Part shown: piece by piece, positions 1 to 57,719 of the stretch
Layout of the letters: the number at the start of each line of letters is the position of its first letter
How positions within the stretch are numbered: position 1 is the first letter of the stretch
IMG/VR virus record: IMGVR_UViG_3300042922_000732
Span: 1-57,719 of that record
Length of the DNA: 57,719 nt
Source of the DNA: a virus
Taxonomy: Duplodnaviria; Caudoviricetes
Reading direction: 5' to 3' (one strand)
Notes under the pieces: generated by a model
Seen by the model: only the letters and a program-made list of their open reading frames with translations
Told to the model about the DNA's origin: nothing
Databases searched by the model: none
Program-made: the position numbers and the translations under genes

Positions 1-172
1 ATAAATTATCAACCCCAACAACTTTTAAATCATTAGTTCTTGGTGCTACTGATAAATATCTTATTGAATTTCCCTTACTTCCTGCATATGGATCTACATA
101 TTTTACATTTTCCAAGCCTTTAATTTTCCTTAATTTATGCAACGGGTAATAAGTCGTCATCAATTTAGCATG
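1..172 (-). pseudogene. 3' part of interrupted host gene (probable FAD-dependent oxidoreductase); continues beyond window start
   Basis: Minus strand reads HAKLMTTYYPLHKLRKIKGLENVKYVDPYAGSKGNSIRYLSVAPRTNDLKVVGVDNL, open to the edge and in frame with the 5' part at the right end; the product name is recalled from similar clostridial proteins. Confidence 0.8.
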
Positions 173-197
173 TGCAATGTGAATAAAACTGCAACAT
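166..197. other. Left attachment junction (core TAGCATG plus phage arm GTGAA…AACTGCAACAT)
   Basis: Core 166-172; AACTGCAACAT (187-197) is the perfect inverse of ATGTTGCAGTT (57466-57476), and GTGAA (179-183) of TTCAC (57480-57484), giving a symmetric 52-bp attP. Confidence 0.9.
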
Positions 198-445
198 TTA
201 AAAAAGTATTTGAAACTACAGAAGAAAGTGTTTCTACATTATATAAAGAACTTCCAGAATACACTACAGCACAAAAAGTTTATAAAGTTAGAATGTTAAA
301 TAATCTCACTCAAAAAGAATTCGCTAATAAGAGTGGGGTTGGATATTCCACAATATGCAAATATGAGACTGGTTATAATACAAGCAAAAATAATATTAAA
401 AAAATATGTAATACATTTAACTTGCCATACGATTATTTTTACTAA
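170..445 (+). CDS. XRE-family HTH domain; likely the C-terminal domain of the integrase in the excised (attP) form
   Basis: VRMLNNLTQKEFANKSGVGYSTICKYETG is a classic XRE HTH; the ATG at 170 is within the att core, has no RBS, and is in the integrase frame after excision. Confidence 0.8.
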   Translation: MCNVNKTATFKKVFETTEESVSTLYKELPEYTTAQKVYKVRMLNNLTQKEFANKSGVGYSTICKYETGYNTSKNNIKKICNTFNLPYDYFY

Positions 446-487
446 TAAAAAACTGGAAATTCTTTTTTGAATTCCAGTTTTTTATTA
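443..487. terminator. Bidirectional intrinsic terminator
   Basis: AAAAAACTGGAA…TTCCAGTTTTTT hairpin between convergent ORFs. Confidence 0.8.
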
Positions 488-547
488 TCTTCTTTTTTTA
501 ATAATTAAAATTACGCGCTTAGTTTTTTTGTCACTCTCACCACTCAT
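485..547 (-). CDS. 20-aa basic micro-ORF MSGESDKKTKRVILIIKKRR (AimX-position candidate)
   Basis: Strong RBS AGGGGAG upstream; own promoter TTTACA-17-TATAAT at 624-652. Confidence 0.5.
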   Translation of the reverse strand: MSGESDKKTKRVILIIKKRR

Positions 548-623
548 TTGTTATTCGCTCCCCTTATATCTTCCTTTAATTTCCCTTAGGAGGTTGATGC
601 ATAAACGTTTCTTTATGTAAATT

Positions 624-652
624 ATTATATAAAGTTATTCAATATTTGTAAA
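624..652 (-). promoter_or_regulatory. Sigma-A-like promoter
   Basis: TTTACA (652-647), 17-bp spacer, TATAAT (629-624). Confidence 0.6.
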
Positions 653-658
653 ATAATA

Positions 659-696
659 AAAAGTTGCCAAAACTCTATTGAATTTTGGCAACTTTT
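659..696. terminator. Terminator downstream of the pro-peptide gene
   Basis: AAAAGTTGCCAAAA…TTTTGGCAACTTTT inverted repeat. Confidence 0.8.
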
Positions 697-751
697 CTAG
701 TTTTTTTTGCAACATTTTTAACATTTTTTCTTTTAATTTGCTTTGATTATT

Positions 752-910
752 TTACCATCCGCCTGGATCATTAGATTGTAGATGAATTTGATTAGTGCTA
801 GACATTGTGCCATTTTTAGCATTGTTAGTACTTGTAGTTTGACTTGATGCAAATGCAACATTTGTTAATAACATTGATGTTGCAACCACTGCTAATATAA
901 TTTTTTTCAT
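752..910 (-). CDS. Secreted RRNPP signalling pro-peptide, 52 aa (MKKIILAVVATSMLLTNVAFA-SSQTTSTNNAKNGTMSSTNQIHLQSNDPGGW)
   Basis: GGAGGT RBS; Sec signal peptide ending AFA; S/T/N-rich linker; C-terminal SNDPGGW; directly downstream of an HTH-TPR receptor; absent from the ORF track. Confidence 0.9.
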   Translation of the reverse strand: MKKIILAVVATSMLLTNVAFASSQTTSTNNAKNGTMSSTNQIHLQSNDPGGW

Positions 911-1022
911 GAATAATACCTCCATATAAGTTTACTTTTTTTACATTTCTTCTGTAAACATTGTAACATATTAACAGAATAAGACGATTAAAAAATATAT
1001 ATTTCCTAATTTTTTAATTTTA

Positions 1023-2324
1023 TCAAAGATTTTCTATTAATTTATCATTAAATAGATTGCTTTTCTCCTCATTTCGATATTTATAATACTTTACAAGTTT
1101 GGCATAAATCTTATTGTAATCCACCATTAAGCTTTTCTCTTTTTTAATCAATGCTTCTATATTGGATTCATCTTCTCTTTCCATATAAATTTCTAATAAA
1201 TCATTAAGTGTTTTTTTCGTAACCTCTGTATCGTCTGCCTTATTTTTTTCACATACTTCTAATGCTCTTAGAAGATATGACTCGTAATCTCCATTTATAG
1301 ATTTATAAACCAACGATGCAAAATATAAATTTTCCGCTAAATACCAATTTCCAGGATTATGTTCTAAAGATTTATCAATTGATATTTGTGCATCTTTATA
1401 TTTCCTTTGTTTTAAATAAACTTCTGCTACATTCCTGTATGTCATTGCTATCAAACCTTTATCATTTATTCGAGCTACTGGTTCCATTATTTCAATAAAT
1501 CTATTGGCAGCTTCTTCTAATTCATTGTTATCAAGCAGGCAATTTGCATATAGCATCTTAATGTCAAGTTTCCTTCTATCATTCAACTCAAATTCATCTG
1601 TAAGTTTTTTTAAATATTTTTTTGCTTTATCATATTTTTCGGTTTTCTTATATATTAATGCTTTGTTAAAATAAATTCGCTGAGAAATTTCAGAATTATT
1701 TAAGTCTTTATTTATTTTAAGCGCATAATTAAGCTGTTCTAATGCTGGTTCATAATTTTTCCGTGCAACATCGTTCCGAGATTTGCTAATATATAAATTA
1801 GCTTCACCATGTATGTTATTTGAATTAAGACATATTTTTAATCCGCAGCTACACATTTGATCACTTCTTGTATATTTTTCCTTAAAGTAATAAATAGTTG
1901 CAGCTAATTTATACATTTCAATTTTCATATCATCTTTAATATTATATTTTTTTATTAAATTTTCTCCATAATTAAGTTTCCCCTCTAAATCACACAGTTC
2001 TTTAATATCATTTAAGGCATGTATAATACTTTTTGAAAATACATTGTTAGCTTGACTATCTTCATCTTCAGTTAATTGCTCAGCTGTAATGTGATCAATC
2101 TTAATCTCTTTCATATCTATAACTTTATTAATGTTCTTTGTAATTCCAATAGCCAATTTATAGCTTAAATGCTTCTTGCCATTTTCAATCCGACTAATTA
2201 AAAATTTTGAACATACTCTGTCGGCAACATCATCTTGAGTTGCTCCAATGAGTATTCTAAAATTCTTTAATTTTAAATTTGGAGACATAATTTCATTATC
2301 AAACATTTTTTGCTTTCCCTTCAT
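1023..2324 (-). CDS. RRNPP-family peptide receptor / transcription regulator (N-terminal XRE HTH plus TPR repeats)
   Basis: LKNFRILIGATQDDVADRVCSKFLISRIENG HTH followed by multiple TPR-like helical repeats; adjacent pro-peptide gene. Confidence 0.88.
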   Translation of the reverse strand: MKGKQKMFDNEIMSPNLKLKNFRILIGATQDDVADRVCSKFLISRIENGKKHLSYKLAIGITKNINKVIDMKEIKIDHITAEQLTEDEDSQANNVFSKSIIHALNDIKELCDLEGKLNYGENLIKKYNIKDDMKIEMYKLAATIYYFKEKYTRSDQMCSCGLKICLNSNNIHGEANLYISKSRNDVARKNYEPALEQLNYALKINKDLNNSEISQRIYFNKALIYKKTEKYDKAKKYLKKLTDEFELNDRRKLDIKMLYANCLLDNNELEEAANRFIEIMEPVARINDKGLIAMTYRNVAEVYLKQRKYKDAQISIDKSLEHNPGNWYLAENLYFASLVYKSINGDYESYLLRALEVCEKNKADDTEVTKKTLNDLLEIYMEREDESNIEALIKKEKSLMVDYNKIYAKLVKYYKYRNEEKSNLFNDKLIENL

Positions 2325-2394
2325 TCTGGAATTTAATATATACCTAACAAAAGAAAAGCTTGTATATGTAAATTGGTTCTATATTATATAAATA

Positions 2395-2507
2395 TAGACA
2401 AATATTCATAAATATAATATAATTACATTGCTAACATTCTTTTGTTAGTATTGGACGCTCTGCAATGCAAGATGGTCAAATCAGTGTATTGCAGAGTTAT
2501 TTTTTCT
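2395..2507 (+). ncRNA. Candidate ~80-nt small RNA divergent from the RRNPP receptor
   Basis: TAGACA-17-TATAAT (2395-2423), hairpin CTAACA…TGTTAG, terminator CTCTGCAAT…ATTGCAGAG plus T-rich run; no ORF. Confidence 0.5.
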
Positions 2508-2643
2508 CTAAGATTAATTTTACTAAAATATAGTAAAACATAAAACTGCTTTTTATTCCCCAAATTAGACTTTTAATTCTCATTTTACCAATTATTTCCC
2601 TTGTAAACATTTTCTTTTATAGAATTACATCTAAACCATTAGA

Positions 2644-3066
2644 TCACACCCATCCCAACAGTTTTCTTTCTAGCAAATCCCAATCATATTCTCTAGCCTC
2701 AAAATTATCAAACTTTGTTTTTGGATTCCACCCACCAGAGTCATTATCTACCACCTTAAAAGCATTCTTCACTTTACTTATGTTATTAATGGCCCAAAGA
2801 GTATATCCATACAAATTGTTTGCGCCCTTATCAGCTGCATAATTAAATGCCTCAATTATTTTATCAACTTTATCTTTAGCAACTTTTAAAAGACTCTTAG
2901 CCTGTTTCTGTGTAAATCCTAATTCTATTATTTTATTTTCCTCTTCTGTAATCTCTGTAAAATGTATTTGTCCGGCTACTGGAGGTTTTCCATCGCTATC
3001 TACTGGCTTATTTATAAACAAATACTTTAGTAATTTATAAGTGTTCTTCTTACCGACTTTAGTCAT
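2644..3066 (-). CDS. Protein resembling the C-terminal part of DnaD/DnaB-like replication initiators (possibly truncated)
   Basis: C-terminal KFDNFEAREYDWDLLERKLLGW resembles clostridial phage and host replication-initiator tails. Confidence 0.55.
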   Translation of the reverse strand: MTKVGKKNTYKLLKYLFINKPVDSDGKPPVAGQIHFTEITEEENKIIELGFTQKQAKSLLKVAKDKVDKIIEAFNYAADKGANNLYGYTLWAINNISKVKNAFKVVDNDSGGWNPKTKFDNFEAREYDWDLLERKLLGWV

Positions 3067-3223
3067 TATTATTCCACCCCCTTAATTCATTTCACCGTAT
3101 AAATCATTTTATTGTATGAAACAATATTAAATCATTTTGCCGTATAAGTCAACCATTATCATTATACTTTTTATTCACTTTGTGATATAATTAATTTATA
3201 AGATAAAAAACGGAGTTGATTGA

Positions 3224-3385
3224 ATGGATAAAAAAATATCTAAAAATGAAAACCGAGAAAAACTAACTGTTCTTGTAGATAAAGACATTAAAAAGGATAT
3301 GAAAAAAGAAATTGTAGATCTTGATTGCTCTATGGGAGAATTTATAGAAATGATTTTTAATATTTACAAGGATACTAAAAAATAA
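3224..3385 (+). CDS. Small ribbon-helix-helix (CopG-like) DNA-binding protein, 53 aa
   Basis: GGAG RBS; REKLTVLVDKDIKKDMKKEIVDLDCSMGEFIEMIF has an RHH pattern; followed by a terminator hairpin. Confidence 0.6.
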   Translation: MDKKISKNENREKLTVLVDKDIKKDMKKEIVDLDCSMGEFIEMIFNIYKDTKK

Positions 3386-3512
3386 GACATTAGAATTAAA
3401 TCTGATGTCTTATTTTTTTGTTCTAATACTAAGTAGTATGTATAGATAATTAATATTTTTTAATTAATATAAGCTTAAGTAATATAGCGTTCTAAAAGTG
3501 TAACCTTTTTCG

Positions 3513-3578
3513 AGTTCCATTAATGAAACCTAATCTAGTTACTATTTTAGAACTTGATTAGGTTTCATTAATGGAACT
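3513..3578. repeat. 23-bp perfect inverted repeat; each arm holds a 16-bp quasi-palindrome GTTCCATTAATGAAAC
   Basis: AGTTCCATTAATGAAACCTAATC (3513-3535) / GATTAGGTTTCATTAATGGAACT (3556-3578). Confidence 0.85.
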
Positions 3579-4108
3579 TTTGTAATATTTTAGTATTGTG
3601 AATTAAACACGCTTACATTTATCTCTATATTTGCCAAAATCCCTATAAGTTAATTCTGTGATTTTATACATATCACTTTATGGACATTCCTGAATAGTAT
3701 TTAAAACTATTTGCCTTACAGATAAATCATGTCTCGCTAATCCATAGCAGGATAATACATTATGAACTAACATCCAATCATGTCTTTGTTGTGTTATTAA
3801 CCTATCTATAAAATAATACTGATCGCCTTGATATACCTTATTTAATTTAACTGCACATATTTTATAAGGTATTATGCTATTCTCTTTTAAATAACTCCAA
3901 ATCTTTGATTATCAAATAAATCACCATAACCATCTGAAGGAGTAAATAAATAATAATGTTCTTCTTCCATAAATCCTCTCTTAATCTAATTTATGTAAAT
4001 TTCCAAACGGCAAATATCCTGCAAAATCCTTTATAAACAAAAAAAGCAAGGGAAACTTAAGGAAAAATACAACTAGTGTATTCCTCAAATCCTTGCAATT
4101 ACTTGCTG

Positions 4109-4144
4109 CGAGATAAGCCGTAAGCCGAGTTCTATATTATGATA
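4109..4144 (-). ncRNA. 3'-end fragment resembling RNase P RNA (rnpB), followed by a terminator
   Basis: Minus strand TATCATAATATAGAACTCGGCTTACGGCTTATCTCG matches the AGAACnCGGCTTA P4/CR-V motif; no 5' GGAAAGTCC half seen nearby. Confidence 0.55.
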
Positions 4145-4278
4145 TGCCCGTATTTTTTAATATCTATATGTATCTCAGAATATCTTACGTGCTTTGAAAA
4201 TACTAATTATAAAAGTACTTTTATATTTGTTTGTAACTTATTATATTTTAACACAAACAATCTTTCCTCTTGTTTATA

Positions 4279-4334
4279 ATAACTTTAAAAGGCCAAGAAT
4301 TAAATAAGCATCTTGGTCTTTTAAAAGCATTTTC
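4279..4334. repeat. Cassette-end hairpin, copy 1 (copy 2 at 5865-5915)
   Basis: ATAACTTTAAAAGGCCAAGA…TCTTGGTCTTTTAAAAGCATTTTC. Confidence 0.7.
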
Positions 4335-4394
4335 TAATTTAAATTATCATAACATTCATTATTATAGAACATAAAAACAGAAAACTTTATTCAT

Positions 4395-5528
4395 TTAAAA
4401 TGGCATATCATCATCTTCTTCATATTCTATTTTTATTGTCTCCAATCTCGTTGTTATATTACTAATTAATATGTTTTGTCTAGTATTGCTTAACTTTTTA
4501 AAAAATGCATAAAACTCTCTAATTGTTTCAATCTTAATATCTTTTTTGGTAATATATGTATAACCACAATCAATGAAACAGGATATTAAATCATTATTAT
4601 TTTGAAGCACTTGTTCCAGTAAAGAATTTTTAATTACCGATTCCAGTGAATTAATTATTTTTTTAGGTTCATTTACAGTACTAAGTCCATTCTTTATAAA
4701 TTTTATATGCGAAATTAGTTCTTCTACAAAAGTTATATAAATAGATTTTTCATAATTAGTAAAATCTATTTCTACAAATGTATCTTCAGAAAGACATTGC
4801 ATAATTTCATAAAATGATTCAATTCGTTTCTTTGGATTGGCTACTATCATTTTATCAATTATATGTTGATATTTAAAATCAGAAACATCATAATCTTCTA
4901 ACAACTTATTAAATAACTTTCCAAGAAAATATATTTCGGTTTGATGATTATACTTTCTGTCATGTATTTCTTCTGGAAAATCACTCACTGGCCAATTAAG
5001 TAATATACTTGCTTCTTTCTCAGATTCAATTTCAATCTTTTTTCCAAATCCAAAATCTATTATTTTAACAACTCCATCATTGGTTATAAGTATATTTTCA
5101 TTTCTAATATCTCTATGTAATACTTTATTCTGCTCTAGATATTCAAACCCTTCGATTAACTGGATAAATATACTTTCAAAAACTTCATTACTTTGAAAAA
5201 ATAAATAGTTATCGATAGTTTCTCCTTCAATATTTTCCATAAGAATATATCCAGTAGTATGTTCGGGATATAAAAAATAATTATATATCCTCACAATATT
5301 TTTGTGTGATAATAAATACATTATTTTTATCTCATCTATAAATCTAGGAAAATACTCATTTTGCTTGTCAGCATTATAAGTAGAATATTTTTTACAAACA
5401 AAATTCATTCCTGTGATTTCATCTTTTACTAGAATAGCTTTCCCAGTGCCACCTCGTCCAACTTTCCTTTGATACGTGTACTCTTTTTGCCTTAAAAACT
5501 TTACTATATGACCTGGATTCATATCCAT
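4395..5528 (-). CDS. Hanks-type Ser/Thr protein kinase, putative anti-phage
   Basis: GRGGTG P-loop, VCKK, HRDIRNEN, IDFGFG; C-terminus EEDDDMPF. Confidence 0.9.
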   Translation of the reverse strand: MDMNPGHIVKFLRQKEYTYQRKVGRGGTGKAILVKDEITGMNFVCKKYSTYNADKQNEYFPRFIDEIKIMYLLSHKNIVRIYNYFLYPEHTTGYILMENIEGETIDNYLFFQSNEVFESIFIQLIEGFEYLEQNKVLHRDIRNENILITNDGVVKIIDFGFGKKIEIESEKEASILLNWPVSDFPEEIHDRKYNHQTEIYFLGKLFNKLLEDYDVSDFKYQHIIDKMIVANPKKRIESFYEIMQCLSEDTFVEIDFTNYEKSIYITFVEELISHIKFIKNGLSTVNEPKKIINSLESVIKNSLLEQVLQNNNDLISCFIDCGYTYITKKDIKIETIREFYAFFKKLSNTRQNILISNITTRLETIKIEYEEDDDMPF

Positions 5529-5864
5529 TTATTTCACCCGCCTCAATAAAATAATATATATTAATATCTAAATAATAATTTACTTTGAGTATTTTTTCTG
5601 CATCTATTTCCTAATTGTAGCATACTCTACCAATAAAGTACTAGTGTAAATTAATTACTACTATTATTACAAATATCACTTTATGAGATTTAAACTCACG
5701 ATTTCTGGATTCTGTTTTATATCAAAAATTCTTTTATCAAATGCTCTTATACATTCTTATTACTAGGTTGTACATTCTTATAATATCTTGCACTTTCTTA
5801 ACTTTAATAAAACTTATGTGTTAAAAATATGTTAATATGTGTTATAGAATTTTACTTGTTTCTT

Positions 5865-5915
5865 ATAACTTTAAAAGACCAAGAAAATAAATCTCGGTCT
5901 TTTAAAGTCATTTTC
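5865..5915. repeat. Cassette-end hairpin, copy 2
   Basis: ATAACTTTAAAAGACCAAGA…TCTCGGTCTTTTAAAGTCATTTTC. Confidence 0.7.
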
Positions 5916-6018
5916 AAACAAATCCAAAATATCATTACCTACTTCGAATTATAAATCTATCTAAATTTTTTTCTAAATTAAAATAAGATATTATTTTAAA
6001 TAGATGTAGAACCGAAAC

Positions 6019-7149
6019 TTATAATACAGTGTTTACCCATTCATAAATACTGTTTACAGTACCTAAACACAATCTGTAAGTATTCTCAAAATAATCCCTA
6101 TCTATTTTAGCTATTTCATTCTCACTTAGGCTATGAATATTAAATTTCTCCATATATTTTTTATCAACTTTCCCTTGATTATGGAGATGAATATTTCTTC
6201 TATTCAAACATTCCATCAAAGTACTAAAATTTTGAACAATGTAATCTACTCCCAAATCTTTTAATATCTCAACTAAATCTTTAATGTATTTTCCTTTTAA
6301 TCCCTCATTAACTATATTATCTTTAAATTCATTAAAGTTTTCATAGTTACTCAAATCCCTCATTTTCATGTTTTTATCTTTATTGTATAACTTATCTATA
6401 TATTCAAAAAACCTATTATTCATAAGTAACTTAACCATATCAAAAACCACTGCATCAAAACCTGCTACCAAAAGTATAAACCCCTGCCTATATATATTAA
6501 GAATATTTTTCTCATTATTCATGTTAAATAGTATTTCGGCTTGTCCTATTTCTTCTGAAACATATTCTAATGCATCAATTTCTTCAATTATTACTTTATA
6601 TAAAAAAGTATTTTTTATATATTTATCTTCTCCTCTAGATACTTTTTCATTATATTCATCAACGAAATCCATATTATGTATCTTTTGAAAATCTAATAGA
6701 GACTTTATTTCTTTATCAAAATACCTACCCAATTCCTCTAAAGTTTGAATTGGCTCTTCAATCTCTTCATAACCCATTGTTACATATGTTAATACAGATT
6801 CAATAGTATCATCTTTCTTTACATTCTCAATTATCCCATGCATCAATATCTCATTAGCTGTTCCTTTAATTTCTTCAATTTTACTAGGTAACATTAAATA
6901 ATACTTTTTTAACGTTTCTAATATTAGACTAGGTGTTGATAAATATATATTTTCATTTTCTTCTTCATCATAGGAATCAGTGTATATTTTAAACTTCAAT
7001 AATATTTTAAAAATATTATCTATATTCCTCCACTCTGGTAAACTTGTATTCTCTTCCATGAAGTCAATATACTTCTTGATACTTTCACTTTCTTTTTCAA
7101 ATCTATTCCTAATATCAACCAAACTTTCTTTATTATCAATCATAAACAA
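6019..7149 (-). CDS. Putative HEPN-domain RNase (C-terminal RxxxxH)
   Basis: RRNIHLHNQG motif preceded by RQGFILLVAGFDAVVFD helix, as in RiboL-PSP/MAE_28990-like HEPNs. Confidence 0.65.
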   Translation of the reverse strand: MFMIDNKESLVDIRNRFEKESESIKKYIDFMEENTSLPEWRNIDNIFKILLKFKIYTDSYDEEENENIYLSTPSLILETLKKYYLMLPSKIEEIKGTANEILMHGIIENVKKDDTIESVLTYVTMGYEEIEEPIQTLEELGRYFDKEIKSLLDFQKIHNMDFVDEYNEKVSRGEDKYIKNTFLYKVIIEEIDALEYVSEEIGQAEILFNMNNEKNILNIYRQGFILLVAGFDAVVFDMVKLLMNNRFFEYIDKLYNKDKNMKMRDLSNYENFNEFKDNIVNEGLKGKYIKDLVEILKDLGVDYIVQNFSTLMECLNRRNIHLHNQGKVDKKYMEKFNIHSLSENEIAKIDRDYFENTYRLCLGTVNSIYEWVNTVL

Positions 7150-7192
7150 TCCTCATTCCATTTTATAAAGTCTCAAGTTATCTTTTTACATA

Positions 7193-7528
7193 TTAAATTA
7201 ATATTTCTTTAAATTCAGTTAATATTGATTCTACACACTCCTTTGATAGTTCTCCCAGTTCTTTATCTTCAATATAACAATACTTGTCTATAAAATTATC
7301 AATTGCAATCATTTTTTCCTTATCCTCATAACATCTAGCTAATGTTGATACTAGCGCAACATACAACCCACCTTTTGTTCTTATTGAATCTGCAAGAACT
7401 ATTCCACCATAGGTAAACATTTTGATGTCAGAATATCTATTATCCGCAAGTGAAGTGAATTTTGCTCTTATTATATGTTCACATCTTATAGATAGATTTA
7501 CTAAATCCGAATTTGTCATAATATCCAT
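7193..7528 (-). CDS. Hypothetical protein
   Basis: AGGAG RBS; co-oriented within the cargo cluster. Confidence 0.7.
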   Translation of the reverse strand: MDIMTNSDLVNLSIRCEHIIRAKFTSLADNRYSDIKMFTYGGIVLADSIRTKGGLYVALVSTLARCYEDKEKMIAIDNFIDKYCYIEDKELGELSKECVESILTEFKEILI

Positions 7529-7544
7529 CTCCTTTTTTCATCTT

Positions 7545-7961
7545 CTAATCTTCTAACACAGTAATATTTACTTGTCTTAAATAATCATCGAAATCTCTGT
7601 AATGAGGAATACAAGCATTTATTAAATTCCCAATAGCATATTGCTTTCTTGTTATTGTCATATCAAATATTCTTGGATATGGAATAAAACTTCTAATACC
7701 ATCTATGTCTACTCCATAAAATGCCTCTACCATATTTCCATTATACATAAGAAGATATCTTTTCTTATATGGTCTATTGTTAAAAAAACTATGTGCCCAT
7801 TGTTCACCAAATTCCTCATCTCTTTCATCTGGCCAGCTTCTATCACTCAATATTGATATATTAATATTATTTCTATAAATACAAAGTCCAAAGTCATCAT
7901 CATAATTCCAATCACTGGGATAACTTTCCATTATCATTTGTATAAACTCATCATAATTCAT
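7545..7961 (-). CDS. Hypothetical protein
   Basis: AGGGGTG RBS; TATAAT upstream. Confidence 0.75.
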   Translation of the reverse strand: MNYDEFIQMIMESYPSDWNYDDDFGLCIYRNNINISILSDRSWPDERDEEFGEQWAHSFFNNRPYKKRYLLMYNGNMVEAFYGVDIDGIRSFIPYPRIFDMTITRKQYAIGNLINACIPHYRDFDDYLRQVNITVLED

Positions 7962-8138
7962 TATTTACACCCCTTTCTATATTATAATAATTATTCATAT
8001 AATAGCAAAATCCTCTTTTATTTAAAACTTTTTAACATAACTTTATCATGTCAAACTTCATTAAATAATTTATCTATAATGCTAATTAGCCTAAAATAAA
8101 AAGAGATATTGCGCTTACACACAATATCTCTTTTTATT

Positions 8139-9851
8139 TTATTCTAACATTTTTGTATTCATGAAACTACGTACAAATTCTTTATTCTCATTATACTCGA
8201 ATTCATTAAGTAATTCATATTTGTTATTTTTAAGCTTAATTATATTATTAAATTTATACTTAGAATATTCTTTTTCTTCAAAGCCGATAGAAGATACAAT
8301 CAATTGTACTTCTTCACTAACTTCACTAAATAAATAATCAAATAGTTCTCTCTTCTTTTCTTTGTCTGTTTCAACATTATTAGGACTATCTAATACCAAT
8401 GGAAATCTTATTGCATTTGGATTAAATTCATCTCTAATTTTCAACAAATTAATATACCACATGATAGTTGCGATTGGCTTATTGCTACCTCCAGCTGTAA
8501 ATACATTACTTACATCTAATAAATTTTTGTTTTTTATTTCTTTTAATCCAAATCTTTCTTTATCTTTTATCATAAGCTCATAATATCTAGAATTTATTTT
8601 CTTTTTAGCTTCATCATAGTTCCTTTTCTCTTTATTTAACTCCTTCAATCTTTCATCTATGGTTAAAAGGTTTGATGTTATTGTTCCTAATTCCCGTATT
8701 ATAGTTTCCCTAAGTTCAATATATCCTTTATATTTTAAAATATCATTTATTTCTCTTGAGTTAATACTTATTTTTTCTTCGTATACATTTAATATTTCTA
8801 AAATATCTCTATACTTACTTTCTTCATTCTTAATCTTTTTCTCTATATTTATTAATATAAATTCTAAATCTTGTTTTAAAAATAATATGTCTTCTATCGT
8901 ATTGTATTTTTGGATACGAACTTCTAACTCATCCTCAATCCTTGATTTACAATATGGACAAATATGATTGATAATTTGTTTTACTTCTTTTTCTGTATCA
9001 TTGTTAAATACGTCTAATTCTTTAACATTGGAAATTAATTCTTCTTTTTGATTTCGAAGATTAATTAGGGATTTTTTTATTTTGTTTAAATTATCAATTA
9101 TCGTATTATATTCATCCTTGTATTGTTCTACTTCTATTTTCAGACTTTCTATATTCGTTGAATAATCAGTTCCTTTAATACTTTTATTAATTTTTTCGAG
9201 CATATTTTGATTAATAGTTCTCTCATCTTGATACTCTTTATGATTTCCTTTTAATTTTTCCAATTCTTTAATAAGTGTATAATATTCTCTAGTATACACA
9301 TTAAAATGATAATATAACACTTTGTCTTTATAATTAGAGTATTGTTGCAGATTCTTGAATGAACTAAAGTTTGTACCACGCATTTCATCTTGGTCTATAT
9401 AATTAAGTAAATAATTATATGCAGGTGGAGTTATTTCTAACTTATCATCTTTTTTATTTGGTAATTCTACTGCAAAATCAAATAATTCTTTTAAATATTC
9501 TGCAAGTTCTTCTCTAGTAATAGTTTTATATAATTCCTTAAAACCATCTTTTAAATATATCTTGAATAATCTTCCATGCCTAAATATATAGTATGATTTT
9601 TCTTTTACAATAAATTCTAAAATGAAAATTTTATTCTCCACATCCCATTGACCATCAAAAATACAATCTGCACCCAAAGAATGATAAATACTTTTTAGTA
9701 TAATAGATTTTCCTCTTTTAGTTCCATCTATTTCACTCGAAGTTATAATATTTCGTCCTTTAGTAAAGGGTATGACTTTAGCTTTCTTTTCATTTATTGA
9801 AAAAATATATAATTTAGTTATTATCAATCTATTCATAAACACCCTCTCCAT
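8139..9851 (-). CDS. lmuB: SMC-like ABC ATPase, Lamassu LmuB-like
   Basis: Walker A GTKRGKS, long coiled coils, CPYC zinc hook, signature-like AGGSN, Walker B LVLDSP. Confidence 0.8.
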   Translation of the reverse strand: MERVFMNRLIITKLYIFSINEKKAKVIPFTKGRNIITSSEIDGTKRGKSIILKSIYHSLGADCIFDGQWDVENKIFILEFIVKEKSYYIFRHGRLFKIYLKDGFKELYKTITREELAEYLKELFDFAVELPNKKDDKLEITPPAYNYLLNYIDQDEMRGTNFSSFKNLQQYSNYKDKVLYYHFNVYTREYYTLIKELEKLKGNHKEYQDERTINQNMLEKINKSIKGTDYSTNIESLKIEVEQYKDEYNTIIDNLNKIKKSLINLRNQKEELISNVKELDVFNNDTEKEVKQIINHICPYCKSRIEDELEVRIQKYNTIEDILFLKQDLEFILINIEKKIKNEESKYRDILEILNVYEEKISINSREINDILKYKGYIELRETIIRELGTITSNLLTIDERLKELNKEKRNYDEAKKKINSRYYELMIKDKERFGLKEIKNKNLLDVSNVFTAGGSNKPIATIMWYINLLKIRDEFNPNAIRFPLVLDSPNNVETDKEKKRELFDYLFSEVSEEVQLIVSSIGFEEKEYSKYKFNNIIKLKNNKYELLNEFEYNENKEFVRSFMNTKMLE

Positions 9852-10896
9852 ATCTTACTAAAACTAATATGACTAATGCTTTCTTATCATCTGTAGTATA
9901 TTCTAATGTAAATTCATTCGAAAATATTTCTATTAATATTTCTGTAGTTTCTTCGAAAGTTTTATCTAATTCTTCCAAATGTTCATTAATATATTGGGCA
10001 ATCATCTCTTCAATTTTTTTTAATTGCTTATTTATAGTTAATTCTTTTACTATTTTACCAAGAGCTATATTCATCTTTGTATTATCTCTAAATCCATCAT
10101 ATATTTCATTAATTTTTGTCTTGGCTTTTTTAGTTGATTCATCTGCGACATTAATATATTTTTTTATGATTGTATTAAATTCTGATTTTGTTATACCTTT
10201 CTTACTAATAACTTCTGAATAATCATTACATTGTAATTCATAGTTTGCCTTCACAGCAATTGTATCTGATAATGCTCTATATAACGTCACTACCTTTTTA
10301 GGTTCTTCTCCTGTAATTTTCATAAAGAAATTAACTGTTTGTCCAATTAAACTGTTGGATGGTTCAAACAAATCCATAGAAGTAAAAATATAGTACGAAC
10401 TATTTAAATCTATATCTTCTTCTATATTTAATTCTTTTTTTAGGTTTTCATTAACCAATTCCATACTTTTTTCATCTAAATTTACTAGTTCAAATTCCTT
10501 TACAGATGATTTTATTTTCTTATCTGCTGTTTTTAAAGGTGTATTTACCACTATGGCTATTTTACTTTTTAAATCGCCTTCTTCATTATCAATAATATTT
10601 TTCAACACATATACTTTTCCTAATATAGAATTTCCTTGAGCATCAGGACCACTTATTTTTTTTATTGAATATGGAGAGCCCTTGCTACTTGTTTTAATTT
10701 GATAAAACTCCATAGACTCATTTAAATGCAATTCTATATCACATACATAATCAAATACCATTACAAAATCATTTTCCGACTCGTATATGTTATATATCTT
10801 CTCCAAACCCCATAACATTTCATTCCTAAATCTATTTTTAGAACGTGAACCAGATAAATCACAAGGTAATTTCATATACAAACTATCTTTATCCAA
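9829..10896 (-). CDS. lmuA: Cap4/DUF4297-type endonuclease effector, Lamassu LmuA-like
   Basis: SGSRSKNRF…DYVCDIE…FYQIKT PD-(D/E)xK-like N-terminus; overlaps the SMC gene. Confidence 0.78.
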   Translation of the reverse strand: MDKDSLYMKLPCDLSGSRSKNRFRNEMLWGLEKIYNIYESENDFVMVFDYVCDIELHLNESMEFYQIKTSSKGSPYSIKKISGPDAQGNSILGKVYVLKNIIDNEEGDLKSKIAIVVNTPLKTADKKIKSSVKEFELVNLDEKSMELVNENLKKELNIEEDIDLNSSYYIFTSMDLFEPSNSLIGQTVNFFMKITGEEPKKVVTLYRALSDTIAVKANYELQCNDYSEVISKKGITKSEFNTIIKKYINVADESTKKAKTKINEIYDGFRDNTKMNIALGKIVKELTINKQLKKIEEMIAQYINEHLEELDKTFEETTEILIEIFSNEFTLEYTTDDKKALVILVLVRYGEGVYE

Positions 10897-11185
10897 CTCA
10901 AATTACCCCCATATTTTATGTATTTTCATAGGCTATAATTTAATACTATTTCTATTTAAATAGAAACATCTACTACTTTATTAATTCAATCTCTTGAAAA
11001 CATTGTAAATCATTTTACCATTTTCTACAATATTCCCAAGAGAAAATTATTATTAAAATGCATTTATATCTTAAATTAGAGAAGCACCTTTTAATTATTC
11101 TAAAGGCTAATTTTCGTTCTTAATTTTTTAAAGTTTGTTATTAATACTACTTATTCATATCTATATATTCTTCTACCCTTAAAAT

Positions 11186-12064
11186 TCATTTTATCCAAGC
11201 TCCACTTGAATCTACTCTATATCCATCTGGTGTAATTGTATTACATGCCATAGAACCACTTGAAGAGAAATAGTAACACTCTCCATCTATCCAAAGCCAT
11301 TCATTTTTAGCCATCTTGCATGACTCTTTAAGATAATACCACTTTCCACCATCTTGTATCCATGTACTTTCTCTTGCATATCCTTGACTATCAAAAGAAT
11401 ACCATTCTCCATCTATACTTTCCCATGAATCTTTATAATAATATTTTTCCTCTAAATTGGTGCAATACCACCACCCAGTACTATTTTTATTCCACCCTAA
11501 TTTCCATTCATTCTTAGCTGATGTTGAATATTCAAAATCTCCTGCCACAAATGAAGTTCCAGTAATACCACTAACTACTGCATTTACTAAATTTTCTTTA
11601 TTAGCTTCATATCTAACCATATCTGAATAAGTATCAATAAAGCATAGCTCTACAAGCATACTTGCACAAGGTGAATTTCTAATTACATAAAGGCTAGAAC
11701 CATCTTTAATCCCTCTGTTAACAAAACCTAATGAAACTATATTATTTAGTATATTTCTTGAACTTGTTAGCTCTCTAGCTCCATAAGTATATACTTCCGT
11801 TCCAACTCCTCCTCCTGCATTCAAATGAATAGATACAAACAAATCTGCATCACTTGGGCAGTTATTAACCCTAGTGCTTAAACTAGAGCTTACACTATTC
11901 GAACTATCTGGAGCAACTGCAATTACTATATTCCCTAAAGCTTCTAACTTACTTTTAACCATTTTTCCTATCTCTCTTGTACATTGTTGTTCTTTATATC
12001 CGTTTCCATCTGCACCTGTATCTGCTCCACTAAGACAATGACCATAATCTAATGCTATTTTCAT
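11186..12064 (-). CDS. Endolysin: N-acetylmuramoyl-L-alanine amidase (Amidase_3) plus cell-wall-binding repeats
   Basis: DYGH…E…SIHLNA…LVELCFID; C-terminal GxWYY repeats. Confidence 0.93.
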   Translation of the reverse strand: MKIALDYGHCLSGADTGADGNGYKEQQCTREIGKMVKSKLEALGNIVIAVAPDSSNSVSSSLSTRVNNCPSDADLFVSIHLNAGGGVGTEVYTYGARELTSSRNILNNIVSLGFVNRGIKDGSSLYVIRNSPCASMLVELCFIDTYSDMVRYEANKENLVNAVVSGITGTSFVAGDFEYSTSAKNEWKLGWNKNSTGWWYCTNLEEKYYYKDSWESIDGEWYSFDSQGYARESTWIQDGGKWYYLKESCKMAKNEWLWIDGECYYFSSSGSMACNTITPDGYRVDSSGAWIK

Positions 12065-12130
12065 AAATATTTCCTTCTTTCTTTAAATAAATTTAATAAT
12101 AAAAGAGTAACATTTAGGCTACTCTAAAGC

Positions 12131-12577
12131 TTAAGCTTGTATTGTTTGTTGTTGCACATCTGAACTTGTATTTACTGCAACTGTTGATTGGATTTGAGCT
12201 ATTTTATTTTTAAGCTCTGCATTTTCTGTTTGTAATTGTGTTTTTTCATCTTGCAATTGTTTTAATAAGTCTGAATTACTTATAACAGCTTCTTTATCTT
12301 GGTTTACCTCACCTGCAATACTTTGCCTTAAATCATCAATATCTCTTTGTGAAAGCTCTGGAAATTTAACTAATAGAGCTTCATTAAATTGCTCTATTTT
12401 AGACTTTAATTTTTCCTCTACAGTTGTACTTATTCTAAAGTTTTCATCTACCATATCCCAAATTTTCTTTGCTTCTGTAAAATAATTTTGATTTTTTAAT
12501 ATTGTTGCTTCTAGTCCAGATTTGACTAATTTACTTTCTAATACCTTTGCGACTAATGTTAATATTGTTTTTATCAT
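12131..12577 (-). CDS. Lysis-cassette coiled-coil protein (possible second holin or accessory)
   Basis: Lies between holin and endolysin; C-terminal coiled coil. Confidence 0.55.
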   Translation of the reverse strand: MIKTILTLVAKVLESKLVKSGLEATILKNQNYFTEAKKIWDMVDENFRISTTVEEKLKSKIEQFNEALLVKFPELSQRDIDDLRQSIAGEVNQDKEAVISNSDLLKQLQDEKTQLQTENAELKNKIAQIQSTVAVNTSSDVQQQTIQA

Positions 12578-12624
12578 TTTATATTCCTCATTTCTAAATT
12601 TTTTATATTATAAAAAAGCAACCA

Positions 12625-13047
12625 TTAAGGCTGCTCTTTAATTTCTTTCTTTTCTCCATCCTTTAATTGTGCTAATGCATCCCTTAATTTATCTGGAACT
12701 GGTACACCTAAACTTATTGCATTTTCTAATAAACTTAGTGCTTCATTTGCTATATAGAAATATGCTACAAGTGTTCTAAATACCCATGTTTCAGAATTTA
12801 ATAATCTGTCCAATAAAACTGCCACAATTAGAACTTCAAATATTACTGCTTTTCTGGCAATACCTCTAAGTCCTACATCAGAACTTAGTTTCTTATTTAC
12901 ATACCCCCTTAATACCCCTGTAGCATAATCTAAAATCATGCATGTTATTAATACTTCTAATGGTATATCCCATGAACCAAATAACCATGTGAAGCCTGTT
13001 CCTAATATCGCTATTAATATTTTTGAATACTTTAATACATTTTCCAT
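12625..13047 (-). CDS. Phage holin (toxin secretion/phage lysis holin family)
   Basis: LDYATGVL…LSSDVGLRGIARK…NEALSLLENA…GVPVP motifs; TM segments. Confidence 0.92.
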   Translation of the reverse strand: MENVLKYSKILIAILGTGFTWLFGSWDIPLEVLITCMILDYATGVLRGYVNKKLSSDVGLRGIARKAVIFEVLIVAVLLDRLLNSETWVFRTLVAYFYIANEALSLLENAISLGVPVPDKLRDALAQLKDGEKKEIKEQP

Positions 13048-13243
13048 ATGTCACCTTCCTTAATTAAATTTCATAAAAACGGACAAAAAAAAAAGACTCC
13101 TAAAAGCCTTAAATTATACTTATTTTCTTATTTAACTTTTTCGCCCTTTTCTCCTATTGTGTATTAAATTTTATATAACAAAAAAGAGCTGATTTTCTCA
13201 ACTCTCTTGCTTTGTTTTAGTCATAAAATTTATAATCAAAATA

Positions 13244-13912
13244 TTAATTTTGATTATACCTTTCTTTTAATTGAATATAAAAGTTATCAATACATTCTTG
13301 ATGCTCATTAAACCCGCTTTGATAAATTTCTCTAATTCTTATATACAATTGATGTTTTTCAAGATATTTCTGAACTTCTGCATCAGTCACTTCTCCATTA
13401 GCTCGCTTCCATTCTGCTTTAAAATAAATTCTCAAAAAATCTTTTAATACATTTACTTCATCTTCTAACTTGACAATATGCTTTTTATCATACCAGCCAT
13501 CTTTATTTGTTATTTTAACAAGTAATAATTCAATTAGATACACAATAAAATCATTATTTTTATTGTTATCTTTATCTGGACCAAAATACAATATTAATAA
13601 AGTTGCATTTTTTTCAAGTGTACTTTTTAATTCTAATATCTTAGTTTCATCATATTTACTAGATTTAATATTTCCAATTAAATCATAACATATCGAAATG
13701 AAATCAACACATTTTTTTCTGACCTCTTGTATCCATTCAATTCTGGCAGTAGACACTATGTTACCTTTAAAATTTTGAATATTTAATTCTTTTTGTTGTT
13801 TTAAGCTCTTGTAGTTATTATAAAAAGACATTAATCCGACCAAAAATGCAATAAACGCTGCTATACTTGCCCATTGAAAATTACCATTATTATCAAAAAA
13901 TAAATACGACAA
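13244..13912 (-). CDS. Membrane-anchored hypothetical protein (moron)
   Basis: N-terminal TM; own GGAGGTG RBS; inserted between tail and lysis genes. Confidence 0.7.
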   Translation of the reverse strand: MSYLFFDNNGNFQWASIAAFIAFLVGLMSFYNNYKSLKQQKELNIQNFKGNIVSTARIEWIQEVRKKCVDFISICYDLIGNIKSSKYDETKILELKSTLEKNATLLILYFGPDKDNNKNNDFIVYLIELLLVKITNKDGWYDKKHIVKLEDEVNVLKDFLRIYFKAEWKRANGEVTDAEVQKYLEKHQLYIRIREIYQSGFNEHQECIDNFYIQLKERYNQN

Positions 13913-14046
13913 TTTTGAAACTCACCTCCCACAACTTCAATAATTCTATCATTTATTTAATTTTTTATCAATTATCAACTGCAGCAAGTTTATATATATT
14001 TTAATCTTAGTTTAGTACAAAAATTAAGTGTACCAAACATTCTTTC

Positions 14047-14262
14047 TTATGATGTAGCATTTGTTGTATTATTATCTTTAGCAGTATCATCTGTTGTTTG
14101 ATATTTACTTTCTGATAGTTGCATCAACTTTGTATATTCATCTTGTGTAATTACATTAAATGCAAAGAATACCCCCAGCTTCTTTTCTATATCATCCTTA
14201 GTTGCATAAAATTTGTTGCTAATAAGATTTTCCATTATTGATCCCATTTTATTTTCCTCCAT
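14047..14262 (-). CDS. Small tail-fibre-associated protein (XkdX-like position)
   Basis: ITQDEY motif; synteny. Confidence 0.6.
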   Translation of the reverse strand: MEENKMGSIMENLISNKFYATKDDIEKKLGVFFAFNVITQDEYTKLMQLSESKYQTTDDTAKDNNTTNATS

Positions 14263-14530
14263 TTTCTTTTAATAATATTTGTTCTTGTAAATTTGCTAAT
14301 TGTGCCTGAGTCTCTAGCAATTGATCTTGTGTTTTTTCTAAATCTGTTTTTGGTATATCTTCAAGTATTGGTACGTTTGGTGTTTTACTTGTATCAATAC
14401 CTGTTAGAATTTTATTTTCTGGTAGTTCTATTTCTAAATACTTTAAATCTCCTTGTGGTTTTTTATAACTTCCTGTTATCGGTGAACTAAAAATAGTTCC
14501 TGTATTATCATAAATTATTAATGTGCTCAT
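14249..14530 (-). CDS. Tail fibre assembly/chaperone-like protein
   Basis: IIYDNTG N-terminus, C-terminal coiled coil, downstream of tail fibre. Confidence 0.6.
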   Translation of the reverse strand: MSTLIIYDNTGTIFSSPITGSYKKPQGDLKYLEIELPENKILTGIDTSKTPNVPILEDIPKTDLEKTQDQLLETQAQLANLQEQILLKENGGK

Positions 14531-14553
14531 ATTTATTTTACCCTCCTAATTAA

Positions 14554-15978
14554 TTAACTATATGCAAACCAAATTATACTCTCCCCACTACTAACCCCGT
14601 CAGAATTTAAAGGCATAACAAAACTTCCACCGTTTACTCCTAATGCTACTGTTGATTTTGTACTTGCTATACTTACATTAGCCCACGGTTGAGAATAACC
14701 ATAATCAATTATCAATGTAATATAATCTGGAAGAGAGCTATGCCAATAAAATCTATTAGTAGGCTTTGATTGTACATATCCAAATACAACTGATGGTGTG
14801 AAATTAAGACCAGATACAGATATTAATTTTGCATTAGTATTAACACCGTTAGGACTATAAACTTTGTATATTGTAGAACCTACTATAGCTGTATTAGATG
14901 CAAATTGTCTTCCTCCTATATTTGCTATTGTTGCTTGGCCATTAATTAGACTTCCATTAACCCATGCACTAAATCCTGATAATATTTGTGCTGATGATGC
15001 ATTAGCTGGTGTTTGACTTGCTAAATTATTTGCAATAATTGTCCCACCGCTAACATGACCAGATGGAACATTAAAGCTTTGCCCACAATTCAAATTAGCA
15101 TTTAATTGCCCATTTTCAGGCATTGAACCTGTTACCAGTCCATTGTTCCCAGTTGCTGTCTTATTTATCAATAGGTCCCCTGAAGTTAAATTTCCACCAC
15201 CCCCTTTACCCAGTAATTGAAAATTTCCATTAGTAGCATCATAGATAAGATTTGCTATTAAATCTTTTCTCACGTTATTAACTTTATTTCCAAAGTAATC
15301 CACCACATCTTTAGCTCCTAGGCTATTTGGATTAACTGTAATATTTCCTGTACTGGCAGCATTAAACTTCACTTTTAATGCATATCCATCTGAAAGTGAA
15401 GTTAAATTTGGAACAGTTAAAGCATAAGCATTTCCTGAATTTGTTGTTTGATATACTTTGGATTTGTTCGTCATGTCTGACAATTGCGCATTAATTAAAT
15501 TTATTGAACCAGTTAAAGTTTTAATATCTTTCTGAGTTGCAAGTATTACTGTTGGATCAACCTTTAAGCTTATAGTTGAAGTATTCGATACTTCTAGAAT
15601 AAGCCTTATTAACATTTCTTTAGTAGTTCCATCTTCAAAGACTGGTTTATAACTTTCAGAAAGTTTACTTATAGCTATAAGGTTATTATTTTCATCAAAT
15701 ATTCCAGCTTCTCTTATATAGAAACCTCCAATATCTGCAGGTAGTACAGTATCTACAACAATCCAATTAGGATTATCTTCATCTACATAAACACTTCCTA
15801 TAGGGCCTTCCCATTTTGTATTTACTAAATCCGTCTGAGATTCTGTAGGTTCATAATAAACTCCTTTACTATCGCCTACTTTAAACTTAGTAAAGTTTAC
15901 TTTAGTTCCCATAGGGATACTATTTGCTATTTTTGCTTTACCTATATCTGTTATAAGTGTATAACAATTTTCAGCCAT
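14554..15978 (-). CDS. Tail fibre protein (N-terminal tail-collar DUF3751-like)
   Basis: TLITDIGKAKIA…GGFYIREAGIFD…YKP; G/N/S-rich distal part. Confidence 0.88.
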   Translation of the reverse strand: MAENCYTLITDIGKAKIANSIPMGTKVNFTKFKVGDSKGVYYEPTESQTDLVNTKWEGPIGSVYVDEDNPNWIVVDTVLPADIGGFYIREAGIFDENNNLIAISKLSESYKPVFEDGTTKEMLIRLILEVSNTSTISLKVDPTVILATQKDIKTLTGSINLINAQLSDMTNKSKVYQTTNSGNAYALTVPNLTSLSDGYALKVKFNAASTGNITVNPNSLGAKDVVDYFGNKVNNVRKDLIANLIYDATNGNFQLLGKGGGGNLTSGDLLINKTATGNNGLVTGSMPENGQLNANLNCGQSFNVPSGHVSGGTIIANNLASQTPANASSAQILSGFSAWVNGSLINGQATIANIGGRQFASNTAIVGSTIYKVYSPNGVNTNAKLISVSGLNFTPSVVFGYVQSKPTNRFYWHSSLPDYITLIIDYGYSQPWANVSIASTKSTVALGVNGGSFVMPLNSDGVSSGESIIWFAYS

Positions 15979-16619
15979 TAATTGATCTCCTTTCTTGGAT
16001 ATATAGTTATATTTTCAGCACCACTAGGTTGCAGAGAAACAATATCTATTTTTGCCTTAGTTTCAATACTTCTTGCCACATAAGGATAAACAATTATTTC
16101 TTCACTTAATATATTGACTGCACCAAAGTATAAATTGCTTTTAGTTAAAGGAACAATCTTATATTTAACTCCTAAATGTGAAGGCTTTACTTTCTTTACT
16201 GTTGCATATATGTCATTTAATTCATTTGGAAAACCTTCTTCACTTAATAAATCTATTTCAAATATATATGGTGCTACATTTTCTTTAATATTTATATCTG
16301 CATTAAGAAATTTTTTTATAATATTGGCCATTCTATCAGGATTTACAATATATTTGCTTTGAAGCTTAGTGATTATCTTAGCTCGTCTAATGCTTAGCTC
16401 TTCATTATGATTAGTAATAAGGCCAAGTCGCTGTTCCCAGATATCAAGTCCCCATGTAGCTGTTTGTGGGAAAAGTTGATTACTTATATCATCAATTTGT
16501 TTTTCAGATAAATCTGCTTCACTTCCTATAGCTTCAAAAATTGATTGCATTAACATATTTCTCTCATATATAGGTGAAACACTTTCATACATTTCTTTTG
16601 CTTTTGTTGATTCTATCAT
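15978..16619 (-). CDS. Baseplate protein YmfQ/XkdU (DUF2313)
   Basis: FPQTATWGLDIWEQRLGL; KPSHL. Confidence 0.85.
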   Translation of the reverse strand: MIESTKAKEMYESVSPIYERNMLMQSIFEAIGSEADLSEKQIDDISNQLFPQTATWGLDIWEQRLGLITNHNEELSIRRAKIITKLQSKYIVNPDRMANIIKKFLNADINIKENVAPYIFEIDLLSEEGFPNELNDIYATVKKVKPSHLGVKYKIVPLTKSNLYFGAVNILSEEIIVYPYVARSIETKAKIDIVSLQPSGAENITIYPRKEIN

Positions 16620-17746
16620 GTTATATTAACCACCTCACCCATAACTGGAACTTGATCTGTAAGCTTTATATTAATTGTTCCATCATTTACAGTAAGACTA
16701 TTAAAATCTTCTATGCCTTCCTCTGACAGAATATAAGATCCTATAATTGTATAGATTGCATTATAATTTACGGTGCCATTAAGTTTAATTTTCTTAAGAT
16801 AAGTAGCAACTTTTTCTTTCAATCCACTTAATATTGATGTTGAATCAAATCCGGTTGTAAAGGTGTATTTAGCTTTAACATTAATTGCTAAAGTTGTAGG
16901 AGTAGAGATTGTAACAGTCGCACCTATTGGAGCTTTACCTCCACGATTTTGTCCTGGAAGTTTATCTGGATAGATATAATCTTTAACTGCTTTTGTCAAT
17001 TCCGCTGTCGCAGGTTGTCCGTTCTTATCTAAGATTAATAATTTAACTGTACCTGGACCATTCCATTCTGCTATTGAGTATGCAGAGCCAACACCATCAA
17101 TTTCTAAAGCCCATCTAACATAATCGCTATCTGCACCACTTAACTGTTCTTCTTGTTCAGCAGCAATGATCCTTTCTCTGTAATGTTCTTCATCTTCGAT
17201 ATCTGTTCCACCTTGAAATTTTTCTAAATTAGTTACAGACTTAACACCATTGATTGATGTTATTAATAATGTTATTGTATTGGGTTCTACATTTCCTATA
17301 CTCCCAGGAATTAAACATTTAGTAGGAACTGTAGCTATTCCTGTAGTATCAATAGTCATGTTCTCTAATACCTCAAATTGGACTGATTCTTTTTCATCTG
17401 TTGAAGGAGTACCAACTATTTTACCTTTCAAAATTGTTGTTCCAGGAACTCCTACTAATTGCACATTACCAATAGATTTTGTAGCTTTATTTTTATATAT
17501 CCCTTTCCATTCTCCTAAATATTCTAAATAGATTCCTGCAGCAGTTTGTGGATATGCTTGCTTTAATGTATTTTGCAATTGTATTTTTAACATTCTTTCT
17601 TTTTCTTCAGCGCTCGGCCTTGTTGTATCCCAAAAGATATCACCTTCAATTGTTGAAACATTATCAGGAGCCTTGGCTAACATTCTTGCATGAATGTCTT
17701 CAACACTTTCATTCAAAAAATCCGGAATAGGTAGCTCTATAGACAT
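16616..17746 (-). CDS. Baseplate J/gp47-family protein (XkdT-like)
   Basis: PGSIGNV, GGTDIE, DYVRWALEIDGVG, WNGPGTVK. Confidence 0.9.
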   Translation of the reverse strand: MSIELPIPDFLNESVEDIHARMLAKAPDNVSTIEGDIFWDTTRPSAEEKERMLKIQLQNTLKQAYPQTAAGIYLEYLGEWKGIYKNKATKSIGNVQLVGVPGTTILKGKIVGTPSTDEKESVQFEVLENMTIDTTGIATVPTKCLIPGSIGNVEPNTITLLITSINGVKSVTNLEKFQGGTDIEDEEHYRERIIAAEQEEQLSGADSDYVRWALEIDGVGSAYSIAEWNGPGTVKLLILDKNGQPATAELTKAVKDYIYPDKLPGQNRGGKAPIGATVTISTPTTLAINVKAKYTFTTGFDSTSILSGLKEKVATYLKKIKLNGTVNYNAIYTIIGSYILSEEGIEDFNSLTVNDGTINIKLTDQVPVMGEVVNIT

Positions 17747-17750
17747 TTAA

Positions 17751-18191
17751 TCACCCCATTCTATTTTTAGTCATAAGCACTTTCTTTTGTCCTTGTACAG
17801 TTGTTATTTCATACTCATAGTAAACTTCTCCGTTACCCCAATTAAAAGTAAAGTTATCTATATCTGCAGTCATTGGATGAACCATTAGCGCTTCTTTAGT
17901 AACTCGTTTTATTTCTAATTCCATTGCATTCTGATCTAAACTCGAACCTATAATATCTTTCCCATATCTATTTGAATAAGATTTATATTTATATCTAGCA
18001 GTTTGCATTGCTTTTTCACACCATTGAATATAACCATCAAATTCATCCAGTATTTTAATTGTTCCATCTGGATTTCTAATGAATTCTCCAGTCTCAAAAT
18101 CAATAGCATAGGAACCTTTGAAATCTGTAATCGAAGAGTTTTGTGCTAAATTAGTGCTTTCTAAGATTCCATTAGGAAATAAATTAGCCAT
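17751..18191 (-). CDS. XkdS/DUF2634 baseplate wedge protein
   Basis: DFETGEF…QWCEKAMQTARYKYKSYS…YG. Confidence 0.85.
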   Translation of the reverse strand: MANLFPNGILESTNLAQNSSITDFKGSYAIDFETGEFIRNPDGTIKILDEFDGYIQWCEKAMQTARYKYKSYSNRYGKDIIGSSLDQNAMELEIKRVTKEALMVHPMTADIDNFTFNWGNGEVYYEYEITTVQGQKKVLMTKNRMG

Positions 18192-18552
18192 TTGAAATCA
18201 CCCTCCCAATAACTACATTATCAGCACCAAATTGAGCCACAAGGACTTTATCTCCTAATTGTAATTTTTTTAAATTACCAGGAGTTTTAATTTCATGTGA
18301 ATGCTCACTTGATGATTCTGTATTATAGCTATCTTCTAACATTAGATAATCAAGAACCCTATATTCAGTAAATTCATGTTTAAAATTATCTAATTTAAGG
18401 CCAGTTTCTGTTATACTACCAAGAGCGAGTCCTGTTCCATCTATTGCACCTTTAATCGCTTTATATGTATTATTGTCCAACAATCTTTTGACTTCATTGA
18501 ATACGTCTCCCTCATGATCACTCACTATAAAATTTCCTCCTAACATCCTCAA
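18184..18552 (-). CDS. XkdR/DUF2577-like baseplate spike protein
   Basis: HSH…LQLGDKVLV…VVIGRV; synteny. Confidence 0.75.
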   Translation of the reverse strand: MRMLGGNFIVSDHEGDVFNEVKRLLDNNTYKAIKGAIDGTGLALGSITETGLKLDNFKHEFTEYRVLDYLMLEDSYNTESSSEHSHEIKTPGNLKKLQLGDKVLVAQFGADNVVIGRVISNG

Positions 18553-19534
18553 TTTTCATAACTGTTAAGTTCATCTTTTCACCACTACCTAGATTATGAG
18601 TAATTTCAGTTATAATAAATGTTTCTCCATATACACTGACGTTATCTCCTGCTCTTAGGATATTTATATCTTTACAGCATTTTAGTGATTTACTAGTTTC
18701 TCCACTCGAAAAAAGACAATTAGCTTTAGCTTGTGCTTTAGCATAATCGTCTACTTTATCATCATCAATTATTTTTTGTAATGCTCCATAGGTCTCGGTA
18801 TCTTTTTTAAATATGCCTATAATTGGAGATAATACAAGCTCCTTCTCATCTGAACTACTAGAACTATCAGACTTACTTTTTCTACCCTTTTTCTTTGTAT
18901 CTTCTTTTCCAAGCACTTTAACTTGAGTTACTGCACCATCTAAGCTGTCTTTTTCTTCTAATTCTTCAATGATATTATCTAATTTATAAATAGTTTCATT
19001 TGATCCAAGCTTAATTATATCTAAACTTGTATTCATTCTTAGTTTATAAAGATTTCCACCTTTTTGAGCAGTCTCTTTTAAGTCTTTCTTTATCATCCCA
19101 TACAAAGACTCTTTTCTTTTGTCTTTAGCTAACCCAGTTCCGGTTTCTATAATATTACCTATAGGTATTCCCCAATCATTACAAATTATCTTAGTCCTTT
19201 GTGACGCTGTCTGTCCATCACTCCACAAGTATTCATCCTCAGACTCTTCAACAACAACAGTTCTTTCCTTACCTGTTATTGTTATTTTCTTTGATTTTTT
19301 ATTCTTACTTATATCCCAAATAACACCACTAAAAATTTGAATATACTGCCTATTATCATAAGCTTTATCAAAAAGCTCTATTGAATCGCCTTTTGCAATT
19401 CCTATATTTTTCAATTCATTAGTTTCAATAAGAGAAATGCTCAGTGTGTATGCTATTCCATCTATAGCCTCTTTAAGTGTTATAGATTCACTGAGAATTT
19501 GTATTTTATATTTATTCTTAAGTATTAAATCCAC
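18518..19534 (-). CDS. XkdQ/YqbQ-like baseplate hub protein
   Basis: IFSGVIW, YGALQKI, LRAGDNV; synteny. Confidence 0.8.
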   Translation of the reverse strand: MDLILKNKYKIQILSESITLKEAIDGIAYTLSISLIETNELKNIGIAKGDSIELFDKAYDNRQYIQIFSGVIWDISKNKKSKKITITGKERTVVVEESEDEYLWSDGQTASQRTKIICNDWGIPIGNIIETGTGLAKDKRKESLYGMIKKDLKETAQKGGNLYKLRMNTSLDIIKLGSNETIYKLDNIIEELEEKDSLDGAVTQVKVLGKEDTKKKGRKSKSDSSSSSDEKELVLSPIIGIFKKDTETYGALQKIIDDDKVDDYAKAQAKANCLFSSGETSKSLKCCKDINILRAGDNVSVYGETFIITEITHNLGSGEKMNLTVMKIEDVRRKFYSE

Positions 19535-19538
19535 TAAA

Positions 19539-20222
19539 TCACGCCCTTGTTACATAATCTAAGCATATACAGCCTCCATGATTTCCATAGTAGCAATCAG
19601 CCCAATTTCCTTGCTGTCTATAAATAGTCAATACAGTTTCTTTTGAAACGCATCCTATGACTTCATAAGATGTTCCACATCCTTTTCTTACATTTAGAGC
19701 ACTTGCTGTAACTTTAACTTTATCTCCATCCTTATATTCATTCGAATAAGTATTTGATCTATTATTTTGAAGTCCTCCTGAATAATTTGATGAATCATTC
19801 ACTGTTTCTATTTTTAGTTCTCTATAGGTTCTAAAGGTAATACTAAAATATATATCTCCAATTTCTCCACTTCTAACTTCTGGAGCAAACTTACTTATAT
19901 TAACTAATTCATTTATATTTAAATCTGTTATTATAAGCCTCACATGTGTGTCTGAATCCATCCAAAATTGAATTACATTTATATACTCTTGTGGTGTTGA
20001 AATAGCTGTATATTGACAATAGGTATCATATTCTTTAGGGAAAAATGAATCAAAGCTTATTTCTATTATTTTGCTGCCATTTTGTGAAATATCAACTTCT
20101 CCAAAATCAATAATATCGGCTGTTGTATATCTTTTCTCTTTAGGATTAGAAAGTTTATTAAGCGGATTAACTGGAAACTGAATAGTATAATTTTTTGATT
20201 CATCTATTAAATAAACATCCAA
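19539..20222 (-). CDS. XkdP-like tail tube initiator with C-terminal SH3b domain
   Basis: FPVNP…SFDSFFP…GDIYFSI; ALNVRKGCGTSY SH3. Confidence 0.82.
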   Translation of the reverse strand: MDVYLIDESKNYTIQFPVNPLNKLSNPKEKRYTTADIIDFGEVDISQNGSKIIEISFDSFFPKEYDTYCQYTAISTPQEYINVIQFWMDSDTHVRLIITDLNINELVNISKFAPEVRSGEIGDIYFSITFRTYRELKIETVNDSSNYSGGLQNNRSNTYSNEYKDGDKVKVTASALNVRKGCGTSYEVIGCVSKETVLTIYRQQGNWADCYYGNHGGCICLDYVTRA

Positions 20223-20332
20223 TTAATCATCCTCCTCTGAAAATTTAGACATAATAAAAAGCACCTATAGTTTTATAAGTACTTTTTATTATACATTTTA
20301 GGAGACTATAATAATTCTTGCTATATTACATG

Positions 20333-21028
20333 TTAATTAATTGTATTAGCAAATGGCTTATATTCTCCTTGATTTAATTTAAATATTATCGAACCATGTG
20401 GCTTTTTATTGCTATCTTGTATAAAAAAGCATATATCATTTATACCAATTTCTTTCATTCTAGTTTCTTTCATTACAGTTAAAGAGCCAGCAACTCCTTC
20501 TGTTTCTTTTATATTTTTTAGTAGATTCATATATATTACTAATGATTTTTTATCATCTTTCCCATATATATTACTAACCTTCATATCTGGATAACTGCTT
20601 TCTATCTCTTTTGTTATATCTGTATATACCTGCTTATTTTGTTCAGATTGTTTTTTACATTCCTTATCATAAGTATCTTTTTCTTTTCTCAATCTCTCGA
20701 TATCAGTCTTTATGTTTTTTCTTTCTGATTCATTCATTGAATCATATTTTTCATCTAAGTCACTATATATTGTATAATCACTACCGCCAATTAAATCTTC
20801 ATATGATTTTTTTAAAACGGTCTTTTCTTCTGCAGTAGGATTATATAAATGTTGACTGATAGTTGTATTAGATGTTTGAATAGGTTTATTTTTATCATCA
20901 TAAATGTTCCAAGATATAAAACAAATGATACTAAAACCTAGGACTACAATAATTCCTAACGATAGCTTTCTGATTAATTTCTTATCCATTAATGAATCCC
21001 CCTTATATACCATATTGTACCATAACAT
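20333..21028 (-). CDS. Membrane-anchored extracytoplasmic protein (moron; possible superinfection exclusion)
   Basis: Single N-terminal TM (likely start MDKKLIRK); own downstream terminator; inserted after tape measure. Confidence 0.65.
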   Translation of the reverse strand: MLWYNMVYKGDSLMDKKLIRKLSLGIIVVLGFSIICFISWNIYDDKNKPIQTSNTTISQHLYNPTAEEKTVLKKSYEDLIGGSDYTIYSDLDEKYDSMNESERKNIKTDIERLRKEKDTYDKECKKQSEQNKQVYTDITKEIESSYPDMKVSNIYGKDDKKSLVIYMNLLKNIKETEGVAGSLTVMKETRMKEIGINDICFFIQDSNKKPHGSIIFKLNQGEYKPFANTIN

Positions 21029-21031
21029 TAT

Positions 21032-24000
21032 TTATTTTTTAATATTTGTAAAAACATCTCTGAGTTTTCTTCCAACTTCTTGAGTTACTTCACAAATTAT
21101 TCCTTCAATATCTTGATTACCATTGTTAATTTGAACATCTACTTGCACATTATTCCCACCACCAGCGACTTGAACTTGCTGTGGCTGAATTAATTGGTAT
21201 TGTCTTTGCTTAACTTGGAAAGGTTCATCATTTTGATTATTATTAGATTTTAGCAGATTAGTGGTTTCTTTGTTATTTAAAACTTTTTCTCCACCTTTAA
21301 AATTATAAAATTTTCTTCCTAAAACTAGCTCCATTCCTCGTTCACCAACTGAATTTATTCCGGGTGGTGCATTGTCTGTTCCAGCATAATGTTGAGGTAC
21401 ACTTTTAACAATTTCTGATGCTGCATTAATCGCACTATTAACAGAATTTGTCCCTATAGAATTTGCTGCTCCTGAAAGCACTGTTGTTATTTGAATAGTT
21501 CTACCATCCATTTTATTTATACTGTCTTCAAGTTGGTGCATACTAGATATTGTTCCATCTACATTACTAACAATTTGAATTGGATGGTTATTTACATCAA
21601 CAATGCCAGTTACAGTTCCATCTGCTGCAGTTTTAATCTCTTTTAAGTCTCCAATTAAATTACCATTTGAGCCTATTAATTGGTTGTTTGGGTTCAACTT
21701 ACTACCATTTAGAATATCTAATGATTTATTATTATCAAATCTAGTGCTTTCACTAGATTCTGCCCTTGTTTTAACTTCTTGTTTCAATTCATTAGTATAT
21801 CCACCATACCATCCTTTTGTTTTACTAAAAACTCCAGCAATATCCCCAGTTTTTTTATCTATTGTTGCATAAATATCTTCCATTTCTCCACTGGAAGTAT
21901 TTTTGATTCGATACCAGCCTTCTTTAGTTATCTGATCAATGTTTTTAAAATTATTTTTTAAAAAACTAATCCCTTTTTGTGCTGTTTTGTCTTCAGCTGA
22001 TAATAGATCCCCAGTTCGTTCGTTTAATTCTCCTTTAGCACTTGAATAATTTTTATATAATGTTGCTAAATCTGAATCTTTGCTTTTATCAACTTCTCCT
22101 AATGCCTTATCACGTGCAGATGTAGTTTCATCTATTGTTTTTTGTAATACAGCTTTCTTTTTAGGATCCGTTTCATTTTGAAGAAAATATTTATTTTGAC
22201 CAATTGTACTGTCATAATCTTTTTGAATTTTTTCTTTCGTATCGTCATATTCTTTTATTCTCTCTTTTAGTACGTCACTTGCACCATTTAATCCACTTAC
22301 TTGTTCTGCACTTCGTTTGAATTTATTATCTGTATATTCCTTTTCTCCAGCATTCTGTGCATTAGCATATTCTAATTTAATTTTCTCTAGTTCTGCTGCT
22401 TTTTCTTTCAATAATTGTATATCACTATCCAATATTGTTCCATGATTTTTTATGGCATCATCACCGATTTTATACATTTCATCTCTTATTGTAAGCTCTT
22501 TGTTTACACCATCTTCAAAATAAGAATTTATATAATCTAAAGTGCCTTGCTCAGCTGTACTTGTAACGCCATCTAAACTAAATGTTTTTTGAAATTCGTT
22601 TTGAATCTCTGATTGCTTTTCTTTCATTGAGTTAATGCCTTCATAAGCCATATCATTAAACCAATTCTTTAGCTGATTATTTTTGGTTTCATTGAATACT
22701 CCATCACCTAATAATCTACCTAGATTCATGTCTAATTTTAACAAGCTTTTTGAAGAATCTTCTGCTGCTTTTTTAAAAGAATCAGATACAGTTTCTCCGA
22801 AATCATCATATATAAGACCATTATCAACCAATTCTTTCTTGGACTTTAATAGTCCCCCATTTAATGTATTCATTATTTTTTCCATAGGTCCTAATTCTTC
22901 TGTAGTAGTAGTAACGCTTTTCTGCATTAAATCATTATTCGCAACAACTGCAGCTCCAATAAGACCAATTGAAGCTGCTACAGCAACACCAGCTGGAGAG
23001 AATAGAAATGGTAATAGCTTTCCTGCAATTCCTATTTTTGAAATGCCATCCGCTACTTCAGCTGTTTCAGCCACAACTTTTGCACCCTTTAGGGTACTTA
23101 CCAAAGTTGATATGCCAGAGATAGTATTTCCTATATTTCCAACTGTACTTAATACAGTAAAAGCAGCGCCCAAACCTATTACAGTTTCAGCTAAAGATTT
23201 GATTTCATTAGTGTGTTTGCTAATGTAATCAACCATTTCAACTACCTTATCTGTAATAGTCGGCATCTTCCCAGTGAGCCAGGTTACAAATTCTTTTGCA
23301 TATGGTGCTAATTTTTCCCCTAAAGTAATTTGCATATGTTCAACTGCAGCTTTTAACTTAATCCATTGTCCATTTAGATTATCAAGTTTGATATCAGCCA
23401 TTTGTTGAGCTGCTCCATTAGCAGTCTTAAGTTGTTCACTTAAATCACTAACGCTTTTCCCACCTTGATTCATTAACGCCAAAACACCTGACATACTTTC
23501 AGTACCAAATATAGTACTTATAACGTCTGCTCTTTGTTGACTAGTTAACTTTTTCAATGAACTGTTTAAGTTATCTACAACACCACTAAGTGGCTTCATA
23601 TTTCCTTTTGTATCAAATGCATTAATACCATACTTTTGCATAACTTTTGCTGCTTCACTAGTTGGACTAGCTAGTCTTGCCATAGTTTGTCTTAATACGG
23701 TACCTGATTGTGATCCTTTAATATTCGCATTAGAAAGTAGCCCTACTGCTGAAGCTGTATCTTCAAGAGAAATTCCTAAAGATTGTGAAACTGGAGCGAC
23801 ATATTTCATTGACTCTCCAAGATCAGTAACATCACTATTAGTTGCACTGGCACTTAATGCTAGTACATCTGCTACATGGCTTGCATCGCTAGCTTTTAAA
23901 CTAAAAGCTTTTAAAGTACCACTTGCAATATCTGTTGCAGCTGCCAAGTCTAAATCACCAGCACTTGCAAGATTTAATAATCCTGGTAGTGCACTTATTG

Positions 24001-24658
24001 TTTCATCAACTGAAAAACCTGCTTGTCCAAGTAGTTCTTCTGCTTGTGTAACGTGTCTAGCCGACCATGCAGTTGTTGAGCCGAACTTTTTAGCGGATGC
24101 ATCTAATTGTTTCATTTGACTATCTGTTGCATTAGTTACAGCTTTAACATTCGATAGGCCTTTTTCGTATTCTGAATATGTTTTTATTGATGTGCCTATT
24201 CCTATTCCACCTGCAGCTATTACACCAGCTGTTCCTAGAGCTATTACTTTTTTAGCTCCAGCCTTAATCCATCCACTTATTTTCCCCTGAATTTTATCAA
24301 TTGTTCCACTGGCTTTATCTATTGCTTTAACATCAACCTTAGCTTCTTTTATTTTCTTTGTCTTGCTTTCTATTTTATCTACTTTAGCTGAAGCTTCATC
24401 TTTAAGTTTTGCAGTTATGGTCATATTGGCACTTTTAAATTTATCTATTTTAGAATTTATTTTATCCATTTTATTTGATGCTAGATCATTTAATTTTACT
24501 GTTGAACTTGCAGTTAATTTGCTTAATGCTTTTGTTTTCTTTTCGATTTGTTGTGTCATTTTATCCATTGCTGAAAGTTTACTTTTAGCCTGTGAATCTC
24601 CACTGACACCAACTTTAATATCAAGTCTATATATTTCTTTATTTGCCAGAACTATCAC
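21032..24658 (-). CDS. Tail tape measure protein (TP901 family core)
   Basis: 1208 aa; AEELLGQAGF, DLGESMKYVAP, IKGSQSGT core; likely start CTG at 24649 behind AGGAGGTG. Confidence 0.93.
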   Translation of the reverse strand: MIVLANKEIYRLDIKVGVSGDSQAKSKLSAMDKMTQQIEKKTKALSKLTASSTVKLNDLASNKMDKINSKIDKFKSANMTITAKLKDEASAKVDKIESKTKKIKEAKVDVKAIDKASGTIDKIQGKISGWIKAGAKKVIALGTAGVIAAGGIGIGTSIKTYSEYEKGLSNVKAVTNATDSQMKQLDASAKKFGSTTAWSARHVTQAEELLGQAGFSVDETISALPGLLNLASAGDLDLAAATDIASGTLKAFSLKASDASHVADVLALSASATNSDVTDLGESMKYVAPVSQSLGISLEDTASAVGLLSNANIKGSQSGTVLRQTMARLASPTSEAAKVMQKYGINAFDTKGNMKPLSGVVDNLNSSLKKLTSQQRADVISTIFGTESMSGVLALMNQGGKSVSDLSEQLKTANGAAQQMADIKLDNLNGQWIKLKAAVEHMQITLGEKLAPYAKEFVTWLTGKMPTITDKVVEMVDYISKHTNEIKSLAETVIGLGAAFTVLSTVGNIGNTISGISTLVSTLKGAKVVAETAEVADGISKIGIAGKLLPFLFSPAGVAVAASIGLIGAAVVANNDLMQKSVTTTTEELGPMEKIMNTLNGGLLKSKKELVDNGLIYDDFGETVSDSFKKAAEDSSKSLLKLDMNLGRLLGDGVFNETKNNQLKNWFNDMAYEGINSMKEKQSEIQNEFQKTFSLDGVTSTAEQGTLDYINSYFEDGVNKELTIRDEMYKIGDDAIKNHGTILDSDIQLLKEKAAELEKIKLEYANAQNAGEKEYTDNKFKRSAEQVSGLNGASDVLKERIKEYDDTKEKIQKDYDSTIGQNKYFLQNETDPKKKAVLQKTIDETTSARDKALGEVDKSKDSDLATLYKNYSSAKGELNERTGDLLSAEDKTAQKGISFLKNNFKNIDQITKEGWYRIKNTSSGEMEDIYATIDKKTGDIAGVFSKTKGWYGGYTNELKQEVKTRAESSESTRFDNNKSLDILNGSKLNPNNQLIGSNGNLIGDLKEIKTAADGTVTGIVDVNNHPIQIVSNVDGTISSMHQLEDSINKMDGRTIQITTVLSGAANSIGTNSVNSAINAASEIVKSVPQHYAGTDNAPPGINSVGERGMELVLGRKFYNFKGGEKVLNNKETTNLLKSNNNQNDEPFQVKQRQYQLIQPQQVQVAGGGNNVQVDVQINNGNQDIEGIICEVTQEVGRKLRDVFTNIKK

Positions 24659-24837
24659 CTCCTAGCCGGAGTATTTCTTTTATTATTTTCTTCGACTTCA
24701 TATGAAGAAAAAGCCAAGACTAATTTCCTGGCCATATTATTATTATCTACTCCATAAAAATCATGAGGCAGCACATTATGCATTGAAAACAAATTATATA
24801 ATGCAGTTATTGTGCCACCCCAGGTTATTAGTTTTTT
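24655..24837 (-). CDS. -1 frameshift extension of the tail assembly chaperone (G/GT type)
   Basis: Slippery A AAA AAC (24837-24831) before the TAA; -1 frame open KKLITWGG…PARR* to 24655. Confidence 0.75.
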   Translation of the reverse strand, partial: KKLITWGGTITALYNLFSMHNVLPHDFYGVDNNNMARKLVLAFSSYEVEENNKRNTPARR

Positions 24838-25307
24838 ATATCTTCTTTCTCCTCTAACTCATCATTAAATCCTGATATTTCAAGAACTTTATTAACTAAA
24901 ATTGAAATTTCTCCAGCTAAAAGTTTTCTTCTTATATATGATTTACCATCACTAACCTTTAGTGAATCAACTAACTTAGGATTATTCCAATCAAAATTAG
25001 TTGTAGCACCTACAATAAGCCCTGCATCAAATTCTGCATTATTAACTTTTGTCTCAAATTTTCCACTTACTTTCTTCTTTGTTGTACACTCTTCTCTTAT
25101 TCTGCTAATTTCTTTTTCTGTTAATCCTTTTAATTCTATTTCAATTCCCAATCTTGGAATCTGTATAGTTGTAGTAGGAATTTCAAATGTTCCCATTAAT
25201 TTTGCTATTATATCCTCTTCCTTCATTGCTAATACTTTATCTTGATCTTCTTTTTTAATACTCATAATAAAAGTCCTCCTCAAATTCATAATAAATGCAA
25301 GGTACAA
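24828..25307 (-). CDS. Tail assembly chaperone XkdN-like
   Basis: LKGLTEKEI…LLAGEI…VLEISGF; between tube and tape measure. Confidence 0.88.
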   Translation of the reverse strand: MYLAFIMNLRRTFIMSIKKEDQDKVLAMKEEDIIAKLMGTFEIPTTTIQIPRLGIEIELKGLTEKEISRIREECTTKKKVSGKFETKVNNAEFDAGLIVGATTNFDWNNPKLVDSLKVSDGKSYIRRKLLAGEISILVNKVLEISGFNDELEEKEDIKN

Positions 25308-25338
25308 TGCCCCTTGCTTGGCTTATTTTTAATTATTT

Positions 25339-25752
25339 CTAGTCAGCTTCTATTGGATCAACCAATTCATAATCATCATAGGTAAAAGGAGTTTCCTCCT
25401 CTACCAAATCTCCGCCTTTGAAATTTACCAAACTTATCTTATCTGCCATACAACCAATAAGCCTTATTCTTTCGAATCCATAAGCTTCTGGATCTTCTAA
25501 ACTCGTTAATACTTCAAACTTTTTAAACCCTTGTTGAATCATTTTTGAAGTTATATGATATCCTTTTATAGTTCCTGAACCTTTTGTAGCGCCTCTTTTA
25601 TACTTTGTTCTTGTGCTGCCACATGTAACTACATCCTTTTTCTCCATTTCTTCAGTTGCAGTACATTCATTTACATTACTTTGCCATTCTCCATCGATAA
25701 AAACTTTACCATATGAACCATTACAAATTCTACTCGCATCTAATACATCCAT
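25339..25752 (-). CDS. Tail tube protein XkdM-like
   Basis: NGSYGKVFIDG…LEDPEAYGFERI…EEETPFT. Confidence 0.92.
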   Translation of the reverse strand: MDVLDASRICNGSYGKVFIDGEWQSNVNECTATEEMEKKDVVTCGSTRTKYKRGATKGSGTIKGYHITSKMIQQGFKKFEVLTSLEDPEAYGFERIRLIGCMADKISLVNFKGGDLVEEETPFTYDDYELVDPIEAD

Positions 25753-25774
25753 TTATATCACCTTACCTTCCTTA

Positions 25775-27208
25775 TTATTTAGTAACATTACCTGTTCCAT
25801 AAACTCTTTTAATAACATCAACGTACTTAGCACTCCATTTCCAAAAGAATTCATCACTTTCAGCAGTTGCTTGTAGCTCCTTATCAACTTCTACTGTAAA
25901 GTCTGCAGCTATTACACCTGCTTTATAAAGAGTTTCAAAATATTGTTTTAAGGAACACAATATTAATGTTCTTCCAGTATCATCATTAGGTGTTTTACCA
26001 TTGAAATCTTTCCTTTTAAGGGCTGTGTCACCATCAACTGCATTCATAAACTTGATTGCTCTTATAGTTCCAAATACATCGGTTTTCTCATCTGTATAAT
26101 TTTTAAATGTATTAACATCATCAACAACTATTACATCATCAGCATCTTTTGCTAAAACTAACGTTCCTGCCTTTAATGTTGCTGCAATATCAGTTTTTGA
26201 AAGTCTTGGCTGTATATCATCGAAAATAGTAACTGCATTACATATACTATCTTTTAATCCTGCACCTGTTGCTAATGCTGCTATATATACTGCCACTTCT
26301 GCACTAGAATATGAAATACCATCATAAGTAGCATTTGGAGCAAATACATTAACTACATCTTCATGATTAAGTTCTTTACTTTTTGAATTTGCTTGATCCA
26401 ATGTATCATTACTTTGTCCACCCACAAATGCAATTATATTAATTCCTTCATTCTTATTTTTAATTACCCAAGCTTTTATACTAGCTTGAAGCGATTGGTC
26501 TGTTACTCCATCTAATACGAAGCCATCCATACCATATCCCTCAAATACACTCATTGCATCTAAGTAATGTTGATTAGTTATGCCAGCTGTTCCATCATTT
26601 CCTCCAGATAATTTTTGATTTGTTATAGTAGTTAATGTACCTGAAGCCGTTCCTACTTTACTAGCAATCAAATATTCATTTTCTACATTAGAATTGATTG
26701 CAGCAATAACATCATCAACTGATCCACTCAATGCACTCATAGAAAATAACTGAACAGTCCCCTCAAATAACATAAAATCTATCTTGCTTGAATCTGCTAA
26801 ATTAGTTCTAATTGTTACATTAAAATCTCTTACTGTTGGATATTTAGTTTCTAATTTTATTGCATCTGCAGCTGCAGTATTTTTAAGAATTGTAGTAGCA
26901 GTCTTTTGTGTACCATCAGCTAATCTATAAAATAGCACTGCTTTAGGTTGTCCAAGTAAAGCTAATCTTCCCAATTTATATGCTGTATAGTTTGGATCTT
27001 CACCAAATGTCTTTTTCAGTGTATTTTCTGAGGTTGAAGTTACTGTTATTCTAGTAACAGTATTAACTGGCCCCCAATTAGCTTTAACTGGCATAGCTAA
27101 AATACCGTGAATACCTGTTCCTATTCTTTCTTGAGCTATATTTTTAAATCTGTTATACCATCCTGGTATCGTTGGCCTGTTTTTTTCATCCCAATTGCCT
27201 GTAGCCAT
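25775..27208 (-). CDS. Tail sheath protein XkdK-like
   Basis: PGWYNRF…ANWGP…GKTPNDDTGR. Confidence 0.92.
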   Translation of the reverse strand: MATGNWDEKNRPTIPGWYNRFKNIAQERIGTGIHGILAMPVKANWGPVNTVTRITVTSTSENTLKKTFGEDPNYTAYKLGRLALLGQPKAVLFYRLADGTQKTATTILKNTAAADAIKLETKYPTVRDFNVTIRTNLADSSKIDFMLFEGTVQLFSMSALSGSVDDVIAAINSNVENEYLIASKVGTASGTLTTITNQKLSGGNDGTAGITNQHYLDAMSVFEGYGMDGFVLDGVTDQSLQASIKAWVIKNKNEGINIIAFVGGQSNDTLDQANSKSKELNHEDVVNVFAPNATYDGISYSSAEVAVYIAALATGAGLKDSICNAVTIFDDIQPRLSKTDIAATLKAGTLVLAKDADDVIVVDDVNTFKNYTDEKTDVFGTIRAIKFMNAVDGDTALKRKDFNGKTPNDDTGRTLILCSLKQYFETLYKAGVIAADFTVEVDKELQATAESDEFFWKWSAKYVDVIKRVYGTGNVTK

Positions 27209-27525
27209 TATTTAACCCTCTTTTCTAAAAAATTTTTAACTATCTCTTGAAATTCTTCCTTTGTGAGTTCAGTTTTTTCACAATTAAATAAAGCACCTGC
27301 AACTACTTCTTTTCTGTAGCCAAGTGCCTCTGCGCTTTCTATAAAATCATTAATTGGATAAGTTATTTCTTCAATTGATTTATTTGGTTCAGCCACTATA
27401 TTTTCCTCCTGTTTTGCATTATTATCCTCAATGTTTGCTGAATCAGCAGTATTATTATCTTTTTCATTAGCTGCTATTGCCTCATTTACGATGTTTTTAG
27501 TAGTTTGTTCATCAACATCATCCAT
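27208..27525 (-). CDS. Hypothetical tail-region protein
   Basis: EVVAGALF…FLEKRVK; immediately before sheath. Confidence 0.7.
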   Translation of the reverse strand: MDDVDEQTTKNIVNEAIAANEKDNNTADSANIEDNNAKQEENIVAEPNKSIEEITYPINDFIESAEALGYRKEVVAGALFNCEKTELTKEEFQEIVKNFLEKRVK

Positions 27526-27531
27526 CTTTTA

Positions 27532-28362
27532 TCACTCCTCATTTAATGTTCCTCTGCTATGAATTTTTTCAATAGCAGGACCATTATTAATTTGAATCAT
27601 CTTTCTTCTAGAGAATTTAACTGTTAACTGCCCTTTAGAGAGCATATCAGCTTCTCTATCTTCATCTATACTTTCTATAGTAAGATAACGCTTATCTGCT
27701 AAATTTAAAGGGATTTTTAGATCAGAAATAAGCCTATTTTCTATATCATCTAACAAATTATTTATTTCATTTTTACTATTACTAGCAATATGACATATTA
27801 TAGTTTTACTTTCTTTTATTAGAGCATTATTTTCTCTATCTTTACTTTGACTTTTCACTCTCCATAGAATACTTGGAACTTCAAAATTCTTTTTCCAGGT
27901 ATTAAGATATACTTTGGAACTAGCAATAGTTTTAGTATATTCACTTAAAGCTTCAAGCCATGTATCAGTATTAACTTCCTCTTCTTCATGTAATGCAATA
28001 ACAGTAAATTTTAAACCTCTAGCTATAGCTTGCCAATCTTCATCAACAATATCTTGACCAATAGCTCCACCAAATACACAGGTAAATGTTTCGTTTGTTT
28101 TTGAATCTGTTAAAACCTGCATATCTAATGCTTTAATAACATTCTCAGCTAATAAATCTAAGTTTTTGAAAGTAAATCTATTTTCATATAACCATACTTC
28201 TATAGTTCTTTTAAATCCAATTACTTCTCCATTATCAGTATCATCCCCTTGAACAATTACTGCATAAGGCTTAGGAGTATCTTTATCAGGTGCATTAGGT
28301 TCATAACAGTTTCCTATTCCTGTTACCGTATTTATTATTTTTTCTCTTATACCAGATCTCAT
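27532..28362 (-). CDS. Tail terminator-like protein
   Basis: PKPYAVIVQG; synteny. Confidence 0.65.
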   Translation of the reverse strand: MRSGIREKIINTVTGIGNCYEPNAPDKDTPKPYAVIVQGDDTDNGEVIGFKRTIEVWLYENRFTFKNLDLLAENVIKALDMQVLTDSKTNETFTCVFGGAIGQDIVDEDWQAIARGLKFTVIALHEEEEVNTDTWLEALSEYTKTIASSKVYLNTWKKNFEVPSILWRVKSQSKDRENNALIKESKTIICHIASNSKNEINNLLDDIENRLISDLKIPLNLADKRYLTIESIDEDREADMLSKGQLTVKFSRRKMIQINNGPAIEKIHSRGTLNEE

Positions 28363-28886
28363 AATTTATCCTCCCAATATTGAATTAATTTATTTACAAT
28401 AACACTCTTATTATTATTTAAAGTATCATGTAAAATTGGCATAGGTTTTATACCTTTTACACTTCTAGCAAAGTGCCTATTGCCTTCAGTATCAACCCAA
28501 CTTAATATCTTTTTATTAACTGGAAGTATAATCTTATGAGCTGGACCATAAATACCAGTACCATTTTCTAACCATTCTCCATATTCAACACCATGAGCTA
28601 GATACAAATTATATTCATGGCTACCACCATCAACACCACCATTTATAAGATTTCTTGCATGTGAGCTTCTATCTTTCCAATATGCTTTAGTCTTAGCTTC
28701 ATTTACTAATGGTGGCATTATTCCAAATTGAATTATCATAGGCATTCCAGCTATTTTTATATCAATAAAATCCATAACTTTAAAACCCATATTAATCAAT
28801 CCTTTCAAGATCGCAAAGATACCCACAAATAATTCCTTCAACTTTTTGTGGGTATACTGCTTTAATCTCAAATTTTTCTTTATCAT
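28359..28886 (-). CDS. HK97 gp10-like neck protein (true start probably near 28790)
   Basis: WKDRSSHAR…HGVEYGEWLENGTG. Confidence 0.75.
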   Translation of the reverse strand: MIKKNLRLKQYTHKKLKELFVGIFAILKGLINMGFKVMDFIDIKIAGMPMIIQFGIMPPLVNEAKTKAYWKDRSSHARNLINGGVDGGSHEYNLYLAHGVEYGEWLENGTGIYGPAHKIILPVNKKILSWVDTEGNRHFARSVKGIKPMPILHDTLNNNKSVIVNKLIQYWEDKL

Positions 28887-29178
28887 TTTTAAACTTAATT
28901 GATTCCTTTGGACTTACTTCTAATTTAGCATCTTTATCTGCTAGCATTTTATATCTATTGGTTACATATGATGTCCCTTTGGTATCTGAATTGACATTAA
29001 TCTGTGTACTATCATCATTCAAATAAATTAGAACTGTAATTGTTCTATTATCAGTACTTGGTTCAAATGCTCCATCAACTTCTTCCAAAGTAATCTGAGT
29101 AAATGATATTTCTGTTGGATTTACTGATATAGCCTTATTAATAGTTCTTATAACCTTTTGAGAACTTAATCTACTCAT
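28792..29178 (-). CDS. Head-closure-like protein
   Basis: Synteny and size. Confidence 0.6.
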   Translation of the reverse strand: MSRLSSQKVIRTINKAISVNPTEISFTQITLEEVDGAFEPSTDNRTITVLIYLNDDSTQINVNSDTKGTSYVTNRYKMLADKDAKLEVSPKESIKFKNDKEKFEIKAVYPQKVEGIICGYLCDLERID

Positions 29179-29552
29179 ATTTCATCAGCTCTTCCCATCA
29201 TACTTTTATATCCTGTTGTTAGTTTTGTAGGATTCAATGCTGCCTGTTCTGCATCATAATCAGCTTTATATATAGCAGCTAAGTTATTCCAATAGTCTTT
29301 ATTACTCGACTTTACTTCGATAGAACCAACTTTTATCTGATCATCTGAGGCTGCTTTAAGTAAGCAACCTCTCCAGCTGGCTTTGCTAACACTATTACCA
29401 TTAACTAAAAGTAAATTATGAAGATCTGCATCATCAAAATATGGATATTCTTTTTCCTGAAGATTAAGTTTTAATTGTTCTATTGGGTCCATATTATTGA
29501 CCTCCATTTCCTCCATCACCTTCGCCTTCTTTTTGGCCTGTTCCTGGATCAA
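29175..29552 (-). CDS. Head-tail adaptor-like protein
   Basis: LKLNLQEKEYPYFDDADL; synteny. Confidence 0.65.
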   Translation of the reverse strand: MIQEQAKKKAKVMEEMEVNNMDPIEQLKLNLQEKEYPYFDDADLHNLLLVNGNSVSKASWRGCLLKAASDDQIKVGSIEVKSSNKDYWNNLAAIYKADYDAEQAALNPTKLTTGYKSMMGRADEI

Positions 29553-29766
29553 CTGGTGGCTGACTATCTTCTGTATTTTCTTTTGGAATATCTATCTTAG
29601 CAAACGCTTTTAATTCATCAACATCAGATTTTTTTACCTGAAATTCATCTCCATTATTTAAAAATTTTCCACCATATTTTATGAATTGTTTAGCTGTTGC
29701 ATTGTAAGTTGTTTCTTCAACTTTCTCTATATTTTCAGTATTTGTTGTATTATTCTTACCTGCCAT
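29494..29766 (-). CDS. Hypothetical head-region protein
   Basis: GGAGG RBS; follows capsid terminator. Confidence 0.65.
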   Translation of the reverse strand: MAGKNNTTNTENIEKVEETTYNATAKQFIKYGGKFLNNGDEFQVKKSDVDELKAFAKIDIPKENTEDSQPPVDPGTGQKEGEGDGGNGGQ

Positions 29767-29829
29767 AATTTAATTCATCCTCCATATCTAATATAAAATT
29801 AAAAGAGCAGCTTAAAAGACTGCTCTTTA

Positions 29830-30906
29830 TTAACCTACTGTAGCAAAAAAGACTTCATCAGCTCTATCAAAACTTACGATAGGCATTACAGAAACCTTAG
29901 TATCAACTGTAACTGGGTCCCATTTAGTATTGGTTGTAACTGCAATACCAGGTTCAATAACTGTAGTATCTAATTTGCTACTTCCATGCGTTAAATCAAA
30001 TTCTTCTGGTGTAGTACCATATACAGTTTCTCCTAATGTTGCTCCACTCATTAATGTAACTTTACAATCATCATAGTAAGCAACAGGATCTGCACCTTCG
30101 TATGGATAATAAGTTGTGTCTTCTAGGAATATAACAGTTAAATTCATTCTTTCTTTAGCAAATTGTAGAAAATCAGATTGAGAAACTATTCTCAAAGTAT
30201 TAACATTACTATTTCTAATGTCATCTTTAATTGCTGTGTTAACTAAAAATGTTTCATCAAATGTTTTTTCTGTCATTAACATAATATTAGGTTTAGGGCA
30301 ATTATCATCTGTCATTATCTTTTGAAACTTTTTTACATCTCCTACGATATCTGCAGTTGGATCAGTCCATTTGTCTGAACCTGTTAATATAACTTTATGG
30401 TTAGCTGGTACACCGTAATCAACAACAACATTTCCATCTGTAGGATCACTTGAATAAATAATTCTACCTGTTTGAATTACTTGTGCTCTCATTTTCTTAG
30501 CAATTATTGCTGCACCTTTTATAAGATTTGCTTGACCATCATACACTTGATCAAGAACAGCATTAACAATATTTTCATTGTTACTATTCATAGCATTTAT
30601 TACTTCTCTTCTTGTTGTTTCATCAATTCCAACTGATTCTTTAAAGAATGGAATTTCTGTTGTTTTAACTTCAACTTTTGCATTTAATGATCTCATTTTA
30701 GCAGCCACATCAAATGTTGATTGCCTTAATGCAACAGCTTTCTTTTTAGCACCTTTTGCATTCTCTAATTTAGTTCCAAGAACTTTTCTATTAGGGAAAA
30801 GCGTTTGATCTATTGTATCTTCATCAGGTAATTCTTTAACATATAAAGCAATATTTTTTGAATTGATATAATCTTGTAATTTCATAATTATCCTCCTAAG
30901 CTCCAA
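29830..30906 (-). CDS. Major capsid protein (phage cap E family)
   Basis: PFFKES, VDYGVP, KWTDPTADIVGD, YGTTPEE. Confidence 0.9.
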   Translation of the reverse strand: MELRRIIMKLQDYINSKNIALYVKELPDEDTIDQTLFPNRKVLGTKLENAKGAKKKAVALRQSTFDVAAKMRSLNAKVEVKTTEIPFFKESVGIDETTRREVINAMNSNNENIVNAVLDQVYDGQANLIKGAAIIAKKMRAQVIQTGRIIYSSDPTDGNVVVDYGVPANHKVILTGSDKWTDPTADIVGDVKKFQKIMTDDNCPKPNIMLMTEKTFDETFLVNTAIKDDIRNSNVNTLRIVSQSDFLQFAKERMNLTVIFLEDTTYYPYEGADPVAYYDDCKVTLMSGATLGETVYGTTPEEFDLTHGSSKLDTTVIEPGIAVTTNTKWDPVTVDTKVSVMPIVSFDRADEVFFATVG

Positions 30907-31282
30907 ATATTATTTGTTTTAATGCTGTTTTTTCTATTGCAGCATTTGTTTTGTCGAATTTAATTTGTGACTCATAAAGCACTCCATGCACAATTGTTGG
31001 TACAATTTCAGTAGCATTACCTGGAATTGAATCTGCTGACATAGAATTTTTAAAACTTATATCCTGATATACAACTCCATATGCATCACTTGAAGTGGAT
31101 GTTGTTGTTACTGGTTTACCAGCAATAGTTAATAAATTTCCTGCTTCTAATACCTCATCACTGTTTAATAGACTAGCTACATCTGACTTTTTTACATTGA
31201 TAGGCAATGAAATAAAATGATCTCCTGCTATTAATCTTAATTTCTTTTGCCCACCTATAATTTCATATGAACTTTGATGCAT
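30896..31282 (-). CDS. Head decoration-like protein
   Basis: Between scaffold and capsid; LEAG, YGVVYQD, IVHG. Confidence 0.7.
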   Translation of the reverse strand: MHQSSYEIIGGQKKLRLIAGDHFISLPINVKKSDVASLLNSDEVLEAGNLLTIAGKPVTTTSTSSDAYGVVYQDISFKNSMSADSIPGNATEIVPTIVHGVLYESQIKFDKTNAAIEKTALKQIIFGA

Positions 31283-31303
31283 TCTGCATTCCTCCTTAAT
31301 TTA

Positions 31304-31918
31304 TTATTTAGCAAAATCTAAGATATTCTTAGTTTTACTTGCTTCTGCACGTTGTTTCCCAAGTTTACTAGCTATATTTTCATTATTACTTGTATTTTTT
31401 GTGTTATCACCTCCTCCAGTATCAAACCCTGATGTTCCATTAATAACTTTTTCAAATAGATAATCATGTGATTTTTGTAATGGTTCTATCTGCTCTTTTA
31501 GTCCAATGATATTTTCACCATCAACTTTAATATTTTCTAAATTTAATTTAGCAAGAATTAAATCCTTATCTTTAACATTGTAATATCCTAAAGCTTTTCC
31601 TAAAGCATTATTAAATGCAATCTCATTAAGTTTCTTCTCAAAATTCTCTCTATCAGTTTTATTAGCTTTCGTTAAAGTATCAATTTCTTTCGTAAGAGTT
31701 TCATTATCTTTAACTTTAGATTGAATGTCTATTATATCCTTATCTCTTTTGTCTATGTCTTTCTTTTGCTGATCAATTGTAGCCTGAGCTGTTTCATAAT
31801 CTTTCTTAGGCACATGCTCAGCACTATTTACTAAATTTATACTTTCATATTCCTTCTTTTTGTCATCTGGCAAAGCATTGTAAGCCTGTTCACCTATGAT
31901 TTCTTTTAATTTTGGCAT
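31304..31918 (-). CDS. Scaffolding protein (GP20-like)
   Basis: Coiled coil; GLKEQIEPLQKSHDYLF. Confidence 0.85.
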   Translation of the reverse strand: MPKLKEIIGEQAYNALPDDKKKEYESINLVNSAEHVPKKDYETAQATIDQQKKDIDKRDKDIIDIQSKVKDNETLTKEIDTLTKANKTDRENFEKKLNEIAFNNALGKALGYYNVKDKDLILAKLNLENIKVDGENIIGLKEQIEPLQKSHDYLFEKVINGTSGFDTGGGDNTKNTSNNENIASKLGKQRAEASKTKNILDFAK

Positions 31919-32115
31919 TTTTTATTACCTTCCCTCCTATTTTTTTGTATAATAAAAAGCCTTAATTTCTTAAGACTCCTATTTACTGAAATATTATATA
32001 AAAATAAGTCTTATAGTAGCTACTGAACATCCACACCTCTTACGATATTCCTATTCACTTTAGATTTATAAGGCTTACTTTAAACAAATTTTTATATTTC
32101 TTATATGATTAATCT

Positions 32116-32433
32116 TTACTTTACCTGGTATCTCCATGAATATTCTCCCTTCATTAACAATTGCATAGCCTTCTTATGAAGTTCAATATCTTCATCTAAT
32201 GCTTTATCTAATGTGGATCTGATACCATAAGTTAATTTATTTGATGATAATGCTAATTTTAAACTTTTGATATTCCTCTCCAGTTTCCTGGTTAAATTAT
32301 TATCTAATCTAACAATATATTTTGTTTTACAGTGAGGACATTTAAAATAGGTTTCTGTAATCATAGCTCCTAAATATTCAGTTTTATGTTTTAATTCAAA
32401 TCCTTTACTGCATTCTTCGCATATTACATCCAT
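32116..32433 (-). CDS. Zinc-ribbon hypothetical protein
   Basis: CEEC…CPHC. Confidence 0.7.
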   Translation of the reverse strand: MDVICEECSKGFELKHKTEYLGAMITETYFKCPHCKTKYIVRLDNNLTRKLERNIKSLKLALSSNKLTYGIRSTLDKALDEDIELHKKAMQLLMKGEYSWRYQVK

Positions 32434-32800
32434 TCATACCCCTCCAATTTGCAAAACTAAACATGTTTCTTAATGTTAGTTCTAATATTTTATTTGCCAA
32501 TAATGACATCTCTCCAGCAAGTAGCACCATAGATACTATTTTTCTAGCATCGTTTATATTATAATTTTCCAACAATTTCTTATCATCCCACTTAAAGTTT
32601 ATTGTTGATGAAATTATTAGTTCAGCTCCAAAGTCAGAAATATTAATATTTTTATATATTAAATTTAATGTTATGATCATTAATTCTTTATAACTGAGAG
32701 CTTTCAACTTAATAGGTATGTTTAATCTATGAATTATTACTGTAGTTGTTGAATCTCTAGTTTTAAATAGAAATTTCATTCTATTTAATATATTAATCAT
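32405..32800 (-). CDS. Divergent second XkdN-like tail chaperone paralogue
   Basis: Aligns by eye with 24828..25307 (LKALS/LKGLT; FGAELIISSTINFKWD/FDAGLIVGATTNFDWN; LLAGEMSLLANKILE/LLAGEISILVNKVLE). Confidence 0.78.
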   Translation of the reverse strand: MINILNRMKFLFKTRDSTTTVIIHRLNIPIKLKALSYKELMIITLNLIYKNINISDFGAELIISSTINFKWDDKKLLENYNINDARKIVSMVLLAGEMSLLANKILELTLRNMFSFANWRGMNGCNMRRMQ

Positions 32801-32860
32801 AAATAGACCTCCTGTTTTTCTCTATAATAAAAGCACCTACTTTAAAGTAAGTGCTTTTCA

Positions 32861-33523
32861 TCATTTAGAATTTTCATATCTTTTAACTAAATTATAAAAA
32901 CTATTTCTTTTTAATCCCATGAACTCCATGGCTTTTACTCCAGTTATTTCTCCACTTTTCCATTTTGAATATCCTTCTTCCCAATTAACCGGATATTCAA
33001 TTGATGGCCTACCAATATAGTTTTCTGTCTTAGATGATATTTTTTTCCCATTCTCTCCAACTTTCATAGCTGCTATTCCTTCAGCTTGTCTTTGCCTTAT
33101 TTTAATTCTTTCTTTTTCTGCCATATATGATAATAATTCAAAAACAATATTTGCTATTAAAGTTTTCTCTAAATCAGTTTTACCAACAGTATTTAGAATA
33201 GGTGTATCAATCACTACAATTTCTATTCCTCTTTTTTGAAGGTCTTGCCATTCTTCTTTTATCATTAGCATATCTCTTCCAAGTCTATCAAGTTCCTTAA
33301 TTATTAAGGTATCGCCTTCTCTGAGGAAAGTTTCTTTCAATGCTATGTATACCTCTCTATTGAAGTTCTTTCCTGATTTTTTCTCTTGAAAGATATCTCT
33401 TTCTTTATCTATATTTATATTATTTTCTTTACAATATGATGAAATGGCTTCTAATTGTCGCTCTAAACTTTGATCTCTTGTTGATACTCTGGCATAAGCA
33501 TAAGTTTTTTTCATTATAAACAC
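32861..33523 (-). CDS. Small serine recombinase (resolvase/invertase)
   Basis: YARVSTRDQ, LDRLGR, GRP, C-terminal HTH. Confidence 0.92.
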   Translation of the reverse strand: MFIMKKTYAYARVSTRDQSLERQLEAISSYCKENNINIDKERDIFQEKKSGKNFNREVYIALKETFLREGDTLIIKELDRLGRDMLMIKEEWQDLQKRGIEIVVIDTPILNTVGKTDLEKTLIANIVFELLSYMAEKERIKIRQRQAEGIAAMKVGENGKKISSKTENYIGRPSIEYPVNWEEGYSKWKSGEITGVKAMEFMGLKRNSFYNLVKRYENSK

Positions 33524-33570
33524 CTCTAAAATTAAAATTTACTCTTAACTATAACTAAATTATAACTTTA

Positions 33571-33695
33571 GTGTTTATAATTGTCAATGATATTTTATAA
33601 ACATTTATAAAACATTTTTTATAGTTTTATAAACACATTATCATTTTAATTTTAATAGATTTTTATATATTTATAATCCTATACTTTTATAAACA
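33571..33695. promoter_or_regulatory. res-like site upstream of the resolvase
   Basis: Several TTTATAAACA half-sites; 28-bp site I-like TATTTATAATCC-TATA-CTTTTATAAACA at 33668-33695. Confidence 0.65.
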
Positions 33696-33749
33696 GAGAT
33701 TTTAGGCATAATAAAAGCACTTACTTAAATTTTAGCCAAGTAAATGCTT

Positions 33750-33902
33750 TTATTCTAACACTTCATGTGTCGCTGACATAAATGCCTCATATTCTTCTTT
33801 AGCCCATTGAGGTGCATCTTCCTTTATATTTAATCCATCATCAGTATAATATCCATATCCTTCAATCAAAAACTTTGGTTCAACTTGATCCATACTTATC
33901 AT
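33750..33902 (-). CDS. 50-aa probable immunity protein for the MuF toxin
   Basis: ATGA overlap with the MuF stop; MISMDQVEPKFLIEGYGYYTDDGLNIKEDAPQWAKEEYEAFMSATHEVLE; absent from ORF track. Confidence 0.7.
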   Translation of the reverse strand: MISMDQVEPKFLIEGYGYYTDDGLNIKEDAPQWAKEEYEAFMSATHEVLE

Positions 33903-35599
33903 CTCTTTCCTTGTATAAATTCTTTCAATTTTTTCTCTACGATTTCACCAAATACTTGTGCAAATTCTCTTGGATTATCTCCACCAAAATACTCTGCAAA
34001 TGTTTCAGCAAAAGCTTCTACTGGATTTGTTCCTCCATATCTACTTACTAATTCAGGAACATCTTTAAAACTGTATGTTTTATCGTATCTTTTATTATAC
34101 TCTAATAATACATCATTTATTAAGTTTTTGCACCATTTATCGCTATCCAACTCCTTATTTTCTAGCCATTTAAGTGAATCTGCTATATGGTGACCATATT
34201 CATGTACAAATGTTTTATAACTTTCGGCATTAGCAACTGTCCACTTACTTTCAATACATTGTTTGATATATTGGCTATTATAATCTTTATCATAAAAATA
34301 TTTTCCATTTAACACAAGTTCAACTGCTTCTGGACGTTTAGAATAATAACTATAATATCCTACAGGGTTAATGTTAGCTTTCACCTTTATACTAGGCAGA
34401 TTTACTGGATTTACTTCTTTAAACCCATCAAAATGATTATGGAATCTATCTAACCAATTAATTGAATCTTGTAATATATCTTTATTAATAGGATATTTCC
34501 TGCTATCTGAGAATTCTATATTATAATTTTCTTTTAAATAATCACTAATTTCTTTCTTATTTTTATATTGCTTGTCAGCAGGTTGTGTTTCGCTCCATTT
34601 AATTTCTTTTGGCGCTTCTTTCTTTGTATTATCGGCAAATTTAGTTTGTATTTCCGTAGGAGTAGTAATTTTAATAGATGTTTTATCATCACCTGCTTTA
34701 ATCCATTTATCAATATCAGGAATAGTCTCCCCATTGCTCCAATTATTCATCATTTTGATACATTTATCAAAATCCTCTAAAACCTCTGTAAAATAGCACA
34801 AGCAATTAGGATGCTGCAAAGGCACTTCATCTGGCTTAAATACTCTGCCTTCATAATCATCACATATATCTTTTTTCCCATGCATTCTAGATGAATGACT
34901 AGCACTTAAATTCCATTTAAGACCTTTACTAAAAGGATTTTTCTTAGAATTTTGTATTATTGTTTCTGTTTGAGCATGAGTTATTGATGTTCTTGCTAGC
35001 CTTCTTGCCTGGTAGGATATATTCTCTCCACCTATTCCGTCTTTGAATGTCTTAGGGGTAATACGATTCTTTGGATTTACGTATTTCTCTAACTCTTTTG
35101 CTAGATCTCTAACATTAGCACCTTTAGCAATATTATCTTTAATTATTGTATCAATTTTATTACAATTATCACCAGTAATATTCCAAATTCTTTTACTTAA
35201 AGTTTTTCCATCTTTATAATATTCACCTGCTATTAGCTGTTTCACAGAATCATTTGATATTTTAGTTATAGTTCTCTTTAAAGCTTCTTTTGTTTTTACA
35301 TTTGGTGCAATTGTATCAACAAAACTAAGTTGAACACCATTCTGAATATTAGAGCTCTTTGAAATATTACTCTCAATTGTTCTATTAAGATTATTATATA
35401 ATTCATTTCTATATTCATTAATAACCTTATAAGTCTCTATTTTATGAACTTTTGTCCTAGAATCAGTCATATTTAAAATATCGCCGATAAGTTTATCCCC
35501 TGCATCATTGTAAATTTTAAATAATTCTTTTTCCTGTTCAAAATTTAAATTTATAAATTCATTTCTTGCCTGAAGTATTCTCTTTTGATACTCATTCAT
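33899..35599 (-). CDS. MuF/SPP1 gp7-like minor head protein with C-terminal zinc metallopeptidase toxin domain
   Basis: ARRLART, CDD, HPNCLC MuF motifs; HEYGH and SRYG…EAFAE in the extension. Confidence 0.85.
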   Translation of the reverse strand: MNEYQKRILQARNEFINLNFEQEKELFKIYNDAGDKLIGDILNMTDSRTKVHKIETYKVINEYRNELYNNLNRTIESNISKSSNIQNGVQLSFVDTIAPNVKTKEALKRTITKISNDSVKQLIAGEYYKDGKTLSKRIWNITGDNCNKIDTIIKDNIAKGANVRDLAKELEKYVNPKNRITPKTFKDGIGGENISYQARRLARTSITHAQTETIIQNSKKNPFSKGLKWNLSASHSSRMHGKKDICDDYEGRVFKPDEVPLQHPNCLCYFTEVLEDFDKCIKMMNNWSNGETIPDIDKWIKAGDDKTSIKITTPTEIQTKFADNTKKEAPKEIKWSETQPADKQYKNKKEISDYLKENYNIEFSDSRKYPINKDILQDSINWLDRFHNHFDGFKEVNPVNLPSIKVKANINPVGYYSYYSKRPEAVELVLNGKYFYDKDYNSQYIKQCIESKWTVANAESYKTFVHEYGHHIADSLKWLENKELDSDKWCKNLINDVLLEYNKRYDKTYSFKDVPELVSRYGGTNPVEAFAETFAEYFGGDNPREFAQVFGEIVEKKLKEFIQGKR

Positions 35600-35601
35600 G
35601 G

Positions 35602-37158
35602 CTATTCACCACTACTAGTATTATCTAAATTATTATCCAAATTGTTATCATCATTCAAATCAATATTATTTAATTCACTTTGCAGTCCTCCTGGAATAGA
35701 ATCTTGTGCATTAATTAATTGATATTTTTCATTAAGTATTTCATTCCATTCGTCTTCTGCGTTCTCAGTATCTGTAAAATCTTTGATGTAAGATTGATGT
35801 GATCTTACTCCTTCATCTACTTCTTTCATTGCTAATTCTTTTTTACTTTCTTCATCACTTGGCAATGGATAATTATGTTCAAATAACGTAGTGTATTTCA
35901 AATCATTCCATTTCTGATTGTAAAGTTTCGAATAACATACCATTGAAGCTTCTTTAATGAATTTAAATAGACCAAGAAAAGCCGGAATCCAATCAGTCCA
36001 CTTTTCTTCACATCTTGCTATTAAATCATTATATAAATATTCCATAGCTTTACCACTTGGAATATTGCTCATATCCTTTAATCTTGGCATATCCATTAAG
36101 AAATTCATGTCTGCCTCTGCTCTATCCAAATATAATTCAACTGCAGCACTGTTTCCCATATTATATTCTAACCGCTGAATTTGTGCTTGCTTTCCTGAAC
36201 CTATTACATCTTCTCTTGTTTTAACTGCGTGTAGAGCTCCAGGTGCTATCTTGAATTTATTAACATCCTCTTCATGGCCATCAATTACAGATTCAGCTCC
36301 AAACATTTGAAACTTTAATGCATCTCTAAAATCTGATATTGTCTTATTATATTGTATTTGAGTATCTACTAATTCCTCAACATCAGATTCTCCAAAAGTA
36401 TCATTTAATTCTCCACCATTCTTAATAAGCCAACATGGTATAGTAGAAAAACCTGTATCAAAATCTTCTGTTAAATTTTCCTGCAGATCTGCATCAAAAT
36501 AGATTTCTTTTTTATACCACGCTTGTCGTTCTTTATTTTCTGTAAAATTATAATAATAGGTGTGAAGATAATATATTTTTTCTGAGTCACTATCTTTTAA
36601 TGCATTTTCATCATCTTCTTCAAAGAACTTAACATAAAGTAATTTTCCATTTTTCTCTTTATAATAAAGATCCTCTATGGATTCATACTTTATAACCATT
36701 GGTGAATTAGGATTCGCCTCTACTCTAAGCAAAACCCTCTTTTTAATTGTTGCTTCAAGAAAAGCTTTTTTAGTCATTGACCAAAAATTATTATTATCCA
36801 GTATATCTTCTATAAATTTTCTAAGTTCTTCACAAGAATCTTTATCTTTTTTATTATCCGGCTTAATTTTAACTGTTGGTTCAACTCCAAACATCCATCT
36901 AGCTTGTTTCTTTAAAAGTGGCTTTACTTTATTTCTTATTTCTTGTGTGGGATTATAGTCACAATTATCATTAACTTCCCAATTCTGACCTAATAAAGCC
37001 TTATCTTCTGCAATATCTTTTAAAGGTATCTTACACTTACCATCATAGAAAATATAATTTTTCCTTATTATTTCTCTCTCTATTCTTTCTTTTAATGGCA
37101 ACTGCAATAATGTATTTTTTATTGTATTTACCATATTCTCGTTAAAATCGTAATACAT
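35602..37158 (-). CDS. Portal protein (SPP1 gp6-like)
   Basis: 518 aa after terminase; FGESDV, PSGKAM. Confidence 0.88.
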   Translation of the reverse strand: MYYDFNENMVNTIKNTLLQLPLKERIEREIIRKNYIFYDGKCKIPLKDIAEDKALLGQNWEVNDNCDYNPTQEIRNKVKPLLKKQARWMFGVEPTVKIKPDNKKDKDSCEELRKFIEDILDNNNFWSMTKKAFLEATIKKRVLLRVEANPNSPMVIKYESIEDLYYKEKNGKLLYVKFFEEDDENALKDSDSEKIYYLHTYYYNFTENKERQAWYKKEIYFDADLQENLTEDFDTGFSTIPCWLIKNGGELNDTFGESDVEELVDTQIQYNKTISDFRDALKFQMFGAESVIDGHEEDVNKFKIAPGALHAVKTREDVIGSGKQAQIQRLEYNMGNSAAVELYLDRAEADMNFLMDMPRLKDMSNIPSGKAMEYLYNDLIARCEEKWTDWIPAFLGLFKFIKEASMVCYSKLYNQKWNDLKYTTLFEHNYPLPSDEESKKELAMKEVDEGVRSHQSYIKDFTDTENAEDEWNEILNEKYQLINAQDSIPGGLQSELNNIDLNDDNNLDNNLDNTSSGE

Positions 37159-37310
37159 CAGATTTCATCCTCCCTTCTAAGTAATTAATTTATGTTTATA
37201 AAAGTACACTTTTTTAAACATAGATTCTATTTAAATCGAATCCCTTAAAATCATAAGTAATTTTCTAATTTATAAACACTATTTTTTCACAGACTTTTAT
37301 AAACACTTTT

Positions 37311-38642
37311 CTAAAATACTGTTTTTGTTCTGTTGTAAGGATCTTTTGTTGCATTAGAAACTCCCTTACCTTTTTGAAATACAGAATCATCATAATTTTC
37401 TTCATTCCCAATTTTAAGCTTATCATTTATTGAATATCTCAAAGCTGCCATAGCATCATCCATAAATTCTACTGGTTCATCTAAATACAATCCTGTCTTT
37501 TCATCCTTCTTCCATTTCCACTGTCCAATTTCTTTTGTAGTATCAATACATGCAGGATGAATGTGTATTTTAGTTTGCTTTAAATAATCTATTTGAGCCT
37601 TAACACTTCCAGGAACCTTTTTAACACCAGCAGCATTATATCCTGCTTTTCTCCACATCTTTATCCTATCGGGTTCAGCGCTATCGCAATACATTCTTAA
37701 ATTCTTTTCAAATTGTCTTCTATTTGCTATTTCAATAATTTCAGACGTATCCATTTCATGTACATATATTTCATTACATACATATAATTCTCCATCTTTA
37801 AAACCAATTCTTAAAATAGCATTAGCATGATTAAATCCAAAGTCTTGAGCTAGTCTCATATTGTCAAACATTTCAAATTCTGTTGGGAATTCATGTATTG
37901 TATAGTTATGAAGAATAATTCCTCCAGTTTCTCCCCATTCACCTAATCCATATACTTTATATCCTTCTGGATCTTGTTCTTTTCTCATCATCATTCTTCG
38001 ATGATAAGCTGCATCAATAAATCTATTTGTTACATATGTTGAATGATGAGTGAAAATATCTTCACTCTTATAATCAAAATACTTTCTCTTTATCCAATGT
38101 GAAGCCGAAACTGGATTGAAAGTATACGTTATTTGATAGTATAAATTAGGATTATCTAAAATACCTCTTAAACGGTCATCTAATATATCTACATCACTTT
38201 CCATAAGCTCTGTAGCTTCTTCACACCATATCCAAATCAATTTACCATTAGGAAAATTAATAGATTTTAATTTTTCTCTCTGTTTTGCATCATTAACACC
38301 TCTAAAAATAATAGAATTTCCTGTAACTCTGCTAGTTATCTCCAAAGGACTTAGCTTCATGATCCAATACCTATCAGCATATTCACCATATATTCTATTA
38401 ATAGCTCCTGTTAATTCTGCATAAGTGGAATATTTATGGGTAGCTTCTGATTTTCTTACAGCTAAAAGATTAGCACCTTTATATCTCATGTCACCAAGCT
38501 TTAATATGTAATCTTGAGCCACATCAACAGATTTTCCACTACCTGCAGATCCTTTCATTGCTCTATATCTTTTTCTAGTAAGATTGGCTTCCCTGAAAAT
38601 AGGATTAAATTGTGCTTTAACTACTTCCATTCGCATCACCAT
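37311..38642 (-). CDS. terL: Terminase large subunit, PBSX family
   Basis: GSAGSGKS, WCEEATE, TFNP, QDFGF, DSAEP, DDAMAALRY. Confidence 0.95.
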   Translation of the reverse strand: MVMRMEVVKAQFNPIFREANLTRKRYRAMKGSAGSGKSVDVAQDYILKLGDMRYKGANLLAVRKSEATHKYSTYAELTGAINRIYGEYADRYWIMKLSPLEITSRVTGNSIIFRGVNDAKQREKLKSINFPNGKLIWIWCEEATELMESDVDILDDRLRGILDNPNLYYQITYTFNPVSASHWIKRKYFDYKSEDIFTHHSTYVTNRFIDAAYHRRMMMRKEQDPEGYKVYGLGEWGETGGIILHNYTIHEFPTEFEMFDNMRLAQDFGFNHANAILRIGFKDGELYVCNEIYVHEMDTSEIIEIANRRQFEKNLRMYCDSAEPDRIKMWRKAGYNAAGVKKVPGSVKAQIDYLKQTKIHIHPACIDTTKEIGQWKWKKDEKTGLYLDEPVEFMDDAMAALRYSINDKLKIGNEENYDDSVFQKGKGVSNATKDPYNRTKTVF

Positions 38643-39417
38643 AGTCTATTACTATTTTCAGCTCATTATCTAAACCTTTATCTGCATTAGATATCTCTGC
38701 CTTTAGTTTTTCAACTCTTAATCTTTGCTCTTCAGTTGCTAAATCCCAACTCTTATGAAGTAATTCTTCATATTTACTAATCATATTTTGTAGCGTAGTC
38801 ATAGCTTTACTTTGAGCAGTTAAAAAAGTTGCTTGTCTCTCCCATGCAAATTGAAATTCGTATTCTTCTTCTCTATAAATCTCAACCGATGTTTTCTTTC
38901 CTGTCTTTTTATCAGTTTCAACATCATTTTGAGTTTTAATTTTCTTAAGCTCTTTTATCATTTCCTCTTTATTTTTTACATGCATTATTTTTTGGCTTCT
39001 AATGACTAATGCAAATTGTAATTGAATATTGTTCCAGAGTATATCTAATGAGTTTAAGCCTGACTCAGCTGTTTCCTGTATTATCTTTTTGGTAGCTGCC
39101 GGAAGATACTTTCTTAAAAAACCTTTTTCTAAATGTTTTGTAGGATTATAATAATCTCCATGCTGTAAATTGTTCAAATTTCCCTTAGGTGCTCCACCTT
39201 TGTTCCCTACTGCATTCTTGTTTCCAAATGGAGCTCCTACCTTACCATTTAATTTTATATCCCATTCATCATTCTTCTTCCAAGAATAAATATTAACTGG
39301 TTTTTCTCCTAGTATTTCAGCTATTTCTTTAGGAGTAATCTTTCCATCATGCTCTTTATAAATTTCAAATGCGTTATCTCTGTTTGGGCTTCTTGTCTTT
39401 CCCATAGTTACCTCCAT
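38617..39417 (-). CDS. terS: Terminase small subunit
   Basis: RSPNRDNAFEIY HTH; GAPFGNKNA/GAPKGNLN repeats. Confidence 0.9.
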   Translation of the reverse strand: MEVTMGKTRSPNRDNAFEIYKEHDGKITPKEIAEILGEKPVNIYSWKKNDEWDIKLNGKVGAPFGNKNAVGNKGGAPKGNLNNLQHGDYYNPTKHLEKGFLRKYLPAATKKIIQETAESGLNSLDILWNNIQLQFALVIRSQKIMHVKNKEEMIKELKKIKTQNDVETDKKTGKKTSVEIYREEEYEFQFAWERQATFLTAQSKAMTTLQNMISKYEELLHKSWDLATEEQRLRVEKLKAEISNADKGLDNELKIVIDYGDANGSS

Positions 39418-39472
39418 AACAAAAGCACCTGGTTAAACCAAGTGCTTTATTTCTTTACGATTTATTTAATTT

Positions 39473-40321
39473 CTAGTCATTTTCAAGCTCAGTAATTAAT
39501 TCTTTTGTTTTTTTATCAAATCGTCCAATTTTATACTTTTGAGGACTCATATTAACATGCCAATTATCTTCCACACTTAGATTATTGAGAATATATAATT
39601 CAAATGATTCTTGATATCGATCTCCAAACCTATTTTCCAAGATCAATTCAATATTTATCTTCTTTTGTAATATATCTTTAATTTTATCTTTTGAGAAATA
39701 AAAAAATACTTCTTTTGAATCGCCTACATTCAGATATAACTTATTGTTTGATTTATTAGTTGTGTTATTTGTCCAGTGGACAATATTTGAACCATCATCT
39801 TTAGTTGAATTTCCATTTTTAAAATTAACTAGAGTATATGTATTACTTGTATTAATAAGCTTTAATTTTAAACAGGCTACAGCCGAATCGAACTGATTAA
39901 GTCGTCCAATTTCGATGCATACTCCTTGATTAAATCTTTCCATATCTATTAAAGAATATTCTCCTAAATCCCAATCAGCTACAAGAATAAATGGTTGAAA
40001 ATCAAATATTAATCTTCTGTTTTCAATAGAACTAATGCGCTTGTTTATATAATTTGATTTTATATTTTGCCATAATGCTAATACTCCTAAAGAAATTGTT
40101 CCTATAAATGTAAGAACTGAACCATAAAAGGATAGAAATTCTCCAGCCTTGATATAGTCAGGTAAAAGTGGAAACCAGTGACCTATAAAATATATACACC
40201 ATATAATAATAGGAATCAAAAAGCTTATAGATATAGCAATTTTTATTTTTAAATAGAAAGTTGGATAATCTGATTTTAATTGGCTAATTAATAGTTTAAT
40301 TTCTTTTTCTTTATCAGTCAT
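39473..40321 (-). CDS. Membrane-anchored hypothetical protein (moron)
   Basis: Two N-terminal TMs; LSFYGSVL motif; downstream terminator. Confidence 0.7.
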   Translation of the reverse strand: MTDKEKEIKLLISQLKSDYPTFYLKIKIAISISFLIPIIIWCIYFIGHWFPLLPDYIKAGEFLSFYGSVLTFIGTISLGVLALWQNIKSNYINKRISSIENRRLIFDFQPFILVADWDLGEYSLIDMERFNQGVCIEIGRLNQFDSAVACLKLKLINTSNTYTLVNFKNGNSTKDDGSNIVHWTNNTTNKSNNKLYLNVGDSKEVFFYFSKDKIKDILQKKINIELILENRFGDRYQESFELYILNNLSVEDNWHVNMSPQKYKIGRFDKKTKELITELEND

Positions 40322-40508
40322 ATAAAAGCACCTCTATATTTTTATATAGTTTTCTTCCAAGAATTTCTAACTACTCCTTGAATCTCCTATTTTCATCTTG
40401 CAATTCTTTAATCCTCTTATCATTAGACTACTACAAAGTGTATCTGCTTATTTACTACATAACCTATAAATTATTCAATAAAAAAATCTACTAGTTTAAA
40501 AATTATTA

Positions 40509-41240
40509 TCATTTAACTTCACTTTCTAATTTCTGAAATAACTCTTTTTTATATTTATAATATGTGTTTCTTGCTAGTCCTGCCAGCTTCATAGTTTCAA
40601 CATCATTCAATGATCCCTGAAAATCTTTACTATATTTTAATATTTGTTCTTTCGCTTCAATACTTTTTTTTGTAGTTAATTTAATTCCTTTTTTCTGTCC
40701 AATCTGTCTTCCATTTAATCTAGCTGTTTCTATTCCTTCTTTTGTTCTCTGATGTAGATCCGCTACTTCTTTTTCTGATTGTATGAAAGCTAGTTTTATT
40801 TGTTCTTTTGCCAGAGCTAACAAATACTTATTTATACCATCTAATATAAAATCAACATTAGTACCTGTCATTTCAACATTATTTGTAAGTGCCTTTTTAT
40901 AGGTGCTTGTGTTTATGTGCTGTTCTCTTAAGAATATCAATTCTATACCTTTATTAAATAATTCCTCATATAGCTTATATCCTTCTTCAGCATTTCTGCT
41001 CATACGTGATACAGAGTCAAATACTATTGTATCGCCTTCTGAAATCTTACTTAACAATTTATTAAACTCTTTTCTACCTTCTATTTTAGTTCCAGTAAAT
41101 GCTTCATCAATTATTATTACATTAGGATATTCTGCTAATATATTTCTATGTTGTCGCTCTATTGATTGTTTATTAGTTGATATTCTGCAATAACCATATA
41201 TTTTATTCATTGCTCTCACCCCGTATATTTGTAATATCAT
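40509..41240 (-). CDS. Second small serine recombinase (resolvase family)
   Basis: YGYCRISTNKQ, DSVSRMSR; TTTTGATACT repeats upstream. Confidence 0.9.
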   Translation of the reverse strand: MILQIYGVRAMNKIYGYCRISTNKQSIERQHRNILAEYPNVIIIDEAFTGTKIEGRKEFNKLLSKISEGDTIVFDSVSRMSRNAEEGYKLYEELFNKGIELIFLREQHINTSTYKKALTNNVEMTGTNVDFILDGINKYLLALAKEQIKLAFIQSEKEVADLHQRTKEGIETARLNGRQIGQKKGIKLTTKKSIEAKEQILKYSKDFQGSLNDVETMKLAGLARNTYYKYKKELFQKLESEVK

Positions 41241-41436
41241 TTTTAACGTTCGTCTATTTTGATACTATCACTATATCAGATTTAAAATAGAATATCAATA
41301 AATTTTAATACATTTTAAGCGCACGTTAGTTTTGATACTTTTTTTATACACTCATTTAGCTATACCCTAAATGTACATAATAATATTATAATTTACGATT
41401 GTTTTTTAAATCTCAGTTTTTCAAAAAATTAACTGT

Positions 41437-42039
41437 CTAATCTCGAACATTAAAATAGGCAACAATAGTAGCAAATGTTTGTGATATAGCATTCGCTATA
41501 AGCACCATACCAAGTATGCAAAATGTTTTTATAATATTCTGCGGAAAACTTACAGCTATATTAAAAATAGGAATTTCCATACTCCATTCTGGTATAATTC
41601 CAACTATATATGATAAAACATAGCAAAATATTGCTGCAGATATAAGAATGCCAATGTCACCAATAAATCTAAGTATTATTTCTTTTTTATTAATATTACT
41701 ATTTGTTACATTATTATTAAATGGAATTGCGAAAATAGCTATTCCCATAGCTCCAATTACTATTACAATATTTAATGCAAATTGTGATATTTCTTTTAAA
41801 TCTTTAGCCTCAAAATTTACTTTCCATCCAAATATCCCAATAAGAAGTGCTGATAAAAGAGATATACTTACAACTATTTTTTTACTTACCTTGAATGGAG
41901 TAAATACTAACCCAGGCACACTATTATATTTAGTATCATTATCATTTTGAAGTACTTTTTTATTACTAGAATTGTTCATTTTTTTAGGTATTTGTTTTTT
42001 ACTATTACGACTCATAACTATACTTGCCTCCATTATCAA
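41437..42039 (-). CDS. Multi-pass membrane hypothetical protein
   Basis: About four hydrophobic segments. Confidence 0.7.
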   Translation of the reverse strand: MIMEASIVMSRNSKKQIPKKMNNSSNKKVLQNDNDTKYNSVPGLVFTPFKVSKKIVVSISLLSALLIGIFGWKVNFEAKDLKEISQFALNIVIVIGAMGIAIFAIPFNNNVTNSNINKKEIILRFIGDIGILISAAIFCYVLSYIVGIIPEWSMEIPIFNIAVSFPQNIIKTFCILGMVLIANAISQTFATIVAYFNVRD

Positions 42040-42427
42040 ATAATTATTATAAGTCCATTATATCATGTTTACTAAATGTTATATTTTTATGCTTTACTTC
42101 ACACCTACTTTCCTATATCAAAATATATCTTAATTTTTTATATAACGAAGTCCAAGTAAACCCTGTTATTCCAATACATAATGAAAATAACAATTGAGTT
42201 GTACCTGGGTTATTTTTTATATAATCCAATTTCTTTGCAAGATTTGATAATGATCCTTCATGGTCCATTTTCACTACTTCAATTTTTTCTGATTTATGAG
42301 TGTATATAAACTCACTTACTGAAAGAGTAAGTCATTTCCAATTTTCTTTTTCTACAATATATGCATTAATTTTTTTCACCTTTTAAACTCGTCTATAGAA
42401 AAGTGAGTTTTTAATGGTAAAAAAATA

Positions 42428-43054
42428 TTAAAAAATGTAGTCATTCATAGTTTTAGCTGAATCTTCTCCAATATCATCATCCACTCCAATATAAGCTAAT
42501 GTCGTTTCTCTTTTAGCATGTCCAAATAATCTTTGAACAAAATTTATATCTTTTTCATGTTTGATATATTGTCTATATCCATATGATTTTCTAGGTGTAT
42601 GGGTACCGATAGTCTCAGATTCTTTACATATCCCTAACTCAACAGCTACATTTTTATATATCTTTCCTAATCGATCACGTCTTACATGCTGTTTCAATCC
42701 TCCTCTTCCACTAGATCTTGGAGCAGGATAAATATAGGCCGCATCACTTTTTCCATAGACATAATCTTTTAACACATTTAGTAACTTACTTGGAATAATC
42801 TCTTCACGTTCAAACTTCTTCTTTCTTGAATGTTCTGTTTTTTCTTCTAGTATACTTATTCTTCCTGTTTCTATGGATTTTTTTATATCAGAAACGGTTA
42901 ACTTTACTAAGTCTCCACCTCTAAATCCAGTTCCTATAGCTATTGTCCATAGTATATAAGCTGGATAATCAACTTCTTTTAACCTTAATGCAATTCTTTT
43001 TAAGTCTTCAGGTTTTTTTATTGTCATTGATGTATTTTTGCCCTTCTTCTTCAC
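42428..43054 (-). CDS. Short tyrosine recombinase (catalytic domain only)
   Basis: TGFRGGDL, EEKT, HTPRKSYG, LFGH, TLAYIG. Confidence 0.88.
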   Translation of the reverse strand: MKKKGKNTSMTIKKPEDLKRIALRLKEVDYPAYILWTIAIGTGFRGGDLVKLTVSDIKKSIETGRISILEEKTEHSRKKKFEREEIIPSKLLNVLKDYVYGKSDAAYIYPAPRSSGRGGLKQHVRRDRLGKIYKNVAVELGICKESETIGTHTPRKSYGYRQYIKHEKDINFVQRLFGHAKRETTLAYIGVDDDIGEDSAKTMNDYIF

Positions 43055-43284
43055 CCTGAACGCACCTGCCTAAGTGCACCATGTTTCCTCTTATATGCAG
43101 CATGATCCATGCACTTTCTAAAATCATCTGCTTCACCTATAGGCGTTACATTTTTGCAACCACAATGAGAGCATGAAATAAAACCACCATTCCTTAGTGT
43201 ATCTTGTACCTCTTCTGTTACTAAAATAGTCTCTTTCTTGCATTTTGACCTTTCACATAAAAAAGTTGTATAAATTGATTCCAT
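43051..43284 (-). CDS. Zinc-finger hypothetical protein
   Basis: CERSKC…CSHC. Confidence 0.7.
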   Translation of the reverse strand: MESIYTTFLCERSKCKKETILVTEEVQDTLRNGGFISCSHCGCKNVTPIGEADDFRKCMDHAAYKRKHGALRQVRSG

Positions 43285-43321
43285 GCTCTCACCATCCTTT
43301 CAATAAAAAATGAGCTACCTA

Positions 43322-43771
43322 TTAATTTAGTAGCTCATTACTTGTATCTTTATATTTTTTTGTAACTCTTTTTTCATACAATTCTTTACTATCAATATTT
43401 TTTAATCTTTTAGGGACATCCCAAGTCAAAGTTTCTTCGGGAGCATATACAACTATATCTCCATTTTCTTTCGTTCTATAAATGCTTGGGTTTATCTTTA
43501 TAAATGTTCCATCAGACATACACCTTGTAGCTTCATAATTTATAGCCTTTTCAGCTTCTTTCTTTTGAAGTCTAACCTTTTTATGCTGTAACTTACTTTG
43601 ACTAAAATTTCTTTGTATACACTTTTCAACTGACTTAACATTAAGTTTCATTTTTTTTGCTATTTCGTTAGCATTAAGTCCTTCTTCAAGATATAATCTC
43701 TTAACTAGTTCCTTATCTACTATTACCTTCAAAACCAGTCCCTCCTCTAAAAAAGCGTATAATTCACCCAA
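43322..43771 (-). CDS. HTH DNA-binding protein
   Basis: VKRLYLEEGLNANEIAKKMKLNVKSVEKCIQR. Confidence 0.75.
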   Translation of the reverse strand: MGELYAFLEEGLVLKVIVDKELVKRLYLEEGLNANEIAKKMKLNVKSVEKCIQRNFSQSKLQHKKVRLQKKEAEKAINYEATRCMSDGTFIKINPSIYRTKENGDIVVYAPEETLTWDVPKRLKNIDSKELYEKRVTKKYKDTSNELLN

Positions 43772-43852
43772 ACCAAAAAAGGAGACATCATTAACTTTTC
43801 ACAATTTATTGTTTAAATATATTATATTTTATAAGTCTCTTTTTGCCTAGAT

Positions 43853-43901
43853 GACATTTTTGCGACATAAAAGCGACATTAACGTGACATTAGTGCGACA
43901 T
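43853..43901. repeat. Five GACAT motifs phased at exactly 11 bp
   Basis: GACAT at 43853, 43864, 43875, 43886, 43897. Confidence 0.85.
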
Positions 43902-44103
43902 TTTTCAAAGTCTTTTCTAGCCTCTGAACTTGTCTCCTACTTATTCCTATAATCATTGCCGAATCCACTTGTGTGTATCCTTTGACAAATCTTAGATATT
44001 TTACTTTATCTTTTGTTCTTTTAAGTTTATTTATATATGCCTTATCCTTCTCTTGATCTGAGATAGATATGTCTATCTCCCTTTTGATTGTCTCTCTACT
44101 CAT
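43879..44103 (-). CDS. Sigma-70 region-4-like HTH protein (possible late activator)
   Basis: YLRFVKGYTQVDSAMIIGISRRQVQRLE. Confidence 0.78.
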   Translation of the reverse strand: MSRETIKREIDISISDQEKDKAYINKLKRTKDKVKYLRFVKGYTQVDSAMIIGISRRQVQRLEKTLKNVALMSR

Positions 44104-44270
44104 AATCTCCTCCTATTTCTCTAAAAGTTAACTATTCTTTAACATCTATTTCTATTCCTCTTGTTACAGAAAGACTTATAATTGGACTCTTTACACATTT
44201 TCAATTCAAATTTCATTTTATCCCCCCAGAAATTCTCCAAATATAAGTATTACGCAGTATTTATATATAA

Positions 44271-44311
44271 AAAATACCGCAAATTCATTTTTGTGAATAA
44301 TGCGGTATTTT
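44271..44311 (-). terminator. Moron terminator A (homologous to 46012-46050)
   Basis: AAAATACCGCA…TGCGGTATTTT. Confidence 0.8.
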
Positions 44312-44347
44312 CCCAATATTTTTAATTAATCTATAAAAGCACTGTTT

Positions 44348-45124
44348 TTAATTTGTTTTATTTAGTAAAATGCTTTGCTCTAATTCGGCACTTGCTTGTA
44401 CATATAAATTCTTATATTCTATGTCAGGAATACTAAATATATATCCATTCCCTGTATCAATAACCTTAATAAAGAAAAACATAGTCTTAATGTTTGTTAT
44501 TACTCTGTTTCTACTCTCTCCAGATTCAATCGATTCTTTTGTTTTTGGGGATGAATTAAGAAATGAAGAAGACATCTCATTAAACATATCTTTAATAACT
44601 TCATCGATTTCCGAGTAAGATATATGTGTATCAAGTCTACCATTAAGAACAAATATAAGAACTTTTCTTGGTCCATTTGCTAATGTTGTAATTGATAATA
44701 AAGCTATTTTTTTTTCCTGTAGCTTACTCCTAGTAATATATTGCTCGTATATTTTAGTATCTTCATCCAATTTTTTTTTCAATATTTTATAGCTGTTTTC
44801 CAGTTGATTTATCTTTCTACTATCAACTGCATTTATAATTCCTAAAGCAGCCCAAACAGCAACTGCAATAGCAATTATAGCTAAAACAATAGTTGTATAT
44901 GTTGTAAATGTAGACTTTTCTTTCTCAATTTCGGTAATTGTACCAGTTTTTAATGATTGCATTTGCTTATTTACTTCTGTTTCAATTTGCTTATTTATAT
45001 CTTCCACTGACAATTGGCTATTATTCTCCAATTTGTTATCTGATGTCGCATACGTATAATTACAAAAACACAACAATAAAATTATAGTCATAAATAAACA
45101 TTTATATAAATTCCTTATTTTCAT
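44348..45124 (-). CDS. Membrane protein moron (signal peptide, TM, coiled coil)
   Basis: Hydrophobic N-terminus and internal TM; own TGnTATAAT promoter near 45163-45171. Confidence 0.72.
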   Translation of the reverse strand: MKIRNLYKCLFMTIILLLCFCNYTYATSDNKLENNSQLSVEDINKQIETEVNKQMQSLKTGTITEIEKEKSTFTTYTTIVLAIIAIAVAVWAALGIINAVDSRKINQLENSYKILKKKLDEDTKIYEQYITRSKLQEKKIALLSITTLANGPRKVLIFVLNGRLDTHISYSEIDEVIKDMFNEMSSSFLNSSPKTKESIESGESRNRVITNIKTMFFFIKVIDTGNGYIFSIPDIEYKNLYVQASAELEQSILLNKTN

Positions 45125-45199
45125 TAGTTCACCACCAATTATAGTTTCTATATATATTGAAAATTATACCACATATTATTTAGATATACATCATTTTAC

Positions 45200-45231
45200 T
45201 ACCGCATTATTCAATTTTCAAAGATCAATTT
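45200..45231 (-). promoter_or_regulatory. boxA-like plus anti-terminator element, copy 1
   Basis: 32 bp identical to 46627-46658; mRNA reads GAUCUUUGAAAAUUGAAUAAUGCGGUA. Confidence 0.65.
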
Positions 45232-45295
45232 AAATTTATTACATATCCTCTAAAATTTTATTTTCTGCTGTTTCACACCATAACGGAATGACGCA

Positions 45296-45604
45296 CTAAA
45301 TCTGTTCCCATTTGATCTCTTTAAGTTCACCATATTTTTCTGTATATCTATCCATTAGAACTTCATTTATTTGTCCATCTGTGTAATGACTAGGAAAATC
45401 ATCTGTTTCCTCAATTTCTTCATTATTGGCTTTTATTATAGTAACCTCAATTAATATATACTCCTCTTGTTTAGATGCATCTGGACCTTCTCCATACATT
45501 TCCCAGCACGCTTTACTATTTGGAATCATAAACACACATCTATCTCCCGTCACACTACATTTATAACCTTCATCCATATCCCATTTTGAACATTTACAAC
45601 TCAT
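45296..45604 (-). CDS. Cys-rich hypothetical protein
   Basis: CKC…CSVTGDRC…C…GEGPDA. Confidence 0.7.
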   Translation of the reverse strand: MSCKCSKWDMDEGYKCSVTGDRCVFMIPNSKACWEMYGEGPDASKQEEYILIEVTIIKANNEEIEETDDFPSHYTDGQINEVLMDRYTEKYGELKEIKWEQI

Positions 45605-45978
45605 TTTTCTTCCCCACTTTCTATTTGCAATATGTCTGCAACATCTTTTAATGTTATTCCTTTTTCAAACCTATCAATTTGCATAAATTCTTCAAAAATA
45701 TCCTCTGCATATTCTTTTAAGATTTCCTCTTTTTTCTCTTCTGGAATATCTTTACTCTGCTCTTCGATTTCTTTTCTACATAGGTAATACGGTAATAGAA
45801 ATTTTATTAATTCTGATCTATTTTCAATTAATGCCCTGGCACAATTTATCAAAGGCTTTGCAATATCTTTATTATTGTTGTTTACATATTCATTATCCAT
45901 AGCTTCAAAATCATTTCGGATATTTATATCAACAATAAGTAACCCATCAATATTAATTTTCTTTCCTTCTTCACTCAT
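45601..45978 (-). CDS. Hypothetical protein
   Basis: GAGGT RBS; coupled to the next gene. Confidence 0.7.
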   Translation of the reverse strand: MSEEGKKINIDGLLIVDINIRNDFEAMDNEYVNNNNKDIAKPLINCARALIENRSELIKFLLPYYLCRKEIEEQSKDIPEEKKEEILKEYAEDIFEEFMQIDRFEKGITLKDVADILQIESGEEK

Positions 45979-46011
45979 TGTTCTACCTCGCTTTCTTACT
46001 AAAATTGCGTA

Positions 46012-46050
46012 AAAAAATACCGCAAATTCTTTCTGAATAATGCGGTATTT
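46012..46050 (-). terminator. Moron terminator B
   Basis: AAATACCGCA…TGCGGTATTT. Confidence 0.8.
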
Positions 46051-46056
46051 AAACTC

Positions 46057-46533
46057 TTATAGTGCTTTAATATTTTTAGTAGTTTCTTGCGATTTTTTTA
46101 GCGATTCATTAATTAAACTAATACTATCATTGTCAAATTCATTTTTGAGAGCAAAAAATTTTTCAGAATACTCTAGAAATTTTTCCTCTTCCAGCGTGTT
46201 TGTACATTTTCTATAAAATAGTATTTCTCTCGATAAGCCTGTTAATTTTATACAGTATTTTGATATATTAGAACATAATTCAGTGCTACCTTTCAAATTG
46301 TAGAAGATCGTAACTGCTGAAGCTAATGTGCTTAAAACAAAAGCAATAGAAGTTGATATCTCTCCCAATTTTAGACCTAACAAAATAGTTGTGAGAGTTG
46401 TGAATATTATTTGAATACGTCTTATACGCTGATTTCGCTTTTGCATTTTACTTACAAATGGAGCATTGTTTTCAACAGTAGTAACAATAGTATCTAACAA
46501 ATAATCAAATTTTTCTTCAATTTTAACAGACAT
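46057..46533 (-). CDS. SLATT/DUF4231-like two-TM protein (moron)
   Basis: Basic stretch, two TM helices, helical C-terminus; own TGCTATAAT promoter near 46567-46575. Confidence 0.62.
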   Translation of the reverse strand: MSVKIEEKFDYLLDTIVTTVENNAPFVSKMQKRNQRIRRIQIIFTTLTTILLGLKLGEISTSIAFVLSTLASAVTIFYNLKGSTELCSNISKYCIKLTGLSREILFYRKCTNTLEEEKFLEYSEKFFALKNEFDNDSISLINESLKKSQETTKNIKAL

Positions 46534-46626
46534 AATTCTTTCCCCCTAATCATAAATCTAGTAAAAATTATAGCATGTATTCTATGACTTTTCACTAAAT
46601 TTAGTAGTTAGTGAGCCTTGTTCCAT

Positions 46627-46658
46627 TACCGCATTATTCAATTTTCAAAGATCAATTT
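46627..46658 (-). promoter_or_regulatory. boxA-like plus anti-terminator element, copy 2
   Basis: Identical to 45200-45231. Confidence 0.65.
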
Positions 46659-46691
46659 TTTATTTTTAATTTACTACACAATATCTACATC

Positions 46692-47051
46692 TTACGAATT
46701 TATTATTTTAAAATTTTTCCTTTGTTTGTTAGCGTATAAATCAATATAATATTTGCTCATCTTAAACTCGCTACATTCAAATTTCACAATGTTTTTACTT
46801 AATGTTTCATCATCCATTCCATAAAAATAACATTCATCACAGTTCCAACATGGTTCATCTAATGTTCTTGCTTCTTCTATTGTTGTATTAGATACATGCA
46901 ATTCACAATTTTTCATGCATTTACTACACTTACATACACTATCGCATATTGTTGCATCCCATTGCATTTCTAATTTATCTACTGGCTTTCCTTCATTTTC
47001 AAAAAAACTTAGTTGATTGACTTCTTTACTATATTCATTTTCATAGTCCAT
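46692..47051 (-). CDS. Cys-rich hypothetical protein
   Basis: CDSVCKCSKCMKNC…CWNCDEC. Confidence 0.7.
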   Translation of the reverse strand: MDYENEYSKEVNQLSFFENEGKPVDKLEMQWDATICDSVCKCSKCMKNCELHVSNTTIEEARTLDEPCWNCDECYFYGMDDETLSKNIVKFECSEFKMSKYYIDLYANKQRKNFKIINS

Positions 47052-47077
47052 TTAACCAACTTCCTCTACTTGTATTC

Positions 47078-48082
47078 TTAAACTACTAACTTTCTATATT
47101 CATGTTTAAGATTTTCCTGACTTAATCGAGCATAATTTTGATGTGTAGTGGTTGGTGTAGTATGTCCTAATATTTCTTGAACTCCTACAATTGACATTCC
47201 ACTATTTAATAATGTAGTTGCCTGAGTCCTTCTAAACTTATGAGCATGGACTCTTTCAGTTACATCTGTTCTTTTCCTTATTCTAGTTAACATTAACTGT
47301 AATGCTCTTACTTTGATATGATTGTGTGGAGCTTTCTCAGATAAAAATAAATATTCTGATATACCTTCTCTAGTTTCAATATACTTTTTCATATGAATCT
47401 TTGCTTTAGTTGAGAAGAAAACAACTCTCTGCTTACTACCCTTGCCAGTTACAATAATGCTTTTTTCATTCCAGTTTATATCATCTAGTTTTATATTCTT
47501 TAATTCACTAATTCTACAGGCTGTACTTGTAAGTAATTCAAAGAAAGTTTTTTCACGTTCTGTATTACATGCATCTCTTAAACTTTCAAGACTTTCTTGT
47601 TTATAGCATTTTTGAATTATTTTAGGAACTTTAGTTTGTTTTAATTTACTTGCTGGATTAGCAAATATATACTCCTCATTTTGTAGCCATCCAAAAAAAC
47701 CTTTTAGGCATGTTATATATCCATTTATTGTTGATGGCTGCTTATTTGTACTCATAAGTTGTAAAAACATTCTCAAATCCATTGTTGTTATAGTTGAAAC
47801 TGGCTTTGTAAAAAATAGATCTAATTTGTTAAGAAATAATCTGTAATTGGTTAAAGTCTTTTCACTTAGTCCTTCTAATCTCTTACATGCAATAAATATT
47901 TGTGCTTTCACTTCAATATCACTTGCAACTAGATCCTTACATTTTGTATTAATTTCATAATCATATAAAGTTTCATCTATTTTATTCTTCACTTCTAATT
48001 GAAAAGATAAATCCTGTTCCAATACCGGCATTAATAAAGTTAATTTTCCTAGTAGTCTTATGCTCAATTCATCATTTAACAT
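47078..48082 (-). CDS. Tyrosine recombinase (XerD-like, with SAM-like N-domain)
   Basis: TACRISE, GKGSKQR, HAHKFRRT, LGH, NYA. Confidence 0.92.
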   Translation of the reverse strand: MLNDELSIRLLGKLTLLMPVLEQDLSFQLEVKNKIDETLYDYEINTKCKDLVASDIEVKAQIFIACKRLEGLSEKTLTNYRLFLNKLDLFFTKPVSTITTMDLRMFLQLMSTNKQPSTINGYITCLKGFFGWLQNEEYIFANPASKLKQTKVPKIIQKCYKQESLESLRDACNTEREKTFFELLTSTACRISELKNIKLDDINWNEKSIIVTGKGSKQRVVFFSTKAKIHMKKYIETREGISEYLFLSEKAPHNHIKVRALQLMLTRIRKRTDVTERVHAHKFRRTQATTLLNSGMSIVGVQEILGHTTPTTTHQNYARLSQENLKHEYRKLVV

Positions 48083-48115
48083 TCCCTAATTCTCCTATAC
48101 ATTTTTTGTAAGATT

Positions 48116-48340
48116 TTAAAGTCTACTATCATCAAATAAAAATTTTTCTCTTTTTAGCGCTTCTCCACTATTACTTTCAATATCACATTCTCTAACTTCA
48201 TATAGACTTCTATATTTTTTATATGTTATTGCTGTAGTTTCCTTTATTTTAAATGTATCAACTAAGCCTTTTAATATTTTCTCCCTTGGAGCATCCTTAT
48301 TTTTATTCAAGAAATCACGTATCTTTTTAGGTATAGCCAC
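48116..48340 (-). CDS. Hypothetical protein
   Basis: GTG start with RBS; in operon. Confidence 0.6.
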   Translation of the reverse strand: MAIPKKIRDFLNKNKDAPREKILKGLVDTFKIKETTAITYKKYRSLYEVRECDIESNSGEALKREKFLFDDSRL

Positions 48341-48356
48341 ATCTCTTCCCTCTTTT

Positions 48357-48599
48357 CTAATTTACAATTTGGGTAATATACCACATATCAAATATTTCAT
48401 CTGGCAATATGTATGTACACTTTTGCCAATTTGTTATTGTTGAATTATAAAACTTCAAATTCTTCTCTTTTGAAAATTTTTCTATTATATAACTATCACC
48501 ACTGCTTTTGCTTGTAATAATTACATTCCCATCTAGACCACTTACCCAGGCTTCAATAAACGTATATTCTTTTGACTTATCGATTTTATTAATATCCAT
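48357..48599 (-). CDS. Hypothetical protein
   Basis: AGGTGG RBS; in operon. Confidence 0.65.
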   Translation of the reverse strand: MDINKIDKSKEYTFIEAWVSGLDGNVIITSKSSGDSYIIEKFSKEKNLKFYNSTITNWQKCTYILPDEIFDMWYITQIVN

Positions 48600-48712
48600 A
48601 TTTCCACCTTTCTTATATTTTTATAAAGAGAGCTTTACGCCCTCTTATTTTTCTGCAGTAACTTTAACATTAACTTGTAACCCCTAATGCTCCGTATAGT
48701 CCTGCAGGTTAA

Positions 48713-49756
48713 TTATGTTTGTGTATTTAACCAATTTACACATGTTTGATGTTTATTATCGTTTCTACATATAAGTGCAAGATCACATATGCCTGTACAT
48801 CCATTTCCACCATTACACCTACTACATATGAAATTGGCTAATTCTTCTATATTCATTTCTTTTATTCTGTCAATTACTTTCTTAGCCATATATTCTGGTA
48901 CTATCTGCTGTACTACTTCACCAGATTTTATATCCACAACATCATTTCCAATAATGGTCAAATTAATATTTTTAACTTCTGTTTCGCTTTCCGAAACGGG
49001 CACTGTTTCTTTTATGGTTTCTTTTACTATAGTTGTTATATCCTTTGGCTTTACTTCTTCTCCAATAACTATCTTATTTACTATTTCTTTCTGTTTATCT
49101 TGCGGTAATTTACTTGTTTCATATGCTGCTGTAATTCCCAAATTACCTTTTTTAAATTCTTCCTTCGCTTCTTCTGTAAGATTATTATTAATGCTCTCCA
49201 TCCTTGCTACTTGTGTAGATGAAGTACTTAATATGTCTGCTATTATTTCTCTAACTCTACCAGGCAATTTTTCCTTTTTCTTATATTCAAGTAAAAGAGT
49301 TTTTAACTTTTCGGCTTGCTTAGTTTTCTCCCAATCTGTAAGCTGTCTAGCTGTCGAATTTGTTATTAATAATAATAGTTTATCTTTAATTGAATCCTCT
49401 TCATTCTCTACCTTACATGGAGCATATTTAAATTGTGTTTTACCTTCTTCAAACAATTTTTTTAAAGCTAAATACCTTCTATGTCCTGCTATAATTTCAT
49501 ATTTTGTGTCCGAATCGGACACATTTTTATTATCTACTTTCTTAACAACCAAGTTTTGTTGAACACCAAATATCTCAATTGAATCCTTAAGCTCTTTAAG
49601 TTCATCTTCATCTATTGAATAAAAGTTTTCTTCTTCCCATGGAATTAAATCATTAATATCTATTGGAATAGTCTTGAATTTTGTAACTTTTTCTCTATTA
49701 ACTTCATTATTTTCTGAACTACTGCCAATTAGTTCAAACATATTAAACTTACCCAT
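48713..49756 (-). CDS. parB: ParB/Spo0J-family protein
   Basis: LKDSIEIFGVQQNLVV, IIAGHRRYLA, HTH. Confidence 0.9.
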   Translation of the reverse strand: MGKFNMFELIGSSSENNEVNREKVTKFKTIPIDINDLIPWEEENFYSIDEDELKELKDSIEIFGVQQNLVVKKVDNKNVSDSDTKYEIIAGHRRYLALKKLFEEGKTQFKYAPCKVENEEDSIKDKLLLLITNSTARQLTDWEKTKQAEKLKTLLLEYKKKEKLPGRVREIIADILSTSSTQVARMESINNNLTEEAKEEFKKGNLGITAAYETSKLPQDKQKEIVNKIVIGEEVKPKDITTIVKETIKETVPVSESETEVKNINLTIIGNDVVDIKSGEVVQQIVPEYMAKKVIDRIKEMNIEELANFICSRCNGGNGCTGICDLALICRNDNKHQTCVNWLNTQT

Positions 49757-49783
49757 TCTCTTTTCCTCACATAATCAATTCTT

Positions 49784-50548
49784 TTAAGAATTTAAAAATT
49801 CTTCAACTAAATCCATATAATCTTTAGCTGCATTACATCTTTTTGAACATTCTAAAATTGGCTTATTCTCAAAAGAACTTTCATCAATCTTTACTGTTCT
49901 CCTAATATGTGTCTTAAACATTGGATAACCTGTATTATTATTTAAATAATCCTCTCCCTGAATGTTCACTTGATTTTTAGCAAATTGAGTAATAAAACAG
50001 CCTTTTAACTTAAGATCTGGATTCATTTCTTTGGCATAATCTATTTGCTCTATTAATTCCTTCATCCCATCAAACGTAAATTGATCTATCTTTAATGGTA
50101 TTAATATTTCATTACTTGCTACCATCGCATTTATAACTGAAACATTAATATCTGGTGGATTATCTATCACAGCATAATCATAATTATCTTTTACATTGTC
50201 TAAAGCTTTTCTAAGTATATATTGTTGTGGTCTGCTAGAATCCATAATTACGCTAAGATTTGCTTTAGCTAGTCCCATATTTGCAGGAATTACATCTAAA
50301 TTTTTATATCTTGTCTCAGCAATAACATCTTCTATATCAATATTTCTATTAATCATAATATCTGCAATGCTTAATTCATCTTCATTATGCAATCCAAATA
50401 ATTTAGTTGTATTTCCTTGTTTATCATTATCTATAAGTAGCACTTTTTTGCCATATACTGTGGACAAAATGTGAGCAATGTTAATACTACTCATTGTTTT
50501 TGCAACTCCACCCTTAAGATTAATAATACTTATAACTTTCATACTCAT
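49784..50548 (-). CDS. parA: ParA/Soj ATPase
   Basis: KGGVAKT, IDNDKQGN, IDNPP. Confidence 0.93.
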   Translation of the reverse strand: MSMKVISIINLKGGVAKTMSSINIAHILSTVYGKKVLLIDNDKQGNTTKLFGLHNEDELSIADIMINRNIDIEDVIAETRYKNLDVIPANMGLAKANLSVIMDSSRPQQYILRKALDNVKDNYDYAVIDNPPDINVSVINAMVASNEILIPLKIDQFTFDGMKELIEQIDYAKEMNPDLKLKGCFITQFAKNQVNIQGEDYLNNNTGYPMFKTHIRRTVKIDESSFENKPILECSKRCNAAKDYMDLVEEFLNS

Positions 50549-50724
50549 AATTTCAAACCTCTTCTCTCATTATTTTTTACTTACAATGTAAAATTCTTCT
50601 CTTTATTCTGTTTATATTGTCCATACTGTTCATAAAAGCTTGTTTCTTACCTTCATTCTCCAATTGTCTCTTTTTAGCTATGTCTCTAATCGTTCTTTGT
50701 GCTAATTCATGTGGTGTCATTTTT

Positions 50725-51159
50725 CTACATTCCATCAAACACACCTTCTTTAACAATTGTTTTAGACTTTTCTAAATACTTAGTTAATTTTTCTGATGCT
50801 TCTTGCCATCCATAGCAAACCTCAACATAATACCCTTGTTCAATTAAATCCTTGATCCATTTTTTCTGCTTATTAGTGGGTTTATTATCTCCAACTTTCA
50901 TTTCTATATAAGCACCATGATAACCACCCCTAGGTACTGGCAATGCTAAATCCGGTACTCCTGCTTTAACTCCTTGTCTCTTAAGTGAAACAGCTTCTTT
51001 TTTATCACGCCTTCCACCGTTTGGCACATGATATAACAAATCTAATTCTGGAAACTCTTGAGCAGCCCACATTGCCCACTGAAATAAACATATCTGTTCT
51101 TGAGATTCTTTTGCTGAAAACATATAATTCCTCCTATTCTCTTTTGACTTCATTTGCAA
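50725..51159 (-). CDS. VRR-NUC nuclease
   Basis: HVPNGG…GVKAGVPDL…IEMK. Confidence 0.9.
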   Translation of the reverse strand: MQMKSKENRRNYMFSAKESQEQICLFQWAMWAAQEFPELDLLYHVPNGGRRDKKEAVSLKRQGVKAGVPDLALPVPRGGYHGAYIEMKVGDNKPTNKQKKWIKDLIEQGYYVEVCYGWQEASEKLTKYLEKSKTIVKEGVFDGM

Positions 51160-51886
51160 TTTTTATCATTGTATATTTTAAATATCCATAACCAGTAAAT
51201 TTATTTACACCTTTAAATATGGAATTTTTATCTATGTAATAGCCTTTCTTTGCTTTTGGAACTGATTTATACCATTCTCTTGTGCTAATAATTATTTTAT
51301 TTGGTTCAGGTATTAATAGATTTTTGCTGCAGTTCCATCTCTTACTTTGCAGTTCTTTGCTTTTACATGTTTGTTTTATTAAATAAGATGCTAATTCTGC
51401 ATACTGTCCGGTCTCATCTAAAGGGAAAACTTTAACTCTTCCCTTCGTCCAACATTTTTGAAGTATCTTGGTGTCTATATGATTTATAACCAGATGATGA
51501 TGCCTGGCACCTTTACTCCCAACTTCCATTACATGTATATACTTTAATTCCTTGCCTTGTTTTTTATATTCTTTTCTAAGTTCTCTAAGAGCTTTATCTA
51601 TATCTTCTCTCATTTGCTCTTTTGTATCTGGTCTTTCATCTTTTCTATAATCAAATACTGTATGAAAATCTCCTTCTCCATAATTTGCATTTATTCTCTG
51701 TCTTAATTTTTTCTCTGCTAATTTTAAATTTATCTCTTGTTGATCTTCTGTAGTTTTATTTACAACTTCTCCTCTTTTTACCCCTTTAGCTTTATATCTA
51801 AGGGTATAGTATTTTTCCACCTCTACTGTTTTACCAGCATTAGTTATACTCATAATGTATGGCATATCTATAACCTCACTTGTCAT
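51134..51886 (-). CDS. HUH-type (rolling-circle-like) replication protein
   Basis: YIHVME…HHHLVI (HUH) and LASYLIK (catalytic Tyr), RWNCSKNL. Confidence 0.75.
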   Translation of the reverse strand: MTSEVIDMPYIMSITNAGKTVEVEKYYTLRYKAKGVKRGEVVNKTTEDQQEINLKLAEKKLRQRINANYGEGDFHTVFDYRKDERPDTKEQMREDIDKALRELRKEYKKQGKELKYIHVMEVGSKGARHHHLVINHIDTKILQKCWTKGRVKVFPLDETGQYAELASYLIKQTCKSKELQSKRWNCSKNLLIPEPNKIIISTREWYKSVPKAKKGYYIDKNSIFKGVNKFTGYGYLKYTMIKIANEVKRE

Positions 51887-51963
51887 CTTCTGTAAATGTT
51901 AAATATCTTTTATATTTGTCCTAAAGTTAATAGATTTATCAAGTCTCAAAGCCTTGATTTCAT

Positions 51964-52066
51964 TTGATTTTTCGCCATACATTTGGTATAATATTTTTAA
52001 AGATTTTTTAAGCAAATGTATAGCTTAGGTGAGTATGATTAGGCAAAATCATACTCACTCTTTTTT
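51964..52066 (+). ncRNA. Candidate counter-transcribed RNA upstream of rep
   Basis: TTGATT-17-TATAAT (51964-51992); 12-bp stem GTGAGTATGATT/AATCATACTCAC plus T-run. Confidence 0.55.
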
Positions 52067-52069
52067 ACA

Positions 52070-52219
52070 TTAATGTAAAAAAATGCTGTACTTTTCATTT
52101 GTAAACTTGTCCTCTTTCATTTTTGAGCAACACCATGGGCATTTATAGCCATCTTTAGGTATGCTTTTCTTTATACTTACATTCCAATGCAATCTGCATT
52201 TTATGCACTTGATAGTCAT
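52070..52219 (-). CDS. 49-aa zinc-finger protein
   Basis: MTIKCIKC…YKCPWC; follows AbrB-like gene. Confidence 0.55.
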   Translation of the reverse strand: MTIKCIKCRLHWNVSIKKSIPKDGYKCPWCCSKMKEDKFTNEKYSIFLH

Positions 52220-52223
52220 AGCA

Positions 52224-52463
52224 TTACTTCTTCATTTCATCTAAGCATCTTGTACAAATATTCTTGCCTTTATAATTTATTACATCCTTCCCTTCGTTGC
52301 AGAATATACAAGTCGGCTCATATTTTTTTAATATTATTTGATCTCCATCTGTATATATTTCCATTGGATCACATTCATTTATATCCATTGTTTTTCTTAG
52401 TTCCTTTGGAATTACTATCCTTCCTAACTCGTCGACCTTCCTTACTATTCCTGTTGCTTTCAT
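52224..52463 (-). CDS. abrB: AbrB-family transition-state regulator homologue
   Basis: MKATGIVRKVDELGRIVIPKELR…LKKYEPTCIFC. Confidence 0.93.
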   Translation of the reverse strand: MKATGIVRKVDELGRIVIPKELRKTMDINECDPMEIYTDGDQIILKKYEPTCIFCNEGKDVINYKGKNICTRCLDEMKK

Positions 52464-52551
52464 TTTTTATTTCTCCTCTCAATTTTTAAATTATTTTTTA
52501 TATTAATTTCAACATATGGTAAAATTATGTTGAAAGGGGGGGACTCTATTT

Positions 52552-52980
52552 ATGAAATTAAATCCTGATTGTATTCGAGATATTTTACTTACTGTTGAAG
52601 AAGAAACTTCACCTTCATCTCAATTTGTATATAAGCCTTCTGAAAAATACACTAATAGATTTCTTCTAGATGATGAATCAGAAGACGAACATCAAATAAT
52701 ACATGAAAGATTGAAATCTTATACAGATGAAGAAATCTTATATCATATCAATCAATGTGAACTATCTGGCTTTTTTACTAACGTTAATCCATGTACTGGA
52801 TATTTATATTTCATTCAAGATTTGTCACCACTTGGTCATCAGTTTCTAGCTGATATTCGTTCTGATACCAATTGGAATAAAACTAAAGATATTGCAAAAA
52901 AAGTCGGTTCGTTTTCTCTAAACACTTTAAAGGATATTTCTGTAAAAGTTATATCTGATGTTATTTCCAAATCTTTTTAA
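52552..52980 (+). CDS. DUF2513-like winged-helix protein, opposite orientation
   Basis: MKLNPDCIRDILL…LSPLGHQFLADIR. Confidence 0.8.
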   Translation: MKLNPDCIRDILLTVEEETSPSSQFVYKPSEKYTNRFLLDDESEDEHQIIHERLKSYTDEEILYHINQCELSGFFTNVNPCTGYLYFIQDLSPLGHQFLADIRSDTNWNKTKDIAKKVGSFSLNTLKDISVKVISDVISKSF

Positions 52981-53170
52981 ATTTATTTAAAATGCTGCTG
53001 ATTGAATTTTTCACTGCCCAATCAGTGGCATTTTTAAGTTCTTCTTCTGTTGGCTTAATATTATTCATTTCCATATAATGAATTGCTCCACATAATCCAT
53101 GAAAATAAGCAAACCATTTTACTATTGCCAATGCAGCTAATCCTGATACTATTAAAAGTAATATCATCAT
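52961..53170 (-). CDS. Small membrane hypothetical protein
   Basis: GGAGG RBS; N-terminal TM. Confidence 0.6.
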   Translation of the reverse strand: MMILLLIVSGLAALAIVKWFAYFHGLCGAIHYMEMNNIKPTEEELKNATDWAVKNSISSILNKFKKIWK

Positions 53171-53201
53171 TTCTTGCCTCCCAATTTATTAAGGCTTATT
53201 A

Positions 53202-53399
53202 TTAAGCTTTTCTTTTAATGAAATAAAACTTATTTTCATCTGTTTTAAAGATGAATTTCAAATTGTAATTTTTTAAATCTAATACTCCAACCGCTTCTCC
53301 CTTTGGAGATATAAGAATATAATTATTTATATCTTCCATGGCTTGTACTTTTTTAATTTGCTTAACGCTAATTTGTATTGCTCCATTATCGCTTATCAA
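53202..53399 (-). CDS. Hypothetical protein
   Basis: ORF in early operon. Confidence 0.5.
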   Translation of the reverse strand: MISDNGAIQISVKQIKKVQAMEDINNYILISPKGEAVGVLDLKNYNLKFIFKTDENKFYFIKRKA

Positions 53400-53558
53400 T
53401 ATTATTATTTTTTATCATCTCCTTTCATCTTCAATTTCAGATTCAACTGGATCAAACCCCTGTTCTATTAATGATGAAAATTCAATTTCCATTTCATTAC
53501 CTTCTACATTTCCAAATTTAAATTCATATCCTGTTTCCATAACTTTTCTCCCTCTCAT

Positions 53559-53693
53559 TTATTTTTTATTAAAATATCTATTCATATAATCATCTAAATT
53601 CTGACTAGCTATTAATGCTTCAATAGAAGCATGTCCATATTTATTAATTGCTTCATGCATCAGTTCTCTTAGCTCCTCTCCCTTTATATCCAT
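53559..53693 (-). CDS. Spo0E-like aspartyl-phosphate phosphatase, 44 aa
   Basis: MDIKGEELRELMHEAINKYGHASIEALIASQNLDDYMNRYFNKK with SQxLD signature; absent from ORF track. Confidence 0.75.
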   Translation of the reverse strand: MDIKGEELRELMHEAINKYGHASIEALIASQNLDDYMNRYFNKK

Positions 53694-53848
53694 CACTTAC
53701 CCCTTTCTTTAATTTGTTTCACCACTTCTTTCATAGTTGCTTCTCCAAATTTAGCAATTAAACTTTCAGCCATGCTCTTATGAAATTCATTTATTAGTTC
53801 TTCGCTTGGTGGATTTTTCTCATAAAATTCAAACTCTCTATTCACCAT
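53693..53848 (-). CDS. 51-aa hypothetical protein
   Basis: AAGGAG RBS in repeat unit; coupled to the Spo0E-like ORF. Confidence 0.6.
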   Translation of the reverse strand: MVNREFEFYEKNPPSEELINEFHKSMAESLIAKFGEATMKEVVKQIKERGK

Positions 53849-53959
53849 TTACACTTCTCCTTAAAATAAATTTATTTTGATATTGTATGTATTTTTAAAA
53901 ATTTCAACCTTATCTTAAGCTGTTTTTATAATTTGAGCTTTTCAAAAATTCTAACTAAA

Positions 53960-54199
53960 TCATAATATCCTGTGTTCTTCTGTTACCTTTTCTATCCATC
54001 TATCCAAAGCTCTTCTATCTATAGATGTTCTAGCTCCAACTTTGAAGAAAGGAAAGTCTGTTTTTGGTTTCTCAACAAGCTCTCTTAACTTTTCATGTCC
54101 AATGCCCAGGTAATTGGCTGCTTCTTGGATTGAAAAAGTTATCTTTTCAGGTTTTTCAGTTTTTAGCGCTGCCAATATTTCTTTCAATAATTCTTCCAT
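53960..54199 (-). CDS. Excisionase-like HTH_17 DNA-binding protein
   Basis: FSIQEAANYLGIG…FPFFKVGAR..IDRRALDRW. Confidence 0.85.
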   Translation of the reverse strand: MEELLKEILAALKTEKPEKITFSIQEAANYLGIGHEKLRELVEKPKTDFPFFKVGARTSIDRRALDRWIEKVTEEHRIL

Positions 54200-54287
54200 G
54201 AAATCAATCTCCTTAAAATAAATTTATTGTATTAGTATGTGCATATTGTAAAATTCTAAACTTATTTTAAGTTATGTATTGGTCTTA

Positions 54288-54461
54288 TCATTTAATATAA
54301 TGATGAGATCTAATTCTTAATTCAAAGTACCTTTTCATCGCTTCGGTTCTCTTTTCTGGATTTAATTCTCTAACTCCACCTTTAAATATTTGTTGAATAT
54401 TAATTATTACTTCTTTAGCTTCTTCTGTTAATTCTTGAGTTTCATTCAATAGTTCTTTCAT
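54288..54461 (-). CDS. 57-aa hypothetical protein
   Basis: AAGGAGGT RBS in repeat unit; MKELLNETQELTEEAK…. Confidence 0.6.
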   Translation of the reverse strand: MKELLNETQELTEEAKEVIINIQQIFKGGVRELNPEKRTEAMKRYFELRIRSHHYIK

Positions 54462-54684
54462 GGAATCAACCTCCTTAAAATAAATTTATTATATTAGTAT
54501 GTGCACATTGTGGAATTCTAAACTTATTTTAAGTTACTGTTTTATATATTATTTGTTACGTCAAAAATTGCAGCAAGGCTATTTTTCTATAGTTAAACTG
54601 AATATAATCGCTTCGAGCTATAAAACGTGATATATAAGTTTTGTTATGTTAATGATTTGATTAAGGCTCTTTAGCCCATTTATC

Positions 54685-54834
54685 CTATTTTTGTTTTTCC
54701 AAAGAGTTAATTAATTCTTTTAATTCTTCCAGATTTAATTTTTTTAAAGTTATCTTTGCAAGTACTCTTGCATAAGCACTTTCTAAAATATCTTTTCCTT
54801 CTTTTGTTCCCGGTAATACCAAAGATACTTTCAT
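54685..54834 (-). CDS. 49-aa hypothetical protein
   Basis: AGGGGGAG RBS; MKVSLVLPGTKEGKDILESAYARVLAK…. Confidence 0.6.
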   Translation of the reverse strand: MKVSLVLPGTKEGKDILESAYARVLAKITLKKLNLEELKELINSLEKQK

Positions 54835-54912
54835 TGTGCTCCCCCCTATTCATATATCCATAATATGTTTTACCCTTCGCTTGTGTTACTTTGAATTTTC
54901 TTCTTTTTAATT

Positions 54913-55131
54913 TTAAGAACAACTCTTTTCATCATTAACCTCCTCGATCATTTCGTTAATTGAAATACCTAAACCTTTTGCAATTTTTACTGCAGTATCA
55001 AAACGAGGATTTGGATTATTCCCTTCTACAATGTCGTACAATGTCGCATACCCAACTTTGCATTTTTTTGCTGCAGAATTAATTGTCATGTTCCTTTTTT
55101 TAATAGCTTGTACAATTACTGTTATATTCAC
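54913..55131 (-). CDS. Cro-like XRE regulator
   Basis: HTH; divergent from repressor. Confidence 0.85.
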   Translation of the reverse strand: MNITVIVQAIKKRNMTINSAAKKCKVGYATLYDIVEGNNPNPRFDTAVKIAKGLGISINEMIEEVNDEKSCS

Positions 55132-55143
55132 TTCGCACCCCCC

Positions 55144-55361
55144 TATCGGTTTACCGTGATTATGTTTAAATTATATATCGGTAATTTGATAGTGACAAAG
55201 TCTATATTTTGCCTTTACAACTTGTTTTTTAATTAAAATCATACTTTTTCTTAAAAAATCTAAAAATTGCTTTTATTGTCTTATCACTTAACCGATATTA
55301 TTTTTAATATTTGTCGATATACCGATAATTGTTTTTCTTGAAAGTTATCGGAAAACTGATA
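55144..55361. promoter_or_regulatory. Five 16-bp operators, consensus TATCGG-n4-CCGATA
   Basis: Imperfect palindromes at 55144, 55176, 55282, 55312, 55346. Confidence 0.8.
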
Positions 55362-55402
55362 TAATTATATTTAAATAAAAATAAATTATAATTTATTAAA
55401 GG

Positions 55403-55792
55403 ATGGTTAATATAATGGAAATTAGTACATTAGGTATGAATATTAAGACTTTAAGAGAGAAAAAGGGATGGAGCGTAAACAAATTAAAAGAAATTAGTTC
55501 TGTTGGATATGCAACTCTACATGACATAGAAAGTGGCAAAAGTCAAACAATGAATTCTAAAAGCCTAGAAAAAGTTGCTAGAGCACTTAATACTACAAGT
55601 GATGATCTATTAAATATAGAATCTATAGAGTTTGTAGTTGAAGATATCGCAGAAACTATAGATGCTATTTTTGAATCAGAGGAATTAAAATTAGATGGAA
55701 TAAATTTAAGTGAATACGAAACTGAATTTTTGAAAGACTTCTTCGCCGCAGGAGTAGAGAAAATAAGAAAGAAAAGAGTTGAACAAAAATAA
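55403..55792 (+). CDS. CI-like XRE repressor without an S24 peptidase domain
   Basis: IKTLREKKGWSVNKL…YATLHDIESG; TAATG-coupled to the integrase. Confidence 0.87.
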   Translation: MVNIMEISTLGMNIKTLREKKGWSVNKLKEISSVGYATLHDIESGKSQTMNSKSLEKVARALNTTSDDLLNIESIEFVVEDIAETIDAIFESEELKLDGINLSEYETEFLKDFFAAGVEKIRKKRVEQK

Positions 55793-57600
55793 TGAACAAA
55801 AGAATTGCGATATATAGTAGAAAATCAAAGTTTACTGGAAAAGGCGATTCGATAGAAAACCAAATTGAAATGTGTAAGGATTACATAGAAAAAAATATAG
55901 GCACAAATACTGAAATAACTGTATATGAGGATGAAGGTTTTAGTGGCGGAAATCTTGATAGACCTAAGTTTAAAAAATTAATGTCTGATATTAAAAATAA
56001 AAAAAACGATATCTTAATATGTTATAGATTAGATCGTATTTCTAGAAATGTTGCAGATTTCTCTTCAACATTAGAATTGCTACAAGCTAATAATTGTGAT
56101 TTTATATCAATAAAAGAACAATTTGACACTAGTACGCCTATGGGAAGAGCAATGATATATATTGCTAGTGTATTTGCTCAATTAGAGCGTGAGACAATAG
56201 CAGAGCGCGTTAAAGATAATATGCTTGAAATGGCAAAAAACGGTCGATGGACTGGCGGAAAAATCCCACTCGGTTTTCATTCTGAAAAAATAAAAGTAAT
56301 CGACGAACAAGGATTAACAAGAGAAACTCCACAATTAATTGTTAATGATGAAGAAATACAATTTGTTAAGTTTCTATATGAAAAATATCTAGAATTAGGA
56401 AGTTTGCATAAATTAGAGGTATATATAACTCAAAATCAAATTAAATCTAGAAATGGCATTCTATATGAAAAATCTTCACTTAAAATAATTTTGCAGAACC
56501 CTATATACGTAAAGGCTAATGAGAATGTTGTAGAATATCTAAAAAATAATAATTGGTCCATTTACGGTGTTGCTGATAATATACATTCTTTATTGACTTA
56601 CAATAAGACAGAACAAACCAAGAAAAATGGAAAGTATACTAAACAAAATAAGCCTCTAGACGAAAGATTCGCAGCTGTAAGCAACATAAAAGGTTTTATT
56701 GATCCACAATTATGGTTAAATGTTCAATATCAGTTTGATAAAAACAGAGATAAATTCCCACGCCTAGGGAAAACACATAATGCTCTTTTGGTTGGAAAGC
56801 TAAAGTGTGGAAAATGTAAAGAATATATGTTAATTCAACACGGCAAAGTATCTGCTGTTACTGGGAAAAAATTATTTTATTATACATGTTCACTTAAAAG
56901 AAAATCTCACAGATCATTATGCAATAATGATAACGCTAAAGCTGATAAAATTGAAAATCTAGTTTTATTATCTCTAAAAAGTTTAGCCTATAAACAAGAT
57001 GAATATTTAAATAATATAAAAAAAGGTTACAAAGAAATGACAAGCCAAAAAGGAATTAAAATAGAATTTCTTTCTCTTAAGCAATCATTAAACGAGAAAA
57101 AAAATCAAATTGATAATTTAGTAAATAAACTTTCCTTTGCTCCCGAAATATCAGATATATTATTAGAAAAAATAAAAACCTTAAAATCAGAATGTATTGA
57201 TATAGAAAGCAAAATACATTCATTAAAATCTAATGAAGACAAAGCAAAATTAGAGTTATTAAATATAGAAATTATTAAACAATTATTAGATAAATGCGCA
57301 AATATAGAACATCTTACTAGAGACGAGCAAAAAGAAATTATTGACACTTTAATTGATGTTGTTTATTGGTATGGCAATGGAGATGATGAAGGCATAAAAA
57401 TTAAATTCATAGGCACAAATGAGGAAGATAGCACTATTGAATATACTGAAGCTGAACTGCAATCGATGTTGCAGTTCAGTTCACCTAGCATGGCCCGTAT
57501 CGAGAAGAATGATATTTTCCGCAAATTCTTTCAAGGCATATTGCTGGCAAACCTTTGTATTAAGCTTGTCATAATTTATATCTTCCTTTGGGACCTTTAA
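55792..57600 (+). CDS. Large serine recombinase (integrase), prophage form; last 35 aa come from the antisense strand of the host gene
   Basis: YSRKS, DEGFSG, YRLDRISR, recombinase domain, CGKC…C…C zinc ribbon, coiled coil; ORF crosses the att core at codon 567. Confidence 0.95.
   Translation: MNKRIAIYSRKSKFTGKGDSIENQIEMCKDYIEKNIGTNTEITVYEDEGFSGGNLDRPKFKKLMSDIKNKKNDILICYRLDRISRNVADFSSTLELLQANNCDFISIKEQFDTSTPMGRAMIYIASVFAQLERETIAERVKDNMLEMAKNGRWTGGKIPLGFHSEKIKVIDEQGLTRETPQLIVNDEEIQFVKFLYEKYLELGSLHKLEVYITQNQIKSRNGILYEKSSLKIILQNPIYVKANENVVEYLKNNNWSIYGVADNIHSLLTYNKTEQTKKNGKYTKQNKPLDERFAAVSNIKGFIDPQLWLNVQYQFDKNRDKFPRLGKTHNALLVGKLKCGKCKEYMLIQHGKVSAVTGKKLFYYTCSLKRKSHRSLCNNDNAKADKIENLVLLSLKSLAYKQDEYLNNIKKGYKEMTSQKGIKIEFLSLKQSLNEKKNQIDNLVNKLSFAPEISDILLEKIKTLKSECIDIESKIHSLKSNEDKAKLELLNIEIIKQLLDKCANIEHLTRDEQKEIIDTLIDVVYWYGNGDDEGIKIKFIGTNEEDSTIEYTEAELQSMLQFSSPSMARIEKNDIFRKFFQGILLANLCIKLVIIYIFLWDL
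57466..57492. other. Right attachment junction (phage arm plus core), located inside the integrase ORF
   Basis: ATGTTGCAGTT…TTCAC…TAGCATG; mirrors the left arm. Confidence 0.9.
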
Positions 57601-57719
57601 CACAACAACACCTTTAGTATCTAATTCGTTTCTAATTTCTTCTGACAAACTTTCCTTTGCTAATTTACATGATCCTGAAAATGCTCCTAATATATCATCA
57701 CCTCTTTCACCTTGAATAT
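57481..57719 (-). pseudogene. 5' part of the interrupted host gene, truncated by a prophage-derived stop
   Basis: Minus strand reads IQGERGDDILGAFSGSCKLAKESL…AENIILLDTGHAR*; TGA at 57481-57483 lies just inside the prophage. Confidence 0.8.

What the first reader, a model, noticed from the sequence alone, without database searches (positions are those of the whole stretch)
1..57719. attP splits the integrase gene: excision swaps its C-terminus for an XRE-HTH domain
Seen: the integrase ORF runs through the right att core (ATG at 57490-57492 is Met567) and, in the prophage, ends with 35 aa read from the host antisense strand (ARIEK…FFQGILLANLCIKLVIIYIFLWDL, strongly hydrophobic). The left core ATG (170-172) is in the same frame as an RBS-less XRE-HTH ORF ending at 445. 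Recombination therefore gives …QFSSPSM-CNVNKTATF…PYDYFY, a 657-aa integrase-HTH fusion on the circle. Known: att sites inside repressor genes (integration-dependent immunity in mycobacteriophages). Inference: this is a recombination-state switch on the integrase itself. The hydrophobic tail could be a degron or membrane tether in the lysogen, and the HTH could set directionality or regulate transcription after excision.
Basis: partly seen in the sequence, partly recalled or inferred. Interest (0 to 1): 0.92.

Follow-up and report, generated by a model that had tools for sequence, protein, structure and literature searches.

The report
Integrase gene split by its attP
This Clostridium prophage carries its attachment site inside its own serine-integrase gene, so the free circular phage encodes an integrase with a DNA-binding (HTH) tail that is cut off when the phage integrates, and a whole family of related phages shares this layout.

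Summary
Observation confirmed. The large serine integrase gene (55792-57600) crosses the right att core (TAGCATG, 57486-57492). The same core at 166-172 is in frame with a start-less, RBS-less XRE-HTH reading frame ending at 445. Joining them gives a 657-aa ORF with a terminator directly behind it. Public contigs in 4 of 4 runs laid show the empty attB joined exactly as predicted.

The layout is conserved. Of 120 listed homologues, 20 are natural integrase-HTH fusions of 643-663 aa. The rest stop 0-50 residues after the same junction motif. In 7 prophage pairs the frame runs across att. One 39-kb viral contig is the circularly permuted attP form of a provirus.

The junction lies in a disordered linker.

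The hydrophobic 35-aa tail is incidental. 50 of 64 relatives in the same orientation have only 3-4 residues.

What the HTH does is not shown. I favour an excised-state-only regulatory or integration-assisting role.

Precedents are Mx8 IntP/IntX, SSV1 and serine-integrase phage Perkons (2026); none has an HTH tail. This scan has noted the same design in other integrase lineages. I rate it a new variant of a known kind.

The parts
1..165 (-). Left host flank: the part just after the split of a ~425-aa FAD-dependent oxidoreductase gene (distantly TrmFO/MnmG-like), running from ...KLMTTYYPL... off the window's left edge
   Evidence: The minus-strand frame is open. There is a weak GIDA match. The homologous C-terminal part in L035 matches TrmFO/MnmG models at E 4e-9.
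166..172 (+). att core copy at attL (TAGCATG)
   Evidence: Identical to 57486-57492. attB contigs join the two flanks through a single copy.
173..445 (+). Detached 3' part of the integrase gene: about 35 linker residues plus an XRE-type HTH domain (90 codons and a stop). It has no start codon or RBS of its own.
   Evidence: HTH_3 at E 2e-11. It is 66% and 61% identical to the tails of the fused integrases P0096 and P0087. No SD-like motif lies before any in-frame start. No promoter-like site was found upstream on the + strand.
187..195 (+). P' arm motif AACTGCAAC, 16-24 bp from the crossover centre; mirror image of 57468-57476
   Evidence: Dyad analysis. Relatives keep the mirror pair, and L015 has changed both arms to GTTGTCTTT and AAAGACAAC.
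443..486 (+). Intrinsic terminator hairpin directly after the HTH stop; it would terminate the cI-int-HTH operon only on the circular form
   Evidence: RNA fold -19.7 kcal/mol, z -8.3, with 0 of 200 shuffles as good, followed by a U run.
53960..54199 (-). Excisionase-like small HTH protein in the early lytic operon; a candidate directionality factor (inference only)
   Evidence: HTH_17 at E 3e-8 and Tn916-Xis at E 4e-8.
54913..55131 (-). cro-like XRE gene, divergent from cI
   Evidence: HTH_3 at E 8e-9. A promoter-like site lies at 55198-55170 on the minus strand, matching 11 of 12.
55403..55792 (+). cI-like XRE repressor gene. Its stop overlaps the integrase start (TAATG), so the two form one operon.
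   Evidence: HTH_26 and HTH_3 at E 1e-7. A promoter-like site lies at 55338-55365, matching 11 of 12 with an extended -10. Repeated TATCGG-N6-TGATA sites are present.
55792..57492 (+). Phage-encoded part of the large serine integrase (residues 1-567): resolvase, recombinase and zinc-ribbon domains with coiled coil, then the first part of the linker
   Evidence: Resolvase at E 7e-42, Recombinase at 8e-10, Zn_ribbon_recom at 2e-10. The closest homologue is 76% identical (P0003), and the closest natural fusion is 70% identical (P0009).
57452..57479 (+). 12-bp-stem palindrome or hairpin in the P arm. Its right arm is the P-arm motif GTTGCAGTT (57468-57476).
   Evidence: RNA fold -21.2 kcal/mol, z -3.65. 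An upstream mirror copy is present in 11 of 19 distinct P arms by my reading.
57486..57492 (+). att core copy at attR (TAGCATG). The dyad centre lies between T 57491 and G 57492.
57493..57600 (+). Host-encoded 35-codon tail plus stop of the prophage-form integrase, read from the antisense of the host gene
   Evidence: GRAVY is +0.90, against -0.56 for residues 1-567. The tail is not conserved in length among relatives.
57493..57719 (-). Right host flank: the part of the same FAD-dependent oxidoreductase gene just before the split, entering from the window's right edge and ending ...LLDTGHA
   Evidence: The homologous 263-aa N-terminal part in L115 ends ...LLDTGHA. attB contigs confirm the join.

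Best explanation
The window is a ~57.3-kb tailed Clostridium prophage (166-57492). It sits inside a host FAD-dependent oxidoreductase gene.

What the sequence shows:
- The attP crossover (dyad centre on the TG of TAGCATG) lies inside the phage's own large-serine-integrase gene. It falls in the codons of a flexible linker between the zinc-ribbon/coiled-coil domain and a C-terminal XRE-type HTH domain.
- The gene therefore has two forms.
- On the circular or replicating genome, the cI-int operon encodes a 657-aa Int-HTH protein and ends at a strong terminator.
- In the prophage, the same operon encodes Int residues 1-567 followed by whatever the host antisense strand supplies (35 residues here, 3-4 in most relatives). 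It has lost its terminator.
- The HTH coding part lies 57 kb away at attL, without promoter, start codon or ribosome-binding site.

Inferred:
- The HTH is made only as part of the integrase, and only when the phage is not integrated.
- The host-encoded tail has no selected function.
- The peptide motif conserved around the junction (..LQFSSPSM / C.VNKTATF..) is held by DNA-level constraints of the attP half-sites, not by protein function.

My best guess for the role of the HTH (about 0.35): it is an excised-state-only DNA-binding module that regulates phage transcription during establishment of lysogeny or after excision. This would be analogous in logic to integration-dependent immunity.

The close second (about 0.3): it helps the integrative attP x attB reaction as an extra DNA anchor.
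For: Geometry and frames:
-.
- The empty attB is joined exactly at the core in contigs of 4 of 4 runs laid. In run X1 an attR-spanning contig and an attB contig coexist.

Natural fusions:
- 20 of the 120 listed homologues (58-70% identical) have an 85-97-aa HTH tail after the junction motif. 90 stop 0-50 aa after it. 10 lack the motif.

Split arrangement elsewhere:
- A full-length tail fragment was found in 5 of 5 genomes. It is in frame with the integrase across a short shared core in all 5.
- Of 5 further genomes, 3 have intact tails, 1 has a decayed tail and 1 has none.
- Of 5 viral records, 2 have the tail at the far end of the provirus, 1 has the gene fused, 1 has no match and 1 has only a partial generic HTH match.

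Natural attP form:
- The 39,108-bp record G009 is a circular permutation of provirus G010. G010's two ends abut inside a 663-aa ORF (670-aa open frame).
- L010 also has the fused gene between a cI/ImmA module and a lysis/tail module.

Linker:
- In the AF2 model of P0009, pLDDT is below 50 for residues 561-587. The junction is at residue 568, and the HTH helices span 600-657.

attP arms:
- Mirror motifs lie 16-24 bp from the centre and are changed on both sides in L015.

Signals around the HTH coding part:
- A terminator lies directly after the HTH stop.
- No SD-like motif is present in 8 of 8 prophage tails.

Selection on the tail:
- pN is below pS in most tail pairs. dN/dS is roughly 0.2-0.45 among the closer pairs, and dS is saturated.

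Fold:
- The tail is a repressor-type HTH. The nearest solved relatives are PezA, the ICEBs1 Xre-family regulator and C.BclI.
Against: - No attP junction of this very phage was seen. The 4 runs laid are contigs only and showed attR and attB but no attP.
- No expression data exist for either isoform.
- The function of the HTH is untested.
- I found no candidate operator near att. The cI/cro-type sites TATCGG-N6-TGATA are confined to the switch region.
- The tail's recognition helix resembles those of cI and cro only weakly.
- One relative (L041/L133) has a truncated integrase and a tail with an internal stop. Another (L043) has no tail. The arrangement can therefore be lost.
- The fused gene also occurs in the middle of a 112-kb record classed as provirus (L010), which I could not explain.
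- dS is saturated, so the selection test is weak.
Confidence: 0.8

Rival explanations
1. The hydrophobic host-encoded tail is itself functional in the lysogen, as a degron or membrane tether that keeps the integrase inactive. The HTH sets recombination directionality after excision.
For: The 35-aa tail is hydrophobic: GRAVY is +0.90, against -0.56 for the enzyme. Similar 35-50-aa tails occur in 6 of 64 same-orientation relatives, because the host gene is conserved.
Against: In 50 of 64 same-orientation relatives the tail is only 3-4 residues. In opposite-orientation integrants the tails are unrelated, 1-46 residues long. A feature that depends on where the host antisense strand happens to have a stop is unlikely to be selected. 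There is no evidence for a directionality role of the HTH.
Confidence: 0.08
2. The HTH tail is an accessory DNA-binding domain of the recombinase itself. It anchors Int-HTH to DNA beside attP or attB and raises the efficiency or specificity of integration. It is dispensable for excision, so its loss in the prophage does no harm.
For: The tail is conserved together with the integrase and the shared attB, while the upstream repressors differ. The window has a cI of 129 aa. L015 and L010 have a different XRE plus ImmA. The two tail subgroups (GYSS.CKYE and MT.YRWE recognition helices) coincide with the two attP-arm variants. An extra mirror copy of the arm motif lies 28-36 bp out in 11 of 19 P arms.
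Against: There are only two clades, so the coincidence is a single event. The extra copy is missing in 8 of 19 P arms. Known large serine integrases need only the recombinase and zinc-ribbon domains to bind att sites (established knowledge, recalled). No site was identified.
Confidence: 0.3
3. The HTH fragment is also expressed on its own in the lysogen, from an internal start or by read-through. Integration then only uncouples two proteins and does not switch the HTH off.
For: In-frame ATG or GTG codons exist near the junction in most copies, for example ATG 137 and 170 and GTG 179 in the window. Short ORFs of 88-96 aa matching the whole tail profile are annotated in public data.
Against: No SD-like motif lies 4-18 nt upstream of any in-frame start in 8 of 8 prophage copies. 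L114 and L115 have no ATG at the junction. No promoter-like site lies upstream on that strand in the window. The flanking host gene runs in the opposite direction in the window.
Confidence: 0.1
4. The position of attP is a neutral accident. A tolerant linker happened to acquire the att site, and the presence or absence of the HTH has no consequence in either state.
For: The crossover lies in a disordered linker. The catalytic and att-binding domains stay intact in the prophage form. The tail can be lost (L043) or decay (L133).
Against: The tail keeps an open frame and a recognisable HTH in 9 of 10 prophage copies examined across integrases only 55-90% identical. The 9 are the window, L112-L116 and L130-L132; the tenth is L133. 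pN is below pS. A dedicated terminator follows the tail. Notes of this scan report the same layout in unrelated serine-integrase lineages (unchecked).
Confidence: 0.12

Closest known systems
Phage Perkons (Psychrobacillus) serine integrase ORF165 (BMC Microbiol 2026, PMC13245101; passages read)
   Same: It is a serine-type integrase with the att core inside its own ORF near the 3' end. Experimental lysogens carry a chimeric integrase ORF: residues 1-520 of the 552-aa protein followed by host floA sequence.
   Different: In the passages I read, only the last ~32 residues are exchanged. No DNA-binding domain is described as being lost, and no family-wide conservation or state-switch idea is discussed. 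Here a folded 90-residue linker-plus-HTH module is removed, and the design is conserved.
Myxophage Mx8 IntP / IntX (review PMC6070905, passage read, citing Tojo 1996 and Magrini 1999, which I did not read)
   Same: attP lies within the int coding sequence. Integration creates a new 3' end of int, and the altered integrase stays active with changed properties.
   Different: Mx8 Int is a tyrosine integrase (recalled). No separate folded domain is swapped. The window's enzyme is a serine recombinase.
Integration-dependent immunity of mycobacteriophages (Broussard et al. 2013, recalled; listing and abstract start of PMC3694055 seen)
   Same: The integration state changes the C-terminus of a phage protein because attP is inside a gene, so the phage senses whether it is integrated.
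   Different: There attP is inside the repressor gene, truncation removes a degradation tag, and the integrases are tyrosine type (recalled). Here the cI-like gene (55403-55792) is intact and the split gene is the integrase.
SSV1-type archaeal integrases
   Same: attP lies inside the integrase gene, which is partitioned on integration.
   Different: These are tyrosine recombinases, and the partition separates essential parts of the enzyme (recalled). Here all catalytic and att-binding domains remain in one piece.
Canonical large serine integrases (TP901-1, SPbeta SprA/YokA, Bxb1, phiC31)
   Same: Same domain order and a short dyad-symmetric attP. The nearest solved relatives by sequence are the TP901-1 catalytic domain (E 2e-21) and SPbeta YokA (E 5e-7).
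   Different: To my knowledge (recalled) they have attP outside the gene and no C-terminal XRE HTH. More distant relatives in my loci end 10-15 residues after the zinc-ribbon hairpin.

Membership tests
Large serine recombinase / serine integrase | N-terminal resolvase catalytic domain with the nucleophilic serine motif | tested here: met
   PF00239 at E 7e-42 over residues 5-153. Y7, S8, R9, K10 and S11 are invariant in 53 sequences.
Large serine recombinase / serine integrase | Recombinase domain followed by a zinc-ribbon domain with four cysteines and an embedded coiled coil | tested here: met
   PF07508 and PF13408 match. C338, C341, C365 and C376 are invariant. Long helices span 383-501 in the model.
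Large serine recombinase / serine integrase | Short attP and attB with dyad symmetry about a central dinucleotide; attL and attR are hybrids | tested here: met
   Dyad with 21 of 32 positions complementary, centred on TG. attB was seen in public contigs. The crossover dinucleotide itself cannot be fixed within the 7-bp identity.
Large serine recombinase / serine integrase | Catalyses attP x attB alone and needs a directionality factor for attL x attR | not testable with these tools
   Only a candidate Xis-like gene at 53960-54199.
Integration-dependent immunity system (mycobacteriophage type) | attP located inside the repressor gene, so that integration truncates the repressor | tested here: not met
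   The cI-like gene at 55403-55792 is intact and lies upstream of int. The att core is in int.
Integration-dependent immunity system (mycobacteriophage type) | C-terminal degradation tag removed by integration | tested here: inconclusive
   The removed part is a folded HTH, not a short tag. Whether either C-terminus affects stability is unknown.
Mx8 / SSV1-type 'attP within int' integrases | Tyrosine recombinase catalytic domain | tested here: not met
   Only serine-recombinase domains were found.
Mx8 / SSV1-type 'attP within int' integrases | attP inside the integrase ORF, so that integration alters or splits the protein | tested here: met
XRE / Cro-C1 type HTH domain (the tail) | Match to the HTH_3 profile and a helical-bundle fold | tested here: met
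   PF01381 at E 2e-11. Helices at 600-610, 615-622, 626-633 and 640-650 in the model of P0009. PDB relatives are PezA and the ICEBs1 Xre regulator.
XRE / Cro-C1 type HTH domain (the tail) | Sequence-specific operator binding | not testable with these tools
   No target was identified.

The most novel reading that the evidence does not exclude
The integrase is a topological sensor. Because attP sits between its enzyme core and an HTH domain, the phage makes an Int-HTH protein only while it is extrachromosomal. This fused form has a job the prophage form cannot do. It may repress or activate phage promoters during the lysis-lysogeny decision and after excision, or it may gate the direction or efficiency of recombination. 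If so, a widespread class of serine integrases, including those mined from prophages for genome engineering, has been studied and used as the wrong, truncated isoform.
Probability: 0.4. Interest if true: 0.8.

Novelty: new variant of a known kind. Interest (0 to 1): 0.62.

Why it matters
Serine integrases are major genome-engineering tools. They are now mined by the thousand from integrated elements, with the coding sequence called on the integrated genome (Durrant et al. 2022; method passages read).

For this family such mining returns a truncated enzyme with a junk tail. The native integrating enzyme is about 55 residues longer than this window's prophage form and about 85-90 residues longer than the commonest ~570-aa forms, and it carries an extra DNA-binding domain.

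If the tail affects integration efficiency, specificity or regulation, that is directly useful. It would also add a new layer to the directionality problem of these enzymes.

Biologically it would be a simple way for a phage to know whether it is integrated. This parallels integration-dependent immunity, but is built into the recombinase itself.

It can be tested with standard attP x attB and attL x attR assays and a junction stop-codon mutant.

Tried and rejected
I used the search for related loci and the genome search instead, as the tool's message advised.
- **search_dna_similar** with the integrase region against INPHARED phages gave no match.
- **Profile search of the tail** against 1.84 billion representatives. 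It gave 36,190 hits at E up to 0.001. The top of the list was dominated by multi-HTH repeat proteins, so it gave no usable census of fused versus orphan tails. A few 88-96-aa full-profile hits and ~616-671-aa proteins with a C-terminal match were seen, but I did not check them.
- **Word-based search of the tail among longer proteins**. It found only 2 fused proteins, and its sensitivity is limited.
- **Complex prediction** of the integrase core (1-560) with the HTH (585-658) of P0009. The result was no verdict (score 0.00), so it says nothing either way.
- **Idea that the tail shares operators with cI/cro.** There is weak local similarity of the recognition helices. The switch-region sites do not occur near att, and the upstream repressors of relatives are unrelated. 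I dropped the idea as unsupported.
- **The P-arm hairpin as a conserved RNA element.** It is present in only 11 of 19 distinct P arms, so I did not pursue it with a covariance test.
- **No attP-type contig in the 4 runs laid**. Contigs drop rare forms, so this is no evidence of absence.
- **Literature searches for a published description of a serine integrase with an HTH tail split by attP**. I found none. They did find Perkons, where attP is inside a serine integrase gene without an HTH.
- **Phage WO preprint**. The passages shown describe split versus fused HTH_XRE genes, not a fusion to the recombinase.
Supplementary Table 1 of Durrant et al., with its integrase-att predictions, could include this family, and I could not see it.
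- **Not every ORF of the window was scanned.** In the ORFs scanned I saw no toxin or drug-resistance gene.

Full report
**What is in the window**

The window is the whole record held for this 'genome'. It consists of a tailed prophage plus about 170 and 230 bases of host flank.

Most phage genes are on the minus strand:
- endolysin at 11186-12064 and holin at 12625-13047;
- tail fibre and structural genes;
- Rep and ParA-like genes at 49784-51886;
- small early genes, including an excisionase-like HTH_17 protein at 53960-54199 and a cro-like XRE at 54913-55131.

Diverging from cro is a two-gene operon on the plus strand. It holds a cI-like XRE gene (55403-55792) and a large serine integrase (55792-57600), whose start overlaps the cI stop. 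Promoter-like sites matching 11 of 12 face each way in the 270-bp switch region. Repeated TATCGG-N6-TGATA sites lie over them.

**Check of the observation**

- The integrase is 602 aa, with Resolvase, Recombinase and Zn_ribbon_recom domains. Codon 567 is the ATG at 57490-57492.
- From 57493 onward the frame is read from the antisense strand of a host gene. That gene's own frame is open on the minus strand in both flanks.
- The heptamer TAGCATG occurs at 57486-57492 and at 166-172.
- The ATG inside the left copy is in frame with the ORF 137-445, which is an XRE HTH (HTH_3, E 2e-11).
- Joined by coordinates in a script, the phage-side pieces give a 657-codon ORF with a single terminal stop. The host-side pieces give 132 codons without a stop.
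- A strong hairpin with a U run follows the HTH stop: -19.7 kcal/mol, z -8.3. The right host flank showed no terminator-like site after the prophage-form stop; the only site in the scanned range (56771-56755, minus strand) lies inside the integrase gene.

**Direct evidence for attB**

Contigs of four public runs, from four studies with coded ids, were laid on 56900-57719.
- All four runs contain a contig that matches 57486-57719 and carries, directly before 57486, the letters of window 136-165.
- That is the uninterrupted host gene, joined through one copy of the core.
- Two runs (X1 and X2) also contain contigs that cross attR.
- X1 may be the sample the window came from. The other three runs are independent.
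- No attP-type contig was seen. For contigs this says nothing about absence.

**The host gene**

In a relative (G002) the two halves are a 263-aa N-terminal part ending ...LLDTGHA and a 165-aa C-terminal part beginning KLMTT.
- The N-terminal part has a Rossmann FAD-binding motif.
- The C-terminal part is distantly TrmFO/MnmG-like, at E 4e-9 and far below the curated cut-offs.
- The gene lies next to a PyrK-like FAD/NAD-binding protein.

I call it an uncharacterised FAD-dependent oxidoreductase.

**attP anatomy**

- The rebuilt attP has its best dyad centred between the T and G at the 3' end of the core. 21 of 32 positions are complementary. Shuffles gave 14.4 +/- 1.2, with a largest value of 20 in 500.
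- The strongest mirror elements are GTTGCAGTT (57468-57476) and AACTGCAAC (187-195). Each lies 16-24 bp from the centre.
- Relatives keep this pair. The L015 group has GTTGTCTTT and AAAGACAAC instead, a change on both arms.
- These motifs sit in the codons for ..MLQF.. and ..NKTATF...
- The AlphaFold2 model of the natural fusion P0009 has pLDDT below 50 for residues 561-587. The junction is at residue 568, and the HTH helices span 600-657.
- A peptide motif conserved in a disordered linker, overlying mirror-symmetric DNA, is best explained by selection on the att site. This is an inference.

**Is the fusion real in nature?**

The word-indexed protein search scored 8,000 candidates. 7,984 had E up to 0.001, and the best 120 were listed. 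I classified those 120 by script:
- 20 carry an 85-97-residue tail with an HTH after the junction motif. Total lengths are 643-663 aa, and precomputed Pfam lists PF01381 or PF12844 for most.
- 64 end 0-50 residues after the motif with tails of the window's type.
- 26 end 1-46 residues after it with a second type of tail (CK...).
- 10 lack the motif.

Near-identical integrases occur in both forms. Examples are P0008 (603 aa) versus P0009 (658 aa), and L007/L008 versus L010.

The window's own tail is 66% and 61% identical to the tails of the fused proteins P0096 and P0087.

**Split arrangement in other genomes**

- First set of 5 genomes: searching with the window's tail found a full-length fragment in 5 of 5.
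  - In all five the fragment is in frame with the integrase across a shared GCATG-type core. Its upstream flank is the other half of the same host gene.
  - In four genomes the fragment lies tens of kb from the integrase or on a different numbered contig. I did not confirm that the contig numbers correspond to the named contigs.
- G002 shows the phage inserted at the same host codons but in the opposite orientation. This explains the second tail type.
- Second set of 5 genomes:
  - 3 have intact full-profile tails. I checked the frame for G014. In G015 the contig ends at the junction. I did not check G013.
  - 1 (G011) has a tail with an internal TAG, and its integrase is truncated just after the zinc ribbon.
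  - 1 (G012) has no tail.
- Of 5 viral records, 2 proviruses have the tail at the end opposite the integrase, 1 has no match, 1 has only a generic partial match, and 1 (G009) has the gene fused.
- BLAST of provirus G010 against G009 shows that G009 is a circular permutation of it. G010's last bases (the tail) and first bases (the integrase 3' end) abut at G009 27173-27183. G009's own ends map to adjacent G010 positions. That is a natural attP form.
- More distant integrases in my loci (below about 50% identity) end 10-15 residues after the zinc-ribbon hairpin and lack the linker and motif. The design therefore marks one clade here.

**Is the tail made on its own in the lysogen?**

- In 8 of 8 prophage copies, no GGAGG, GGAG, GAGG or AGGA motif lies 4-18 nt before any in-frame ATG, GTG or TTG. 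Two copies have no ATG at the junction at all.
- The window has no promoter-like site upstream on that strand.
- The flanking host gene points the other way.

I infer that the HTH is silent in the lysogen.

Across copies the frame stays open in 9 of 10 prophage copies examined, and pN is below pS. dN/dS is roughly 0.2-0.45 among closer pairs, with dS saturated. The tail is therefore under selection, presumably as part of the fusion.

**The host-encoded tail**

The 35-residue tail is hydrophobic, with GRAVY +0.90. Among 64 same-orientation relatives, however, 50 have only 3-4 residues. The tail is whatever the antisense strand of the host gene provides. I reject a selected function for it.

**What the HTH does**

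The function is not shown. The facts are:
- It is a repressor-type HTH. The nearest solved relatives are PezA, the ICEBs1 Xre regulator and C.BclI.
- It is conserved along with the integrase and the common attB, whereas the upstream immunity genes differ between relatives.
- Its two sequence subgroups coincide with the two attP-arm variants. This is a single event and not statistics.
- I found no operator-like site near att.
- A complex prediction of the tail with the integrase core gave no verdict.

My estimates for the role are:

| Role | Estimate |
|---|---|
| Excised-state-only regulator | about 0.35 |
| Accessory DNA anchor for integration | about 0.3 |
| Directionality control | about 0.15 |
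| No consequence | about 0.12 |

**Comparison with what is known**

- Review passages state that Mx8 has attP within int and that integration creates a new 3' end without inactivating the enzyme.
- Phage Perkons (2026) has an att core inside a serine-integrase ORF and a chimeric integrase-floA ORF in experimental lysogens. This is a published serine-integrase precedent for 'attP in int', but it has no detachable domain.
- Integration-dependent immunity places attP in the repressor gene (recalled; listing).
- Four literature searches found no description of a serine integrase whose HTH domain is removed by integration.
- The method passages of the large integrase-mining study show that coding sequences were called on integrated genomes. 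This family would therefore be captured in its truncated form.
- Earlier notes of this scan report the same design in other serine-integrase lineages, at comM, tRNA genes and yabG. I did not check those loci.

**Verdict**

- The tail-function idea is rejected.
- The HTH function remains open.
- I rate it a new variant of a known kind, of real but not exceptional interest.

Noticed in passing
window 8139-10896 (-): A Lamassu anti-phage defence pair carried by the prophage. LmuA (9829-10896) matches at E 1e-116 and has a Cap4 nuclease domain. LmuB (8139-9851) matches at E 2e-201. The small ORFs just downstream (7193-7961) are unassigned.
   Followed up: partly
window 4395-5528 (-): A Ser/Thr protein kinase gene in the accessory region. 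It matches PD-T4-6 and mad6 defence-kinase models at E 1e-27 to 9e-37.
   Followed up: partly
window 752-2324 (-): A 433-aa HTH-plus-TPR regulator (1023-2324) is followed by a 57-aa ORF (752-925). By eye this ORF has a signal-peptide-like N-terminus. The layout resembles RNPP/arbitrium-type peptide signalling. It sits next to the attP-proximal end of the genome. The peptide reading is my inference.
   Followed up: no
L035 with L115 (genome G002): A related phage uses the same host codons (..GHA|KLM..) but is inserted in the opposite orientation. Its integrase tail is read from the host sense strand out of frame. 26 of the 120 listed homologues have this second tail type.
   Followed up: partly
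window 57452-57479: A perfect 12-bp-stem palindrome in the integrase coding sequence just upstream of the core (-21.2 kcal/mol, z -3.65). An upstream mirror copy of the arm motif is present in 11 of 19 distinct P arms, and it changes along with the arm in the L015 group. Whether it is a DNA site or an RNA hairpin is undecided.
   Followed up: partly
L010 (record G016, 112,343 bp, classed provirus): The fused integrase-HTH gene lies mid-record between a cI/ImmA module and a lysis/tail module. Partial similar copies of the flanking regions sit at both record ends, and a second, unrelated serine recombinase is at the far end. It could be a tandem or nested array or a mis-join. This is unresolved.
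   Followed up: partly
L041 with L133 (genome G011): A decaying example. The integrase stops a few residues after the zinc ribbon, and the far-end HTH fragment has an internal TAG in place of a conserved Trp codon.
   Followed up: partly
window 49784-51886 (-): A ParA-like ATPase and a Rep (ORF2/G2P-type) protein are encoded in the phage. This raises the possibility of a plasmid-like extrachromosomal state in which the fused integrase would be the standing form.
   Followed up: no
window 55144-55361: Three to four copies of a TATCGG-N6-TGATA site overlap the divergent promoter-like sites of the cI/cro switch. None occurs near either att end.
   Followed up: partly
window 56900-57719 in run X1: In one soil-metagenome run an attR-spanning contig (depth 18.6) and an empty-attB contig (depth 50.6) coexist. 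This could be mixed strains or spontaneous excision, and contigs cannot tell which.
   Followed up: no

What the first reader, a model, noticed from the sequence alone, without database searches (positions are those of the whole stretch)
443..2324. Arbitrium-like RRNPP communication system in a clostridial prophage (receptor, SNDPGGW pro-peptide, AimX-positioned unit)
Seen: a 433-aa HTH-TPR receptor, then an unannotated 52-aa Sec-exported pro-peptide ending QSNDPGGW, a terminator, and a separately promoted small transcript, all next to the left att junction. Known: aimR-aimP-aimX order in SPbeta/phi3T, and clostridial Qsr/Qsp peptides that are C-terminal and Trp-ending. The CI has no autocleavage domain and I recognised no ImmA-like protease. 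Inference: peptide density may control lysis-lysogeny, excision or host sporulation.
Basis: partly seen in the sequence, partly recalled or inferred. Interest (0 to 1): 0.88.

Follow-up and report, generated by a model that had tools for sequence, protein, structure and literature searches.

The report
Phage-borne clostridial peptide signalling module
A Clostridium prophage carries a receptor and secreted-peptide signalling pair copied from a bacterial family that normally switches sporulation-brake genes, but here its output promoter drives only a tiny RNA that points at a split-off piece of the phage's own integrase gene.

Summary
Window 752-2324 (- strand) encodes an HTH-TPR receptor and a 52-aa Sec-type pro-peptide ending SNDPGGW. 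A terminator and a separately promoted ~170-nt unit follow, about 300 bp from attL (core 166-172).

It is not an AimR/arbitrium homologue. It belongs to a Clostridium-restricted RRNPP family found in 8 of 128 scored genus genomes, 20 copies. All 20 copies have the pro-peptide. By motif, 16 have a spo0E-like gene behind the same conserved terminator-promoter junction, the layout published for QssR/QssP.

In the phage that promoter drives a 20-codon ORF that ends at a two-way terminator. Facing it is an HTH segment that, in the excised phage, is the in-frame 3' end of the serine integrase gene. The other three phage-context relatives whose downstream DNA is visible also carry a short ORF facing an HTH gene. 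In two of them the HTH gene is the cI-like repressor.

Related elements at the same att site lack the module, so it is cargo. It sits beside a Lamassu system and a defence-type kinase.

Prophage-borne clostridial RRNPP systems are already in print (Bernard 2021, 2023). This is a new variant, and its function is untested. The scan earlier noted a different (MazF-TPR) peptide system in another Clostridium prophage.

The parts
1023..2324 (-). RRNPP-type receptor: N-terminal XRE-like HTH plus TPR domain (433-aa ORF; likely start at 2306, 427 aa)
   Evidence: 21 relatives at 37-66% identity.
752..910 (-). 52-aa Sec-type pro-peptide (MKK, hydrophobic core, AFA) with a tail ending SNDPGGW
   Evidence: A homologous pro-peptide lies downstream of the receptor in 20 of 20 genus copies. 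Alignment A5.
658..697 (-). Intrinsic terminator of the receptor-peptide operon
   Evidence: The hairpin is kept through different stem sequences in 7 relatives.
624..652 (-). Conserved output promoter (-35 TTTACA 652-647, 17-nt spacer, -10 TATAAT 629-624) directly after the terminator
   Evidence: Single profile hit in the window, E 2.4e-6. Also present in L052, L062 and L070.
446..618 (-). Predicted ~170-nt output RNA holding a 20-codon ORF (547->485, Shine-Dalgarno AAGGGGAG) and an anti-Shine-Dalgarno stretch (598->588)
   Evidence: No expression data are held.
446..483 (.). Two-way terminator (hairpin about 453-477 between an A-run and a T-run) shared by the output RNA and the convergent HTH segment
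170..445 (+). XRE-HTH coding segment facing the output unit. In the excised phage it is the in-frame 3' end of the integrase ORF.
   Evidence: HTH_3 E 2.2e-11. In-frame continuity through the att core in this phage and in the G003 element.
166..172 (.). attL core (identical to 57486-57492 at attR)
2395..2507 (+). Conserved divergent unit upstream of the receptor: promoter TAGACA (2395-2400), 17-nt spacer, TATAAT (2418-2423); then a ~80-nt transcript with hairpin CTAACA-N6-TGTTAG (2431-2448) and terminator hairpin 2458-2496 plus T-run
   Evidence: Single profile hit, E 8.4e-16.
2344..2353 (.). 10-bp word whose inverted copy lies at 2439-2448. The two bracket the divergent promoter region and are a candidate operator pair (inference only).
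   Evidence: Read. A related TT(G/T)TTAG word is conserved at both places in relatives.

Best explanation
This is a phage-borne member of a Clostridium HTH-TPR (Qss-like) RRNPP quorum-sensing family.

Inferred steps:
1. The 52-aa precursor is exported by Sec and cut after AFA.
2. It is trimmed to a C-terminal peptide of about 7-10 residues ending SNDPGGW.
3. After re-import the peptide binds the receptor's TPR domain and changes what the receptor does at DNA.
4. The most likely regulated site is the family's conserved output promoter (652->624), which begins right after the peptide gene's terminator.
5. A second likely site is the conserved divergent promoter region upstream of the receptor (2344-2450).

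Shown:
- In chromosomal relatives the output promoter precedes spo0E-like genes.
- In this phage the spo0E payload is gone. The promoter would drive a ~170-nt RNA with a 20-codon ORF.
- That RNA runs head-on toward an HTH-coding segment, which is the 3' end of the serine integrase gene once the phage is excised.

My committed reading is that the phage has rewired a host sporulation-type quorum module onto its own regulatory genes. That makes it arbitrium-like in logic but not in ancestry.

Sub-confidences:
- Genuine receptor-peptide pair: 0.9.
- Output promoter is the regulated target: 0.65.
- The output acts on the phage rather than on the host: 0.4.
For: Receptor fold and domains:
-.
- In the Foldseek listing generic TPR proteins (designed CTPR, LGN) rank first. 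RapI, PlcR and NprR are the best-ranked receptor structures (NprR TMq 0.51).

Pro-peptide and receptor-peptide covariation:
- The pro-peptide is present in 20 of 20 genus copies.
- The signal part is conserved and the tail is variable.
- Tryptophan-ending tails occur in 7 of the 9 receptors of the window's well-supported set (SH-aLRT 99) and in 0 of the other 26 rows.

Predicted complex of receptor and pro-peptide:
- Verdict: weak support. Score 0.40, best of 3 controls 0.02.
- The mark was reached by 58 of 80 solved complexes and 2 of 110 mismatched pairs.
- Only 7 of those 80 solved complexes, and both passing mismatches, scored 0.60 or under.
- Run agreement at least 43%; partner pLDDT at least 37.

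Output promoter:
- The terminator-promoter junction is conserved in the window and 7 relatives, and in L052, L062 and L070.
- It matches once in the window.
- spo0E-like genes lie behind it in 16 of 20 genus copies. This is by motif; Pfam PF09388 was checked on one relative, E 9.6e-13.
- Feng 2020 (PMC7206700, passages read) places spo0E-like genes immediately downstream of QSS1, 2 and 5. It reports their up-regulation in qssR-complemented strains.

Phage-specific rewiring:
- All 4 distinct phage contexts with visible downstream DNA have a short ORF, then a two-way terminator, then a convergent XRE-HTH ORF. These are the window, L070, L052/L053 and L062/L069.
- In L052 and L062 the HTH gene is the cI-like gene, divergent from an early operon.
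- Bernard 2023 (PMC10075063, passages) treats that configuration as indicating control by the quorum system.

Integrase continuity.
Against: - No RNA or protein data exist; no RNA run is held.
- The operator is unknown.
- HTH_3 is below Pfam's cut-off.
- The short payload ORFs are not homologous to one another.
- The convergent HTH ORFs of the window and L070 are not similar, E 0.24. The recurring layout could therefore reflect how common XRE genes are in phages.
- The module sits in an 11-kb cargo island with Lamassu and a defence-type kinase, 53 kb from the cI/cro switch in the integrated state.
- Related elements at the same att site do without it, so it is dispensable for this phage type.
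- Pairing of the output RNA with phage ribosome-binding sites is not exceptional.
- The complex prediction is only weak.
- Direct comparison with QssR1-5 could not be made.
Confidence: 0.45

Rival explanations
1. Host-directed quorum moron. The prophage expresses its own receptor and a private peptide. The receptor acts in trans on the conserved output promoters of the host's own Qss-type cassettes (spo0E-like genes), or listens to the host's similar peptide. Lysogen density would then shift sporulation timing. The local 20-codon unit would be incidental.
For: - The family's usual payload is spo0E-like: 16 of 20 copies, by motif.
- The N-terminal DNA-binding part holds many of the invariant residues.
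- The output promoter is conserved across cassettes, so cross-binding is plausible.
- Genomes with the closest host-gene flank (G001, G002, G005) carry 1-3 such cassettes.
- A C. puniceum cassette peptide ends NNPGGW, against DPGGW here.
- The module lies among lysogenic-conversion-type cargo.
- The phage also carries Spo0E-like and AbrB-like genes.
- Bernard 2021 (bioRxiv 10.1101/2021.07.15.452460, passages) proposed exactly this for clostridial prophages.
Against: - The phage copy has lost the spo0E payload. That loss recurs in all 4 visible phage contexts whose output faces an HTH gene.
- No copy of the output promoter lies near the phage's own Spo0E-like or AbrB-like genes.
- The host genome is not held, so its cassettes are unknown.
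Confidence: 0.28
2. Hitch-hiking or decaying cassette. A chromosomal receptor-peptide-spo0E cassette was captured into the phage's cargo region with its payload truncated. The remaining promoter and 20-codon ORF are relics with no role for the phage.
For: - The nearest full-length relative by identity (61%) is a chromosomal cassette with spo0E, L027.
- Homology to relatives stops just after the -10 box.
- The payload ORFs are unrelated to one another.
- The module is absent from sister elements.
Against: - Receptor and pro-peptide ORFs are intact with good ribosome-binding sites.
- Both conserved cis units are intact.
- Near-identical pieces of the module (0-3 differences per piece) occur in a second metagenome from another study.
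- A 59%-identical module with the same layout sits in another complete provirus, L070.
Confidence: 0.12
3. Regulator of the neighbouring cargo: the 140-aa ORF, the defence-type kinase and the Lamassu genes upstream on the same strand. Density would tune anti-phage defence.
For: Same strand and close proximity. Lamassu LmuA and LmuB and a mad6/PD-T4-6-like kinase lie at 4395-10896.
Against: - The conserved cis units lie only at the module itself.
- Relatives have entirely different neighbours.
- L070 carries the module without a defence island.
Confidence: 0.05

Closest known systems
QssR/QssP systems of Clostridium saccharoperbutylacetonicum (Feng et al. 2020, PMC7206700; passages read)
   Same: - An HTH-TPR regulator is followed in the same operon by a signal-peptide precursor.
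- In relatives of the window's receptor, spo0E-like genes follow immediately, as reported for QSS1, 2 and 5.
- One 59%-identical relative is labelled as from that species.
- Bernard 2021 reports that Qss5 lies in a predicted prophage.
   Different: - The spo0E payload is absent here and is replaced by a 20-codon unit facing an integrase/HTH segment.
- The module is in an apparently complete myovirus-like prophage.
- Identity to QssR1-5 themselves was not measured, because no reference sequence was available.
Arbitrium (AimR-AimP-AimX) of SPbeta/phi3T-like Bacillus phages
   Same: - It is phage-borne.
- The order is receptor, then secreted pro-peptide, then a separately promoted short output unit.
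- Relatives L052 and L062 sit beside a divergent cI-like repressor. This is the configuration that Bernard 2023 links to Stokar-Avihail 2019.
   Different: - No detectable AimR homology.
- The peptide tail ends in GGW.
- The family is mainly chromosomal.
- The output here is 20 codons, and nothing shows that it controls lysis-lysogeny.
Qsr/Qsp of Clostridium acetobutylicum (Kotte et al. 2020, PMC7376267; passages read)
   Same: - It is a clostridial HTH-TPR regulator with a downstream precursor.
- Qsp peptides carry a conserved Pro and a C-terminal Trp, and the active QspB heptapeptide also ends in Trp.
- Here Trp is at -1 and Pro at -4.
   Different: - The receptor is only 25.5% identical over 78% to the pSOL1 regulator at 39690-40829.
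- That is below the 30% identity and 80% coverage rule used by Bernard 2023.
- Pro is at -4 here, not -5.
PlcR-PapR / NprR-NprX of the Bacillus cereus group
   Same: - HTH plus TPR architecture of similar size (NprR).
- Among receptor structures, these give the best sequence-profile match (PlcR N-terminus, E 4.4e-7).
- With RapI, they are the best-ranked receptor structures by Foldseek, behind generic TPR proteins.
   Different: - Low identity: 15-17% in the Foldseek alignments.
- A different genus and a different peptide type.
- No PlcR-box-like site was identified.
AloR-AloP of Paenibacillus polymyxa (Voichek 2020; known to me only through Bernard's text)
   Same: A quorum system with an adjacent spo0E-like gene that is reported to be density-regulated.
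   Different: A different receptor subfamily and organism. It was not compared here.

Membership tests
RRNPP (generic) | Cytoplasmic receptor with a TPR-type peptide-binding domain | tested here: met
   TPR_12 E 1.9e-13 and TPR_2 E 1.9e-11. AF2 all-helical model, pLDDT 92. Foldseek hits to RapI, PlcR, NprR and the phi3T Rap.
RRNPP (generic) | N-terminal HTH in the transcription-factor members | tested here: met
   Pfam HTH_3 is only E 0.003, below the cut-off. The family profile matches the PlcR N-terminus (residues 7-114) at E 4.4e-7, and 434 repressor/Cro weakly.
RRNPP (generic) | Adjacent small gene for a secreted pro-peptide | tested here: met
   52-aa ORF with MKK, a hydrophobic core and AFA. 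Present in 20 of 20 genus copies. No signal-peptide predictor was available, so this was judged by eye.
RRNPP (generic) | Mature peptide binds the receptor after re-import | tested here: inconclusive
   - Complex prediction: weak support, score 0.40 against best control 0.02.
- The mark was reached by 58 of 80 solved complexes and 2 of 110 mismatches.
- Only 7 of those 80 solved complexes, and both passing mismatches, scored 0.60 or under.
- Receptor clade and peptide-tail type covary: W-ending tails in 7 of 9 against 0 of 26.
- Binding itself needs experiment.
Arbitrium (AimR/AimP/AimX) | Receptor homologous to AimR | tested here: not met
   - No AimR chain among the 60 shown of 68 PDB profile hits at E<=1.
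- None in the Foldseek rows listed (ranks to 50).
- No AimR/AimP-named model in Pfam or NCBIfam.
- Only the listed rows were visible.
Arbitrium (AimR/AimP/AimX) | Phage-borne, with the order receptor, peptide, separately promoted short output | tested here: met
Arbitrium (AimR/AimP/AimX) | Controls the lysis-lysogeny decision | not testable with these tools
   Only context is available. The window's module is 53 kb from cI/cro when integrated. Relatives L052 and L062 abut a cI-like gene.
QssR/QssP (Feng 2020) | Receptor homologous to QssR1-5 (Bernard 2023 rule: at least 30% identity over at least 80% coverage to QssR5) | not tested
   No QssR reference sequence could be fetched. Indirect evidence: a 59%-identical relative is named from the same species.
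QssR/QssP (Feng 2020) | Precursor gene downstream in the same operon | tested here: met
QssR/QssP (Feng 2020) | spo0E-like gene(s) immediately downstream (QSS1, 2, 5) | tested here: not met
   None lies within 750 bp downstream in the window. Present in 16 of 20 genus copies by motif.
Qsr/Qsp (Kotte 2020) | Receptor clusters with QsrA-H | tested here: not met
   25.5% identity over 78%, E 4e-5, to the pSOL1 regulator.

The most novel reading that the evidence does not exclude
Integration splits the serine integrase gene. The excised phage encodes a 657-codon Int-HTH ORF. The prophage encodes a 602-codon form with a host-derived tail, and the HTH segment is stranded at attL. The quorum module's output promoter fires head-on into that stranded 3' segment. 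Peptide density could therefore set how much full-length Int-HTH is made from the circular genome, or supply an antisense RNA against it. That would be a quorum-controlled integration/excision directionality switch, mechanistically unlike AimX.
Probability: 0.12. Interest if true: 0.85.

Novelty: new variant of a known kind. Interest (0 to 1): 0.55.

Why it matters
Experimentally proven phage quorum sensing is so far confined to Bacillus arbitrium (and Rap-Phr) systems. Clostridial cases are computational predictions only.

This locus gives a compact, testable case:
- a defined peptide tail;
- two conserved candidate target sites;
- an output whose only neighbour is a piece of the phage's own integrase gene.

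It also shows how a host sporulation-type quorum cassette is rewired when phages capture it. The spo0E payload is lost and replaced by a short unit facing a repressor-type gene.

If the output affects integration, induction or sporulation in solventogenic or soil clostridia, that bears on two things: phage control of spore formation, and strain stability in fermentations.

Tried and rejected
1. Circular-genome idea. The end-spanning ORF is in frame if the record is circular. I rejected this because the two ends are adjacent parts of one host gene. The frame agreement is chance.

2. The 11-mer occurs at 588-598(+) and 54465-54475(-), with three one-mismatch copies. In an RNAduplex scan of the output RNA against 89 translation-start regions, ORF 54288..54461 ranked only 6th. 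The best energy was reached by 4 of 100 shuffles. I do not count this as distinctive.

3. Payload homology. L052 against L062 short ORFs gave no alignment. The 61-68-aa family profile against the L052 ORF gave probability 1.2%. The window and L070 payload DNA do not align past the -10 box.

4. HTH of the window against L070: E 0.24.

5. Int-HTH fusion in L070's record. Not testable, because the provirus record is cut at gene borders and the integrase has its own stop.

6. Phage collection searches. There was no match for the first 6 kb, the end piece or the receptor. The single-protein scan of viral contigs found none. The exact 20-mer from the payload found none in viral contigs.

7. Rfam on 1-3600. 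Only two sub-threshold microRNA-model matches appeared, to a hairpin at 3513-3578.

8. Sequencing runs. No RNA holder is listed. Contigs only were laid.

9. A receptor search of the scan's earlier notes found nothing related.

10. In the tree the careful search did not finish, so the quick tree was used. In 9 of 35 rows my extraction contained a stop, which I replaced by X. L047, L053, L057, L061 and L063-L069 were left out as partial or duplicate.

11. Supplementary files of the papers were closed. The QssP and Qsp alignments and the lists of viral quorum systems in them may bear on membership and novelty.

12. Novelty in print rests on two searches only.
Full report
What is there

The window is a whole IMG/VR-type virus record (57,719 bp, GC 28.8%, CheckV completeness 100, ends classed linear). 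On the minus strand, 1023..2324 encodes a 433-aa protein and 752..925 a small ORF. The receptor has strong TPR hits (TPR_12 E 1.9e-13). Its HTH_3 hit is weak (E 0.003, below cut-off). A profile of 21 family members matches the PlcR N-terminus at E 4.4e-7. The AlphaFold model built on that alignment is confident (pLDDT 92, pTM 0.80).

In the Foldseek PDB listing, generic TPR proteins rank first. RapI, PlcR and NprR (TMq 0.51) are the best-ranked receptor structures, and RapF, phi3T Rap and RapJ-type chains follow. No AimR chain is among the rows listed, which run to rank 50.

The small ORF's second Met (910) has GGAGG 8 nt upstream (read). That gives 52 aa: MKK, a hydrophobic core, AFA, then a polar tail ending QSNDPGGW.

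A terminator lies at 697->658. A TTTACA-17-TATAAT promoter lies at 652->624. Downstream are a 20-codon ORF (547->485, Shine-Dalgarno AAGGGGAG) and a hairpin flanked by an A-run and a T-run, at about 446-483.

Prophage borders

The end pieces of the window are host DNA. The 78-aa piece at 57481-57717 matches a 425-430-aa ORF at 86-94% identity in 5 of 5 Clostridium genomes searched. Window 1-173 and 57486-57719 map to adjacent, slightly overlapping parts of that gene in three genomes where it is intact.

The shared core lies at 166-172 and 57486-57492. The host gene is an FAD-dependent oxidoreductase. My earlier idea that the record is a circular genome is thereby rejected.

The prophage (about 173-57485) has:
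- a large serine integrase (phrog_95, E 3e-109);
- a cI-like HTH just upstream of it and a cro-like gene divergent from it;
- terminase, portal, major head, tail sheath, tape measure and tail fibre genes;
- an amidase endolysin at 11186..12064.

Six-frame searches find no Peptidase_S24 and no ImmA/M78 domain, and the positive controls responded.

Which family

The protein search returned 25 proteins. These were the window's own protein, 21 relatives at 37-66% identity and three at 26-28%. Named ones are all Clostridium, one from C. saccharoperbutylacetonicum at 59%.

A scan of 130 Clostridium-genus genomes (128 scored) found the family in 8, with 20 copies, 1-4 per genome. All 20 have a homologous pro-peptide gene 40-120 nt downstream: 19 by pattern and one with a GTG start by inspection.

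The signal part is conserved. The tails follow H-[LV]-x-[ST]-x-D-[PA]-x, or end in NPGGW, DPDGW or DPKGW.

In a quick maximum-likelihood tree of 35 receptors, the window groups with L027 (a C. puniceum chromosomal cassette) and L070 (a viral contig), SH-aLRT 99. These sit in a 9-row set (SH-aLRT 99) that holds 5 of the 7 rows I labelled as phage context. Tryptophan-ending tails occur in 7 of these 9 and in none of the other 26. This receptor-peptide covariation is what a cognate pair would show.

A structure-based complex test of the receptor with the pro-peptide gave only weak support. The score was 0.40 and the best of 3 controls was 0.02. The mark was reached by 58 of 80 solved complexes and 2 of 110 mismatches. 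Only 7 of those 80 solved complexes, and both passing mismatches, scored 0.60 or under. Run agreement was at least 43% and partner pLDDT at least 37.

The receptor is only 25.5% identical over 78% (E 4e-5) to a C. acetobutylicum pSOL1 Qsr-type regulator. It has no detectable AimR similarity.

The conserved output junction

In 7 cassettes from named genomes, the peptide gene is followed by a terminator whose stem sequence differs between cassettes while the hairpin is kept. A promoter follows at once (-35 TTTGTA or TTTACA, -10 TATAAT). Next come a conserved leader and a spo0E-like gene (PF09388, E 9.6e-13 for one of them), and then a 61-68-aa gene of no known family.

By motif, a spo0E-like gene lies within 1.4 kb downstream in 16 of 20 genus copies: 12 by my first pattern and 4 more by ORF listing.

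This is the layout Feng et al. 2020 describe for QSS1, 2 and 5 of C. saccharoperbutylacetonicum. They report raised spo0E-like expression in qssR-complemented strains (PMC7206700, passages).

The window keeps the terminator and the promoter, but the leader and spo0E are gone. A profile made from the relatives alone finds this unit once in the window (709-624, E 2.4e-6). All other hits have E>1, so there is no second copy near the phage's own Spo0E-like or AbrB-like genes.

A second conserved unit

Upstream of the receptor, 9 relatives and the window share a divergent promoter (TAGACA-17-TATAAT, window 2395-2423). It is followed by a ~80-nt stretch with a small hairpin (CTAACA-N6-TGTTAG, 2431-2448) and a terminator hairpin with a T-run (2458-2507).

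RNAalifold predicts both hairpins. Of the 20 pairs, 6 show changes on both sides. The relatives-only profile hits the window once (E 8.4e-16). No Rfam family matches.

A 10-bp word at 2344-2353 recurs inverted at 2439-2448. A related word is conserved at both places in relatives. I regard this as a candidate operator pair, by inference only.

Cargo, not backbone

Elements related to this prophage sit at the same att site in two other genomes (G003, G005). They share the attL-proximal HTH segment but carry other cargo and no receptor-peptide module.

In the window, the 11 kb between attL and the endolysin also holds:
- Lamassu LmuB (E 1.6e-201) and LmuA (E 1.4e-117);
- a mad6/PD-T4-6-like Ser/Thr kinase.

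Contigs of a second metagenome from another study hold pieces of the module with 0-3 differences per piece.

Phage relatives

Metagenome and viral-contig scans gave 22 and 3 further loci.

In L062/L069 (a 51.6-kb viral contig) and L052/L053, the order is:
1. receptor and peptide;
2. the conserved terminator-promoter and leader;
3. a 35-aa or 37-aa ORF;
4. a two-way terminator;
5. a convergent cI-like HTH gene, divergent from an early operon with DnaD-like and SSB-like genes and, in L062, an ORF with a Spo0E-type SQQLD motif.

Bernard et al. 2023 name this configuration and link it to control of the operon by the quorum system (PMC10075063, passages).

In L070 (a 39-kb provirus, completeness 100, receptor 59% identical, tail ending NDPDGW), the module follows the holin and lysin genes. 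It keeps the junction, drives a 23-codon lysine-rich ORF behind AAGGGGA, and ends at a two-way terminator facing an HTH ORF at the record's end.

So in 4 of 4 distinct phage contexts with visible downstream DNA, the spo0E payload is replaced by a short ORF facing an XRE-HTH ORF. The short ORFs are not homologous to one another. The window and L070 HTH ORFs are not similar either. The recurrence is therefore one of layout only.

The HTH segment is part of the integrase gene

When the two phage arms are joined through the core as in the excised form, the integrase reading frame continues without a stop into the HTH ORF (170-445). This gives 657 codons. The integrated form ends after 602 codons, the last 36 of them in host DNA.

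The G003 element is only about 72% identical in DNA, and it shows the same in-frame continuity. In L070's record the point cannot be tested.

The quorum module's output unit therefore points at the stranded 3' end of the integrase gene.

How it most likely works

Shown:
- the genes and their signals;
- family membership;
- the two conserved cis units;
- loss of spo0E;
- the att sites;
- the integrase continuity.

Inferred:
- Sec export, cleavage after AFA and trimming to a C-terminal peptide;
- Opp import and binding to the TPR domain;
- regulation of the output promoter, and probably of the divergent region.

Whether the peptide turns the receptor on or off cannot be told.

I rate the role as follows:
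- phage-directed (integration, excision or immunity): 0.4;
- host-directed (sporulation, through cross-talk with host cassettes): about 0.28;
- relic: about 0.12;
- control of the neighbouring defence genes: about 0.05.

Known or new

RRNPP systems in clostridial prophages, and their link to spo0E and abrB, were predicted by Bernard et al. (bioRxiv 2021 and MBE 2023; passages read). Qss and Qsr systems were studied genetically by Feng 2020 and Kotte 2020.

I found no mention in those passages, or in the listings, of the following:
- the conserved terminator-promoter junction;
- the divergent short unit;
- the payload swap in phages;
- an integrase split by integration next to such a module.

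Supplements were closed. I file this as a new variant of a known kind, with moderate interest.

Noticed in passing
55792-57600 and 170-445 (att cores 57486-57492 and 166-172): attP lies inside the serine integrase ORF. The excised form reads 657 codons ending in an XRE-HTH domain. The integrated form reads 602 codons, with the last 36 in host DNA, and the HTH segment is stranded at attL. The G003 element shows the same in-frame continuity. From memory, this recalls Mx8 intP/intX and SSV-type integrases.
   Followed up: partly
8139-10896 and 4395-5528: A Lamassu pair: LmuB E 1.6e-201, and LmuA with a Cap4-type nuclease domain, E 1.4e-117. There is also a stand-alone Ser/Thr kinase matching mad6 and PD-T4-6 defence models (E 9e-37). 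All lie in the attL-proximal cargo island.
   Followed up: partly
53559-53696 and 52224-52463: The phage early region carries a Spo0E-like gene (PF09388, E 2.3e-8) and an AbrB-family gene (TIGR01439, E 7e-13). No copy of the quorum output promoter lies near them.
   Followed up: partly
L025 (G003) and L026 (G005): Related integrative elements occupy the same site in the same host gene in two other Clostridium genomes. They carry different cargo next to attL, including a 1546-aa protein in G003.
   Followed up: partly
window 1-172, run X1: In the probable source metagenome, one contig (depth 46) matches the host flank only up to 172 and then runs on unlike the window. Prophage contigs have depth 15-21. 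This may be an empty site or another occupant, and contig depth is a weak measure.
   Followed up: no
L001, L037, L044, L051, L052, L053, L062 output leaders: A conserved GAACACCAG(G/T)TT word lies in the leader between the output promoter and its first gene in many relatives. It is absent from the window's output RNA, and its function is unknown.
   Followed up: no
L001:5543-5728 and relatives (alignment A7): A well-conserved 61-68-aa protein follows the spo0E-like gene in chromosomal cassettes. It has no Pfam, NCBIfam or PHROG hit.
   Followed up: partly
L002:11394-11588; L001 3397-8774: One relative's pro-peptide carries its C-terminal unit twice in tandem. C. puniceum has two complete cassettes in tandem.
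   Followed up: no
47078-51886: Plasmid-like functions sit inside a tailed prophage: a Rep initiator (phrog_3584), a ParB-like protein and a tyrosine recombinase.
   Followed up: no
3513-3578: A long hairpin matches two microRNA models below their thresholds. This is surely a chance match to a stem-loop, possibly a terminator.
   Followed up: no

Follow-up and report, generated by a model that had tools for sequence, protein, structure and literature searches.

Two E-gene-T cassettes in the window

The window, i.e., the whole stretch of viral DNA analysed (57,719 nt), carries two short gene units at 44271-46658, a region in which all genes are on the minus strand. Both units have the same order: a 32-nt element (E), a promoter-like site, one gene, and a hairpin-plus-U-tract terminator (T). 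The features and their positions are in Table 1. The two E copies show 100% identity, with no match in any of 100 shuffles, and the cargo proteins that follow them, of 158 aa and 258 aa, have no relation to each other and belong to separate clusters. An earlier sequence-only reading had described an identical 32-bp element upstream of two unrelated morons, and the coordinates and the identity hold, as does each part of that reading that sequence can test.

The 14-mer TACCGCATTATTCA is found four times in the window, two per orientation: 44294-44307 and 46034-46047 on the minus strand, and 45200-45213 and 46627-46640 on the plus strand. A count of four was reached in 0 of 100 window shuffles. 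On the mRNA strand both E copies read AAATTGATCTTTGAAAAT followed by TGAATAATGCGGTA, and both terminators read AAATACCGCATTATTCA-loop-GAATTTGCGGTATTTTTT. In both cassettes, the 3′ half of E is perfectly complementary to the 14 nt that form the 5′ arm of T.

Table 1. Features of the cassette region, with positions in the window
Feature	Position	Strand	Remarks
Upstream operon gene, 119 aa, phrog_10867	46692..47051	-	Stop codon 33 nt before E-A
Element E-A	46627..46658	-	boxA-like half TGATCTTTGAAAAT, 46654-46641; putative antiterminator strand TGAATAATGCGGTA, 46640-46627
Cassette A promoter-like site	46567..46595	-	GTGAAA, 17-nt spacer, TATAAT; extended -10 TGcTATAAT, 46575-46567; downstream of E-A
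Cassette A cargo, 158 aa	46057..46533	-	Weak SLATT_1-like two-transmembrane match, E 1.4e-4, under Pfam cut-off
Terminator T1	46011..46050	-	Hairpin and U tract; 5′ arm 46047-46034 exactly complements E tail
Operon gene pair between T1 and E-B, 125 aa and 102 aa	45296..45978	-	
Element E-B	45200..45231	-	Identical to E-A; boxA-like half 45227-45214; tail 45213-45200
Cassette B second promoter candidate	45221-45193	-	TTGAAA-17-TAAAAT; overlaps E-B
Cassette B extended -10	45163..45171	-	TGgTATAAT; downstream of E-B
Cassette B cargo, 258 aa	44348..45124	-	No family found
Terminator T2	44269..44310	-	5′ arm 44307-44294 exactly complements E tail
First gene past cassette B, 74 aa, phrog_38492	43879..44103	-	HTH / sigma region-4-like

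T1 and T2 have the features of intrinsic terminators as judged from sequence, namely a G+C-containing hairpin (RNAfold, -14.8 and -19.1 kcal/mol, respectively) with 6-7 T directly after it. Both are absent from the output of a simple terminator scan because their stems have an internal bulge. The two E copies are intergenic and in the sense orientation, 33 and 64 nt past the upstream stop codons, and thus transcripts of the 119-aa gene enter E-A. No promoter-like site was listed by the promoter scan between T1 and the start of the 125-aa and 102-aa genes, and for this reason these two genes probably depend on read-through of T1.

After cassette B come, in order, the 74-aa HTH gene, an HNH-like gene and, at a greater distance, the terminase. 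Two tyrosine recombinase genes flank the cassette region. The 258-aa cargo protein has no Pfam or PHROGs family, and its Atlas matches are all under 0.9. A near-identity search with 43800-47100 gave no match among deposited phages, and a search of 42000-49000 against Rfam gave nothing near gathering score. Among sequencing runs, none from RNA was listed as containing the stretch, and one from DNA, possibly its source, was listed.

Spread of the cassettes and diversity of their cargo

A search for the element pair around diverse genes, which the sequence-only reading had suggested, found E-gene-T units in at least 118 IMG/VR stretches and in at least 120 stretches of Clostridium genomes. They occur singly or as arrays, with a maximum of about five. 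The total is 199 unique cassettes, with 56 in the viral set and 117 in the genome set, and in these two sets the E-to-T distance is 250-5019 nt. In the viral set 43 of 104 E copies, and in the genome set 65 of 184, are followed by another E or by the end of the stretch with no T detected in between. The 169 cargo proteins examined fall into 146 clusters, and cargo is sense-oriented in 167 of 172 cassettes.

A homologue of the cassette A cargo with 60% identity is found in an E-T cassette of a related phage (L035), where it is differently placed. Between other related loci (L011 versus L008 and L013) there is an indel of a whole cassette, with breakpoints inside T. The portable chassis proposed earlier is in keeping with these data, as the E-to-T unit surrounds about 146 unrelated cargo families and has another place in a related phage. 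The classical moron of lambdoid phages consists of promoter, gene and terminator. The cassettes, with their own promoter-like site and terminator and a variable presence or placement in relatives, appear by sequence to be morons.

A TATAAT or TGnTAnAAT motif is present between E and the open reading frame in 133 of 169 cassettes. In those with an extended -10, the -10 begins 13-14 nt past E in 59 of 101 and 31-64 nt past it in 40 others; the spacing is unequal in the two window cassettes. The extended -10 that had been assigned to each moron downstream of its element is thus seen at both window sites and has a counterpart in most cassettes. The cassettes sit in co-directional gene strings, as the operon context of the earlier reading implied: flanking genes are co-directional in 120 of 137 cases upstream and 102 of 139 downstream. 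The usual upstream neighbours are replication or methylase genes, and the usual downstream neighbours are RusA-like resolvases and, most often of all, regulators, among them phrog_36 (12 times) and phrog_248 (6 times). The flanking genes and recombinases of the window are rarely associated with cassettes at other loci.

The boxA-like half of E

The leader boxA of Clostridium rRNA operons reads TGGTCTTTGAAAATTGAAC, the boxA of the 16S-23S spacer TGTTCTTTGAAAATTGCAC, and the window E TGATCTTTGAAAATTGAAT. The 5′ half of E, TG(T/A)TCTTTGAAAATTGAA, matches both the leader and the spacer boxA of two Clostridium genomes, and TGTTCTTTGAAAAT is the reading in most other E copies. The resemblance to boxA remarked on previously is therefore to the rRNA operons of the host genus itself. 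By its sequence this half of E is an rrn-type boxA and a predicted NusB/S10 site. Its placement, untranslated and on the strand that is transcribed, is also that of an rrn-type boxA.

A search seeded with T, in which boxA was not required, was made with the 42 terminators for which 300 nt or more of preceding sequence was available. An upstream complement at 13 or more of 14 positions was found for 29 of the 42, and 28 of these 29 complements are directly preceded by a boxA-like motif. In the other 13 T-family terminators E is absent upstream. In the window, boxA-like sites with up to one mismatch number 9, versus 7.8 expected, and the only exact sites are the two E copies. One further boxA-like match, at 51993-52003 in the rep leader, was on reading not taken as a boxA.

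No general signal of a boxB-like hairpin before boxA was found when the 67 nt ahead of each of 295 unique E copies were compared with shuffles (median z -0.3). Upstream folds of the two window copies are -1.7 and -5.3 kcal/mol, with no clear boxB-like hairpin. A hairpin is present at some array junctions.

Pairing and covariation between E and T

Over the combined sets, which amount to 199 unique cassettes, 2703 of 2786 E:T cells are paired, a proportion to be read in light of seeds and regular expressions that favour near-consensus copies and of a shuffle baseline whose pairing is already about 95%. G-U pairs number 192 and A-C mismatches 49. The viral set has 766 of 784 cells paired, with 55 G-U versus 10 A-C, and the genome set 1590 of 1638, with 113 G-U versus 30 A-C. 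When cognate partners were shuffled, the observed pairing was reached in 0 of 2000 trials in either of these two sets, and when the T arm was slid by 1-3 nt pairing fell to 759-1458 of 2786. Compensatory pairs are found at positions 7, 9 and 14 (Fisher p 5e-6 to 2e-4; 99 distinct combinations), p-values that overstate independence because the copies are related by descent. The exact 14-nt complementarity originally noticed in two cassettes is thus part of a covariation that extends over 199.

Position 8 of the T 5′ arm has no partner within the terminator hairpin in 91 of the 199 cassettes. Covariation with E extends to this position as well: in 89 of these 91 it can pair with E position 7 (54 A-U, 24 G-C and 11 G-U). 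The bias of G-U over A-C fits pairing in the sense RNA. The 3′ half of E and the 5′ arm of T, as complementary and covarying strands around the cargo, have the sequence characters of a leader-trailer helix. At this comparative level, selection for E:T pairing is established, together with the anatomy of the unit, its wide conservation, the identity of its boxA and its modular spread.

The predicted E:T duplex has a median energy of -22 kcal/mol versus -11.7 for the T hairpin, and it exceeds the hairpin in stability in 161 of 172 cassettes. The pair is thus predicted to behave as terminator and antiterminator, with an alternative pairing that takes the 5′ arm of T and is at least as stable. In the minimum-free-energy fold of window cassette A (644 nt) the T arm is paired with E, whereas in the full-length fold of cassette B the terminator hairpin is kept; such equilibrium folds are no arbiter of kinetic competition. 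In arrays, T pairs with its own upstream E in 522 of 546 cells and with the next downstream E in 519 of 546. The upstream E pairs better in 17 cases and less well in 11, and in another 11 the two are equal. The named phage HM T has an E:T match of just about 8 nt.

Proposed mechanism

We consider it somewhat probable that the E-gene-T unit is a boxA-tethered, long-range RNA antiterminator, which operon transcripts would pass and at which cassette transcripts would terminate. The cassette would then be a self-contained moron made of an rRNA-type boxA joined to a 14-17-nt strand, a promoter, one cargo gene and the intrinsic terminator T. Phage-operon transcripts begun upstream would contain E. 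Host NusB/S10 would bind boxA. As the cargo gene looped out, boxA and the strand next to it would be kept at the polymerase's RNA exit, as has been proposed for boxA and boxC of rRNA operons. The tethered strand could capture the 5′ arm of T on its emergence, the weaker hairpin would be blocked, and transcription would reach the next phage genes. Transcripts from the cassette promoter would lack E and stop at T, and a lysogen could therefore express the add-on without spill into the downstream regulator and late genes. Nus binding, tethering and the read-through outcome are steps that we infer, and a phage-encoded co-factor is a possible additional player.

A broader reading, put forward tentatively and with somewhat less than even confidence, is that Clostridium phages have made the rRNA leader/trailer design into a plug-in insulator of protein genes that uses host factors only. 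Here the 14-17-nt strand held by boxA would capture the T arm hundreds to thousands of nt later, so that the fate of a transcript at T would be set only by its start point.

If true, this reading would provide the first example from nature of termination controlled through Nus-mediated RNA looping, and a phage cassette system with integron-like cargo diversity (about 146 families among 169 cassettes examined). It would explain strongly expressed accessory genes inside essential operons in temperate phages of a large genus of medical and industrial importance, and how a phage avoids both the switch-on of lytic genes in the lysogen and a block of its own lytic transcription. The cassettes would also offer a natural test bed, independent of rRNA, for RNA looping by boxA, with termination versus read-through as the read-out, and a compact, sequence-programmable insulator for synthetic Firmicute operons. 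Accessory-gene cassettes in Clostridium prophages can in practice be located by their E and T motifs.

Alternative explanations

The E:T duplex may instead serve as a leader-trailer helix for RNase III cleavage or RNA stability, with boxA as an aid to folding or a block to Rho. In this reading, which we think unlikely, the duplex copies the rRNA processing stalk, and the cassette part of long phage transcripts is cut or protected. The architecture does parallel the Clostridium 16S leader-trailer helix, with boxA within it, and covariation and a G-U bias suit any RNA duplex. However the distal strand is always the 5′ arm of T itself; duplex and terminator are therefore mutually exclusive, which is the mark of an antiterminator. 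In addition the duplex is just 14-17 bp with boxA outside, whereas the available text of PMC10250234 gives more than 17 bp as the leader-trailer helix needed in E. coli, and without read-through the phage genes downstream would not be reached. An improbable alternative is that boxA alone brings about processive Nus-dependent antitermination and that the complementary tail is a functionless relic, a copied terminator 3′ arm. The E tail is indeed similar to the 3′ arm of T, and boxA-based complexes are known antitermination devices according to the parts of PMC10250234 available. But a relic would decay. In 161 of 172 cassettes, E is a better match for the T 5′ arm than is the 3′ arm of T itself, and E also covaries with the arm position that the 3′ arm leaves unpaired. 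Moreover, in the accessible portions of PMC5725501 and PMC10250234, the Nus factors of E. coli are reported to act against Rho-dependent termination when N is absent, and it is only for the N complex that intrinsic terminators are mentioned.

A role at the DNA level would make the inverted 14-mers recognition or crossover sites of a recombinase, or attC-like folded single-stranded DNA, by which cassettes are inserted, excised or inverted. The flanking tyrosine recombinase genes, the integron-like diversity of the cargo, the gain/loss breakpoints inside T and the cassette found elsewhere in a relative would agree with such a role, and G-T wobbles can also be accommodated when single-stranded DNA folds. 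We nevertheless give it a low probability. Ordinary homologous recombination also yields breakpoints inside direct repeats, no inverted cassettes were seen among the 172, and the GTTRRRY core is not present in E or T. Homologues of the window recombinases occur in just 9 and 22 of 251 loci, although this is weak evidence because these loci are short. The strand-specific bias of G-U over A-C, the invariant fusion to a host boxA and the fixed promoter position would also be left unexplained. Least probable of all, and to our minds very doubtful, is that E is bound by a protein at the promoter, as an operator or as an activator site over the -35, and that T carries this site in inverted form. Where the -10 begins 13-14 nt past E, the E tail covers the -35 region, but in the 40 cassettes with wider spacing, and between the two window cassettes, this distance varies. 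A protein site would not be expected to show G-U-type asymmetry or compensatory pairs, and it would not account for the boxA identity.

Comparison with known systems

The boxA-tethered antiterminator proposed here has a close parallel in rRNA operons. The cassette boxA is nearly identical to the Clostridium rRNA boxA, and a boxA-adjacent strand pairs just behind the cargo, 0.25-5 kb away. The rRNA-stem analogy drawn in the sequence-only reading is apt, as Clostridium rRNA boxA and its adjacent strand pair with the 16S trailer. In the published looping model, as given in the available text of its sources (PMC10250234; bioRxiv 10.64898/2026.03.17.712431; PMC8632103), boxA is anchored and the next strand is delivered to the trailer. 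The cassettes differ in that they carry a protein gene that has a promoter to itself, one half of an intrinsic terminator provides the distal strand, the helix is short (14-17 bp) and excludes boxA, there is no boxB-like hairpin, and the site lies behind a gene in mid-operon and not behind the promoter.

The proposed logic also recalls lambda nut/N, whereby passage of an upstream boxA site leads to read-through and transcripts begun downstream stop. In lambda one processive complex is loaded per operon. The cassettes have no known boxB or N homologue, and there is one site per cassette, matched to that terminator. Attenuators (leader RNAs, riboswitches, T-box) share the two exclusive pairings of the terminator 5′ arm and the more stable alternative. 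However the cassette antiterminator is a whole gene away (250-5019 nt), outside any leader, and in place of a ligand or sensor the deciding variable would be the transcript start.

Among mobile units, PeSL cassettes of T4-type phages have a conserved intergenic promoter and stem-loop that flank diverse non-essential genes (Arbiol et al. 2010, PMC2839356), and the portion of that paper available credits PeSLs with an insulating role and with offering sites of recombination for modular shuffling. The junctions of T to E and promoter, and the indel inside T, are similar. PeSLs, which are from lytic coliphages and have no sequence relation to the cassettes, are there described without boxA or an upstream complement of the terminator. 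Tn916 canT (PMC11658703) and pLS20 conAn (PMC8191782), both from mobile elements of Firmicutes, resemble the cassettes in that a mobile element is self-insulated by terminators that are passed via an upstream cis-acting RNA. As far as the accessible text goes, however, each of these is one larger RNA with a processive effect on any terminator, whereas each cassette has a short strand for its own terminator, joined to a host boxA. A literature search, which covered the main texts of openly accessible papers, did not find these motifs or this arrangement described. The sole match to the motifs, as far as its available text goes, was an unrelated preprint on Clostridium genetics.

With respect to integrons, no IntI-type gene in a constant position was found among the 251 short loci. 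Neither R″/R′ GTTRRRY cores nor an adjacent IntI-type recombinase were found, and E and T have no GTT. The likeness to attC arrays is in the series of single-gene cassettes, the very diverse cargo and the conserved, imperfect inverted repeats that bound it. The phage cassettes differ in having a promoter each, and in repeats that include a host RNA signal and a terminator. Their accessory cargo includes defence-like and resistance-like genes.

Organization of the two cassettes in the window

The 57.7-kb IMG/VR virus record is rated complete; the - strand carries nearly all of its genes, arranged as one long string. The order starts with a replication initiator, ParA, ParB and a tyrosine recombinase, followed by two cassettes, each consisting of a 32-nt element (E), a promoter-like site, a cargo gene (moron) and a hairpin and U-tract terminator (T). 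A 74-aa HTH / sigma region-4-like protein and an HNH-like protein are encoded next, and the string ends with a second tyrosine-recombinase-like gene, a serine invertase, terminase and portal.

The sequence-only reading had described two identical E copies, a 14-mer of E inverted in each T 5′ arm, and a promoter downstream of each E. All three are borne out: identity is complete over 32 nt, the 14-mer occurs exactly four times, a number reached in 0 of 100 shuffles, and promoter-like sites follow both elements.

Features of the cassette region, in order of transcription
Feature	Position	Strand	Location
119-aa gene		-	ahead of E-A
Element E-A	46658-46627	-	
Promoter-like site GTGAAA-17-TATAAT with TG, cassette A	46595-46567	-	after E-A
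Cargo gene, 158 aa, cassette A		-	between promoter-like site and T1
Terminator T1	46050-46011	-	
Two genes, 125 and 102 aa		-	between T1 and E-B
Element E-B	45231-45200	-	
TGgTATAAT, cassette B	45171-45163	-	after E-B
Cargo gene, 258 aa, cassette B		-	before T2
Terminator T2	44310-44269	-	
74-aa regulator-like gene		-	next after T2

The virus resembles a phage-plasmid in its replication initiator, ParA and ParB. Genes for a large serine recombinase and a serine invertase, and two tyrosine-recombinase-family genes, are also present; the stretches with these features are 40509-41240, 42428-43054, 47078-48082, 48713-51886 and 55792-57600. Its 208-aa recombinase type recurs by the late region in 22 of 251 loci and in Clostridium phage HM T; homologues of the remaining flanking genes are seldom present at other loci.

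Distribution of E and T

The E/T system is a family and not a local repeat. A search for the pair around diverse genes elsewhere, proposed in the sequence-only reading, finds E and T widely in viral and bacterial sequences. A 22-mer of E is present in 20 further IMG/VR contigs with unrelated sequence on either side, a 17-mer (boxA plus the start of the tail) in at least 118 IMG/VR stretches, and a degenerate 25-mer in at least 120 bacterial-genome stretches. Among the listed genome matches nearly all are Clostridium species, with Hathewaya and Terrisporobacter in addition. Typically a T-family terminator lies 250-5019 nt 3′ of E on the same strand. The 120 genome loci include the architectures ET (44), E alone (21) and ETET (8), the longest being ETETETETE, and the gap from T to the next E in arrays is usually 80-117 nt. 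No T was detected before the next E or the stretch end for 43 of 104 E in the viral set and 65 of 184 in the genome set, 26 of the 65 being less than 2.3 kb from the stretch end. In phage HM T a diverged copy precedes a gene annotated as restriction endonuclease, with a sigma-factor gene next.

Many T-to-E array junctions (L144, L149, L162, L205 and other loci) display a short hairpin between the U tract and boxA, reading CGCAAT...ATTGCG or CGTCG...CGACG, that recalls the hairpin preceding boxA in the rRNA leader. It is missing at both window elements.

Cargo genes and portability

The cassette behaves as a portable unit, as had been suggested. The 169 cargo proteins fall into 146 clusters. 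Pfam identifies GNAT acetyltransferases (9 of 146), AraC-type regulators and PIN domains, and single cases such as an ANT(6)-type adenylyltransferase, a beta-lactamase-family protein, Abi_alpha and a KAP NTPase; PADLOC gives few matches. In Clostridium prophages the cargo is an accessory mix, defence-like and resistance-like. One whole cassette separates L011 (600-2330) from L008 (2590-2640) and L013, otherwise near-identical phages. Sequence identity is lost just past the 5′ arm of one T and regained within the 3′ arm of the following one, which places both breakpoints in the terminator hairpin, exactly as recombination between tandem T copies would do. A relative of cassette A (46664-46011; 76% identity from E through T) is found in a related phage at L035:5648-6296, on the opposite side of the tyrosine recombinase gene.

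The boxA half of E

The likeness of E to an rRNA-leader boxA, pointed out in the sequence-only reading, is confirmed by both the leader and spacer boxA of two Clostridium genomes reached via the loci, in which the 16S genes were located and their flanks read. The leader boxA is TGGTCTTTGAAAATTGAAC (or GATCCTTGAAAATTAAAC), about 114 nt ahead of the 16S gene, and the 16S-23S spacer boxA is TGTTCTTTGAAAATTGCAC; the 5′ half of E reads TG(T/A)TCTTTGAAAATTGAAT. By this sequence match, the 5′ half of E is the host rRNA boxA.

Because seeds based on E force the boxA motif, a T-seeded search was also run. It produced 51 new loci, with 42 terminators having at least 300 nt of upstream DNA. For 29 of the 42, at least 13 of the 14 positions are matched by a complementary strand upstream that has no U tract of its own after it; 28 of these strands have TCTTTGAAAAT directly before them with no more than one change, and the remaining strand has it with two. 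The other 13 (within loci L262-L312) have no such strand upstream, therefore the T hairpin family is wider than the cassette system.

Pairing between the E tail and the T 5′ arm

Pairing of the 14-nt E tail with the T 5′ arm (paired cells are Watson-Crick or G-U; the genome set has one genome per species; all sets include T-seeded loci)
Set	Unique cassettes	Paired cells	Watson-Crick	G-U	A-C	Other
Viral set and window	56	766/784	711	55	10	8
Genome set	117	1590/1638	1477	113	30	18
All sets	199	2703/2786	2511	192	49	34

In both the viral and the genome set, 0 of 2000 cognate-partner shuffles reach the observed pairing, shuffled pairs being already at ~95% because the searches themselves favour copies close to the consensus. 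With the arm shifted by 1-3 nt, pairing falls to 759-1458 of 2786 cells. The 99 distinct E/T combinations have 126 G-U vs 47 A-C, a bias to be read with the caveat that folded single-stranded DNA also tolerates G-T wobbles. At positions 7, 9 and 14, A-U and G-C pairs both occur and A-C is very rare (Fisher p 5e-6, 2e-4 and 1e-4, not true probabilities since cassette copies share descent); at positions 10 and 11 the Fisher test for covariation is not significant.

A confounding factor is that the T 5′ arm is also constrained by T's own 3′ arm, itself similar to the E tail. Arm position 8, however, is unpaired in the predicted terminator hairpin of 91 of 199 cassettes, and in 89 of these it can pair with E position 7 (A-U 54, G-C 24, G-U 11). 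Since position 8 is unpaired there, its covariation cannot stem from the hairpin. Judged by sequence comparison, the pairing of E tail and T 5′ arm is under selection on the sense RNA.

The predicted E:T duplex has a median of -22 kcal/mol vs -11.7 for the T hairpin without its U tract, and in 161 of 172 cassettes it is more stable than the hairpin, owing to a bulge that the terminators consistently have and E lacks. Against any segment within its own cassette, the best duplex that E can form has a median of -9.8. For the window cassettes, the duplexes come to -21.2 and -20.9, the hairpins to -14.8 and -19.1; full-length folds, which are equilibrium structures and cannot decide a kinetic choice, have the T arm paired to E in cassette A and retain the hairpin in cassette B. 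As modeled, the E-T design looks like an antiterminator.

Transcriptional context and proposed mechanism

Of 172 unique cassettes, 167 have their cargo in sense orientation and 110 contain just one ORF of 40 aa or more. TATAAT or TGnTAnAAT is found between E and the first ORF in 133 of 169 cassettes, and the hexamer of an extended -10 begins 13-14 nt past E in 59 of 101 cases. As the -10 hexamer comes after E, E is upstream of the cassette transcription start. Flanking genes are mostly co-directional (upstream 120 of 137, downstream 102 of 139). Replication-module genes (resolvases, DNA methyltransferases, primase, SSB) are frequent upstream; transcriptional regulators/activators (phrog_36 12 and phrog_248 6 of 95) and RusA-like resolvases are commonest downstream. 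Thus cassettes usually lie within the early string, just before the regulator and late genes, and the window cassettes are likewise placed. A terminator there would shield the lysogen from spill-over of a constitutive cassette promoter; the same T, if not bypassed, would block lytic transcription.

A bypass may operate as follows. Operon transcripts would contain E, whose boxA, presumably bound by Nus factors, would tether the E tail at the RNA exit. With the 3′ arm still to be transcribed, the tail could then seize the T 5′ arm, and polymerase would read on. Cassette-initiated transcripts, without E, would stop at T.

There is a precedent in rRNA. In Clostridium rRNA operons the 16S trailer is complementary to boxA and the adjacent strand. 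In the model published for E. coli, boxA is kept on polymerase via NusB while the 16S RNA loops out, the strand past boxA being handed to the trailer on its emergence (PMC10250234; PMC8632103). A 2026 preprint reports that the 5′ and 3′ halves are stably bridged and raises the possibility that RNA looping is general (10.64898/2026.03.17.712431). Sequence similarity hints that the E tail and T arm originate from rRNA flanks. In the rRNA operons of two Clostridium genomes (L257, L256) the 16S leader-trailer helix takes in boxA itself, leader GGTCTTTGAAAATTGAACAGAA complementing trailer TTCTGTTCAATTTTGAAGGACC; the E tail (TTGAATAG) and T arm (CTATTCAA) are similar to these strands.

Other roles should also be considered. 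The helix could be one for processing or stability copied from rRNA, which is unlikely. That boxA acts alone, the tail being a relic, is quite improbable, and we give similarly little credence to E and T as recombination sites at the DNA level; a protein site linked to the promoter is very improbable. Against these explanations as a whole, the distal strand is always T's own arm, and E complements the T 5′ arm better than T's own 3′ arm does. Moreover, covariation extends to a base that the terminator leaves unpaired, and the mismatch spectrum is strand-specific.

The E-T system is assembled from known parts. Related in logic are lambda nut/N, the classical moron, rrn boxA with its leader-trailer helix, and leader attenuators, as well as the promoter-stem-loop cassettes (PeSL) known from T4-type phages (PMC2839356) and the cis-acting antiterminator RNAs of Tn916 (PMC11658703) and pLS20 (PMC8191782). 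None of these is known to join a host boxA to a terminator-matched strand across a whole gene, and a literature search that included the motifs as text, outside subscription journals and supplementary files, found no description of the system. Nus-mediated looping used for termination control, as proposed here, would itself be new.

A second phage boxA class is seen at six loci (L062, L064, L073, L112, L115, L129), where TCTTTGAAAATTGAATAATGCTTGA is followed by a G+C-rich hairpin (CCGGGG...CCCCGG) in place of the GGTA tail. It may represent a nut-like boxA-plus-hairpin site in other phages.
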